A DNA stretch of 64,000 nt from Epiperipatus broadwayi (Eukaryota; Animalia; Onychophora): contig JAQFVV010000005.1 of the NCBI GenBank assembly GCA_028023455.1, forward strand, positions 11,346,001 through 11,410,000, given 5' to 3'. Positions 1-64,000 of this stretch are shown one piece after another. The position numbers and the translations under genes are program-made. The stretch's first letter is position 1, and every line of letters starts with the position of its first letter. The notes under the pieces were generated by a model. The model was not told the origin of the DNA. It was given only the letters and a program-made list of their open reading frames with translations, and did no database searches.

Positions 1-2297
1 TCCAGTATATTGCTATTTTGATTTTCTGATTCCTTGCCTCTTCTATTACCTATTCTTCAGTTTAATAGTTTTCTACTTCTCAGAGTGTTATTTATTACTT
101 TGTAACCAGACTTAAAGTATTTATGAATATATTGTTTATGCTTTCAATACCTTCAAACTATTTTCTATATTTTTTTTTACCTCAGTTTAGAATTAAAACT
201 GCATTTTTGTTAGCATTAGTAGAGAAAGATAACTTCCTAAATATCTATTTAACAATTCTGGGGAATTCCCAATTGCAGTTTAGAAAATGTAAGTTATTAG
301 AACACTGTGCATTCACATATCAATGTGTATTTATGAGATTAAATTACATAAAAACTTGCTTAAGTTATTGGGTTTTTTTTCTATCAGTTCATTAAATTCT
401 AAATAATATATAGAAATTAATATTTTTTTGATTTTTTCAAAAGTAAAAGCTGCTTCATTATCCATTACAATCATTTCTTGAAAACTATATGTAATTTTTT
501 TCAATTTGAAGTGATCTTACCTACATTGATAATTATTATCTTATGATTTCTACCAAACATGAATATGAATTTATTACCATAAGAAAAACAATCCTATTTT
601 TTTGCCACGGTTTCAACATTTTCGATCATAAACATTATTTTTCAGGTAAGTTAGTTTTGTCATGACAATTCTCATATTTTTAATATATCTTTTGAAATGG
701 TGATTAAAGTCACCCATCTAACATATATATTTATCATTCATATAGTATATATTTTTCTTGAAAGGTTTTTTTTTTTTTTTGTATGTGTGTAATATTACAG
801 AATTCCTGTGTGATATAGAAATTGAGCTAGTGATCTAAAACTTTATTGATCCATCCCTAATTTTTTTCATTATAAAATATATTGAGTGATTTGTTGAACA
901 AGTAAACGTATTGAATTTATTAAATTATTTAATAATGTTCAAATATTTGCTATCAGGAAGTGAGGAAGAAAATGATATCATGTATCCTTCTATAAAATGC
1001 TACAATTTGTATGACAGCAACTGTGTAATTATAAGTGTTGACTGCTATTGGAAAAATCAACAGTCCACTTCCAGCAACAGTATTCTTTCAATTCAATAGA
1101 AAATTACTATAGATGACAACAGTAAAAGGAAAGAGATAGTTGGATGACCTTTTGTGAGAAATAGATAGCATATTAAGCCTGATGTGAAGATTATTGCTGG
1201 ACAAAGAAGGTGACACAAAATCATTTTGCCTTAATTATTCTTTCTTTCATTGTAAAATAATGGTTATATTGTGCTAAAATGCAGAATACAAGAAGCTATA
1301 ATAATAAAAAATATATAAAGGCTAAGCGCTTTCAGGAATATCTTGTTCCAATATTCATAGCATATGATGGAAATGTTGGTAAAACATTATGTCTAAACAT
1401 AGTGTATGCAATGTATTTAAATGGCCAATTTTTTAGAAATGGAAAAGCAGGATTCCTTCTTATTGATGGTGTTGGCATTATCTGCTATAAAGCATGCCTC
1501 TTTTACCTCACATTTTATATCGTTCTGCTCCATGCAAAGTATTTCTGCTGATGTGGGTGCAATTACTGACTATAAAAAATTATTATATAGTATTAACAAT
1601 TACAATCCATATACAGATGATTATTTTTGATTTTAACTGACAAATCAATTCAGTTTATAAATGCATGGTTACAAAAAAAATATAGGTTGCATGAAACAAT
1701 TTTTTTTTTTAATTGTGGAAAATACAAATTTTACCACACTGGTTTTCATCTTTTATTCATAGAAGTTGTCTTGTCTTGATAACAGATTGAAGATTGATTA
1801 CTGATGATATGCTTGGGTTATTATGATGTAATAAAGTTGTATGTACTAAATGAATGTATCCTTTATTATATTATTGTTTGTCAATTTATTAGATTGCAAA
1901 ATCTTGCTTTGCATCAAGTTTTTCTCCCAAATTTCTCTAAATTAATTATTTTTAAATATCTAAATTTTTGCAGCTCTATAATCCTTTGCCTTAATGTTTA
2001 TAATTTAAGATTATGTTATTAAAGAAATCTCATTTCTATGGCTGTTATATACACCATTAAAATTTTATAAATTTCATAGAAATTTGGTGGCTTATTTAAA
2101 TAAATATATATTTTACTGGTATAAATGGGAAAGCCAATAAACATCACATGACCACCATCTCTTATGCTTGTGTATAACTGTTGTTAAAACAGGAAAAACT
2201 CACTATACGTATTGCCACACACAGCAAGCCAGAGTAATCAATGGATGCCAGAAGGCATGTGCATAAAAATCCCCATCTAATGCCTACTCATCCAATA

Positions 2298-2339
2298 TCC
2301 CCAGACTAGTTTCTGGCTTGTGGCCTTCATCAGTGAGGA
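2298..2339 (-). ncRNA. Type I hammerhead ribozyme (family A), core intact
   Basis: Reverse complement reads UCCUCA CUGAUGA AGGC CACAA GCCA GAAA CUAG UC UGGGGA. Stem II is closed by an A.A mismatch. Confidence 0.8.
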
Positions 2340-2380
2340 GCCTTGGATCCTAAAATCTAGGTGGTGCTCAGATCCAAGGC

Positions 2381-2422
2381 TCCTCACTGACGAAGACCAC
2401 AAGCCAGAAACTAGTCTGGGGA
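2381..2422 (+). ncRNA. Type I hammerhead ribozyme (family A), N7=C, weakened stem II
   Basis: TCCTCA CTGACGA AGAC CACAA GCCA GAAA CTAG TC TGGGGA. Confidence 0.7.
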
Positions 2423-3189
2423 TATTGGATGAGCAGGCACTAGATGGGGATTTTATGCACAAGCCTTCTGGCATCCATTGATTACTCTAGCTTGCTGTGT
2501 GTGGCAATACATATAGTGAGTTTTGCCTGTTTTATAAATGGGAACAATGACAGTAACACCTATAGTTTAAAGAAAATTTAAATGAAATACAAGAAAACTC
2601 TTTGATAAACCTTATGAATTGAGGTGTCAAAAATAACAGTGTAGAATGCCCAAGAGATAGAGACTCTTTTAAATCAAATCCAAGATTTATAGAGTAAAAA
2701 CAAAACATTGCAGCAAAATAAACGAAAGACTCTGTTCATAGGTCTTGATTTCAAATTCCTAACTTATACCAATATAATTTAAATGAAATAAATAATAAAG
2801 GTAGGGAGCGAGGGGGCTATTATTTTCATTAATTCTTTTTCAATTTTTTTTTAGATATCAACTTAATAAAAATTATTTTTTAAAATAATAAATTCCTTTT
2901 CATCCCTGTACTTCCAGAGGCAATTATCTCTTCTCCTTAGACCTCGATTTTTCAAATGTGATTTTAATTTATTTTTTAAAATTTTTATTTACTTACTTAT
3001 TTTTCTTTACTTTTGAGGGAAATCCCCAGCAAGTTTTGGGGGAAAACATCATAATTTTAGTTATATTACTGCACTTAGAACCCATTCACAATATGGGGAC
3101 AACTCAATTTTTTACTTATTAATATTATCCGATGACCTTCATATTTGAAACAACTTTATTTTGCTTTTAATTCAATGTTTCAAATATAA

Positions 3190-6100
3190 TAATACATATT
3201 TTAAACGAATACAAACCAATGCAAGAAAGTTTCAATAGTGCTATCTGTATTTATCACTATGCAATGTCTAATACATATACAAATATAACATATGTCCAAC
3301 ATTAATAATGAGGCAAGAGGCAACAATGATCAGTGAATCCGAATGTTTTCACTATGGAAAGGGATCTGAATATAAATAATTTATTGGGAGGTAAGAGGAA
3401 ATAACTGTCAAGGCTGAATAACAGTACTCTGGTTAACTACTATATGATTAATGCAGTGAGGCAAGTTGACATCAGAACTGGAAGCTGCTATAATCTAAAT
3501 CAGACATGAGGCAAGCTGTCATAGTACAGCCAGAAGTGTCACCATACCTTCTAATGATGCAGCCTGTCACACTACAGCTGGAAGGGGTAGGTAAACTTAT
3601 AAGGCATCAGAAATCCCTTCTTCCTATAGTTGCATGGCAACTAGAAGCTATACCTTATCAATGGTAGCAGATGGAAGTATAGCCATTTGCATATTCATTT
3701 AAAGTTATGTTAATAAATTTATGTTGTAAACATTTCAGTGTACCTGTTTTATATTAATTTACACATAAACACCACAGATTTGTCACAGTTGACAGGATAA
3801 CAAAAAAAATCAAAGGCTTGAAAAAAGTTTCAAATGACAAAGTCTTACCTCTGTGGATCATTAGATCCTTACCTTTAATCTCAAAAATTGACGTCTAACA
3901 TTAACATTATTAATACTTCAATAAAAAAAAATTAAAATCAAATGTGAGAGGTTATTTGTTAAAATAATAAAAGCAGAATCTCCCCCCATGGGTTGTTTAG
4001 ATCTGTGAATTAAAAATTGTTGGCAAACATTATTAGCACATCAATAGAGAGAAAAAAAATCATGAGTGGTTACTTGTATATTATTAAATAGAACAGATAT
4101 ATTTTTTTCTCTCATGGCAGAAAAGCAAAAATCAAATGGCTAAAATGGGATGAATGGAAGAGTTTAATACAGCCTATCCTGAAGATTGGCCAAGCTACAA
4201 GAATCGAGTATTTTTCTATACGCAGGCTAATCAAATCAAAAACCTGATCTAAAATTAGCCATTCTGGTTTCAGTCATCAGATCTCAAATATATGAGACTC
4301 AAATCATAGGAAGTCCTCATGCTTGTTGTCTCTACTGACTAACTTTTACTGCCCAAATCCCTTAATAATAATGCAAAGCTATCACTTCAAGATTTTGCTG
4401 TTAAAATCAAAAAACTATCCCTAAAATGTGATTTTAAAGTTTTCACCTATGAAGCACTGAAAGATCAATTTATTTGTGGAATGTGAGACCATAACTTAGG
4501 GTCGAGCTTTTTGTGGATTCTGATATCATTTTTGACTCAGTTTTCTCTCAAGTGGCCTCTACAATGAAGCAAGCAAGTCCTTTGAAAAAAATGGTCTATA
4601 TCATTAAAATTGTTGATCAGAAAACTGGTTCAGACAACTACCCAGCTGACAATAAAAAAAAAAGCCTGAATAAATTGTCAACAATGAATAAAAAAACATT
4701 ATTATATATGTGATCAATCAAAAGTGCAAGCACTGACTGTCCTTATCAGAATACAGTGGGTAGATATTAGTCACACAAAAGCTGCTTGTTTTAAAAGAAA
4801 ATAAGTTGCTAATAACAAAATGGAAGAGTCCATTCCAAAAAGCCATAAAGGCAAGATAAAATCAAATTATATTAATGCTTGTATAAACAATGTGAGAGGT
4901 ATTGACTCTGGTTTCAAATACAGAATTATTATTAATGATATGCCAATAACAGTGAAACATGACATTTGTCTGCAGTATCTATTGTCAAAAAAAATATATA
5001 TATATCAGCTACATCCTAGCAGCAAAACAATTGTTGATTACCAAGGCAATCAAATAGCACTCTTGGGTGAGACAAGAGTTAAAGTTACAATGTCTAATAA
5101 AACTATATATCTGGCTCTGATTATGTCTGTTAGTAAGCAGAGTAATTTGTTAGGTCATGACAGGTTCAATCACTTGTGCCTTGCAGTGGCTAAAGTGAAC
5201 CAATTCACAAAAGTAAATTTTAAATGAGTTTATCCAGAAGTACTTGTTAATAAATCAGATTTGAACTTTGAAATAAGTCATGAAAGTGAGAAATAGCAAT
5301 ATTAAAGTGCAGAAGTCCCATGTCACATGAATAGAAAAACCACTAAATGTTTTCCAGCAGTGATGATCAAAATTAAAAAATCATAAACAATGATAGTTCA
5401 AAAATGCATAGCAACAACATAGACACACAAACAAGCTGTTAAATTATGAAAAGTCATGAGTTATCAGTAAAGAGTCACCATCCAACAGTGATAAGATCAC
5501 CAGTCAGCAGTGATGAATCTACATAATTAAAGATTTCCAGATGTACCAATAAATACCCTAGACTTGTTGATGAAGTCATCAAACCTGACGAAGCCAGATA
5601 ATAATGAAGATGTCCACCAAAGCATCTGAATGATGTTTATCATGACTACTTTTAGTTACGAAAGGGAGAAAATGTCATATCTTATCTTAAACATTAAATA
5701 ATGAACTAGTGCAAATTCAATCTTATCTTGATTGGATTAGGTATTCATCACCACAGATCAACATATATACAAATAGATAACATACATCCAAGGTCAATAA
5801 TGGACCAATAGGTGATGATGTTCAATGAATCTGATTGTTTACATTATGGATGGGGATCTGGCATTAAGTAGTCAATCCATTAGGAGGTCAGGGGAGACAA
5901 CTGTCAAAGCTGAATGATAGTATGCTGGTTGTCCACTATACAGTTAAAGCAGTGAAGCAAATCTACATCAGGACTGGAAATGTCACTGTATTAATCATGA
6001 GATCGGCTGTCAGAGTACAATTGGAAATGGTAGGTAAACTTATAAGGTCACCCAAAGTCCCTTCTTTCTATAGTTGCATGGCAACTAGAAGTTATACTTC

Positions 6101-6244
6101 ATCAATGGTAGCAGGTGGAGGTGTAACTGTTGTATATAGTGTAAATATGCAATTGTATATTTATTTAATGTTACGCTAATAAATATATACTATAAACGTA
6201 TTTCCACATGTCTGTTTTATATTAATTTGCACATAAACATAACA
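3190..6244 (+). mobile_element. Old, internally deleted Ty3/Gypsy LTR retrotransposon (both LTRs, gag and protease relics, pol mostly missing)
   Basis: Diverged direct repeats ~3190-3776 and 5673-6244; the 3' copy is TG...CA and follows the polypurine tract AAAGGGAGAAAA. Gag-like MEEFNTAYPEDWPSYKNRVFFYTQAN from 4154 and KCDF...EALKDQFICGM at ~4420-4480. Protease-like ORF 4820-5227 ends SNLLGHDRF. Confidence 0.8.
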
Positions 6245-7559
6245 GGAATTTACCCTGTTTGCATTAAGAATTGTTTTACATATAAACTTAATTTCATAAG
6301 TTAGTGCTCTGATAGAATGGTAAACTTGAGTGTTAAAGTTTCCGTCATACGATCGCTTGATGGATAAACCAATTGACTTTTTTTCCCTTTTACTGTTTAA
6401 TACAAAATACAGTGAATGATACCAAAGTTAAAGATTTTTGGATCGAATTTGAATTGCCACATGATCCCCAGGAGATTAAAGATTTTTCCCGAAGAAACTT
6501 TAAACAATTGTATTGATATAAATATGAAAAAAATCTATTTACTAATCACTTTTACTTTATTTTTGAATTCACAATGTGTTTACCTCATTTTTCTGGCAAT
6601 CTATTTTTTACATATTAATTCTAAACTTAGTTATAAATTATTATAAACACAGTATTGTATTATTTTAATACACATTGGTTTGCGACATTTTTTACAATAG
6701 AGGACGCGCCGTGCTTTGTTATCGTGAGTGGAATGAAAAAGGGCTAAACTTAAATAATTGTTAAATCATTTTTTAAATCAAAAACACAGTACTGTAAAGT
6801 ATGAATACACTTTTTGGAATTTAGGTAAGATTCTAAGGCCTATTTTACTTACCCTTGGTTTGTACTTATATTTATCTTTTGCACAAATAATGTATTACGG
6901 GTTCCTGACAGCATAACGTTATAAGAATAAATTCTAGAACTACTGTTAATTGGATCACTTTATTTTATTATTTATGACATATTATACGAAAGGCAGATAA
7001 TAATATACTTGAATATAAGCCATCAAAACTAACTGAAATTATACATTTCAATCAAACATTTCTCTTTCATTTGAAACAGCATTTTATTATTCAATACAGT
7101 TTTACATTAATAAAATTTTATACAATGTAAAAATTAAGAATGAAAAACATAGTTTATATCGTATTTTAATTTATCTATTGTCAAATATAGAGCTAAATTT
7201 TATTCTGGTTGCTTCATTTATGGACTAATGTTGATAAATTTCATTTTAGCATTTTTAAAAACACTATATGCGTAGGTAAAAGTGCTTATTTTGATCATTA
7301 AACTAGAATGTTTATTAGTGCTTCGATAAATTTTGTTGTTTGATTTGTTATGAAATTAATTGGTTATTCTATGTATACAAGTGTAACTTCTGATTTTGTT
7401 AATTGGTCTCCATTGAGATTGATATATAAAGGTCTATTTTTTTTTTTGTAAATGATTCTTATGGATTGTGAATAAATTTTCCTTTTGAAAGATAAATAAA
7501 GTATTTAATTTTTTTTTGAAAAATGACATGGAAAATAAATTTTTAAAATCAAAGAAAAA

Positions 7560-10500
7560 ACATAGGTTATACAGAATTAATTAAAAATAAATAATTTATT
7601 AGATAAAAAGAAGAAGAATATTTTTATTTAAGAGAGAAAAGAAAAATAATCAGATTAAATTGGTGATTTCTGAAGAATAGATTTGATTAGTTAAGTCTAG
7701 TTCGGAAAATTAGTATATGTATATAGGATAGTTAAATTAATAGAAGTAGAACAATACTGATATCATAATGACAATGAAGGTAACTATTCCATTTAAGTCA
7801 TAATCATAGGTGTGAAATCGGTTCAATTTTTAATAATAGATCATATTTATTTTATTATAGTGATTGAATATTTTTGAGAAAAACTGATCTAAAATAATTA
7901 TAAGTATATTAAATATATTAAAATTTATAATATTAAAATTTTTTTGGAGACAATAAATATAGTCGAGCTTGCATATGACTTTCACGATATATTTCTAAAG
8001 AAAAAATAGGAAAACTAGCAGGATAGGAAATATAGAACCTTTAGGCTATACATTTATGTAGTAAAAAATAAAATTGGCAGAATACTAAGAATAATGCATC
8101 ATTATAATAAGCCATTTGAGAAATTTAAAATTCAATCCAGAAATGTTAGTCTAAATAATGTAGATAATGCTATCTATATTCAATGACATCAGAGAGGATA
8201 GATGTAAGATAAAAGCATTGCTTTGTTTAGCCAGGTCTAAAATAATAGGGATTGCAAATACATTGTAAGTCAAATAGTCAAGAGAAATACAATCATAAAG
8301 AATCATATATCAATTGAACAGTTGTTTTAGTTCTTTATCATCATGTCATAAAACAAGACTGAATTTCAGGAATAATAGCAAGAAAAGATAAAAATTAATG
8401 GATTATTATATAGCAAAATTCTTGATTTTGCAACAACATGCAATTATTGAGAATTTTTTAGAATAAACACTTCTAGAACAGCTATTAGTAGGAACAACTG
8501 AAAATAAATTCTAACATCAGTTATTAGTGAAAGGTATTGTAACTTATAAAGTATTCACCCAGAAGTATTAAGTAGTTTCAAGTCCTAAAATTAGTAAATA
8601 ATCAGACCATTCTGAAAATTAATGGTATTCCAAAGTAATAGAGAAAATTTATTTTGTTATTATTGTAGAATGGAAGGCTCATTGCTTCTAAATGTAAATT
8701 GAAAGATGAAGTCAATCATAATAGTAACCATTGTGGGTACTTAAAGAAAGTTTGTAAAAAGAAGAAATCTATAAAACTTAGAAATGTCAAAGAATAAGAT
8801 AAAAAACAATATGAAGACATTCAGTATGGCATGTTTTGAGGCAACAGCATTTTATGATTTCTATAGACAGTTGTATATTTGAAAGAAGTTAAAAACTAAG
8901 ATGGAAATGGTCAGCAGATTTTGTATTTCTATAATGTTAATAAAAGATTGAAAAAAAGTAACGAGAGGTGGATAAATGTGAAGAATATGAATTTTGTAGT
9001 TAATAATGTCAATGAAAGCAAAATATACCTACTGGGAAAGATTTGGGTGATAGCTAAACTAAATAATAAGAAAGTGAACTTAAAATTATGTATTATAAAT
9101 AATCACTTTAAAACAGTATTAAGGAAAGTATGATTACAAGTTAGGTATCAAACTTAAGAGTAGTTATTGTTATTAAAGAATGAAATCTAGAAGAAATTGT
9201 CAAACATGTTGAAGGAGATTCTGAGAATAGCATTAATTATAAAAGATAGAAGACCAATCATTTGTAAACCTAGAAACTTTCATAATGAATAAGAGGTATG
9301 ATATAAGAAGTTTTGTGAAAAATGGTAAAAGATAGAATACATCAACACAAAGTTCAAAATAAATAATGCTAGTATTGATGATTCATAAACAAGATGGCAC
9401 GATATGTATATTTGATGATTACAAGATAACAATAAATAAAAATTTTAAGAAAGATTTTTATTCAATGCCAAATATAAAAAATGTTTTGGCTTGTTGCAAA
9501 ATTGTTTCTTTTTGTTAAATTATATTTAAAAACTGCTTTTTATCATATCTCACTGAATAAAATATGGTCAACAATCTGACCCCTGACTACAGGTAATGGC
9601 CTTTTTAAGTGTAACAGACTATTTTTGGAATCATAACTCCTACATTTTACACACTGATATGTGTACTATTGACAGTACTGGAAGAATAGGTTCTATATTA
9701 TAATAATACATTTACTACAGCTGTTGGAAGAACTAAATCATTGAGTAACAGAAGTAGGTAAAAAATTAGAAAGAAAATGATTTAAATTGAATGAGTAATG
9801 GAATTCCTGGAACACATCATCTCTGAGTAAGATTTATGCAATGATTATAAACAACAGTAAAAAACTATATGTTTGTCAAGAACTGATGAACACTTTTGAT
9901 ACTTTTCTAAGAGGAAAAACACATTTAGAACAATCTTTTGAGAAAAATACATAAATGAATATGGGAAAATGGCATTCAAGTTAATAAAGGCATACAGATA
10001 ATCCTCAGTATAGACTTGTCAGCATATAAAATTGATGCAATTATAATCCATAATATCTATGAAGATGAGAGAGGTCTTAATAGATTATTATATTCTTTAT
10101 GTTATATGGAATAAGAAAATTATTAATATTTATATGAGAGAATGTTCAAAGTGATCATAGGCTACAAACTTTTATTAGAAATATTAGCTAAATATAAATC
10201 TATATCAGTTTGCATAAGCCTAGAAATGTTGAGTTTAATGATTCATTATCAGCTTAAAATTAAGATTTGATTTACGGGATAAAGATTCTCAAATGAAAAA
10301 AAAAAAAAAATCAGAAAATGATAGACATAAAATATTTAATACAATTTAATCTAGAATATTAAGCAATAATGTGGTTGAAGGTTGAATCGTAAACAATAAA
10401 AAAGATATTAAATCATGTTGAATTAGATAATTAGAGACTGGACTTCCAGGTGCCTGAAATTATTATCTAAAACTTTTTTGGAGCAATGAATATGGGGAAT

Positions 10501-11300
10501 AAACTAATCAAGGAACAAGTAAATAAATTAATTCTAGAAATAATTCATAAGGATCATCTTGATATAGTCAGAGCTTAAAGTTTTAGCCCATGTCTTTACA
10601 TCAAAAATTAAGAATTTTGTTAAGGAAAGGTTAGATTATCTCCTGAGAAATATTTATTCATAGCCTGAAGCTGTCAGACATCAGTGAAATGTACATTTGG
10701 ATTATGTAGCGCTATACAAAGATCATTCATTCCTTAGTGTAATTAACACTTATTTTATTCAAAGTGGACATATAGATTAGTTAAAAATAATTGTTTTGTG
10801 AAAACAATAAGAGTTCTCAGATTTTTTTTCCAATCAAAAGATTTCACATTATTTATTATCATTAATAAAATTGAATTTATTTCTTCTATATTTGATGTCA
10901 CAATTAATCTATAGGTTATCTGAATAAGAAATACAATAAAATATATAATGGTTAAATTAAAATTAATGTTGTATGTCATGCTATGTATGATTTTCTGTTT
11001 CTTTACCATCAATTGTAACAGGAGAATGTTCATCACAATTATTAATAAACAGAAAACTGATTACTAACCTCAATCAATGGAAGAAATAAAGAAAGTTTAT
11101 TTGTATTAAAATATAAAGTCAAAATAACTAAATAATTAATTGTTCAGGAATTCGTAAGAAATTTGAATACCAGAAGTGACTGCTGCATAGGTTAATAATC
11201 AAGATATGAGTCAGGAATAATTTAAAGAGAACATGAATTATAGTAAAGTTTATTTTATCCAGAAATATATTAAAAACCAATGATCAAAGTATCAATGACA
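7560..11300 (+). mobile_element. Heavily eroded Ty3/Gypsy internal region (gag, protease, RT, RNase H, integrase relics)
   Basis: Frameshifted remnants of the RT start (KQDGTICIFDDYKITIN ~9390-9440), RNase H (~10010-10170) and integrase zinc finger (LEIIHKDHLDIVRA ~10535-10575). Many stops. Confidence 0.7.
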
Positions 11301-11899
11301 TACCAAACATTTGCATACATGTAATGTCACTTCTAAGCTGTGCAATTGTACAGCAATTTTGAAAGCCTGTGCACTGCTCTGTAGCTTCTACACACTCCAG
11401 ACATTATTTGCTTATGTTTAAACACAAAGTTGAATCCAGATGAATAATTTTGATAAAAAGAATTTATAAATAGAATTGATTTGTACCTGCAGTGGGGGCA
11501 GGGATATTGCTATGGCGACTTCAGTTTAATAATGTGTCCTGCCCGAAACAATTAAAAGTAGATTTCAATACTATTATATTTTGGCCTATATATAACAGCA
11601 TGGATTGAGCACTGTCTTTTCTCCACTGACAGTTGACATGATAGGATGTTTAATGCAACGGAGACTGCAGTTTGAGTGAGATGAGACTTTTTTTTTATTA
11701 TTGTAGTTTAAAAAAAAAAAAATCATCCAACATATAAATATTTTATCTTGGGCCCTACAAATTTCAGTATGATTCGCAAGTCAATGTAATCTTCATTAAC
11801 TCAATCTGAAAATAAAAAAAATGAATGGCTTTCCTGATAAGTTGAAGATGAAGTGCTATCGTCACCAAAAATTATAGCTACTGTATTAAATTTGGGGAT

Positions 11900-13600
11900 G
11901 TTTTTAATTATCAAACTATTAAACTTGGGAGATGGGTTTTAGTTATCAAAGCAATGCAGATAACATTTGTAAAATTTACTGTCAGTCAAATTCAACATGA
12001 ATTCATTTTCAGTAAAAAATAAGCTGAACAAAAAAATAGACCACTTAAAGTACCATTTAAGTTAAAAAGTTCCTACTGGTTCAGTAATTGCCATCCGAAA
12101 TAAAATCAATGGAGAAATTTTGAAAATTTTAAGTGAAACCCAGAATGTAATCTTAGATTAAAAATGCTGATTGCAAGCAAACAGACAAATCTTGATTAAA
12201 ATATTATTAGTGGTATCCTAGCAATTTCAATTCGTCATGACCATGTGGGAAAATACGTTAATACTCCTGAGTCGTGGCATAGCAAGAATTATTCCTTCAA
12301 ATTTATAAAAGTGTAAATTTAATCATATTGATGAAATTCAAATGTTTTCATTTCATTATTTGATAGTTAATTAAAGTAGGGATATTTCAGTATTAAAAAA
12401 ATATTGTATATAAAATACTGATCAAAATTTGAATCCAGTTATCAAACAAAATTTATCTGCATTATTATGTTTATTGCATGTATAGGCATTCTGTTGCAAT
12501 AGGGATAAAAAAAAGTTTTTTAGAGAGAATAATCTTGATTTACAAAAATGGTTACGTTAACCTCTGTAATGTTAGGAAAAACAAATGTTGTGACTGCTTG
12601 TCTGTGAGTCGATATTTCTCATTTAGTTCAGTAGCACTATATGGCTCATAGGGAAGATCTTGGGGATAGATGATGCATAGAAACTGGTTTCATTTATTTA
12701 AAGATATTGGGATACTTAATGAAATATATCCAAAGTTTAGTAGATCATCTATAAGAATTGAACAACACAAAGAATTGGCCAACATTTCAGAAATTGATAT
12801 TATATCATTCTGACTTCTCATTGATATTTAAATATTTTGTACTAAATACTCTGGTAAGAAATACTGATACTTTAATAAGTTATTGCACAGACCAAGTTGA
12901 AGATTCCAATGACCCAATAAATAAATATTCTTTAAAAAAATCACAATATTGAGTAGCATTTGTGATTTTTCAAAATATATTTATGGAATTATTAGCCGTA
13001 AACATATCTTTGCAAAAGCAAAAATTAATAAACTAAGAATACAATATCTAGATAATGTCTGCTGGATTGTGGACAGTCAAACAATTTTATATTTCAGTGA
13101 TTACATAGATATTTCACCAATACTTAAATATTTTATTTAACTGCTTTGTAATTATTTAGATACTAGATTTCCAGAAAAGGTATAAATGACTGGAATATCA
13201 TGGATCCTTTTGTAATGGAAATAATTTAAACATAAAGCATGAAAAAGATAAAAATGTTTATTTGTAAAATATGAATCTATAATAAATAATAATAATAGAA
13301 ACTATATAAGCTTAGGTACAATTTTAAAACAATATGGTAATTTGAAATTTGTAGTAAATGAAAAATGCAAAGTTGAAGTAATCAAATCATTTAAGGATTT
13401 AGCTATATATGTCTTAAAAGACCAATAATATAAAGAATTTTCACTACTTTTCAATATTTATGCAAGTTTTCAAACTTCCAGCACTGATTATGAATTTGGT
13501 TTTAGTTTCATGAAAGCAATAAAATCAAAAATCCTGTAATTAATTAGATAGTAAATATTTGGATAAATCGTAAAGAATGACATGAAAAAAGAAAGGACTA
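11900..13600 (+). mobile_element. hAT-superfamily transposase relic
   Basis: HYMAHREDL at ~12635 resembles the hAT C-x-A-H-x-L motif. SSTDYEFGFSFMKAIKSK at 13477-13530 resembles the hAT C-terminal dimerisation motif (S/T-A-x-C-E-R-G-F-S). No TIRs found. Confidence 0.6.
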
Positions 13601-14704
13601 ATTATTATTATTGATTTTGGTTAATATTTTTAAGTTATTTTCTATTATATTTTCTTATATATAAACTATTTGATATATAAACATGCAAATAGATGTTAAT
13701 TTTTGATGTTTTTTACTGAATATTGATCAGTTTAGTGAACTCAGCTGTTGTATTTTTTGTTCCAAGACAGTCTACTCTTAAAGAGAATATTGAGTACAAC
13801 TGACAACCAGATAATTGAAACCAATTCCAGGAAGGAGAGATGTTCACATAGATAATAGAAAACCAGTTGTATAAATCAAGAATACAAAATAATTAGTAAT
13901 TAATGAATTGAAGATTAACATTTGATGACTACATTACAATAAAAAGAAGAAAATGCAGAAATAAATGAATGAATATTAAATATCAAAAAATTATGAACAG
14001 ATTGTAGTTTTTGCTTGGAAATTCATAAGAGGTTTGAATTCTAGATGGGACAGAGCTGGGCAATAATCCAAAGATTTTGAACATTAGAATCTGATAATTT
14101 ATAACTGCATTTTAAGTCATACAGGGCCAAAAAAAAAAATGAAGAAACAAATAATGTGATTAAAAATAATAAAATTTTTCTACATTTTGTTAAATTGTTA
14201 TTCCAGAAACATTGATGTGAATAGGTGAATCAGAAAATTAATCAATTTATAGGCTTGTTAATTTAATAGAAATAGAATTATGTAAACATAAAAAAAAAAA
14301 TTAAAAAAGCTCTACTGAAATATCTGGCTTTAGGTGTGAAAATACTAAGGTTTTTTGTAACAAATCAAATAGAATTACTATAATATTTGTAAACTTTTAA
14401 GCAAACTAATCTAAAATGATTATAAATATATTATTAAAAATTATATGTGGAGGTAGATATTAAAGTTTGTAATACTTATCATATTTAGGAAATAATTATT
14501 TAAAGTTCACATAAGATTTCCTTGATTTATTTATAAAGAAGAAAAACCAAAAAACTAGAAGGAACAATATAGAACCTTATGCTGTACATTTTATGGCAAT
14601 ATGACATTTCAAAAATTGTATGATAGTTTGCACTTACTGTCAGGTTTTCTATCTTTGGTATTTAAATAGAATTATTAAAAAAAATTTCCATCATATCTGA
14701 AACT

Positions 14705-14938
14705 GCTGCAGAACCACCAAGAAGCCTGCAAGTGATAAATTTCTATGAAAAAATGGCTGAAATCATCGATGGACACCCCCCCCCAAAGACTGAAATCATC
14801 GATGGACAAAAAAAAAAGGCTGATATCGATAAAAAAAAAAGAAAAATCGCTGAAATTGATGGCCAAAAAAAAAAAAACCAAAAACAAACAGTACATTTTT
14901 TCAAATATCACGTGCAGGCTTCTTGGTTGTTCTGCAGC
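14705..14938. mobile_element. MITE-like element with 33-bp inverted repeats and internal CTGAAATCATCGATGGAC sub-repeats
   Basis: 14705-14737 vs the reverse complement of 14906-14938 gives 31/33 matches. Internal units are separated by poly-C/poly-A runs. Confidence 0.7.
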
Positions 14939-15989
14939 GTCACCTGGTGGCCATAATACGCGTAACCAAACACTACTTTTAAAATATATAAAAAAAATTT
15001 TGCTTCCATATGCTTTTTAAAAGAATTTTTAAAGAATTGTTTTTTCCCATCCAGTTAGTATGTTGAATCAATTGATAAAAAATTAATTATGAAAAATGTG
15101 TTTAACAAACACTGATTTTAATATAATTATTTTAAAGCATTTACAAATTATGCTCATATTTTTTTTTTTTGTTTAGGTTGGCAGCAATTTTTTTGTGATC
15201 ACAGTGATTGTATTTGGAAAGGAAGTTTAAACAAATGCTGTTCAAATATGTCCCCATTTGATTTATTAGATTGGATTATGGAAAGAAGGAAATGCTTTAC
15301 AAATATGCCCCACTTTGATTCATTAGATTGGATTGTGGAAAATAGGACCAATCTAGGTTTACATTTGGAGATATTAGTCACACCTTAATTATTTTTTAGA
15401 AAAAAAAAAATCACTTGATAATCATTATGCATTTCTATATGGGTAAATATTTTTTGTGATTAAGAAAAGTATTACTACTTATGTCTTAAAATTATTTTAC
15501 AAAATAATTAGCAGTAAATTTTATGTAATCAACATTAAGATTAATTATAACTGCTAATAATATAGTTGATTAATTTATCATTTAAAAGATAAAGGTTAGC
15601 TCTGAAATCCATTTAGTTTGCCTATATACAAATCTTCCTTAAAAGAATATCTATCTTCATTAGAGATTTAGATGAAAATAGTGTGTTCTGAATGAAATAA
15701 TTTAAAATTATTGGTTTGAATTTAAAATCGATGTCATGGATTTGTCAATTAGGACAAAATATCTTCTAAAAAAATTAAAAAAAAGATTCAATACAGCTTA
15801 TCCTTGAATGATCATTATTTATAGTAGCCACTTATAAATGTATTTGGGCATTTTAATTTAAAAAAAGGAAAAACAAGTATTAAAAATGAATTTTGCAATG
15901 ACTACAAATATAACTACATTATCACATGCTTGCCATTTGGTTTCCATAAATTCATCATAAAAACAAATTTCAAATTTTACTTCAAGTAT

Positions 15990-16460
15990 TTTTAATTAAA
16001 TAAATGCATTTATGAAAATGAAAAAAAAAAGTTCAAATTTTGCTTATATGATTTTAAAACTATACAGATAAATTACAATTTCATAAAAGAAATCATTTTG
16101 GACAAAAAGTATTTTGGTGCAATCTCTGTGTTTGAGTAAAATATATTTTTAAAATTTTTGAAAGAATGTGAGAAAAGTCTTCCCACTGTGATTTCTATAC
16201 TTATAAAAGTATTGCAATTTATAAATGAAACTTCATGAAAAATCACAAGAAAAAATCTTTTCCATTACAATTTTTGTCATTTTAAGACTGTTGGAAAATG
16301 TAGATTAAAAATATATTTAAAACAGAAAAACCTTTTCGATTGCAGCTCATGTGATTATAAACTGCTGCAGAACATTATTTTTTAAAAAAACATAGGAAAT
16401 TGCATTCAGATTATAAGTATTTTATGAGATTATAAGGCTGCTGGGAAAAATAAACTAGTT
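15990..16460 (+). pseudogene. Decayed upstream C2H2 zinc-finger repeats contiguous with the ZF ORF
   Basis: Frameshifted finger-like pieces (e.g. TTCCATTACAATTTTTGTCATTTTAAGACT, TGCAGCTCATGTGATTATAA) at finger spacing, interrupted by stops. Confidence 0.65.
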
Positions 16461-17657
16461 ATGCATGAAAAAACTTATATTAGAGAAAAATCTTTTCAAT
16501 GTAATTTTTGTGGTTTTAAAACTGCTCATAATAGTTATTTAAAAATACATGAAAAATCACATATAGGCAAAAAGCATTTTAATTATAGCTTATATGATTA
16601 TAAGAAGGCTGCAAAATCTAATTTAAAGTCATATGAAAATATACATAAAAGGGAAAAAACTTTCCACTGTACTATCTGTGACTATAAGACTACTATTAAA
16701 AGCAATTATAATACCCATGAAAGAACCCATACTGGAGAAAAACCTTTTCATTGCAAGTTATGTGATTATAAAACTACTCAAAATAGTAATTTAAAAATAC
16801 ATGAAAGTACACATACTGGAGAAAAATCTTTTCAGTGCAACTTATGTAATTACAGGACTGCAAGAAAATCCAGTTTAAAAAGGCATATAGAAATACATAC
16901 AAGAAATCGCAGCCTTTATGATTATCAGACTGCTACAAAAGCTAATTTAAAAAAATGTGAAAATATACATACAGAGAAAAAAAATTTCTACTGTACAGTA
17001 TGTGATTATAAGACCACTATTAAAAGCAATTTATATACACATGAGAGAACACATACAGGAGACAAACCGTTCCATTGCAAATTTTGTGATTATAAAACTA
17101 CTCAAAATAGTAATTTAAAAATACATGAAAGTACACATAATGGTGAAAAATCTTTTCATTGTGGCTTTTGTGACTACAGCACTGCCAGAAAACCCAGTTT
17201 GAGAAGACATGTAAAAATGCATACAAGAAAAATGTTTTTCCATTGTACCATGTGTGCATATAAGACTTCTGTAAAAAGTAGACTAAATATGCATGAAAGA
17301 AGAACACATACTAGAGAAAAACCTTTTCATTGTAGATGGTGTGATTATAAAACAGTGAGGAGTTGTAATTTAAAAGTACACGAGCAAACACATTCTGGAG
17401 AAAATTTTTACTTGTGCAGTTTATGTGATTCTCATAATACTTTAATAAAAGATAAAAAGTGTATTCATATAAATGATTCTTTGAAGTTTGATCAAAATAA
17501 ACAAAGAAAATACATTTCTGAAGATTCTCAAGATACTGAAATGTTTAAATGTCATTTTTGTGACTACCAAAGCACAGAAAAGAATCTTTGGGAAATCCAT
17601 ATAGCCAGTCATTTTACTGATAATGATATAATTGAAATCCTTATACGATTTACTTGA
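16461..17657 (+). CDS. Tandem C2H2 zinc-finger protein (10 intact and ~3 degenerate fingers); may be one exon or a partly decayed gene
   Basis: 398-aa open frame in AT-rich DNA with repeated CxxC-DYKT...HxxxH fingers and TGEKPF-type linkers. True start is uncertain. Confidence 0.85.
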   Translation: MHEKTYIREKSFQCNFCGFKTAHNSYLKIHEKSHIGKKHFNYSLYDYKKAAKSNLKSYENIHKREKTFHCTICDYKTTIKSNYNTHERTHTGEKPFHCKLCDYKTTQNSNLKIHESTHTGEKSFQCNLCNYRTARKSSLKRHIEIHTRNRSLYDYQTATKANLKKCENIHTEKKNFYCTVCDYKTTIKSNLYTHERTHTGDKPFHCKFCDYKTTQNSNLKIHESTHNGEKSFHCGFCDYSTARKPSLRRHVKMHTRKMFFHCTMCAYKTSVKSRLNMHERRTHTREKPFHCRWCDYKTVRSCNLKVHEQTHSGENFYLCSLCDSHNTLIKDKKCIHINDSLKFDQNKQRKYISEDSQDTEMFKCHFCDYQSTEKNLWEIHIASHFTDNDIIEILIRFT

Positions 17658-19899
17658 CCAATCATTACATATTTTATGACAATCTCAGATAAGAATCTTT
17701 ATAGAATTTTACAGCAACTACTGAAATTTTTTTAAAATTACAATATAATAATAGTAGAAATTTATTCTTACAATTGGATAATTGCTAAGCTACATTTGTA
17801 AGAAATTGATCAAGAAGGTATTTGTTATAAGAAAAAATTATTGTGATGTTCAAACTTAATACATTTAAAATTTTGGAATATACTTTGCTTTATTTAGTGC
17901 TGTAAATTTGTAATGTTACATTTACATTTATGTAAAGGTAAGCATTTTTCTTTTTATGGAATATACTATATAATGTATGAAAGCTTGCATATATTTAAAA
18001 GTACACAATTGTAGTATGTTGCAATTAATTCTCTAAGTAATAAAAAAAAAAAGATTTGCAATGTGTCATTTACTTAAGCCTTGTAATTACCTACTTTCAG
18101 CAATCTTCTGGATAAATTCAACTGTTGATGCCAATACAATATTATTATATTTTTAGATTTATTATGTGTGAGATCACGATATAGTTATATAATATTTTTG
18201 TGTTATTTTGTGTAAATATTATAGGAGTATGTTAATATCTGAGTTATTAGTTCATTCACGTTATAAAGAGGGTTTTGGTGTGGTGTGAGAAAGGGGGGGG
18301 GGACTTACCTTCATTGTCAATTTAATGGGGATATCTAAAATAGAATCTTGGTGCCTAATAAAAAACAAATTTAAACTATTAAAGATGACAATAGCTAGTT
18401 ATAATTAGGACTGTATTACCTGGGAAATATACTACGCTTATGCTAAAATTAAAAATGGTTAATAACCACAACCTAGATTAGGTGTGGACATGGGAGGTAA
18501 CGGATATATCTTTAACAGATATATATAAGCTAATCTTACGGCCTTTCATGTCTAATAAATATCGTTAGACATATATAAAACAGTACAATATTAATGGTAA
18601 GATTTGTAAAAAGAAATAAAGTTGATTAAAATTTTTATCCCAAATGTAATTATATAAAGCATAATATTTAGTAATTTTGTTTCAACTTTAACACTTTGAA
18701 ATAAATCAAATGAAAACTATTTAATATAAATAAGATTCAAGCCTGTTTTGATTTGTAATTAATGGTAATGGAATTTGGTACAACCAATGAAAGATTGCTT
18801 TGAATCTGACCTATCATAGTTCACAGTTAAGAATTTTAATCTTAATTAAATAAAATTATAAAAGTTCGCAAAATGCTGTCATTTATAATAATAATGTTTT
18901 TAATTGTGAATTATCAATCGTAGTTTCAGTTCTATACTCTAGTAAATACTGAAATTCTCTTCTGTATATACCACAGTTTTAATATGCGTCTTTAAAATGA
19001 GTAACAAACACCAATTTATTTCATCATAATACTAGTCAATATATTCTAGATTTATCTTATCCTTCATAAAGAGTAACCTGAAAACCACTTCTAGGTCGCT
19101 GATGCAATGAAAACAAAATTGGACATCATATACTGAAATATTATTGTCTGAACACAAAGACTGAATCTTTCCCAGTACCCACAGGATCTTATTGGCAACG
19201 TATAATGTTTTTATTTCTAAAATAACTTTATTAAAACAATTACAAATGGTATACTATAGGCATAATTAATAATTACCTGATAACATCATGGTAAAAAATG
19301 ACAAATTTTTTGTATGTGTGATAGCTTTTTAAATTTTATATGAACTATATCTTTAAAAAAATCCAGACAAAAATAATTTTCTTACATTTTCAGGTTTTTA
19401 GAAACCTGTGATAAAACTCAGAAAAACAGTACTGAAGCTAAAACAGATATTTTAAAGTCACAATATTTTTATTTTATGACTATAATATCAATAATGTATA
19501 TTCATTAATTTTTTTAATTAAATATGATTACATGTCAATCATTCTTTATGTAAAAAGTTCAAACTCTGTATATTTTATGTAATTTTTTATCATAATTTAA
19601 TATTCAATAAAGATTTGTTTACTTTTGTGTACTTGTTATTGGTACGAATTTCATTCTGCATATATGAGAAATTATTGGTGGAATTACTATTTTAAGAGCA
19701 GTATTGGTTCAGCAACCAATAAATTTTTGTAATTATTGATAAATTATACTCTTTGAACCATTTAATAATCAACTTTTCAATTTCAAGAATTAAAATATTT
19801 TCTATTAAATGTATTTATACTGCTAAAAACTTTGTTTATGTACTATTACTAATAGTTGAATGTAAATGAAAAATTTAAATATATTATTAAGTATTGAAT

Positions 19900-21440
19900 G
19901 CCTTCAGAAAAAATTTTAAATTTTATTTAAATTTTCCAATTACATTCAACTATTAGTTATTATAAACACAAGTTTTCAAGTGGTCTTCTCATTTCTTCAG
20001 TTGTTGCTGGCCTGACCAGCAATGGTATACAACAGAGCCATTCTGCAAAAATCAGTATTCATTAGAAATTTCACATAATTATCTACAAGGTTTCTCCTAA
20101 TTTCTCCATCTTTTCTAAGAGCAAAGTTAAATAGTGGCAACCATGTATTATCCCACTAGGTCGACTTATGGATTTATTTGTTATTGTCATATAAATAGCT
20201 TTTTTTTAAATTTTCTTCTTTGTACTTTTTCCTTTCTAATCTTTTTGTATTTTCCCAATTAAATATATATCTATTGGTAAATGCATGTTCTACCACTTTA
20301 AACACGTGTTTTCTCTTTTCTAATCATTAGTTTGCATTCTTTTGATAACTTTTTAGTGGAGCAACTGATCTCACCAATATACATTCTTCCACAATCACAT
20401 GGTATTTTATAAATGCAGTTTTTATGTTTCAGCATTTCAACTTTGGACTGTGTAGATATTTGAATTTCTTACAGTTTTGTATGGCTCTAGATGTTTTTGT
20501 GGCAAGACTCCCTCATAGTAAAAACAAAACTATAGTTTACAGAAAACCCATACATAGAGGAAAATACTTAACATATACATCCAATCATACCAGAACACAA
20601 AACATGGAATTATACTATCACTAAAAGATCTACATAAAACAGACTCTAGTAAAGAATGGTTATCAAAAGCTAAATAGACAACAAAAAGTAACATGAAAAG
20701 AAAAAATTATTGATACTGTGGTGGGTCCATATATACTAGGAAAGCAGACAAATTAAAAAAAAATGTGCAATCAATATAATTTCAAAACAGTTTTCCAGAG
20801 TCGTGCTACATTTTGAGGAAATACAAAGCCCAAACTTGAAATGACTAAAAAAACAAAAATGGCATATATGAAATATGTAAATGTGAAAAGATGTGTATTA
20901 GTGAGATCAGTCATCCCATTGAAAAGCAATTGAAGGAGCACAAAATGATGACTAGAAAAATGAAGACATGTCTAAGTAATGATTGTGTGTATAACAAAAA
21001 AATATGTTCGATTGGAGAAATTCAAAATTAATGGGTACAGAGAAAAAAGTACACAGAAAAAAATTCAAAGAAGCTGCTTACATGACAATAGCAAATAATC
21101 CATAAGTCAACTTAGTGTGACAATATATATAAAGCCACTAATTTTCTTTGCTCTTAGGAAAAAATGTATCAATCAGGAGGAATTTTATACATAAGTATAT
21201 ATAATTTCTACTGACTACTATCTTTGGCATATTGGCCCAGTTGGTTAGAGCATTAAGTTTCACTTTTTAAAAATCTAAATATCCAGGTTTGATTCTCATG
21301 CTATTAATATCACTGGTTAGTCCAGCAACACCTCAAGAAGAGAGGAGAATAGTACCAATCAAAATTTATATGTACTAGTATGTCTGCTATTACTAACAGT
21401 TGAATGTAATTGGAAAATTTAAATAAAGTTTAAAATTTTT
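19900..21440. mobile_element. Penelope-like element relic: plus arm with post-RT region and GIY-YIG endonuclease, preceded by an inverted copy of its 3' end
   Basis: LDVFVAR...TIVYRKPIHRGKYLTYTSNH (ORF 20424-20624) and NGIYEICKCEKMCISEISHPIEKQLKEH (20858-20941). Segment ~20110-20200 is the reverse complement of ~21075-21160. Confidence 0.8.
21226..21304 (+). other. tRNA-derived (SINE-head-like) sequence in the PLE 3' region; not a functional tRNA
   Basis: A-box-like TGGCCCAGTTGGTTAGAGC, B-box-like GGTTTGATTC and GGCAT/ATGCT acceptor-like pairing. Anticodon and T arms are defective. Confidence 0.45.
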
Positions 21441-21499
21441 TTAAAGACCCTCAATATTTAATATCAGATGATGGAAATAGTTCAACATTTAAGTACATC

Positions 21500-23060
21500 T
21501 AAAATACCATGACATAAACCTTTTTAAGCAAACATTTCCTATAAAGTTTTAATCTATAAAAACCAAATAATTCATAAGGTTTGTATAAGAATGACAAATT
21601 GCCATGCCAATACTTATTAAGCCCAAGCATCAAGCGAATTACTGTATCATGTAACTTTAAAAATATATACAGTCTTATGACCTTCCTATTGCAAAGTTTT
21701 CAAGATTGTATGCAAACCAAAGAAATCCATCCCTTGAACTTAATCATCAGTTTTATAGAAACTAAACAATTTGTTGTAGATATTCTAAAATTAATCTTAT
21801 TGTAGAATATTTTTTACATAAATATTAATTTAGAGTTAAGAGTGAGAAACATGATTGGATGAAAGTCAACATCTTTTTATACTTTTATTGTTTTTAAAAG
21901 AAGTATTTTTATGTATAACATAATCTTTGTGGAATTTTTTTAACAGTCATCTTTCCATGTTTTTCTTCTTTAGCTGTTTCACTTAAAAATACAGTTCATC
22001 TATTCAAAAATCTTTTCAAGATCAATAGAATAACAGTAATTTTTTTTTTATCTTATTGCATACGTTATCCTATTTTTTGTAAAAAATGTTTAATCTTCTA
22101 GAAATATTTCTATTTAATTGTCTATCCAACAATTAGTAATACATGAAATTAAACATACTTTAAAATCTTTACATTTTATTACATTACATCATTGATTTTG
22201 GTCAAATGAACCTGTGAAAGAAAATTCATTAGTTATACAAATACAGTTCCATTCTAATATTTCAATGAATTTTTTGAGTTTTGCAAACTTTCTGTCATCT
22301 ATTGTTTATATAATCTTTCTTTATTTTTGCGAAGTCTATTTTATTTTATCCATCAAACTTTTTTAAAAATTAATATGCACAAAAATCTTCAAACTGTTTA
22401 ATATATTGTTTTATATTCAGAACTGACCACTCATTTTATTGATAATGACTTCTTTAATATCTCTGCATTGGTTGTTATTGCATTTATCATTTTCTGAATG
22501 AAACTCTTGAATTCCTATCCTAAATCTGGTTATTATTTTGTCAATGCATTTTTTTTGTATTTTGGTAATTTTTCTAATTATTCAACTTCTCACATAAGTT
22601 TACTTATGTCTCAGTATTCCCAGATTCAATCCAATTAATTCAGGAAACATAAACTATCTATCTCTTTATTGGAAATTTGATTTACGAAAATAAATGTCTC
22701 TATCTAATATATATTTGATTTTTCTTGATTCAGCAATAATGGTAAACCTACTTTCCAATTATTAATTAGCTGATTGCTCTTTGTCTATGATCAACATTTC
22801 TACTTTTATTTAAACCTCTTAGTTCTGTTTTAGTTTTCAATGAAGATCTTATTCAACATTTTTTTTTGTTAATTGTTTTTAATAAAATCATTAATTGAAT
22901 GAACCTTAAGCAAAGCTAGCAGATTATAATCAACCAGCATTTTAATTTTTTGACAAATCCTTGATCAATTGCTGAAATACAATTGGATCTCAAGACTTTT
23001 CTTAATGATGTCATAAATGAGTTTCTATTATATTCTCAATATCCTTACGCTATATAAATT
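21500..23060 (-). mobile_element. Eroded non-LTR retrotransposon fragments
   Basis: Minus strand SIDLEKIFE (RT motif A-like) at ~22000-22030 and TRFRIGIQEF...C-like C-terminal remnant at ~22450-22540. The order suggests more than one fragment. Confidence 0.45.
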
Positions 23061-23103
23061 ATAAATATTAAGTCAATTTAAAGTACAATAAAATTTTATA
23101 CTT

Positions 23104-23292
23104 ATGTAATATAGGGAGTGTATCAATAGTTCTAACAAGCTTTTATTGATAAGTGCCGAAGAGAAAGCCTATAAAATCTCTATCTAGCATTATTCCCATC
23201 CTCAGACCAATCGGTTTCGAACTTTTGGCTCACATCAGTGAAGAACTAAAACATTCATACACTAGATCTGAAATATGCTCCCTATATTACAT
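23104..23292. repeat. 189-bp cassette bounded by perfect 15-bp inverted repeats, containing an HHR motif
   Basis: ATGTAATATAGGGAG at 23104-23118 and CTCCCTATATTACAT at 23278-23292. No clear TSD. Confidence 0.65.
23199..23244 (-). ncRNA. Type I hammerhead ribozyme motif (family C), A9U variant
   Basis: Reverse complement UCUUCA CUGAUGU GAGC CAAAA GUUC GAAA CC GAUU GG UC UGAGGA. All three stems form. Confidence 0.65.
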
Positions 23293-24395
23293 TTTTGTAA
23301 TACAAGCTTAAAAAGCAAAGTCATGCAATATATGATTTGCTTTATTGAGTTTTACATTTATATTTACTGTGCCAATACTAAAAAGTTAAAAATAAATAGA
23401 GATTTTTTTTAATATTAAATGTTTTTATTTTATTTATCATGCACTAAAAGGTGAAAGAAATTAATTATTTCTTCAACCACAATTGGAGTGTTTAGATTTA
23501 ATTTGAAATAAAAGTGTGGGGGCCCAGAAATTAATGTAAGTCAATCCCTATTTTTCATAACAAGGAATTGATTTAATTTCTGGATCCTCACTCCCATGCT
23601 TTCATTTGAAGTTAAATCTAGTTCACAGTTAATGAAAGCATTTAATATAAATATTTATCTCTATATTTTTTTAAAATTACTATTATTCAGCAATACAAAA
23701 TGGCTGCATTTGTCTTTTAATAGGATAACATCATTGGCCCCCAATTATTTTTTAAGAAGATTTATTTGCATTCGGGCAAAAACATTTTTCCTCTCAACTT
23801 ATTCAAAATTATTTTTACATATATTATTATGATCTGGAAAATTTTTACAATATCCAATAATGGAAATAAAATCAATTACCACACTTCTATTGTTAAATGG
23901 AACAAAAAAAGAGCCTTTACTTAAAATTGCTTTATTCAGAGACATTTAAACAAATTTAAAATAAATGAAGTTTCAGGTCTTATTATAATCCCCCTATATT
24001 TAAGTTTCATTTATTATTAACATTTCTTTTTTCAAACTTTTCAAATTATATTTAAACTTGATAATATATTTACTATTATATGAAAAATGACATCTTGATA
24101 TAAAACGTTTTAAGAAAAAAATTAAAATAGAATAATTTTAATTATTTCTAAAATTTAGGATTTTTCAAATTACTTTAAATCTATCCATAACATTAGGTAA
24201 ATTAAACATAGTTTGTCTAATTAATTTATTCAAAATAAATGGCTTAAACTTTTCACATAAAGGAAAGAAAATTATTTTTTTAATCTAATCTAATTTTAAA
24301 TGAAATTGGAAAAATATTATAAAGCTTATAATGCTTAAAAAAATTGACTTAAACCTTTAAAGATTCTATTTTATTAAGACATATTAAGTAATTTT

Positions 24396-25744
24396 GGCAC
24401 CAATTTAGAGTTCACACTCTGCCATTTTAAATTGTAAGGACTTCCCAAAACCACTGCTGACACATCCAAATGATAAATGACATCGAATAATCTACATGTG
24501 TTTGCAATATGACCATTCATTACAAAATCACAATTTACATCAGTAATTAAAAAATTAAAGTGCAAATTTCATAGCTTGATCAAATCACATGACTAAAATA
24601 TACAGAATATAAAAAATGGGAGGAATGAATAAATTTCAAAATACTGAAAGCTTATAATTTCTAAAATACTTAAAAAGTGAATGAAAAAAAATAATGAACA
24701 TATATATTAATTAAAAAAAAAGGAAAGCTTTGTATCATCAAAAACATCTCCCTTTCTGTATACTTCAGCACAAAGCACCATCATTAACAAATTTTGTTAC
24801 AATATATGTCCATAACCACATGTTAAATAAACAAATTGATCCAATCACACTTATAATTTCGAAATACTAAAAGCTTATAACTTCTAAAATACAAATTTTA
24901 TTATAATATAGGTCCCTAACCACATGTTGAAATAAGGTAAATATTGAATAAATGTATTAACAACTGCCGAAGCATATTAATTCTACAATTAGTGATAAAT
25001 CACATTTTATCTTAACATTAGCTGAAAGAATAATTGACTAAAGTAAAGAATATTAATTTTACAATTAATAAATCATATTTTTTCTTTACCAAAGCGAGTA
25101 CTGTTGTGTGCTCTATTTCTCACATATCATTAGGAAGAAAAAGATGAGAAAAAGTTAGCATTGTTCACATGTATCAATTTCAAGAGATTGTAAGGACCTC
25201 ACATGATCAAGTGTAAATCCAATATCCATGTCAGGAGATCAAATGTGAACAACACTATTTCTTTTTATCTCCATTTTTTTCCTAACTGCATGTAATAAAG
25301 AGAGCATGCAACATCAGTTTTTTCTGGTAAGAAAAAATGAGATTAATTGTAAAATTAATATACTTTCAACTTCTGTATTTTAGAAATTATAAGCTTAGAT
25401 TTGAAAAATATGGTTATAGGTATATATTGTTAAAAAAATTTGTATTTTAGAAGTTATAAGCTTTTAGTCTTTCAAATTTATACTCTTGATTTGATCAATT
25501 TTACATTTATTCAACATGTGGTTATAGGCATGTATTGTAATAAAATTTGCATTTTAGAAGTTATAAGCTTCTAGTATTTCAAAATTATAGGCTTGGTTTG
25601 ATCGAACTGATTTACAGTGCGCTCTCCACCATTTTGAATTCTAAGGACTGCCCAAAATGTCATTTATCGCTTGGATGTGTCAATGGTGGTTTTGGGCAGT
25701 CCTTAGAATTCAAAATAGAGGAGAGTGCACTCTAACTCAGCACC
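24396..25744. mobile_element. Foldback/MITE-like element with ~80-bp TIRs and nested inverted sub-repeats
   Basis: 24404-24482 is inverted at 25658-25735. Sub-repeats containing AAGCTTATAACTTCTAAAATAC (24640-24900) are mirrored at 25370-25590. Inner mirror ~25060-25350. Confidence 0.75.
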
Positions 25745-25960
25745 ATAATTTCTGCAAAAGAGAAATTATTAAACATTATTTTCCATATCCTAAAAGAAAA
25801 CAATAATACTAAAATAAAATGTACAAAATTCTTAAATAAAATAACTACTAACAAAAAATATATAATGCACTACAAAACAAATAATTTAAATTCACCAAAA
25901 ACCATAGTCAACACTGAAAATTAAATACCACCAAATGCTATACTAATAATGCTAAATAAA

Positions 25961-26152
25961 CATCACATGATCACCATTTGTTATGCTTGCTTATAACTTA
26001 CTAAAACAGGCAAAACTCTATGTACTGCCACTAATCTGGGGATATTGCATGAGTAGGCACGAGATGGGGATTTTATGCACAAGCCTTCTAGCATCTATCG
26101 ATTACTCTGACTTGCATTGAGTGACAATACATATAGAGAATTTTGCCTCTTT
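25961..26152. mobile_element. Family A insertion, short arms, HHR truncated, 14-bp TSD
   Basis: TSD TAATGCTAAATAAA at 25947-25960 and 26153-26166. Left arm is minus-sense; right arm starts inside the HHR 3' strand (TCTGGGGA). Confidence 0.85.
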
Positions 26153-26886
26153 TAATGCTAAATAAAATAAAATTAAAATACTAGCTGAAAGTAAATTTTT
26201 ACTAAAATTCTCTCATAATCAAGTGAAATTCACCTAGATAGAAACAAAATATACATACAAAACAACTAGTTCTCCCATAATTTATTTCAAACACTAACTA
26301 CCCTTAATCAAGAGATTGATTGCAATTTCTTTTTAATTCATTGTTTTTATAGTAGATAATCTCTACATTTTCAAATAATATATTTATGATCTGTATTTTG
26401 TTCATGAATATACAAAGCTGAGTAATGATACCTTTTGTTATCTATTATCTTATGAACTTTAACTCTTTCATTAAGACTTAATTTACTTTGAACCTATATG
26501 TTTTACAACAGTAAGGTATCTGGTAAATTACTATCAATTGACTTGAGCTATTTAATAATGAATTTAAATCAAAGCCTTTCTTCCAAGCAACTGTAATACT
26601 ATGCAATAAATTATTTCTATCATTTAATTATTCAAAAAGATCCATTGATTTTTTGAATAGATTGAATGCTTTTGCTTTTAATATTAATTTTACTATTGAG
26701 GGGGGGGGGTACTTTAGTTTTGTTAAATTAAAATTTTTAGATTTAAGTATTGATAAAGTTGATATTTTATTTTAATCATTTTAATAAACATCAAAAATTA
26801 AGAAATATAATAAGGTCCTGACAGTTATCAGTATTTTATTTATAAGAAAAATTTCTTTATTAAACTTTTTATTAAAAGAATCTTAA

Positions 26887-27289
26887 GTAATATTTACCGA
26901 GGCTGTAACCTCGAGAATATGCGTGTAAAATGGATAGTAGGGACCTCTACAGGTGTTTAACCACAAGCTTACGCTATGGAAGAAAAGAGGGGAACCCTTC
27001 TTTACTTCAACCTACTTTCTATTTAAATAGGTGAAGCTGAAGTGGTTAGATCTGCGAGCATGAAGCTATTCAATACATCACTGATTAAGTCCACATTTCT
27101 TATTACACATTAATACTCGCGAAATCTTTCGATTTATGAGTCAATGGAAAGATTTTATAGTTAGAAATCTATTACAGTAATTTAAAGTTGTAATTATAAA
27201 TTTATTAAACGCACATTGATTACATAAGTAATATTTACCGATGCTATAAATATTACTTACGTAATGAATGTGCGTTTAATAAATTTATA
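26887..27289. mobile_element. Family D insertion: 341-nt unit with terminal redundancy plus short inverted arm, 16-bp TSD
   Basis: TSD ATTAAAAGAATCTTAA at 26871-26886 and 27290-27305. GTAATATTTACCGA occurs at 26887 and 27228. 46-bp hairpin 27192-27237/27247-27292 with 2 mismatches. Confidence 0.75.
27075..27140 (+). ncRNA. Degenerate hammerhead-like motif (family D)
   Basis: CTGATTA (G8 lost) ... GAAA TC TTTC GA T. Stems I and II are only partly formable. Confidence 0.25.
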
Positions 27290-27309
27290 ATTAAAAGAAT
27301 CTTAATAAT

Positions 27310-27900
27310 TTTGAAAATAATGTTTATGTTCAAAGGAATCAATTTGCTTCCAATTACATTGCTTTGGATTATAACCATAAATTTATTAGAAATATTATAT
27401 TTAATAAAAATATCTAGAGGCCTGATATAAATAAAAAACTAATTGTTAGTGAGAATTCTTTACCATTTAAGTCATCAATTTATAAATTGATTTATAACAA
27501 TTATTTGAGTGGTATGCAACTGGCCTGAAAGAAAGGATTTGATTTATATTCATTATTAAATATTTCAAAATGATTGAGCATAAATCTATTATTGGAATAG
27601 TTTATAAAATTAGTTGCAGTTGTCATAAAATTTATATAAGTCAAAGAGATTTAAGTCTTAATGAAAGAGTTAAAGTTCATAAGAGAATTAAAAATAGATA
27701 TCATAACTCATTTTTATAAAGTGAATATAGGTCATAAAATATTTGGCAATACAAAGATTAAAAAAAGAGTCAAATAAACAGATGTAAATCTTGAATTTGA
27801 TGTCATCAAACTCATGAATATATTTTTTGTTATTAAGATTGACTGGCATTTGAAGTGAATTATGGCAAGACTATTTCTGTTTTTTATATACATGCTAATT
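27310..27900 (+). mobile_element. Penelope-like element 3' fragment (GIY-YIG endonuclease relic)
   Basis: GIVYKISCSCHKIYISQRDLSLNERVKVHKR from 27594. Confidence 0.7.
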
Positions 27901-29014
27901 GTATCTAGTTGAATTTTACTTGAGAAAGTCTATTTGTTAATAGTTGAAATCATGGTCATAAATTTTTTTTAATAAAAATTTGTTTTTAGCTAGACTTTTA
28001 ATATTACATGATTTTCTATTTTATAAATTATTGTACATAATTCCTAGAATCAGTTTACAAAATTAAAAAATGAAAATTCTCAATTATAGATTAGAATTTA
28101 AGTGATGTGATAAAATTTTATGAATAAATGCAATTTTTTTATATTAATGCTTATTAAAAAGTATGTATGAGATTTTTAATATTTTATTTTACAGTCATAT
28201 TTATTGATGTTTTTTTTTGATAAATGTGTGTGTGTGTATATATATTTGTTTAAATATTTTTAACTTTTTATTTAGGAATGTTTTTATATAAAGGCTAGAG
28301 TTGCGGTATAGGTAAGAAGCACCTTTGTGCAAGTTAAATTTGAGTGCTCCAGTCTCATGAAATAAAATTTAGAAATTAAAATGAATTCTATACAGTTTTG
28401 TTTAACAAAAGACACAGAAACAGTAAAATGTTAAAAATATAATTATTTACTTTTTTATTTACATATGAATCTCCTGACATTGGTGGCCACAAAATAACTT
28501 TTACAAATTTTCCACATGATAAATAGTAATTAGCTTTACCTAGGTCAATTCCAACTAGCATGTTAATTAGCTTGTTAAAATTAATTCGTTACTTTTAGTT
28601 TCAATCAAAATCTCTCATGGATAACTTGTTTACATTTTTTAATAACAAAGTTATCTTCTGGTATATTCATTCAATAATAGAATATTTATACTACTTGATG
28701 ATTTAATTTTATATATGCTTGTTATATCAGCATAATAACTTAATTATATTGTATATCTATCGGTTAAGAATTTACATTACATTTACTTAAGGGAAGAAAT
28801 ACATGTAATATCTTTTTCAAAATTATGTCTTTTACTACTTATGTTTTTCTTGAATTTGGTCTATCATGTATTTGGATAATATGGATCAAATATGAGTTTT
28901 TAGATTGGTAACAAATTTCATGAAGGTCTTAAGTCCAAGACAAAGCAGATTAGTAAATGAAAAAATATCAGTATTAAAAAGATAATATTGGTATTAAAGT
29001 AAAATTTCATGACA

Positions 29015-29096
29015 GCACTGGAATTGATCCCGGTTAACCATATTTCATTGTTCAACATTCTAATACTGCATTCTACCAAACACATTATATTGGTGC
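29015..29096 (-). other. Decayed tRNA-like/SINE-head sequence
   Basis: Minus strand TTTGGTAGAATG (A-box-like) and GGGATCAATTCC (B-box-like) with GCAC/GTGC end pairing. Confidence 0.3.
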
Positions 29097-30278
29097 TTAT
29101 AAAATGTCTGCGAAATTCAATTACCTATTATACAATAGTTGTCCAACATATTACAAAATTACTGTAATTATTAGGAGACAATATTTTTTAAATAACTTTA
29201 TTTTAAAATAAATTATTACTAGTAATGTGCCATTCTTTTATATATAAAATAGGACATTTAAATAAAAGTGGTTCAGAAATCTAAAAATTTTCATTTACTT
29301 ATAAATTTTATTAGCTATTGTAGTGAAGTGACACCCCCATTGATAAAGCAGCTTTGGGATCTGCACAGTCCTGAAAATGGCTGTAGAATATAGTCAAAAT
29401 ATCCATAGTACTTTAGTTGCAGCAAATATCTGCATGAAAAATATAGAACTAACATGAGCATATAATTTATGACAGTTAATGTTCACATTTTTTATAGAAC
29501 ACCATTACTAAAAAAATTTCAAAAAAAAATTGATAAGTATGAAATTATACCATTAGTCATTTTAATGAAATTTGTGAAAATCAAACTATTATAACCCATA
29601 TGTGATTGTTTCAAAATAAAAGAATTTCTCACAGTCATTTTCAGACTATTTAATGAAATAATAATTTTATTTTATATTTCTTAACATCTAATTGTCTTTA
29701 CCTGAAAACAATTAATTGAACAAAGAAAAAAAAATCCAGAAAAAAAGTTTATTTAAATTATATGAAATAAAAGTGCTACATCATTTAAACTTGTATATTA
29801 AATAACATCCTCATTTAAGGAGATTTGAAATGCATTAATGCTTTTATTGACTATTTCCATTACATTGGACATTGACTTTTTAAATTAAAAAGATTCAAAA
29901 ATTTTTTAAGAATAATTAAGAACTCAATTTTTGGATTGTGATCCAATATTGGATTGGGCTAAAAAATTTTGAATCCTGAAATGCTGGAAATATTATATAA
30001 ATACTGAAGATTGGTATCTGTCTTTATGAGTGAAATAACAAAAAAAAAAAGTTGTGGCAGATCACTTGTATATCTATCTATTTGACAGAGCTGCATAATT
30101 CTCATCATTGAGCGAAAGGAAAAAAAAGATCATTAAAAATAAAAATCTCCCTTTTATTCTTGAGTTTAAAAATATAAGATTATACTAAATGTCATATTTT
30201 GCAAAAAATATTTTTTTAACAAAACAATATTAATTATTTAACAACTAAACAATAACACATGATGTACAATAGAAATAT

Positions 30279-31300
30279 AAATCTTTAAAGAGTAGCATTT
30301 ATTATTGAATTTATGATGTTTTTATGTTTGGAAATTATGCTATGATATATGATTAAATAAAATGAAAATATATTTTACTATAAAAGAAATGTGTATTAAA
30401 TAAAAGAAAGCAAAAGTTGATCCGTGCTTAAAATGTGAATTAAATAAAAGAAAGCAAAAGATATTCTGTGCACAAAATATATATTAAATAAAACAAGCAA
30501 AAGGTAATGTAATCTATTCATGAAATGTGTATTAAGTAAAGGAAAACAGTCTATGCATAAAATGTATCTTGAATAAAGCTAAGGATAGTTCATCCAGAAA
30601 TAAATGAGAGTAAAAATTACTCATGAATAAAATATGTATTAAATAAAGGAAAATAAAAGTTGGTTCAAATCAATAGGTGTTTTAAATAAAATTCCTTAGT
30701 AAATGAAATGCAGGACATGGGGCCAAAAGCTAATCCATAAAAAATGAAATTGCAAAAATAAAATCATTCATGAAGGAAATGTTCCAAATAAAAGCATGAA
30801 ATAGAATTACATTACAACAAACAGAAGTAATTTGGAAGTTAGGAATAAGTTCACGTATGGAAAATGTGTCTGATGCCAATCAAAAAAATCAACAAAAATT
30901 GTCTTCATTAATTATTCACTCAGCAAGATTTTGACATAAATAACAAAAATGAAAAAAACATATCTTTATAAAGAATGGTCAAGCTGTCTTTGACAAAGTG
31001 AACATGATAAACTGATGTTCTCCATCTATTGACCATAATGGAACAATAATGAAGCTTCAAATGTGACTGCAATTTAAAAAAGGTACGCTTTGGCCTATGT
31101 ATATTTTATGACATGTATGCTTTTCATTATTCTTCATTTTATATAGAGGACCAATTGATTATCTTTTGCTTTCTTTTATTTGATACACATTGTTTTAGTG
31201 TGAAATTTATTTTCTTTATTTTATTTAATGTACATTTGTGTCATAAATTTTTTACAACATAAATTCAATAATAAATGTTAATCTTTTTTTTTCCAGATTT
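30279..31300. repeat. Foldback-like element with a degenerate ~44-bp minisatellite and inverted copies
   Basis: IR 30294-30318/31255-31279 (23/25). Units AAATGTGTATTAAATAAAAGAAAGCAAAAG start at 30387, 30431, 30475, 30523 and 30560, with inverted units at ~31150-31240. Confidence 0.55.
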
Positions 31301-33036
31301 GTATTTATGTAAAATTTTATTTGTGATTAATGTATTATTTGTTAAATAATTAATATTGTTTTAATAAATAAATTATTTTATTGCAAAGTATACAATTTTT
31401 TAAAAATATATTCCTGTGTAAATTGAAGAATAAATGCGAACATTTTATTTTTCATCAGTTAGTTTTGGTTTTTATTTCATTCAATATTCCATAGTTTGCT
31501 GCATCATCTCATTATAGGTGTAAAAATAAAATATTTTTGTAACAATTCATATTTTATTCATTGTGATATTTGTAAGTTTTTTGAATAAGCTAATTTAAAA
31601 CATATTGATAGAATACTATATATATTAATAGTTTGCAATGTTTATATCATAATTTTGGTACTAGTTGAGCATTGATGCAGCCATCGTACTCTTACTAATA
31701 TGGCAAAGAAAAATGAAATTGATATTTCACGTTTGTCATAAAAAAATCCTAGAAAAATTATGAAATTAATATAATATGTTTGACAATATGGAAATAATGC
31801 AATTTATTTAAAAACAAACCTGAAAATAATATATTTAGCAAAGAAAGAATTTAAAAGTGTATATTTTTAATAACATTTAAATAATTAAAATCTACTTAAG
31901 AAATTACATGATCTCAAATGAAATTTCATAATAAATTCCATTATTAAATTAACTATATATCAATTGGAATATAACATTAAGGATTTAATAAGTACAATAA
32001 TGTAGAAAATAATCTTTGGAATTCACAATTAAAAAAAAAGGGGGACTAAATTCATAAATTGAAATCCAAAAAGATATCAGTATCCATTTAGATACCATAA
32101 ATAGCATGTAGTGCTGTGTAACATTTAGGTCACAAAACTGCATAAAGTAAAACCATGTAGGTACATAATATATTAATAACGAGGCTAAATTCAAATCCAC
32201 AAAAAATTATATACATGACAATTTTCATGTAGGCTCTTTTTACAGCATCTATGCTTATGTCGATACTGTTGGATTTCAATCGCTTATCAATTTATTGCTA
32301 TCAGTTATACTCTTTATGTTTTAGAATTTGTTAAATTGTTATTTATATTCAAGACAGATTGGTTTTTTAATGTAATTTATTATGGAATTATGTTTGCCCT
32401 CATTGCTAATTTAACTTCTTCCAGATACACTAATTGCAGACATTTTCCATAAGTTTTAGAACTATTAATACTTTACTGAAGATTCTAATCAATTAAGTTA
32501 ACATTTTTAAAACAAAGAAAGTGCTGAAGAAATTTTTACAAGATAATGTAAACATATGCATAATTTTTAAAAAGAAACTATATAAACTCAAAACTAATGT
32601 CAATATAATTACAAAATTTGATATGTAGTTTTACAATATAAACTACAAAAATTTGAATAATTTACTAAAAAGTAATACATTGTTGAAAAATATAAACTTG
32701 CATAATTTAGTAAAAATATTACAAAATAATCAAGCTGTAAGTGATTAATAATTTCTTAGTGAACAACATAAATTTGTATAATTTACTAAAAAATACTATG
32801 AACTACTAAAATATTTTTAAAAACAAAAAAATCAAAAATTAACACCAGTGATTAATGGCATAGTTCATTAAGAAATTATTAACAAATTATGGCTTCATTA
32901 ATTTGTATTAATTTTTTACTAAATTCTGCAAGTTTGTATTATTTAACAACTATTTTCTTTTAATAATCTCCATACTTCCTCTTTTTTTATTTTTATTGTT
33001 TATATAAATAAAGATACAATAAAAGACAAATGCCAC

Positions 33037-33076
33037 CCAAAATGCATTTCATGCTGAACCAGCACTCATCAGTTGG
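33037..33076 (-). ncRNA. Type I hammerhead ribozyme (family B), core intact
   Basis: Reverse complement CCAA CUGAUGA GUGC UGGUUCA GCAU GAAA UGCA UU UUGG, with palindromic stem III AUGCAU. Confidence 0.75.
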
Positions 33077-34294
33077 CCCAGGTCACCAGCTCTCATCTAT
33101 ATCTATTACATGAAGAGTATTTATTTATGGTGAATTGTCACATCTTTATTTACAACTGCCAAACTTGCTCTGCTCACAACCTCGACTTCGTACATTTGTG
33201 ATAAATCTTACTACGTTTATCATTAATCATTTATTAAACTAGAAGTTTTTCTCTAGCACAGATATAAACTTTAATCCAAGTTAAAGATTATTATATCTGA
33301 TTTTTTTACACACACACATACATGGCTTTTCACCTTCCTTCTCGTATGCGTATTATCGATTATCAGTGTAAGTAATTCAGATGTACTTTTTGTTACTGGG
33401 ATCTGGTGGAAAGCTGCTCTTAGGTCAATTTTTGCAAAATATTTGGGCTTTTGTAATGGAGGCGGTTTTCTTTTTACTGGGGGCCGGGTTGCCTTGTTTA
33501 TTTTTGTTGGATCTCATACTCCATTTTTTTGTAGATTAGGTTGTGGTTTTTATAATCCCCCCCCCCTAATAAAGCTCCATATTGCCTCTTTCTTTTTTAT
33601 TTAAACTATTTTCTGATAAATTACACTTTTTTTTTACAGTTTTTCTTTTATTATTATAAAACTATAAATTAAATTTTATAAATACATTAAATTTAATGAA
33701 ATCTTTTCACTGACAAGTGATATGCAGGATCCAATTGTGAAATTTTTCAAAAATACAATATCATATTCAAGTATCAGCACTATTTGTTTCAAATAGAAAT
33801 TGTCAATTTGAATTCATATTGAATGTGATTAGTTGTTTGATTGAATTGTTTTTTATTGCAAATTTTAATAAATAGGGAACAATTATTTGAATTTTTTTAT
33901 TTAGCAATTTGCATCTTCAATATAGCTTCGGTGGCTCTACCTCGTATATAAAATTTGAATCTTATGTATAGAATGTCTGTTTAATTGGTACCTGTACAGA
34001 ATGTTTGCATTATTGAAAGAAAGTTTTTGTTTTTCAATCATTGTTTGTTCATTAAATATTATCAGTTTTGTTTTGTAAATAAATTACATTTTTTCACGTT
34101 CTTAACAATACTACATTTTCATGGGATTTTTTTTTTTTTGGGGGGGGGGTAATTTTTTGTTTGTTACATTGGTGTGAAGATGCTCATTTTGCCAACAGAT
34201 AGATCACACACTCAAATAATATCATTTTTATTAGTAATAAATAGTGAAGTTAATGGGATAGAAAATACAGAATTTTTATACTATATAGATATAG

Positions 34295-34407
34295 TTGTAA
34301 TTATAAATTTATTAAACGCACATTGATTACGTAGTTAAAACACCTGTAGAGGTCCCTACTATCGCATTTTATACGCATATGATCGAGGTTATAGCCTCAG
34401 TAAATAT
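34295..34407. mobile_element. Family D short inverted-arm insertion, 13-bp TSD
   Basis: TSD TATATAGATATAG at 34282-34294 and 34408-34420. Left part matches ~27188-27226 directly; right part is the reverse complement of ~26890-26960. Confidence 0.75.
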
Positions 34408-35950
34408 TATATAGATATAGCAAATTACTTTAGTCAGCAGAATCAGAAAAATAAACACTGATGTACAAAAATGAAATTCAATTCAGAAATTATTGGCCAA
34501 AAAGTATTGCAGAGTTTAATAATTTTAGAAAATGGCTAATTTATAGATTACATGTAGAAAAATATGTACTAGATTAAAGGAGACTAAGGTAGAATAGCAT
34601 GCTTTCATTTTTAGCTAAACTAATGCAAAAGAAGTTGTGAATATATTGTTTTATCCACAGTCTGAAGCAATATTTATATATAGAAGTGATAGTTAAACAA
34701 CTATATTAATTCTTAACCATCACTTAAAATACAAAGACTGCCTTTCAGAAATAGGTAGCAAAAAGTCATGGAAAATTAATAAATTATGACCTAACACTGT
34801 TCAATTTAGCAATATTACATAATTGTAGGTTTTTTTTTAGAAGAATCACTTCTAAAATGCTTGTTAGAATAAATTCTAACAAGCTCCTTTTAGTAGAAGA
34901 TGATATAACACACAAAGTAATGCATTTGAGATTAGTCTGTGTAATAATGATAAATCAGGCAAAGTATTTTAACTATTAATATTAGTAAATTAAGAACAAA
35001 CTATTCAGAACATTTTAATAATAGAAGAAATACAGAAAATTAAAGTAAACAAATTCATGTTGCTTCTAAATATAAATGCAAGAACATCCTCTGCCATAAT
35101 TGTTGGTGCAATGGTTATTTGAAGAAAGTCTACAAAAAAGAGTAAATTTATAGCATTTAGACATGCCAAAGGAGTTAAGATAAAATTGATTATTAAAACA
35201 AAACATTTTCTACATATATATATATAATGGAGAAGTGAGTCACTTGTGAAAAATCTGAAGCCAATAATGTCAATGAAAAACAAAATATATATTTTAGGAA
35301 AGGTTAAGGTGATAGGCAGTTAAGAAAGCAGATGTCACACATTGTCACATGAAATACACCTGGATGATATAGAGAATGATTTGTTTGGACCAAACTTGAG
35401 CACACAAATGTAATTGGTTGCTATACATGGCATTGCAGAGATACTTGGCAGACTGTATTGACCCAATCATAATGGATGATGAGTATACTGAAGATCATTA
35501 CCAATTTTTAAAAAAACTATTGTTGATAGTATTGATTCCACAACAGGAATATTTTCTGCTCATCATATGACATGTTATTACCATACACATTATTTAGTAC
35601 TACTATTGAGATTACTAGAAAATTTATTGGTTTAAGCTTATCACACTATCCAATACCTATAATGGCACCACTAGTAATCCAAGTTTGAATCTATATATAA
35701 AAATATTTTATATAAGTTGATCCAATTGTCATTTTACACAGTTGTAGAATAAAGCTGATTTACTTTATTCCTTAAAATAATTCATGGTATTTATTCACTG
35801 AAATAAATCATTTTATTAGTCCTGGATTTGCTGTCTAAATGGTTGGCATTGTTAGATTTTTTCCTCTTCTTGTAGGATTAATGGAGAAATATAGTTATGA
35901 TAAAGTGGCAATAGTGTTTCTTGTTTATGAATCAGATGAAATAAAATAAA

Positions 35951-36179
35951 CATCACATGACCACCACTTCTTATGCTTATGTATAACTGTTTTTAATATC
36001 TAGATGCAATGCTCTCAGATCCAAGGCTTCTCACTGAAGAAGGCCACAAGCCAGAAACTAGTCTGGGGATGTTGGATGAGTAGGCACTAGATGGGAATTT
36101 TATGCACAAGCCTTCTGGCATTTATTGATTACTCTAGCTTGCTGTGTGTGTCAATATGTATAGTGAGTTTTGCCTGTTT
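35951..36179. mobile_element. Family A insertion, 15-bp TSD
   Basis: TSD ATGAAATAAAATAAA at 35936-35950 and 36180-36194. Short minus arm followed by a plus arm with the HHR. Confidence 0.88.
36028..36069 (+). ncRNA. Type I hammerhead ribozyme (family A), N7=A, core intact
   Basis: TTCTCA CTGAAGA AGGC CACAA GCCA GAAA CTAG TC TGGGGA. Confidence 0.75.
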
Positions 36180-39100
36180 ATGAAATAAAATAAACACAAG
36201 TTTTAAAATTGTGATGTTCTCTTCTATTCCAAAGCTGTCTTCTCAAATTAGGACTGGATAACGTTAACTTATGCTCTATGGAGATATTTGATAGCTGAGA
36301 GATTAACCATTGGATAAAATTTAAATTATACATGTATGTGGCATTATGTATTTTGATAATAATAGATATATTAACAATATTTTTCTATTTTTTAATTACA
36401 TTTATGAGTTTGTCTTCACTTAAACAATCTGTTTTAACAAAGTTCTATCCGATAATGACTTTTACAGTAAAGCATCTTCAACTCTATCTCTCTCTGTAAA
36501 CAAAAATTTCTTCTATCTCAGCCATTCATCTAAACATTATCTTTATCTCAGTGGTATGTTTATTGATAAATAATATTGATGAATCATAAAATATACAAAA
36601 AAAAAGAAAAGAAAAAAAATATTTATTGCGAATCAAAATTTGTTTTAAAACAAATCACTTCATGTATATATGAAATTTAAATAACTTGATAATTTTCTTG
36701 TTTAATTAATAACTTCAATAATTTTAATAATTTTGGTTTGCTTAGAATCTGTTTTGTTTCCTTTTTCCCTTACAATTACAACTTAGGATTAATTAATGAA
36801 AAGTTTTTTTTTTAATATAGATACATAAGTATTTATTTCAGAATACATATTGATACATTCCCTCTCGCAATTATGGAAATAAACGTAAACCTTTTATTTC
36901 CAAGGCTATATCATTTACAAATACTATTATTTCTACATTATTATATCTTCTATTATCTATGCACTTCTACAATATTATAAACAATCATATTAAATCAGTA
37001 AAGAATTGTTTAAAAATTTAATTGATTATTAAATGAAAGGATGAAATGTAAAAGAAATATTTCACTCGGTTCAAAGAGGATATGAAATAGTAAACAAAAC
37101 CAATAGAATTAATGATGAAGGAAGTGAAATTCATTACTTGTAATCCTAGAAAGCTTCTCTATGTAAAAAAGTCTTTGTGAAAATAATAAAAGATAGAATA
37201 TTCACATCAACAGAAAATATAAAATTAAAATGTCTATAGTAATGATTCCTAAATCTGATGGTATAATACATATTTGATGACTATTGGATAATAGTAAATA
37301 GATTTTAAGAAAGATGCACATCTGTTACCAAATCTTAAAAGAATATCTGGATTTATTGTAAAATAGTTTTTTATTTTGCTAAAATGAACCTAAATACTGT
37401 TTTACATCAAAGGATAGTGAATGAAAAAATGGTCAATATGCAGAACTTGATTATGTTATATTAGCCTTTTTAAATGCCACTTACTGCCTTTTGGAAGGAT
37501 AACAGCATCTAACAATTGTCTTCAAAATGGAAAAACTATTGAGAGTGATAGAAAGAATGATTTATTTTGATTATATATTAATTATAACTATTTGAGAAGA
37601 AAGGTTAATCAATAAATAATAGAAATATCTCTAGAATTTGAAATTGAATTAAAAGCTAAATATAGAGACAATTTGAGAAATGGAACATCTAGGACATAAC
37701 ATCACAGAAAATGGAAAAAGCTTACACAGAAAAACATGAAAATTGTTTTGAATGCATTTAGTAACTATATCATAAAAGAACTGCAGGCTTTTTAGGGATT
37801 AATGTAAATAGCTAATTTTCTAAGAGGAAAAGCGCATACAGTATGAACTACGTACTGCCAAATCTATGGTCAAAGTAGAAGAATTAAAAGGATTTAAAAT
37901 AAATCAATTTATTTCCTAATTAGAATCTCTGGAGGTATTTTATTTTCTACCAGTTAAGCTGTCATAAAATCCATACACTAAATAAATGAGTAGTAATTAA
38001 AGAATTTTTTGAGGTAGAGATAAAAACATGAATCTGGACAACAGATCAAAGAGTGCCGTTCAAATTAACAAAAAACATTGCTTCTCATAACTTGCTATTA
38101 TATTGAATGAAGATAATTCTCACCACAGACTATGAGCATAATGTTTGTGAATGGCTAATATCCTATGCATTACATACTTTGTCCAAAGCAGAAATAAATT
38201 ACAATCATATTCAAGCTAAGAAAAGTGTGATAATATTTATATGAGAAAGTTCAAACTAATTACAGATTTCAAATCTTCATTAAGAATATTAATTAAAAAA
38301 TAAACTTATTCTAGGTCACATTATCCCACTAGTGTTAATATGGCATAATTATCAGTTTGTGAAAGTAATGTGATTTACTATAAAAGGCAACAAATATTTC
38401 AAGAAGATGCATTATTGTGATTCCCAGACAACAAGGATAAATGTCAAAAAATAATAAATGTAATTTGTAGTAATGCAGCCCAAACTGAATATTAAACAAT
38501 AAAATGGTGAAGGATTACATCCGAAAGAGCAATATTCTTAAAACCCAGTTAAAGTAAATAAATGAAGGCTGGCTTTCGTGCAATCTGAAAATATCTAATA
38601 GTTTTTGGAATATTATAAATCTATTGTCATCAGCAAGGGGACGTATTTTCATGAAGGATGAAGAAACTATATTGATACTAGGAAAAATCTGGTCTTAGAG
38701 TTAATTAATGAGTTATTCTGCTATAATGAGAGTTAAAGTAATAGCTCTTGATTAAGTTTCTTGAATAGGAGTAAAAAATGATGTAAAGTTTTAAATCAGC
38801 AATTATAAATCCCATCAAAAAAAAGGGTAGATTTTTTTTAAAGAAAATTTTGTCTGCATCTGTTAGACCATTTTGAAATATGCACAAAGATATACAAAGA
38901 TCACTGGTTTCTGGTTACAATAGACACTTTTAAGGTGAGCATTTTATTATTATTTAAAAATATTACTTCTATGAAAGCAATAAGATCCTAAGACAGACTT
39001 TTTTAGCTATGATACTCCTTTAATATTTATTACTGGTAATGAAACTGTATTAACTTCCAGTAAATTCAAAGAAATGATGAAGCATTGGGTATATGCCACA

Positions 39101-39719
39101 CATACTAATCCTCCCTTAACATTCTGAATGTAATTTATTAACTGAAGGAGTAGTATAACAAAATATTTAACGAATTAAAGTGAAAGGATTAACATTAAGT
39201 TACATATAATTCATTAACATATAATTACATCAGTGATTGTAATAAAAAGTCTAACAGCTATTTAATAGTGATAAAATTTTGAATGAAATTATTTAAATCT
39301 AACTGAAAAAATGCAAATAGGTTAGCAGTGATTTAAAAATTAATAATGAATGAATTAGAGATAGTGTAAAAGAAACCTGGACTCAAAATTAAATTTATTC
39401 TATCCAGAAACATTGTTATAATAAAAATTGAAGATGAAGGTAAGTATAGATAACATAATAACCATCTATTACACACCTAAGTAATTGAAATCCTATTCAA
39501 GAAGGAAAAATATTCATATAATTGATAGAAAAACAGTTGACAATTGAAAAAATTAGACCAAAAAATGATAACATTTTATTAAATAGAAGAGAATGCAAAA
39601 GCAGGTAAAAAATTGTAAATATTCATGATATAGTATTGTTGCATTGAAATTAATATTTGAAAAAGTGTTTTATAGATTAAATAGACATAACATTTTTATT
39701 ATTGACAAGAGAAAGATAT

Positions 39720-40850
39720 CTGTTAGGTACGTATAGAGGAATTTATGTATGAATATGTAAAGCCTTTTACAAACAAGTTTATAAAAATAACAAGAAAGAA
39801 GAAAACTTTAGAATTAAATAAAAAGTGAGGTTATTCTATTACTGTTCAATACAGTATATATATATATAATTCATTTTGCTACTATATGTCTTTTCCCATC
39901 TAATTGTCATGCTTTAGATTTAAGGGATTAGATCATTGAGGTTGGAGTTTTGTCTTAGTTTGAATTTATAAGAACTGAAAAAATTCAAAAATGAATTTTA
40001 TCATTATCTTTCTCATTTATTTATTATGTAATTTATTCTTTAAACATATATTTGAAATTATTGAGTATTGTTTATTGAAGCATATAAAAGATCTTACACC
40101 ACAGTGTTAGCAAGTACCACTTTCTTATTTACGAGTGTGCATTGATAATAATATTTTATATGAGAGTTGCTAGTTAAATGAATTTGAACTTAAATAATTT
40201 ATGTTTTGAAGATGCTTTCTACATTGAATTTTAAAAAGAGCAATTTAGAAATGCAATAAAAATACTGTTAGCCTGCCACTAGGATGCTCCAATGACAAAT
40301 CATATCCCAAGCAACTATATTTATACACATTTTTACAGTAAACATATAATTCTGTAATAATAGTGTAATAAATGTAATATTTGGCTGCTGAATAAACATC
40401 ATTGTAAAATTACATTGTATGTTGGGATTTTTTGGGATAAAAAAATAATAAAATGTTTGTGGTGACTATAAACCATAATCAATTACTTGATATCTTTTCA
40501 AATACAATTTTAATCAAAGAAGCTTGTCTGTGATTGTGTATTTTTGAATCATACATGTTGTATTATTATGTATCTTTCAAATGGTAGACATCAGATATTG
40601 GCTAAAGTATGTTTGATCTTTTCTATACCTTATTCTATTTTTTAGAAATGTAAAGACATCTTCCTTTCTTTATGTCACCAATCAAATATTTTTGTTCTTA
40701 TTCTCCTTTAAAATTGTTTTTAACTTGTTTTCTTCTAATTCAATTTAATTTCTTAACTTTTTACTAATTTATTTACTAATTTTTCTTGTTTACTGTTTAA
40801 ATTTATTCATTCTGAAAGTTGACAACCTGCTGATCTTCATGTGTGTGCTC
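39720..40850 (+). mobile_element. Probable Gypsy 3' LTR, paralogous to 59682-61600
   Basis: Starts TGTTA after a purine-rich tract. Colinear by eye with 59682-60400 plus 61146-61600. Right boundary is uncertain. Confidence 0.5.
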
Positions 40851-42391
40851 TTTAGGTTACTATAGAAATTGATATCTTCTATAAATGAATAAAATATAGG
40901 ATGATCTGGAAGAAGAAATTAAGAGATTTGTAACTATTGCAGCCATAAAAATTATCTGAATAATGATTGCAGTATCTTAAATATCTTTAATAAAAGTTGT
41001 TTGATTTACAATAGGGTTTGAAACAAGGTAACCATAATATATTTAGAATGCATTTTATCAAGAATCAATGTAAATTCAGGAATTTTAAGATGATGTACTT
41101 TATTAAAAGAATAGTGAGTTTCCTAAAATTACAGTTATGTTATCATTGTGTTAAAATAATTAATTTATATAGAATCTCCATTTTTGATTTTGACATTCTC
41201 TCAAGGCTAATTTGAAATAATTTTGTGTTTCCTTGGTAAAAGTAAAATCATTATGTAGAGAGTACATCTTATACTTGAAGTTCCATGGTTGCCAATAGTA
41301 TTATGTAATTGTTTTTTTAATTTCAAGAGCCTAATTGTGTGTTTTCATAATTTCAATTCTTTAACCATGAGTTCATCAAAATGAAGTCTGGTTTTTATGT
41401 GGAGACAATTTGCTTCAACTCACAAAGTGAATCATGGGAAAGCTGCCAATCCATTTGTCTATAATTATATATTAGTACAGTGTGCTTACAAAAAATAAGA
41501 GATTGTAGCACGTTTAGTTTCTGTGAGTTGCAGAAAAAAATATCTTCTAACATTAATTATCAAATTAAAACAAAATTATGTAAATATATTTTTTGGAATT
41601 TAAGTAACATTTAGCCATTTCTCTTACTTAATCTCTGTGTATTTTTGATAATCTTTTTTAGAAATAAAATTTTATGAAAAGTATCTTTAAATCTAAAATA
41701 AATTTTAAATTTATCAATTGGACCATTTTATTTTATTTATATGGTCTCTCAACATTAAATGCTTTAAATGTATGTTAATCATTGTCTAATATATGAATAA
41801 AATTTTATTTTCAATATCAATTCATTTGTCAGCTAATATCAATAAGCAGTTACTAATTTCTTGGACTTTTTAAAAAAAATTCTCAGAATGCATAAATAAA
41901 AGTGTTGTGAGGGTCTTTAAACTGAATTGCTAAACTTGGCTGAATGGATTTTAACATAATTTTATTGACATGAAATCTATAATATATGTTTGCACATAGT
42001 TTCAAATGTATCGGAATCACATTTGAATTTTCTTAATATTTTTTTAAAGCAATGTTTCTGCAATGGCTCATTCAAATTTAAATATTTATTAATTGAATTA
42101 ATAACATATGGGAAGAAGTAACTTTTGTTATATATTAGTTTATTTTTTAATAAAAATTACTTCTTCCATTTGGAATGTTGATTCAATTCATAAGTACTGT
42201 ATTTAAATTTGAATGAGATGTTAAAGAAATATTGCTTTAATAATAATTATTCTATAATTTCTTATCAATTATTATATTGTTTTCTTTAGGTTATGAGTAA
42301 TTCACTTCTAATCACCAAGATTATATTTGTAAAACAAATTAAATTGCATGCTATATAAGTATACCTTCATTGATTCATTAGATTGGATTGT

Positions 42392-42485
42392 AATTAAACA
42401 GGCAAAATTCTCCATACAGTAGTGCCACTCAGTGCAAGCCAGAGTAATCAATGAATGCCAGAAGAAACAGTGACCATGTGATGTT
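42392..42485. mobile_element. Family A mini-insertion (no HHR), first of two at the same 13-bp target
   Basis: TAGATTGGATTGT at 42379-42391 and 42486-42498. Minus arm plus a short plus arm ending GTGATGTT. Confidence 0.75.
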
Positions 42486-42611
42486 TAGATTGGATTGTAT
42501 TAAAATGGGCAAAACTCTCTATACGTATTGCCACTTAGTGAAAACCAGAGTAATCAATGGATGCCAAAAAGCTTTGCATAAAATCTCCAACTAGTGCCTA
42601 CTCATCCAATA

Positions 42612-42653
42612 TTCCCAGACTAGTTTTTGGCTTGTGGCCTTCATCAGTGAGGA
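42612..42653 (-). ncRNA. Family A hammerhead, G12A (predicted inactive)
   Basis: Core CUGAUGA is intact but GAAA reads AAAA. Confidence 0.6.
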
Positions 42654-43330
42654 GCCTTGGATCTGAGAGCATTGCATCTAGATCTTAGGATCTAAAACAA
42701 CCCTCCAGCAGCCATCTTTTATTTCTATTTAACTACAAAATTATGAGTCTTAAATTGAAAACATCATGCTATTTTCAATCCAAGCTCATTAGCTTATGTA
42801 GTCATATAGTTCTGAATTCAGTTCAGTACTTATACATTTTGGTGTCTTTGGTTCTTTAATAACCATAGCCACCACTATCCTATTAGGCAGAATTGCTCTT
42901 AAGCCAATAAACATCATATTTCACCATTTCTTATGCCTGCTTATAACTTATTAAAACAGGAAAAACTCTTTATATGTATTGCCACTCACTGCAAGCCAGA
43001 GTAATCAATGGATGCCAGAAGGCTTAATAATAACAGTTATAAGCAAGCATAAGAAATGATGATCATGTGATGTTTATTGGCTTAAAACCAATCCTATCTA
43101 ATAGGATAGTGGTGGCTATGGTTATTAAAGAACCAAAGACACCAAAATGTATAGGTACTGAACTGAGTTCAGATCTATATGACTATATAAGCTAATGAGC
43201 TTGGATTGAAAATATTACAGTGTTTTCAATTTAAGACTCATAGTTTTGTAGTTAAGTTGAGATAAAAGGTGGCTGCTGTAGGGTTGCATTAGATCCTAAG
43301 ATCTAGGTGCAGTGCTCTCAGATCCAAGGC

Positions 43331-43372
43331 TCCTCACTGATAAAGGCCACAAGCCAGAAACTAGTCTGGGAA
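43331..43372 (+). ncRNA. Family A hammerhead, G8A (predicted inactive)
   Basis: TCCTCA CTGATAA AGGC CACAA GCCA GAAA CTAG TC TGGGAA. Confidence 0.6.
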
Positions 43373-45129
43373 TATTGGATGATTAGGCACTAGATGGGGA
43401 TTTTATGCACAAGCCTTTTGGCATCCATTGATTACTCTGGCTTTCACTGAGTGGCAATGCATATAGATAGTTTTGCCTGTTTTAATAACAGTTAAATGTT
43501 GATTATGTTATCTAGATTGGATTGTGGTAGGTAATGCAGCCACAATTTGACATTTAAAGATATTAGCTATCTTAATTATAATTTACAAACAATAAACAAA
43601 TTTAAATATACACCTAATTCAATAATCAAAACAAATATATAACTGTCATTTGATTAGAGGAAACCATTATTATTGCAATCAATAAAGTAACTGTAATTCT
43701 GTTTAAATGATGACTTCTGATTATTATATGGAAAAAAAAAATTATAAATTGAGAATTCAGTGAAATGTTATTTCCAATATAATAATAACTATCAAAGTTA
43801 ATATAAAATGCAAAGTACCCAGAACTGATAAATTAGATTGCATCTCTGAAAAAACCCAATATTGAAAATAATAGACAATCAAATAATTTGATTTTAAAAT
43901 CTGAATTAATATAAAAAAGTTAGTGAATGGAATACATTTTAAAAAATTATATTGAGATATCTATATGTATAAATGAATCCTAACAGACTTGTAAAAAGTA
44001 TTATAAGTTGGCAGTGTAAGATATACAGATTGGATTTAATTTATATTATTTTTTAGAAAGCAATAAATGATATAATAAAAGAAAGTGAAGATAAATGATT
44101 ATTACAAAAAGGCTGGAAGCTTGAACATTTTAACCTATTATTTAAATCACAGGATAAAGTTAAAACCTGCTCTGGAAAGGAAAAATGGAAATCAAGCTAC
44201 TAATAAACTCAAAAACAATCATGAATATTGGTTTAGCTGTCAATTTTGATTTTAGTCACTGTTTCAACTGCTGAAAATAGATTTTTTGTACTTTATATAA
44301 ATAATAGAATTTATTTTGCATTGAATGGTTTAATTGTTGAGAATCCATCCAATTTGAAAGTATTATTTGATAAAAAAAAAGTGCAACAAGAAAAAAAGGA
44401 AGATATTTTTATTGTCATTAATAATTGTAAATTAATTTATTTGATTTATATAGATTAATAATCTAAATCCTTTGTAATAAAGTTCAAGGAATCAATATTA
44501 GTGACAATGAAACAACTATGAGCTAAAACTTGTTTTAGTTTAATATGATTGATAAATTTTTTATTGCAGTTAAGTACTAGTTTAAAATCTATTTAGTTTG
44601 TTTATAGACAAATCTTTGTTTTAAAAAAATACTTACATTCTTGAAAAAAATTCACATAAAAATAGTGTCTTGTTTAAACTAGTTAAAAATTATTAAATAG
44701 GAGGACATAGCAAAAGTTTAAAATGTCTGTCATATATTTGACAGTTCTTTTTAGAAAAAAAAAAACAACAAGATATCAAGACAATATTTCATGAGGAAAA
44801 AAAAGTTAGTGATCGTAATGTGAATGAATGTGTCCTTATTAATTATCTCCTATGAGATGGTCATTTTAATTTGAGAATAAAAAAATTGATATACAACAAT
44901 AAAAAGTTTAAAAAAAGTTTTATCATGAGTGCAAAGAAGCCCATGAATCACAAAACTATTCACATTTATTACTTGCTTTTTCTCACGATAAGATTGTTTT
45001 AAAATGTTTTTTGAGATAATAAACAAATTCATCAAATAAATAGTGGGAATTATTTACTTATAGTCATTTAAAGTATACAAAAAAAATGTAAGAAATCAAA
45101 GCTGCAGAAGTAATATTTTATGAAATGAT

Positions 45130-45640
45130 TTTTTTTCTGGAGAAAAGATTTACAAATATGACAGAAATAATCTCATTTGAAGAGCATGAAAGATCGTGAA
45201 AAGTTTTTGAATGCATCTTTTATTATTACAAGGGTGCTATAAAAAATGGATTAAATAATCACAAAAATTCAAGCAAAAAAACTGTAATTGCACTTTAGGT
45301 GTTTTCAAGACTGTTTCCAAAAAAAAAAAAAAAGATTAAATATGCCTAAGTACTGAAGAAAAAGCATTCCATTGTAAATTGTGTGATTAGAAAGCTGCTC
45401 AAAAATTTAATTTAAAAGTATACCATACAGGGAAGAAATCTTTTAGCTATAACATGTGTGATTACAAAGCTTGCAAAAACTTACTTGAAAATACATGAAC
45501 TCATAAGAAAAGATATGTCATTGTACTTTATGTAATTATAAGACTGCACTAAAAAGTAGTATAAATAAACATAAAATAATATATACTGGAGAAAAACCTT
45601 TCCACTGCAGACTTTGCAAATTTAAAAGTGTTGACAAAAT
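45130..45640 (+). pseudogene. C2H2 zinc-finger pseudogene resembling the 16.5-kb gene
   Basis: Finger remnants: FHCKLCD* (~45368), CTLCNYKTALKSSINKH (~45523) and YTGEKPFHCRLCKFK (~45582), with stops and frameshifts. Confidence 0.75.
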
Positions 45641-46177
45641 TAGATTGGCTTAAAGATCATTCTGATATAATTAACTGTCCTGGATTTGAACCCCAGATTG
45701 AGTACACAATAACCAAATTCAGGTTTTCTATTTTATCTGCAATATTTGCAGATAGGATTTTTGTGGTCTCCCTGTAAATAGTTTTAAAATTCATTGGTGT
45801 TACTAGAGAAGTAATATCCGGTAATTTTTACTTGAAAAAAAAATCCAAATTATCAAATTGTTTAACAAACAGGTAAAGTAAGAAGAAAAAAAAGTCTTAG
45901 TTTTATTATAAATAATTCTCTTTAAAAAATAGATACTATAGTTGTAAAATAAAAATAAACTTTTTTTTTCGGTCTCATAGACTGCTGAAAATTTTTAACA
46001 CGTTTTGTAAAAATATTCAGGAGGACATCGACTTTTGGGAATTACATGAAAGGCTTTTTAATATTATATTTTGCATATTTTCTATGCATATTTAAAATCT
46101 ACTATAAATCCAATTGAAATGAAAAGTTTAAAGGATTCAATGAGAATATTAAAGCACATAAACAAACATATCAAATG

Positions 46178-46357
46178 AATTATAAATATAGGGGATTTGA
46201 TCTCAGATTTTCAAGCATCCTTCAACTATCCACTATATCTCATCCCATTTTTACACATGACCACACACATGTAGAAAAGATAAATAATCACCAATATTTA
46301 TGTGGATAGTTGAAGGATGCTTGAAAATCTGAGTTCAAATTTCCCATATTTATAATT
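46178..46357. mobile_element. 180-bp MITE-like hairpin with ~56-bp TIRs
   Basis: 46178-46233 is inverted at 46302-46357, with core CTCAGATTTTCAAGCATCCTTCAACTATCCAC perfect. Confidence 0.7.
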
Positions 46358-46443
46358 AGCCTTCAGGTACATGAAGAGTGCCTGTATTTCAAATATCATA
46401 TGAATTCTTATCTTACTTCTTAAAACTAATAAACCATTATTAA

Positions 46444-46810
46444 AAAGAATCACTTTTTTGACACGTTTTTCAATATACGTGGCCACAGAGTTTATTTTCT
46501 TTCAATCACATGATTACACATATGAAAAGGCCTCCTATCTTTTCTTCATTACAGGAATAATAGCCAAGTTTTCAGCAATTGTCAAATATAAAGAAGCCAA
46601 AATAATAGCAATCCAAGTAGATTTTGGGAAAAAAAAAGTTTTTGCAACTGACAAATATAAATAAAGCAAAACAACACCAATCAAAGCAGGTTTTGAAAAA
46701 AAGAATCACGTTTTTCAATATACATAGCAGTGTTTATTTTCTTTCAGTCACAAGATTACACATGTGAAAAGGCCTCCTACCTTCTCTTTGTTGCAGGTAT
46801 AGTACACAAG
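46444..46810. repeat. Pair of ~110-bp diverged direct repeats
   Basis: AAGAATCAC...TTTATTTTCTTTCA.TCACA.GATTACACAT.TGAAAAGGCCTCCTA at ~46446-46560 and ~46700-46800. Confidence 0.6.
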
Positions 46811-47335
46811 TATCATAAATTTATATACACGTAACCTCTCACATTTCTTGTTTACCACAATTAATATTTATTTTTAGTTCTAAGATTTTTTTATATCTGT
46901 CTGACCTCAGCAGGATATAAGAAAAAGAGTATATATGCTAACATCAGACACGGTAGTCATGTGGCTATTGTCCTCGGAGCATAGGTAATGAGGTTCAACT
47001 TTGTATTTTTTAAGGTAATATTTTTAAATATGTTACACACAGACATGCTATTTAGTGATCATTGCTTTGTTCTTAAGATTAGTTTTGCTGACTATATAAA
47101 TCTGACCATTACAGTAGTTATTATTTGTTTATTTTATTACGATATATTGGATCATATAGAGTTTACTTCAAAGTATTTTGATTATATATATGAAGTTAAG
47201 TTTAAATATCTTTTAAAATAATGTCTATATGAAGTTAATTTGTAATATGTTCTATAAGGCTTAAAATATGCAAAACTCTCTATACGTATTGCCACTCAGT
47301 GCAAGCCAGAGTAATCAATAGATGCCAGAAGGTAT

Positions 47336-47377
47336 CCCCCAGACTAGTTTCTGGCTTGTGGCCTTCATCAGTGAAGA
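47336..47377 (-). ncRNA. Type I hammerhead ribozyme (family A), core intact, G.U-rich stem I
   Basis: Reverse complement UCUUCA CUGAUGA AGGC CACAA GCCA GAAA CUAG UC UGGGGG. Confidence 0.7.
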
Positions 47378-47791
47378 GCCTTGGATTTGATAGCACTGCA
47401 CCTAGATCTTAGGATCTAATGCAATACTCCAGCGGCCACCTTTTATCTCTACTTAACTACAAAACTATGAGTCTTAAACTGAAAACACTATAATATTTTC
47501 AATCCAAACTCAGTAGCTTATATAATCATATAGATCTGAATTCAGTTCAGTACCTATACATTTTGGGGTCTTATGTTCTTTAGGGTCTTTGGTTCTTTAA
47601 TTTTATTAGGCAGGATTGGTTTTAAGCCAATAAACATCATATGAACCCCATTTCTTATGCTTGCTCATAACTGTTATTAAAACAGGCAAAACTCTCTATA
47701 CATACTGCCACTCAGTGCAAGCCAGAGTAATCAATGGATGCCAGAAGGCTTGTGCATAAAATCCCCATCTAGTCCCCCCCCCCATCCAATA

Positions 47792-47828
47792 ACCCCAGAC
47801 TAGTTTCTGGCTTGTGGCCTTTATCAGT
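47792..47828 (-). ncRNA. Family A hammerhead, G8A and truncated at the inversion junction
   Basis: CUGAUAA core; the 5' strand of stem I is lost at 47828. Confidence 0.5.
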
Positions 47829-47903
47829 AGTTGAGATAAAAGGTGGCTGCTGGAGGGTTGCATTAGATCCTAAGATCTAGGTGCAGTGCTCTCTGATCCA
47901 AGC

Positions 47904-47944
47904 TCTTCACTGATGAAGGCACAAGCCAGTAACTACTCTGGGGA
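47904..47944 (+). ncRNA. Family A hammerhead, degenerate (GUAA, broken palindrome)
   Basis: TCTTCA CTGATGA AGGC ACAA GCCA GTAA CTAC TC TGGGGA. Confidence 0.5.
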
Positions 47945-49699
47945 TATTGGATGAGTAGACACTAGATGGGGATTTTATGCACAAGTCTTCTGGCATCCAT
48001 TGTTTACTCTGGTTTGCACTGAGTGGCAATACATATAGAGAGTTTAGCCTGTTTTAATAACAGTTATGAGCAAGCATAAGAAATGGTGATCATGTGATGT
48101 TTATTGGCTTAAAACCAATCTTGCCTAATAGGATAGTGGTGGCTATGGTTATTAAAAAACCAAAGACACCAAAATGTATAGGTACTGAACTAAGTTCAGA
48201 CCTAAATGATTATATAAGCTCAGTAGCTTGGATTCAAAATATTAGAGAGAGTTTTGCCTGTTTTAACAACAGTTATGAGCAAGCATAAGAAATGGTGATC
48301 GTATGATGTTTATTGGCTTCTATAAGGCTTACTTGAAATTGTGTTTCAAATTACTAACGTACCAAAATAATGGAATGCCACTTCCATTTTTGAAAAATTA
48401 CTGACAAACCAATCAAAAAATTAATTATAAAATATTAAAATAAATGTAAAAAAAAATAGTAGGGGGTTGCTGGCTGGTTGATATGATTGAGATAAAGATC
48501 AGAGATGCATTTATAAAAACTTGTAAATATATAGATGCTTCTGATTATTGAAATAACGATTTATATATATAAATTTTTGGTGCAACTTTTAATTACATAA
48601 ATTTTGACAATGGCGGAATTCGATTGGATTTAATGGCTCATACTGTTGGCCCTGATTGTATTTTTAAGTTTATTCAGAGTAAAATATCTTGATACAGAAA
48701 GTATTATATAATTAATTTTTGATTGCAAAATAATAAAATTAAACTTAAATAATGTATATAAAATTTTAATTTTGGATTAATAATATATTTTCGCTGTGAT
48801 ATTACTTTCCCCCAAGAATCTTTAATATTAATTTTATTTTATAATAGATGGCGCAACAGATTTTCTTTGTGCGAAATGCTTAATAATAGTGAAAAAAACT
48901 GGCTAACTCGAAATAATTTTCGAAACAAATCGAACCCAAACAAATTTCTGGTTAGTATAAATTCTTTTTAGAAAGCTAGGCAACGTTTATTGCCTATCTT
49001 ATTTATTATTAGAAGGTGCGTGCGTGTATGTTTTCTCCTACAGAAATGATATAATATGGTTGCTGTCAATGTAACGTTTTTATGAAATATTTATTTTTTA
49101 TGAAATATTTCTAAGCTCAAAATCATTTATTATTAATTGGAGCACTTTTTTTAGAAATTATGTATGGTTCTAAATGAAACGGATATTTGAGAGATGTTTT
49201 GTGAAAAGCAGATAACACATTTAAATGTAGAATGGTTAATAAAAGAAACTACGTTTTAAACATTTATTTTAATCAAATATTACTTGTTTTATTATTCCAT
49301 TTTATTATTCTTTATAAAGTATTCGATTTTCAGCCATTAATAAAATTTTATACTTTTCCAGAACTAAGTAAAAGCTGTATTGTTATTTTCTATTGTATCT
49401 TAATCATTAATTGTTAGATATGGTCTATAATTTTAATTGTAATTTATCCAAGGTCAACTATAATATATATATGGCAGCAGTTTAAATAAACAAACAACAA
49501 AAATTTAATAATATCAAGAGTTTATTTTAGTAGGAATAACTAATATTAATAGATAGGATTAGTAGATCAACTGGTTGATTTGCTAGTTGAACACAATATC
49601 AGTCTTGATCACGTATCAGTTCATATCTCTGTAGATAAGTAATATATACATAGGAAGCCAGCTGTTAACCCTGTCAAAAAAATGACTAAATTATCTTCT

Positions 49700-49950
49700 A
49701 AAATTATTGTCTGTGATTTGCAGCTGTGAGAATCATCTTGAAATATGCATGTAGGTCCACTCAAAGATTATTGATTCGTGTTTGCAACATGTATCTGAAG
49801 TACCATTTTATAATTAATTAGAAATACTAGTTCTCTGAAAACAATAACAGACTAAGATAGATTTTTCCAACAACGGAATTTCTTGGATACTTATTACTGA
49901 TAATGGCACCATATTAATTTTTAGTAAGTTCATATTATAACCCAAAGTTC
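49700..49950 (+). mobile_element. Gypsy integrase core fragment
   Basis: ILITDNGT at ~49887-49910, preceded by R-x-IF-like remnants. Frameshifted. Confidence 0.45.
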
Positions 49951-51990
49951 AAGTTGCAATGAGGTAGGAGCAAAAGAAGACCGGTTGAAATGAGTGTGTT
50001 TTATGTGAAATGCTTTTGATATTGGTTGCGCACTTATGACAAAAAAATTAAAATGAATGCATGTTTATTTTCCGCATAAAATAAATAATAACTATTCCAA
50101 TATTTAATAATACATTAAATTTTAAGAACAATAAAATTTCTCAGGATATTTTTATATGATAATAAATTTACTTTATTCTTAAATATATATATATTCTATT
50201 ACATTATCTCTTGTGTAAAGAATTACTTTAATGCAAATTGATATGCATTTTTAAATAAGGTTAGCAAATTAACTCTATTATAAATTAAATATAATGATCA
50301 ATTAATTATCAGGATTATTAACTAAATCAATCAATTAAAAGATGTATAGATTTAAACTTTATTAAATTATTCTAGGTATGATGAATGTAGAAGGGAATTT
50401 TATTTTATATCATCCTATTCTATTGATTTGTATTTCAGATAGCAATAATAATAAATAGTGTATATAAATTTAATCGGTGTTGATTTAGTTTGCGCTCATG
50501 GCCATTTTGAAATCTAAAGACCAGCCAAAATATCGGCACCATTTAATCAATGAATATGTAATTTAGTAGCTTGAAAGTATGGTCTTTTATTTTTCAACAA
50601 TATGTAAAGATGATTTCAATAATGACAAACAGATGAATTTAAATATAATAATTACTTTATTATAATAAGTATATAAACAAAATTATAAGTGAATAATAAA
50701 AATGTAATTATTTTTATAAAAAAATTTTATAATAATTTTAATAAAAAGTATTATTTGTTCTCCATGAATAAGCTAATTTGGATTATGATTATGTGCGTAT
50801 TTCTAAAATGTTGCAAAGGCATGAAACTCTTTTGTAAAGGATTGAATAATATTAAGTCAAAACCTAATCTTAAATACAGGAGGATAAGAAGGTTTTATAA
50901 TGTTTTTAATTATCTTTGTAACAATAATTAATAAATTATCAACCTCATTTTATAAAAGCTGGCTATTTCTCTAAATCTTTTGGAGTAAGCAAAATTATTT
51001 ACTTCATTATGATATTTATATCTTATATTAAAACGAATTGTTATGTTTCTTATATTTAAAGTTTAAACAGTTAGGTTGGAATATATCTATTAACAAATAT
51101 GGTTTAATTTCTTGATACTATAAGACTGCTTTATTGCATAATATAACATTTCAAGTTATACAATTTATAGATACTATACAGAAAGATATTATTTAATAAT
51201 TTAATCATCTATAATCATTTACTCTGGATATTTAGCTATCTATTAATCAGGCTGAATTCAATGACTAATAAAACATGAAGTCAATTAGACGTGAATGGGT
51301 TTACTGAAGTTTATAAGTTAGTTTAATTTAAATGCAACCTGATTCCAATATAAAATTAAATCACATATATTACACTTATACCCAATATCATTAATATTAC
51401 TATTACCTGTACCTTCATATCTCCGCCTTATCTTGAGAACAGGTAAGTATTTCAACAATTATAAACATTATGTGATTCATCAAATACATAATCCTACTTT
51501 TTTGAACGCTTGATAACTATACTGTGAAAATATTTACATTTTGCAAAGTATTGCAACATTTATAATTTAATGGCAATACTTTAATAAAGCACTAACATTA
51601 TGTAAGAAGTACAAGATAATTCCTTTCATAGATTTAAATCGTTAGTAACATTTAATATAATGATTTAAAGAAATTTAATAAAACATTTAGTAATTCAATT
51701 CCAGATTGTAATGTTAGCACACTAATCCATTTTAGAATACCTGCTGATCAATTTATGATGATTATCATATTTTCATATTATAGCCTTAATCACAAAACAA
51801 TTATTATAGGACTGACTTTGAATTATAGTTTTATTCAAAGAGAATAGTTTAATCATTCAGAGAACACTTGTAGATTAATATCCTTATGGTTGACATTTAT
51901 CATGTATTTTAAAAGCAGTAGATTACTAATCCTTTGGTTTAAATAAACTTAATTTATTTTGTAATTAACCTTTTCCTTTAGTATACTGGT

Positions 51991-52032
51991 CCAACTGATG
52001 AGTTCTATTTCTGCATAAAATACATATATTGG
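51991..52032 (+). ncRNA. Family B hammerhead, degenerate (G12A)
   Basis: CCAA CTGATGA GTTC...GCAT AAAA TACA TA TATTGG. The downstream ~90 bp is homologous to the reverse complement of 54885-54980. Confidence 0.5.
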
Positions 52033-52431
52033 GGATCATTTATTTTTTTCCATATATATGGTCATGTGTATCGCTTGTTTGAAATGGAGTGGAGGATGAA
52101 TGTAGACTGAAATACTAAGTTCATATCCCTCAATTTATTTTGCTATATAGATCAGACCATTTTAATAATTTATCAGACTTAGAAAATAAATAATAATCCA
52201 TAAACTGAATTAACTTTGTTGATTTTCATTAAGAGTTAAACATTTTCTCCAAAGTTGTGAATTTATATGTTGATTTAGCTTCATATTGTATAAAGTTTTA
52301 ACTTCCATTAATCTATAGCAAGATAACTCATATAGTTTCCAAACAACTTATTTTGAAAGAAAAGACAAATGATTTGATTGATGTTATAGTAAGCAATTTT
52401 TCAAAATTTCCATTAATAATTGAAGACAGTA

Positions 52432-54142
52432 TCAGAATACAAAAGAAATCTAAACCCATTGCTGTCCTGCTGGATATCGCTGCGGCTTTTGATTCAGTGT
52501 ACATAACATCCTTCTGAATCTGCTGGCCAAGTACGATGTTCCAGCCACTATTATACAGATAATTAGCAATCTATTAAGCAATAGAGAAGTCTTTGTCCCA
52601 CTGGATGGCAAGCTCACACCAGGCTTCAAATCTTTTAAATCTCTCCCTCAAAGACCCCCCCCCCCCCCAGTGCCCTATACTTCACAACATAGATAAACCC
52701 TCTCCTGATGAATATTGAAAAAAATCTCCTGGGTGTATTCGTTCCTTCCATCAACAAACACCTCAACTCATTTGCCTACATAGATGATATCATGGTTGTT
52801 CTACCCACCATCAAACACCTTCCCCAATTACAGTCCATTTATAAATCGGTATTCTGCAAAATACCATTTACAAATAAACCCCAGTAAATCGGCTATCTGG
52901 CAGATAAAGTCAGGAAAACAAAAGGCCATCTACCTATACTGCCAAGCCACAAAGATTCTTGGGGTTTCCCATCTTCAAATCCTCAATGGCAATGGCCAGA
53001 GAAATACAGGACAGTATCCTCCAAACAACAGAACATATCACCACATCTCTCTAGTGTCTATCTCTCACTATATGGAAAGATAGGCCTCTTGAATATGACA
53101 ATATTACCAAAAATTACATATTACCTGCCCTTCATCAAACTAACCAAACAGTTTCAGAACAAAATTAATTGCCTATGCACCAAACTCTTCTGGAGAGGGA
53201 AGACTATGGCCATCAGCCTCTGACAAATCCAACTGTCTCAGAGGTTCAATGGCATGTCTTTTCACTATTCAAGTAGCCATCCTCCAAAAAACGCATAATA
53301 CGCTACATAATTTAATACGTTCCTTTGACTTTAACAACATCACCGAAAAGATTTCACCATCAGATTGACCCCCCACCAGGGAAAATGCCGTGGATATCGT
53401 CCCTTATCAATTACCTAAATGAATACAAACCAATCATGGACATCAATCTTGACATTAAAATCATTTTGTGGGATGCGTACCACCTAATCAACCCTCACCC
53501 AAAGTAGCCTCACCTTCACAAACCAAAAATTAATGACCCATTTTAAAAGATGGTGTCTGGAGCCCCAAGTATCTGGACTTCATCATCAAAATTAACCTTA
53601 GCGTGCTTCCCACAAACTGGTTCCTGTTTTACCGAAGAGGAAACCCCAACATTGATCTGACCTGCAGTTTATGTTCTCATGAAGAAGAAACCATTGAGCA
53701 CTTCATACATCATTGTCCTAACCTTAAAACAGAGATATAGTCTTCGCCAACTCCAATATCAGACCGGATCTAATTCTTTCGCCCATAAAAGTGATCCATA
53801 CCAGAACATTCATAACTGTTAGACTTTCCATTTTCATCCTCTACACAATCTGGGTAGTACACTGCAAGTTGATAATGGAACATCCCCGTCTAGATCCAGG
53901 TCTGTTGTTCTGCAAAACAATAAAGAAAATCATGAAAAGAGATGAGCTCATCTCTTCCCAAAAAATCCTTTGAGTACATTGGAACCTATTCTACTTCCTA
54001 ACTAATAACAACAGAAGGACAAACATGCTGGCCTACTAAACCATTCAACAAGAACTTTCAGAACTTAGCATAACCTCATTTAACTTTGTATATATCCTTT
54101 CCAATTTGTACACAAAGTAAATAATAAATATATTTTTGAAAC
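52432..54142 (+). mobile_element. 5'-truncated non-LTR retrotransposon (RT plus C-terminal CCHC zinc knuckle), 17-bp TSD
   Basis: TSD AATAATTGAAGACAGTA at 52415-52431 and 54143-54159. LDIAAAFDSV (~52471), FAYIDDIMV (~52770) and CSLCSHEEETIEHFIHHC (~53662). Frameshifted and more GC-rich than its flanks. Confidence 0.85.
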
Positions 54143-54980
54143 AATAATTGAAGACAGTAAATTAGATTTTTTAAAAATAGTATTTAATGATAATCTATCT
54201 CTGTTGTTGTTTGTCCATTTTAGTTCAAGGAGAAAATACATTTTGCCAACTAGGCAAAGTTCCCAGAGTGAATTTGTTTAATTGATCATTCTGGAGAAGA
54301 CAATATAAAAGTGACTATTTTAAAATTTAATTTAATGGATCTTGGATGAACTATAGTTTCACAAAGACTGATTTCATTTTGTCAAGAGGTCTTATTTTTA
54401 GCCTCAGGTTAATTGGTATCTTAATTAGTCACTATTACTCACAACTCCTTATATTAAGTTTATCTGGGGAAAAATTATCCATTGCTATGGTAATATGAAA
54501 GAGCAGTTAATCATAAATTATCTGAGTTTATTCTGAGTGCATAAATTTCCAGAAATTGAATAAATTGGAAAAAAAATGAATACCAAATATTCAATATTGT
54601 ATCTTAATTTGAATTACTAAAAAAAAAAAAATTTTTTTTTTACAATCCTTTACCTTTAACGCCTAAATAATTTATATCTCTTTAAAGTTCTCAGATATTT
54701 TATTTAAATAAATTTATTTTAATAAATACCTTTTGTTTGAATGATAATACTAAACAAAATAACTTAACTTACTAGTGTTTCATTTGTAAATTCTAAATTG
54801 ATTAAGTTTTAAATATACAGAAATTACATTCATGAATATATATTTTTAAATGGATTGTTAGCTTATTATCATAGTTAATATAGAGGATTTGAACACAGAC
54901 TTTCAAGCTCCCTTCAGCCATCCACTCTATCCTATACAACTGATGCACACAACCACACACATAAAAAAGATAAATGATCT

Positions 54981-55022
54981 CCAATATATGTATTGCATGC
55001 TGAACCAGCACTTGTTAGTTGG
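54981..55022 (-). ncRNA. Family B hammerhead, decayed
   Basis: Reverse complement CCAA CUAACAA GUGC UGGUUCA GCAU GCAA UACA UA UAUUGG. Stem II is identical to the 33037 copy. Confidence 0.45.
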
Positions 55023-56319
55023 TTCAGATCACCATCTCCCACACATATATATATATATTTTAGAACTGTTCCAAATATTCTGTTTTATTGTATTTGATTT
55101 AGTATATATATTTTTCTATAATATCAATTTTATGTGTGTGTTTTCTGTGTATACATAAATTCAGTTGTGCTTTTCAAACAAAAAAATAATAACACAGACA
55201 CACATATTTTATATATACATTGATCAATAAAATCTGTTCAGAAGACATCTTTAAATATTTTTTTAAAATATATATTCTCTTAGGCAGAACTATGAAAGAC
55301 TTTTACATTTCTATTTCGATCATGTTATCTGCTATCTTACCAAGAATAATGGTGGATTTATTATATTTAACTAGAAAAGAAAGCCAATAAATTTTTTAGT
55401 TTTTTGCCTATATTAATTATTTATAATAGTAAATATTAGGTTACAGTAGAAATGGTGACAAATAAATTGAGAATGTGCCACATATACTGACACAACCCTA
55501 TCATTTTGAATCTAATCAGCTGAGAAAGCAGTATAGCAGTTAAAATATATAATGAATAAAAATGAAATGAATGATATATATGATGTTATACTCAGTTCAT
55601 CAGCATATAGTGTCATCAATGGCTATCTATAGTTAAAAGTTTATCACTTATTAATAGTCAAAATTTAGAATCAAAAAAATGCAAATAGATTAACAATGAT
55701 GATAAAATTGGGGGTAGTGTGAAAAATCTATTTTCAAAATTAAATTTATTTTTTTCAGAAATATTGTTTTAGGAAAAATTAAAAATGGAAAGGAGTATAG
55801 ATAACATAGCAATCATCTTCTGCACAGCAAAGTAACTGAAACCCAGTCAAGGGAAGAAAAAAATATGGAAAACCAGGTGTATTGATTAAAAATAATTCAC
55901 AAATTGAGGATTTAGAGGTTAAAAGAGTGAACAAATTACAATGAAAATAAGAAAATGCAAAAACAAATAATTGTTTAATATGTACCACATAGCAATGGTG
56001 CATTGAAATGAATACTTGAAAGAATATTGTGCCGACTACAGTGTTTGTAGTCACACATGTATACATAGTAGTCGAGGAATATTAAAAATGCAGAAGTAAA
56101 CCTATAATGAGAGGGTGGAAAAAGCATAATAATTAGCTAAAATTTCGTTAAAAGGTGAAACACAAAATGAAATTAAAGGAAGTAGGTCACTGATATTTTA
56201 AACAGAAAAAAAGGAAAATTAAACTTATAAAGTGATTAATGTTTAATTAAATCCTTTGTTTTAGAAAAAAAAATATAGAAAGAAGGGGGTATATAACAAA
56301 ATGCATCTTTTTTTATTAA

Positions 56320-57570
56320 GGAAAAAAAAATGCAGGTGACTGATCACCCGCTACATGATGTAAATACATTTGTTTCAAGAAATCTTGAGATGGTACCACA
56401 GTCAATAACCATAGTCTTCTCCATTGATTCATGAGTCTTTGAATTGCCAAGTCCTTTAATTCACAGATCCTTAGAAATTCATCTATGTTGCCATATCTTT
56501 GTATAAACCACATCTATGGATTTCATACTTTAAACTGTTTCTGAATTTCCATCGCCTTCCTGTTCAGAGTCTTCTTCAAAATTTTCCTCTTGTTAGCTTA
56601 TTTCTTCATCATCTGTGATTTCTTTCCTTTCATCAGTACACACCTTATTTGCTGATACTGATTGGGTTCTGCTTCCCATGATTGAATTTTAGGTCTTGCT
56701 TAGTAATCAAGGATTCAGTTGTATAATCTGAAAGTTTATTAAACTTTGGAATATTCTCAATAATTATTGCTTGAAAGAGGATACTTTGCAGCTTCAGTGT
56801 CTCTGTTTAGGTCTAAAACATTCTTTGTACTAATTTTGTCTTTGAATTACTTTTTTGTTCATAAATCACTTCGTTGTAATTCTGTGTTGATTTGAAAAAA
56901 AAAAATTTTTTTAATTTTTGAGGCGCCCAATCCACCGGAAGTGGGCTAATAACTTCTGTTCTGATCATCAGAGAAACCTGATTTGTATCCAGGGAGATAG
57001 CTTGAGTTATAATCTATAATGTTCAATTCTAAAATTGAGATCGAATTAAAATTTAAAATAATTTTTTGATCTACAACTGTTTAGCCACATTCAGTTTGTC
57101 ACTGCGATGTCGTATCTTTTTTCCTATGAATAATTTAACACTGAGATGTTTTTTTTTTTTTTCCGTTTAGTTTTATGATTAATTTTTGTATCTATATTAA
57201 TCCCTATGCCATTTTCTGCCTTCCCTGACTGGTTTGCAGTCATAGAAACTTGTTTCACATTTCTAAAATCTGATGCAATGATGAAATTCTTAAAACCGTC
57301 TTTGTTAACATGTTATTTTCTACGTTTTCTATGAGCTTTGATGTCCAAATGATTTCTCTGTTTATTCTAACAAAACATTTGGATTTCTAGTGTCTCTATT
57401 CTTTTTAGAATTATTTGGTTTGATTTAAAATTATTTTCCAAGTTTTTATGTTGTTCTAATAATTCCTAGAATTATTCAACGTAGCTTTTGCCTATTTCTA
57501 ATGGCAGCCATTTACATAACTGAACCAATAGAAACTCTCACTTATTCTTGAGTGAAAACTGTTCTAAAAT
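56320..57570 (-). mobile_element. Probable pogo-like (Tc1/mariner, DDE_1-type) transposase relic
   Basis: Minus-strand remnants NFRTVFTQE, KCETSF...REGRK, an acidic EEDSEQEGDG stretch and NGEDY...LWYH (PHD-like end). Many stops; TIRs not found. Confidence 0.45.
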
Positions 57571-58009
57571 TTCTTATAAAGATGAAAAAACAATAAAACG
57601 GGTATTCACTTACATCTTGGTAAACCTTTTTCTATGAATCCAAAATTGGACTATGACCTTGGTGAATAAAACATGGAGCCTGTATCAGCGAAAACTGGAG
57701 TCCCAATGCTTCTCTTTTTCTTTTTAAAAATTACTTACATGAAGAAAGAAAAGCAAATCGAAGATATGTGAAACTTATTATAGTAAAACATTAGATATTG
57801 TAAATAAATAAATTGAAATGAAATTTGAAAAGTATAAAATTTTATAAAAAAAGAAAAATGTGAAACTTGTATAAAAATTCCTTTGTAAATCTGTATAGAT
57901 AAAAATATAAAGGTGTGAGAAGATCTGTTGTTAATTAGTAACATTCCAGCAAACAGTGGTTGGGCAAATCTATAAATAAGGCGGATCTATATTAGATATA
58001 TTATTTTTC

Positions 58010-59130
58010 TGTTATCATACTGGGCAAAAGAACTGAGAACGTGTGAGACCAGAAGTCATGGATAAAATTAATATTAGCATGCGTATGTCTTTAGAGATGC
58101 GTGGCTAGTGACCTTAAATGGGCGTTTGCTCGGTCTCTGCCCACCTGACTTCGAACTCACCCAGGGACGAATATCTGCCGCCTTGCCTGCTAAGTAAATT
58201 GCCGTGTCCGACCGTACTATGCCGGGAAAAGAAAGAATGAATACAACTAAGAAACCTGAAAGCGAGAAAGAAGGAAACTAAACCAAATGCAATAAATAAC
58301 ACCAGGTATAATCCAGCCAGCCGGAGAGTCTATTACAGGATCAACCTGCCTCTGCAAAAGAAGAGGGTTGGGTTTCACAGGGAGAAATCCTAGGTAAACA
58401 ATTTGCTATTTTCATACATGCATGTATGGATTAAGTTCGTATTAGGAAACCAAACTGAGAATAAATTAGAGTGCGCAATATTTTAAAATAAATATAAAAA
58501 AAAGAAAGAAGAAAGAACTGTTTCTAAAGTAGCTATTTTAAGAAAGGGAACAATTATTCTTTTGTCAGACTTTTATTAATTATCCGATCAGAAGTTTAAT
58601 TATATGTTTCCATGTTTATAGATCTTATTTTTTTTTGTATTTTAGATGTGTAAATTTATTATATCATTTAACTTGATTTTTTTTTTTTTATTCTTTTGTA
58701 TTAAACATTATTACTGCTAAATTGTTTGTCTTTCTTGATTTTCTTTCGCCAAGTGAACAAATAATAGTATTAAATTAAATCTAGGTTAGTAAAATCAAAA
58801 GCTATATTCTGTCTAGGGATTTTGTAATTTCCAGGCTTTTGATTTTTATCACTTATTCCACCTGGATTGCCAGGTGCAGGAACAAGTTCACCATTCCACA
58901 TCCTAACCCTGAAGACATCTTCATCTCAAAGTTAAAGGAAATCCGCCTTAAGGACAATCTTATCTTGTCCTTATTCCTGTATGACAATATATGAAGACTA
59001 ATTAAGCTCAATGTTCAGCTCTCCGTGGACATCAGATGACTTCACTGGAACTCACCTGAGCTTGCATGTATAGCTGCACTCTATTAACACTTGTATCATA
59101 ATTTCATATGCTTTTCAATAAAGTTATTTA
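58010..59130. other. GC/CpG-richer unclassified segments, probably younger repeat or LTR-like DNA
   Basis: Composition shift with retained CpGs (58100-58330, 58850-59080). No recognisable protein motif. Confidence 0.25.
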
Positions 59131-59367
59131 TATATAAAGTAAATTGAGTCGGTTAAATTTTAATTTAAATAAAGAAAAGGGGAAAGATATTTTAAAGAAA
59201 CGGAAAGGTGATATAAACGAAAGAGGGGGGGGCTGTATATTCATGTACTCAGCTATTATTGGTGGTAATCGTCAAAAATTAATAAATATTCCAAGCGCTG
59301 GGTATCTAATAAAGCATTCTCAAGAATGTTTTTATCCAGCAGCCGAGGGGCATCTGATCGGGAAATG

Positions 59368-59614
59368 TAACGTTGGAGGAATATGTACATATTATTCCAG
59401 GGTTCGGTCAGGAATACAGACTTGAGAGCTAATTTAATCTGTATTTGCTTCTTGCTTGAGGTAACAGTAGAAATTAAATAATTAAATATAACGTTGGAGT
59501 AATATGTACATATTATTCCAGGGTTCGGTCAGGAATACAGACTTGAGAGCTAATTTAATCTGTATTTGCTTCTTGCTTGAGGTAACAGTAGAAATTAAAT
59601 AATTAAATATAACG
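59368..59614. repeat. Two-copy 121-bp tandem duplication containing a near-perfect 24-bp palindrome
   Basis: TAACG starts at 59368, 59489 and 59610. The copies differ at one base. Palindrome GGA(G)TAATATGTACATATTATTCC. Confidence 0.9.
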
Positions 59615-60564
59615 AAAACTGTTGCAATACATTATGGATTAAATTCACTTAACATATTATGTCTAGAACAAAAGAAGGGATCTGTTATATACAGAGAAAT
59701 TTATGTATGAATTAAAAAAGCCTATTCAATAACTAGTTTATAAAAATAATACACAGAAGGAATAAATCTTTAGAATTAAATAAATAAAAAGCAAGGCTGT
59801 TCTATTTTTGCATTTTACTGTTCAATATGTTATTCACCCTGTTGTTCTATGTCAGTTTTCCTATCTAATTCTTGTGCTTTAGTTTTAATTCTCTAATATT
59901 AAATGATGTACTGAAACCTAATGAAGATAATTTTAGATTTAGTTAACTTTTAAAGAATAAAGATCACTTGAGTTGGGAAGTTTGACTTAATTTGAACTTA
60001 TAAACATGAGAGAATTAAAAAATAAATATTTTTCTTATTCATTTATTAGGCAATTTATTCTTTAAGCATATAATTGAAATTGTTGAGTACCATTTACTGA
60101 ACTTCTTAGCAAATATCACTTTCTTATTTATGAATATGCATTGATAATATGTTAATATGAGAATTGCCATTTACAAAGCTATAAATTCAAGTATTTCATA
60201 TTTTAAAAGGGCCAGACAATTTGCTTTTTCCAAGCAACTTACTATGTATAAACATGTTTTTAAACAGAACATATAATACAGGTTAGTAATACTATAATAA
60301 TTTGGCAATAAGATAGCAGAATATGATTAAATTGTCATCACTAATAATTTTTTATTTTGGAGATGTGGTCAGATAAAAACATTAATAGTAGTAATATTAA
60401 ACCATCAAACATCACATGATCACCATCTCTATACTAGCACATAATTTGTTGTAAACAAAGGCAAAACTCCCCATACAGTAGTGCCACCTGTGCCAAACAG
60501 AGTAATCAATGGATGCCAGAAGGCTTGTGCATAAAATCCCTATCTAGTGCCTACTCATCCAATA

Positions 60565-60606
60565 TTCCCAGACTAGTTTCTGGCTTGTGGCCATCATCAC
60601 TGAGGA
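60565..60606 (-). ncRNA. Family A hammerhead, C3G (predicted impaired)
   Basis: Reverse complement UCCUCA GUGAUGA UGGC CACAA GCCA GAAA CUAG UC UGGGAA. Confidence 0.6.
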
Positions 60607-60978
60607 GCCTTGGATCTGAGAGCACTGCACCTAGATCTTAGGATCTAATGCAACCCTCCAGCAGCCACCTTTGTTTACAACAAATTATGTGCTAGTATAG
60701 AGATGGTGATCATGTGATGTTTGATGGTTTAACATCAATCCTGCCTAATAGTATAGTGGTGGCTATGGTTGTTTAAGAGCCAAAGACACCGAAATGTATG
60801 GGTGCTGAATTGAGTTCAGACCCATATGACTATATAAGCTATTGAGCTTAGATTGAAGATATTAACAATGTTTTCAATTTCATTCTCATAGTTTTGTAGT
60901 AAAGTAGAGTTAAAAGGTGGCTGCTGGAGGGTTGCATTAGATCCTAAGATCTAGGTGCAGTGCTCTCAGATCCAAGGC

Positions 60979-61020
60979 TCCTCACTGATGATGGCCACAA
61001 GCCAGAAACTAGTCTGGGGA
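60979..61020 (+). ncRNA. Type I hammerhead ribozyme (family A), best-formed copy; predicted cleavage after 61014
   Basis: TCCTCA CTGATGA TGGC CACAA GCCA GAAA CTAG TC TGGGGA: full core, 4-bp stem II, GUC triplet. Stem I extends via ATCCAA/TTGGGT, CTC/GAG, GTGC/GCAC and ATCTA/TAGAT. Confidence 0.88.
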
Positions 61021-61440
61021 TATTGGGTGAGTAGGCACTAGATAGGGATTTTATGCACAAGCCTTCTGGCATCCATTGATTACTCTGTTTGGCACAGGTG
61101 GTACTACTGTATGGGGAGTTTTGCCTTTGTTAGTAGTAATATTAATGATTGTAAATCAATAATCAAGAATTTGCATTTTTTCAAATACATTTTTAATCAA
61201 AGAAACTAAGTATATTATCATCATGCAAAGATGGATATTAGATATTGGTTTGAAGTTATCCCCTATATCTTATATATCTTATTCTATTTTTCAAACTTTC
61301 ATAGTCTCTTTTTCTTCTTAATATTGCCAAAAACTATTTTTTATATTTCTTAGAGTTTTCAGTCTTGTTTTTATCATTTCCTAAATGTCAAAGTTTCTTC
61401 CCCATTAAATATATTACTTAAAAAAAAAAAACAAAAGCAA

Positions 61441-61549
61441 GATCAGAAAGTGTCCTTCTTGACTTCCAAAATCTTCAACTTATATATTTAACCAGGATCA
61501 GAAAGTGTCCTTCTTGACTTCAAAAATCTTCAACTTATATATTTAACCA
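61441..61549. repeat. Two-copy 55-bp tandem duplication
   Basis: GATCAGAAAGTGTCCTTCTTGACTT... at 61441 and 61496, one internal mismatch. Confidence 0.85.
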
Positions 61550-62337
61550 TTGTAATTCTTAATTAAATTTTTTTATTGTTATTTTTATGAAAAATCAACT
61601 AAAAATTAAATACTTTATTTATAAATTCAAAATTTGATAAACTGTTGCCAAAGTAAAAAAAAAAAAATACAATAATAGAAATAAATAATCAAGTTATCTG
61701 TTGTTTGTAAGTTATAGATTAGAACATTAGAAGTTACAGTTAGGCCTCAAGAGAGTTCCAGAATTTTCCATTATACCAAATCAACAAAGTAAAATCATAT
61801 TCAGTGGTTTATTAGATAGTAGCATTATTCATAAAATATTTAATTTCTTTAAAAAATTTTAATACTGACATGAACAAAGAATTTTTTTTTTTTTAAAAAA
61901 AAAACATCCACTACATCCTAAACTCTAATTTTTGAAAAGCAGAAAGTCATCTATGAAATTTGCACATCAGAATCACTTGGGAATTACTGAACCCATGAAT
62001 GTTATTCTTAACAAGAATTATTGTTTATAAAACACTAAGATATAAAGGCAAAAAGAATCAGAGATCAGATTGTTTCAGTAATTTAATACCAGAAAATTCA
62101 AAACAATATTGGTGAAAGAAAAGTCTGTGATCATGGTACAATGACAGGTAAATTTGAATAAGAAGCATATATTAATATTCATGATTTTGTTATTTTAAAT
62201 TAATTTAGACAAAAACTATAACATAAAATTACAAATATAAAGCTGAGTGCTTGTAAGGGACTTAAGCCTCCATAATCATAGCCAATACAATATAAAATAC
62301 AAAATATAAACACTTATTCAAAAGCAAAATGCGTATC

Positions 62338-63580
62338 TCAAATAAAATGTAGACAATCTAAAATATATTTATATAAAATAAAATATAATAAAAATAAATA
62401 TAGCGTCCACATTTTAGAAATACTAAAACAAGAATCCTTTCTATTAATAGCATTGGGACTACTAGCTATAAAACAAGCTTCTTTAATCTTATGCTTTATG
62501 TCATTCTTCTCAATACATAGATGTTCAGCCTTATTTTCATGTTCCACAAACACTGAATTACCCAAAGCTTTAGATTTAGTACGATGATAGAAATATTTAT
62601 GCTGTGAAACTCTATTTAAAATATTGGTTTTAGTTTCACCATAATAAATAGAATGACAATCTTTATGAGGACAAGAAACACTATAAACTACATGCTGTGT
62701 TAAATTAGATCCAATTTTAAATTTTGAATTGTTAATCAATCTATTCGGATTTGGAGATGAATGAAAAATTACCTGAAAATCCGAAGATAACTTATTAATT
62801 GACCGTTTTGCAATAGAATGAATATATGGCAAAACTATATGAGGTTTTTCCGTCTTGTAAGGTTTAAACCGCAAATTATGTAAAAATTTCGCAACCCGAT
62901 TATTAATAATTGAACGTTTATGTCCAAGTTTCACTAAGTCCTCAATAAAACAAATATGATTTTCCTTCCTATGTCCCTCAAATTTACAAAGATGGTGGTT
63001 TCTATATAAAAACAAATTAAAGGATGCCAACTTGTACACTTGAGAGTATGAATGTGGATGGATTAAACCCCTAACTTTCATAGGTTTCACACACATATGG
63101 TAGTCCAAATGATCTGTTCTATGCACAATAAAATCCAAATATTTCACTTCCTGTAAGGCATCTTCCCAATTTATCGTAAGATTTAAACCGGTAGCCTCAT
63201 GAATGCTACTTTGACTCTCTAAAATGATATTTTCAGGAGCCACAATAAATATATCATCTACATATCTAGTGTAATAATATCTGGTAGAGAGTTAATAAAT
63301 GTAGGGATAATTCTACACTCAAAATGGTCTAAAACTATAACAAGATAATTCCACTAAGAGGAAGGTCTATTAGTCAACCATTTAATATTTGAAAACAATC
63401 TTTAAATGTAGCCACTAAATTGTCATCCAGCCAAGTTAAAAATCCAACAATGAAATCAACTTTATAAGATGGAAAGACTTTATCACATAAAGATAACTTG
63501 ACTATATCTATTGACTGCTTATGATCAATGGACCCATACAATTCCGTAACATCCAGTGCTGCGGATTTAAAATTAGAATT
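62338..63580 (-). mobile_element. Penelope-like element, minus arm: RT (frameshifted) plus a 301-aa open frame with thumb and GIY-YIG endonuclease
   Basis: ALDVTELYGSID (motif A, ~63525-63560) and RYVDDIFIV (~63245-63270). ORF 62338-63243 contains YLDFIVHR and VVYSVSCPHKDCHSIYYGETKTNILNRVSQH. Confidence 0.9.
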
Positions 63581-64000
63581 TTAACATTTTTGGCTGGATG
63601 AAAATTTAGTGGCTACATTTAAAGATTGTTGTTTTCAAATGTTAAATGGTTGGCTAATGGGCCTTTCTCTTAGTGGAATTCTCTTGAGTATAGTTTTAGA
63701 CCATTTTGAGCGTAGAATTATCCCTATATTTATTAACTCTGTACCAGATATTATATACACTAGATATGTAGACGATATATTTATTGTGGCTCCTGAAAAT
63801 ATCATTTTGGAGATTCAAAGTAGCATTCATGAGGCTACCGATTTAAATCTTACAATAAATTGGGAAGATGCATTACAGGAAGTGAAGTATTTAGATATTA
63901 TTGTGCATAGAACAGAAGATCATTTGGACTATCATGTGTGTGAAACCTATGGAAGTTAGGAATTTAATCCATCCTCATTCATACTCTCCTCAAGTGCACA
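63581..64000 (+). mobile_element. Penelope-like element, inverted plus arm (RT motifs), running off the window end
   Basis: ORF 63609-63959 has GWLMGLSLSGIL, YTRYVDDIFIV and YLDIIVHR. It is closely similar to the reverse complement of ~63040-63440. Confidence 0.9.

Follow-up and report, generated by a model that had tools for sequence, protein, structure and literature searches.

A ~454-nt repeat family inserted at seven places in the 64-kb window (the whole stretch of 64,000 nucleotides analysed here) is very probably a non-autonomous, ORF-less derivative of Penelope-like elements (PLEs), whose unit carries a type I hammerhead-like motif and two downstream start points for reverse transcription (RT). 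In all likelihood these start points lie ~118 and ~170 nt downstream of the motif. Searches of the window with blastn and nhmmer confined the family to the seven places and recovered no solo copies of the unit, and none of the sequence collections searched yielded a further copy; all results below describe seven insertions from one window (Table 1). In every insertion (7/7) a minus-sense arm meets a plus-sense arm. Both arms copy the 3′ part of the unit, in opposite orientations; their 5′ ends abut centrally and their 3′ ends face outward. The initial annotation had proposed one family of such pairs with a monomer period of 451–458 nt, ten hammerhead motifs and no recognisable protein, and these claims were borne out: the starts it gave match the boundaries found, and period, motif count and coding content agree with the values reported below.

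Table 1 Insertions of the ~454-nt family and related features in the window. p, position within the ~454-nt unit; TSD, target-site duplication.
Feature	Position	Strand	Length	Description
Insertion 1	2132..2532		401 bp	Two intact-core hammerhead-like motifs, 2304-2333 (-) and 2387-2416 (+)
Insertion 1 tail arm	2132-2349	-		p409 to p171
Insertion 1 no-tail arm	2350-2532	+		p384 to p118
Insertion 1 TSD	2120-2131 and 2533-2544		12 bp	TATAAATGGGAA
Insertion 2	25961..26152		192 bp	Motif reduced to its portion 3′ of the cleavage site
Insertion 2 tail arm	~25961-26032	-		p84 to ~p168
Insertion 2 no-tail arm	~26030-26152	+		Starts 0-6 nt upstream of predicted cleavage site
Insertion 2 TSD	25947-25960 and 26153-26166		14 bp	
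Insertion 3	35953..36179		227 bp	One intact-core motif, 36034-36063 (+)
Insertion 3 tail-only arm	~35953-35996	-		p115 to ~p168
Insertion 3 no-tail arm	35994-36179	+		p385 to p116; carries motif 36034-36063
Insertion 3 flanking repeat	35936-35952 and 36180-36196		17 bp	~8 nt are microhomology with the tail end
Insertion 4	42393..42484		92 bp	Without ribozyme motif
Insertion 4 no-tail arm	~42393-42464	-		p49 to p120
Insertion 4 tail arm	~42459-42484	+		Short, internal deletion
Insertion 5	42499..43512		1014 bp	Two motifs, each core-mutated: G12A at 42618-42647 (-), G8A at 43337-43366 (+)
Insertion 5 no-tail arm (5L)	42499-43025	-		One unit plus ~75 nt
Insertion 5 tail arm (5R)	43032-43512	+		One unit plus degenerate tail
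Insertions 4/5 TSD	42379-42391, 42486-42498 and 43513-43525			TAGATTGGATTGT, three times
Insertion 6	47264..48317		1054 bp	Three motifs, one intact
Insertion 6 no-tail arm (6L)	47264-47828	-		p424 to p116, 1.3 units
Arm 6L motifs	47342-47371 and 47798-47827	-		First intact; second G8A, helix I 5′ strand missing
Insertion 6 tail arm (6R)	47829-48317	+		p343 to p308, jump or deletion, then p96 to p171
Arm 6R motif	~47910-47938	+		Mutated
Insertion 6 TSD	47250-47263 and 48318-48331		14 bp	
Insertion 7	60401..61130		730 bp	Youngest; arms 99% identical
Insertion 7 tail arm	60401-60672	-		p353 to p171; motif with C3G at 60571-60600 (-)
Insertion 7 no-tail arm (7R)	60674-61130	+		Exactly one unit, p115 to p116
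Arm 7R motif	60985-61014	+		Intact core, U-A pair
Insertion 7 TSD	60386-60400 and 61131-61145		15 bp	
Insertion 7 flank paralogue	40380..40540	+		Diverged; colinear with 60320-60400 plus 61146-61225
PLE ORF remnant	62338..63243	-	301 aa	5′-truncated; C-terminal part of RT and GIY-YIG endonuclease with Cys/His residues
PLE inverted pair	63033..64000			Head-to-head; self reverse-complement 84%, centre ~63516
PLE right copy	ORF 63609-63959	+		RT YVDD motif; cut off by window end

The unit recurs with a period of 451 nt (42498 to 42949), 454 nt (reference arm) or 458 nt (arm 7R), and a 416-nt spacing inside insertion 6 is due to a deletion. Arms range from 19 to 565 nt. Three of them (5L, 6L and 6R) exceed one unit and, followed upstream past its limit, enter the same unit again without an ORF, while arms 5R and 7R each span exactly one unit. 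The 14 arm 5′ ends are scattered across the unit from p45 to p448, a pattern of variable 5′ truncation, and no ORF is conserved between the copies in the window. The unit RNA is predicted to fold as a strongly self-paired rod (fold z = −4.9 and −5.8). The two arms of an insertion are mutual closest relatives in insertions 7 (99%) and 1 (95%), and identity between insertions is 73–93%. Insertion 4, which shares its TSD with insertion 5, carries a sequence variant similar to the insertion 7 subfamily.

The outer ends are constant and unequal. In all seven insertions one arm ends at p116–121, ~118 nt past the predicted cleavage site, and the other at p157–172, ~50 nt farther, and the resulting one-sided tail is in every case a second copy of the unit's first ~50 nt. 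With copies oriented tail-right, the left end always reads (ATT)AAAACAGGCAAAAC immediately after the TSD, and the right end always reads CATGTGATGTTT(ATTGGCT) immediately before it. If each end picked its start independently, one tail per insertion in 7/7 cases would have a chance of at most 0.5^7 = 0.008. Exact flanking duplications of 12, 14, 17, 15, 13, 14 and 15 bp delimit insertions 1 to 7, respectively, at AT-rich target sites; a control of 2000 random position pairs had a mode of 5 bp, with at least 12 bp in only 3 pairs. The 12–15 bp range first given for the TSDs applies to six insertions and fails for insertion 3, where microhomology with the element's end lengthens the repeat to 17 bp. 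Target/start-site microhomology of 3–8 nt occurs in four insertions. The central junction is unique to each insertion, with an overlap of 0–10 nt or a filler of 1–6 nt. The flank paralogue of insertion 7 serves as its empty site, since it shows no gap at the insertion point. In place of fixed short TSDs and true terminal inverted repeats, the window thus holds TSDs of 12–17 bp and two outer ends that are not inverted repeats of one another; along with a central junction that differs per copy, this agrees with the original proposal of retro-insertion rather than cut-and-paste transposition of a MITE.

The predicted cleavage site is crossed uncut by nine arms, and the template was therefore not a ribozyme-cleaved linear monomer. 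Arm 3′ ends show no relation to this site, and arm 5′ ends do not pile up there (1/14 within 4 nt). Three of the 14 arm 5′ ends do fall at p115–120, where 0.18 would be expected (post hoc P~0.001). The role of the ribozyme leaves no record in these insertions.

Ten hammerhead-like motifs were found across the insertions. The catalytic core (C3 U4 G5 A6 N7 G8 A9 ... G12 A13 A14 A15.1 ... U16.1 H17, that is, CUGANGA...GAAA...UH) is complete in five, and the other five each contain a single inactivating-type change or a truncation. The motif has the type I form: helix III consists of A-U and C-G pairs around a 2-nt loop, forming the palindrome ACUAGU, helix II of three G-C pairs, and the open-ended helix I of 6 bp with 4 bp more on the far side of an internal loop. 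In register, 86% of helix cells are paired, vs at most 41% when slid, and a structural descriptor (core, helix I of at least 4 bp, helix II of at least 3 bp and palindromic loop 3) matched five times in the window vs zero times in 200 first-order Markov simulations. The expected G10.1-C11.1 pair is absent, being replaced by A-A in eight copies and by U-A in the two copies of insertion 7. The initial annotation had proposed a search of Rfam, whose hammerhead models (RF00163 and related) gave no match to any copy, intact ones included, at gathering score or at E<=10. These models are insensitive to such variants, because a motif unrelated to the family (33035-33078) reaches only 12.7 bits with them. 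A covariation check recovered no compensatory double changes among the ten closely related motif copies. A mismatch at the base of helix II has precedent in an axolotl retrozyme ribozyme, which with a U-U mismatch there shows some self-cleavage in vitro, slightly above the 6% per hour of the Amex1 variant (PMC7229834). The putative ribozyme, if active, would probably act as a dimer through the ACUAGU palindrome.

A PLE remnant lies near the end of the window. Its minus-strand ORF aligns with the C-termini of 800–970-aa proteins, two of which have Pfam RVT_1 and GIY-YIG domains, and the alignment spans the GIY-YIG segment. The remnant (62338-64000), the only PLE in the window, shows no similarity to the ~454-nt unit; it is truncated at its 5′ end and lacks a defined 3′ end. 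The ORF is not joined to the unit, no unit copy in the window is attached to a PLE ORF as a pseudo-LTR, a check that the initial annotation had proposed, and no autonomous PLE with the unit's 3′ module occurs within the window. The remnant is a candidate source of machinery in kind only, not a demonstrated partner. The earlier guess of PLE mobilisation is nevertheless strengthened by the one-sided ~50-nt tail in 7/7 insertions, the arms longer than one unit and the head-to-head arrangement of this RT/GIY-YIG remnant.

Published PLE insertions are 5′-truncated and partly tandem, often with an adjacent inverted 5′-truncated copy, and have a tail at a single end (PMC8557442). In vitro, purified PLE protein nicks both strands, extends them and starts RT internally at two adjacent sites bracketing the tail, with no need for ribozyme cleavage; assay and RNA-seq data identify unprocessed RNA as the substrate (PMC11167929). 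By analogy, the inverted 5′-truncated copy, partial tandem, one-sided tail and both-strand extension of the window family can be read as these published marks of PLE integration. A PLE RT/GIY-YIG protein supplied in trans would nick both target strands in a staggered manner, and both 3′-OH ends would prime cDNA internally on the element RNA, one strand at the distal start, which would give the tail, and the other at the proximal start. The cDNA synthesis would halt at variable points, and the two cDNAs would be joined mid-element (0–10 nt overlap or 1–6 nt filler). The template would be unprocessed, multimeric or re-ligated RNA. A tentative extension, which we regard as doubtful, is that the two strand reactions of PLE integration are asymmetric and obligatorily coupled and use an uncut template, with the distal start used on one strand and the proximal start on the other. 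It would possibly include, with similar doubt, a preferred cDNA stop or RNA 5′ end at the proximal-start position, where three of the 14 arms begin.

The initial annotation had read the family as retrozyme-like. As a classical metazoan non-LTR retrozyme, a tandem transcript would be cut by the ribozyme to a ~454-nt monomer and circularised, and rolling-circle copying of the circle by a PLE RT would give the arms longer than one unit. The three such arms fit this route, as do the strong self-pairing of the unit RNA, which resembles published retrozyme circles (PMC7761336), the nine arms across the cleavage site, which are compatible with an intact circle, and internal RT starts, which require no free 3′ end (PMC11167929). 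Nevertheless, we consider it improbable. Two same-sense motifs occur only in arm 6L, where one has G8A and lacks the 5′ strand of helix I; no locus in the window has two complete same-sense ribozymes, and thus no copy there could release a monomer or circle. Arm 3′ ends are unrelated to the cleavage site and 5′ ends do not pile up there, copies form dispersed inverted pairs and no tandem arrays, mutations affect half of the cores, the 5′ ends at p115–120 point away from a circle and towards a strong stop or a linear RNA with a defined 5′ end, and the published PLE substrate is unprocessed RNA (PMC11167929).

Most dispersed minimal hammerheads are interpreted as heavily 5′-truncated or solo pseudo-LTR copies of a full-length autonomous PLE (PMC4209133), which would here have the unit as its pseudo-LTR and leave no separate family; arms below one unit in 4/7 insertions accord with this. 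It is nonetheless highly unlikely, given that arms 5L, 6L and 6R lead upstream into the unit rather than into the 3′ end of an ORF, arms 5R and 7R stop at exactly one unit, the PLE ORF remnant is unattached, and insertion 7 is bounded by a TSD of its own and matched by an empty-site paralogue. A palindromic element of the foldback or MITE-like type moving whole, its variable centres left by later deletions in an unstable palindrome, would match the constant outer ends and the likely reading by software, seen in hairpin-driven miRNA-model matches, but is extremely improbable: TSD length varies, the centres would call for seven large deletions that arose independently, the arms differ in length and some are longer than one unit, a transposase is absent, dual-strand priming by PLE protein is demonstrated in vitro (PMC11167929), and the ~50-nt one-sided extension makes the termini differ, so they are not terminal inverted repeats.

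The non-autonomous PLE derivative described here is clearly a further example of an element kind already described, not a new kind; minimal hammerheads in PLEs, metazoan retrozymes and the PLE origin of the latter are all published. Newly noted are the one-sided tail in 7/7 insertions and the three arms that cycle into the unit without an ORF. As in L1 twin priming, a second priming event would place an inversion inside the TSD; in L1, however, the segment that becomes inverted comes from farther upstream in the RNA and poly(A) marks the opposite end, whereas both arms of the window family start from the same 3′ module and poly(A) is absent.

Type I hammerheads that are minimal or have a short helix III were reported in PLE pseudo-LTRs and dispersed ‘truncated PLE’ copies (Cervera & de la Pena 2014, PMC4209133; Lunse et al. 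2017, cited in PMC6765202), including Schistosoma pairs of minimal hammerheads on opposite strands 100–700 bp apart (PMC4209133). The window motif shares with minimal PLE hammerheads the A-U and C-G helix III with its 2-nt loop, an ACUAGU palindrome permitting dimer cleavage, a 6-bp helix I, dispersed copies, opposite-strand pairs a few hundred bp apart and wide sequence variation. In their consensus G10.1-C11.1 is retained and helix II is preceded on its 5′ side by one additional nucleotide, whereas the window motif has A-A (or U-A) between the core and the three G-C pairs, and its unit is shown repeating with no ORF. A type I hammerhead in a non-coding, AT-rich unit a few hundred nt long is likewise found in metazoan non-LTR retrozymes, together with TSDs >4 bp, a predicted rod-like RNA and co-occurrence with PLEs, from which their origin was already proposed (Cervera & de la Pena 2020, PMC7229834; Li, Clavereau & Pollet 2026 preprint, 10.64898/2026.07.22.740005). 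They are defined by same-sense tandem arrays and circular RNA, whereas the window family consists of dispersed inverted pairs; the text of these two sources, as far as it was covered, contains no mention of a one-sided tail or inverted-pair architecture.

Relative to canonical PLE insertions (Craig et al. 2021, PMC8557442), the family shows the same 5′ truncation, partial tandems, adjacent inverted 5′-truncated copy, single-end tail and AT-rich targets, but has no ORF and a tail of ~50 nt vs the published 30–40 nt. The biochemistry of PAc (Poseidon, Anolis; Frangieh et al. 2024, PMC11167929) similarly involves an uncut template and two RT starts that lie at least about 100 nt downstream of where the ribozyme cuts, although its start sites are non-homologous, unlike those with microhomology in four window insertions. 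Non-autonomous Chlamys PLEs, e.g., MRC1 of Chlamydomonas, are also ORF-less derivatives with pseudo-LTRs and multicopy insertions, but their host is a green alga, and their PLE clade is a different one (N-terminal EN) that mostly lacks hammerheads (PMC8557442). Among the schistosome Sm-alpha/Sj-alpha SINE-like elements, Sm-alpha is comparable as a short non-coding retroposon with a hammerhead; there a promoter precedes the hammerhead, in repetitive sequence, and the available text of PMC6765202 does not report an inverted-pair layout.

A 2020 review described metazoan retrozyme repeats as having no conserved motif that reveals the mobilising autonomous element (PMC7761336), and the 2026 preprint builds its case for PLEs on co-occurrence and pseudo-LTR similarity (10.64898/2026.07.22.740005). 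The window family leaves the current picture of such elements unchanged and contributes another type of evidence, namely scars of insertion that agree with PLE anatomy and with the in vitro behaviour of purified PLE protein: the inverted pair, the one-sided tail, the long TSD of variable length and the arms that exceed one unit. For work on PLE target-primed reverse transcription, the family also offers a compact natural substrate. If the coupled two-strand reaction were true genome-wide, the family would define a minimal PLE cis module of ~170 nt, from ribozyme to distal start, and would provide architectural, similarity-independent evidence that PLEs move ribozyme-bearing repeats of animals. 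Annotation pipelines are likely to mislabel the family, taking it for a miRNA locus, a hairpin or a MITE; the miRNA models of Rfam give its hairpins E values of 1e-8 to 1e-12, with every score under the model's gathering score.

The seven sites at which the initial annotation had placed one repeat family were recovered by blastn with a one-arm query and by an nhmmer profile built from four full units, and no further sites, including solo copies, were found in the window by either search. Each occurrence joins a minus-sense stretch to a plus-sense stretch, here called the left (L) and right (R) arms of insertions 1–7, and the monomer period of 451–458 nt reported earlier also held. The window is AT-rich (25–31% GC) and animal-like in content, with a C2H2 zinc-finger array and a Penelope-like element. 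All seven insertions are bounded by exact target-site duplications (TSDs), whereas among 2000 random position pairs the modal longest match was 5 bp and 12 bp was attained in only three. A TSD range of 12–15 bp had been proposed, which describes six insertions but not insertion 3. Insertion 7 interrupts the second copy of a ~1-kb sequence that is either a dispersed repeat or an old duplication, and a diverged paralogue of its flanks is colinear with the reconstructed empty site.

Coordinates of the repeat insertions and other features of the window (p, position in the ~454-nt repeat unit)
Feature	Position	Strand	Details
Insertion 1	start 2132		TSD 12 bp; central junction p409/p384
Insertion 2	start 25961		TSD 14 bp; central junction p84/p448
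Insertion 3	start 35953		TSD 17 bp; central junction p115/p385
Insertion 4	start 42393		TSD 15 bp; central junction p49/p136
Insertion 5	start 42499		TSD 13 bp; central junction p45/p120
Insertion 6	start 47264		TSD 14 bp; central junction p424/p343
Insertion 7	start 60401		TSD 15 bp; central junction p353/p115
Target sequence around insertions 4 and 5	42379-42391, 42486-42498, 43513-43525		13 bp
Dispersed repeat or old duplication	39670-40642 vs 59632-60300 + 61146-61291		71–81% identity
Paralogue of insertion 7 flanks	40380-40540
PLE ORF remnant (RT + C-terminal GIY-YIG, Cys/His residues)	62338-63243	-	HMMER
Right PLE copy, RT YVDD motif	ORF 63609-63959	+	motif
PLE inverted pair, head-to-head	63033-64000		84% self-complementary
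Second hammerhead-like motif	33041-33072	-	CUGAUGA, 6-bp helix II, GAAA, palindromic loop UGCA, then UU
Paralogue of second motif	54988-55052		core degenerate
C2H2 zinc-finger ORF	16461-17657	+	398 aa; Pfam zf-H2C2_2, E 3e-53
Finger-like fragment	45506-45609
Inverted-repeat pair	24829-24941 / 25500-25612		113 nt, 81% complementary
Direct repeat	25431-25496 / 25538-25603		66 nt
Tandem duplication	59363-59604		121-nt unit, 98% identical
Short direct-repeat pair	3611-3681 / 6055-6125		89% identity
Short direct-repeat pair	46486-46569 / 46728-46811		85% identity

The two arms of insertion 7 (99% identical) and of insertion 1 (95%) are mutual nearest relatives, while identity between insertions is 73–93%. 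Therefore, the family is old and split into subfamilies, with at least one young insertion. Insertions 4 and 5 adjoin in the same orientation and belong to different subfamilies, and their target sequence is present in triplicate, which indicates two separate hits at the same staggered cuts. This reuse implies target specificity, or homing beside an existing copy.

Unit positions p1–p454 are counted from the base immediately 3′ of the predicted ribozyme cut, which falls between GAAACUAGUC and UGGGG. In all seven insertions the 3′ ends of the arms face outward and the 5′ ends meet centrally, at junctions that are never the same in two insertions and that have an overlap of 0–10 nt or a filler of 1–6 nt. 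Arms range from 19 to 565 nt; 5R and 7R are one unit each, and 5L, 6L, and 6R exceed one unit, with unit running straight into unit, so that the template carries no ORF. The outer ends fall into two classes, and every insertion has one of each: one arm stops at p116–121 (...GUUUUGCCUGUUUU) and the other at p157–172 (...CAUGUGAUGUUUAUUGGCU), the latter bearing a tail of ~50 nt in which the beginning of the following unit recurs. If the ends chose their stops independently, this pattern would arise in seven of seven insertions with a chance of at most 0.5^7 = 0.008. The initial annotation had recognized the inverted pairs and overlooked this one-sided asymmetry. A sense ORF of 41–42 aa starting in the tail is broken in the youngest copy and was rejected as coding.

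Three of the 14 arm 5′ ends lie at p115–120, against 0.18 expected (post hoc P ~0.001), and a single 5′ end is close to the ribozyme site. This one, the start of arm 2R, is within 0–6 nt of the cleavage site and was not taken as a signal, as ~0.3 such starts are expected by chance among 14 arms. Folds of 80–90 nt at the two reverse transcription (RT) start sites are no better than those of shuffles; the only hairpin predicted is a small distal one, in a register that differs between the two subfamilies, and hairpins at these sites are accordingly not claimed.

Published insertions of Penelope-like elements (PLEs) show 5′ truncation, partial tandems, an inverted 5′-truncated copy alongside, and a tail confined to one end (PMC8557442). 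In vitro, purified PLE protein nicks and extends both strands, starts RT internally at two adjacent sites bracketing the tail, takes unprocessed RNA as template, and prefers AT-rich targets (PMC11167929). The features of the family all fit these two descriptions, and it is therefore probably a non-autonomous PLE derivative, mobilized in trans through target-primed reverse transcription on both strands. A PLE enzyme acting in trans would nick both target strands, and both would then be extended by reverse transcription on family RNA. PLE mobilization had already been proposed, and the insertion features strengthen it by their match to published anatomy and biochemistry. The TSDs, the arm structure, the two classes of 3′ end, the uncut template, and the ORF-less unit can be read directly from the sequence, whereas the enzyme, the succession of steps, and whatever part the ribozyme plays are inferred. 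Nine arms span the ribozyme site uncut, which excludes a linear ribozyme-cleaved monomer as template; a re-ligated circle would allow such arms, though the classical retrozyme route through circles is judged unlikely.

Searches of Pfam and PDB and a word-indexed protein search returned no match for the minus-strand ORF near the end of the window, but exhaustive HMMER comparison gave 121 matches, the longest of which align at their C-termini. Two of these longest matches carry Pfam RVT_1 and GIY-YIG domains, and the alignment spans their GIY-YIG segment; the names given to the matched proteins were uninformative. The PLE at 62338-64000 is 5′-truncated, its right copy leaving the window at its end, and the two copies form an inverted pair with the same layout as the insertions of the small family. 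No sequence common to the PLE remnant and the unit was detectable, and no hammerhead motif was found within 1.2 kb downstream of the PLE stop codon. Minimal hammerheads have been described in PLE pseudo-LTRs, some of them paired on opposite strands at distances of a few hundred bp (PMC4209133), and the family could in principle consist of solo pseudo-LTRs of a full-length PLE. Insertion 7, 1.2 kb from the PLE, is flanked by a TSD of its own and matched by an empty-site paralogue, and is thus not the pseudo-LTR of that PLE, which speaks against this origin; we consider it quite improbable. That the inverted pairs represent a foldback DNA element is scarcely credible.

The ten hammerhead-like motifs counted initially were all recovered. 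Five keep the full core; the others carry G8A (two motifs, one also lacking the 5′ strand of helix I), G12A, C3G, or A13U plus further changes. Helix I has 6 bp and 4 bp more past an internal loop, helix II has three G-C pairs and a 5-nt loop, and helix III is reduced to A-U and C-G around UA. As a 6-nt palindrome, the resulting ACUAGU could pair with a second copy to build the extended helix III of a dimer; dimer cleavage has been published (Lunse et al., cited in PMC6765202). A descriptor (hammerhead core, helix I of at least 4 bp, helix II of at least 3 bp, palindromic loop 3) matched five sites in the window, four of which belong to the family; 200 simulated sequences gave no match. Standard pairs fill 86% of pair cells in register and at most 41% when slid, with no compensatory changes in the helices among the ten motifs. 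The Rfam check called for at the outset was negative for the family, no hammerhead model matching at gathering score in the whole window or at E ≤ 10 in four sub-regions. At the usually conserved G10.1-C11.1 position, eight copies have A-A and both copies of the youngest insertion have U-A; this, the negative Rfam result, and the lack of compensatory changes speak against the motif. An axolotl retrozyme ribozyme mismatched at this place, which showed some self-cleavage in vitro (PMC7229834), offers a precedent for the mismatch at the base of helix II. On balance, the motif is a plausible PLE-type hammerhead with putative ribozyme activity. Major-allele frequencies (0.93–0.96 around the motif, 0.83–0.96 elsewhere) are too flat, and copies too few, to ascribe conservation of the ribozyme to selection.

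The predicted fold of the whole-unit RNA is much more stable than those of shuffled sequences (z = -4.9 and -5.8) and places the motif inside a long rod. Rfam miRNA-precursor models scored the inverted-pair centres at 2293-2427 and 42868-43116 with E 1e-8 to 1e-12, below gathering scores, an artefact of the long hairpins that is likely to cause misannotation as miRNA or MITE.

A second, unrelated hammerhead-like motif also meets the descriptor and has a full-length Rfam Hammerhead_1 match below threshold (12.7 bits, E 2.9). This motif and its paralogue suggest that the genome has further PLE-related ribozyme repeats.

Non-autonomous PLEs (PMC8557442), metazoan non-LTR retrozymes (PMC7229834) and their derivation from PLEs (preprint 10.64898/2026.07.22.740005) are already published, and the family is a real, well-defined addition to this kind of element. 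The searched passages of the two retrozyme papers report neither a one-sided tail nor an inverted-pair architecture, and the architectural argument is therefore a modest addition. Two conserved family patterns of 21–32 nt had zero matches in metagenome, viral, and prokaryotic genome contigs; exact-protein look-ups of window ORFs and a literature search with family sequence strings also gave none. A 46.7-kb Hydra vulgaris locus, taken from the best match to the zinc-finger ORF and of similar GC content (29.8%), contains no family copy and no repeats in common with the window.

Other repeats include a tandem duplication and two short direct-repeat pairs. Just upstream of insertion 2, the 113-nt inverted pair and the nearby 66-nt direct repeat may be another small mobile element. 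An 84-nt periodic "tandem repeat" at 16400-17420 is a C2H2 zinc-finger array; its ORF has generic matches only, the best (46% identity) to a Hydra vulgaris PRDM9-like protein, and a related finger-like fragment lies elsewhere in the window.
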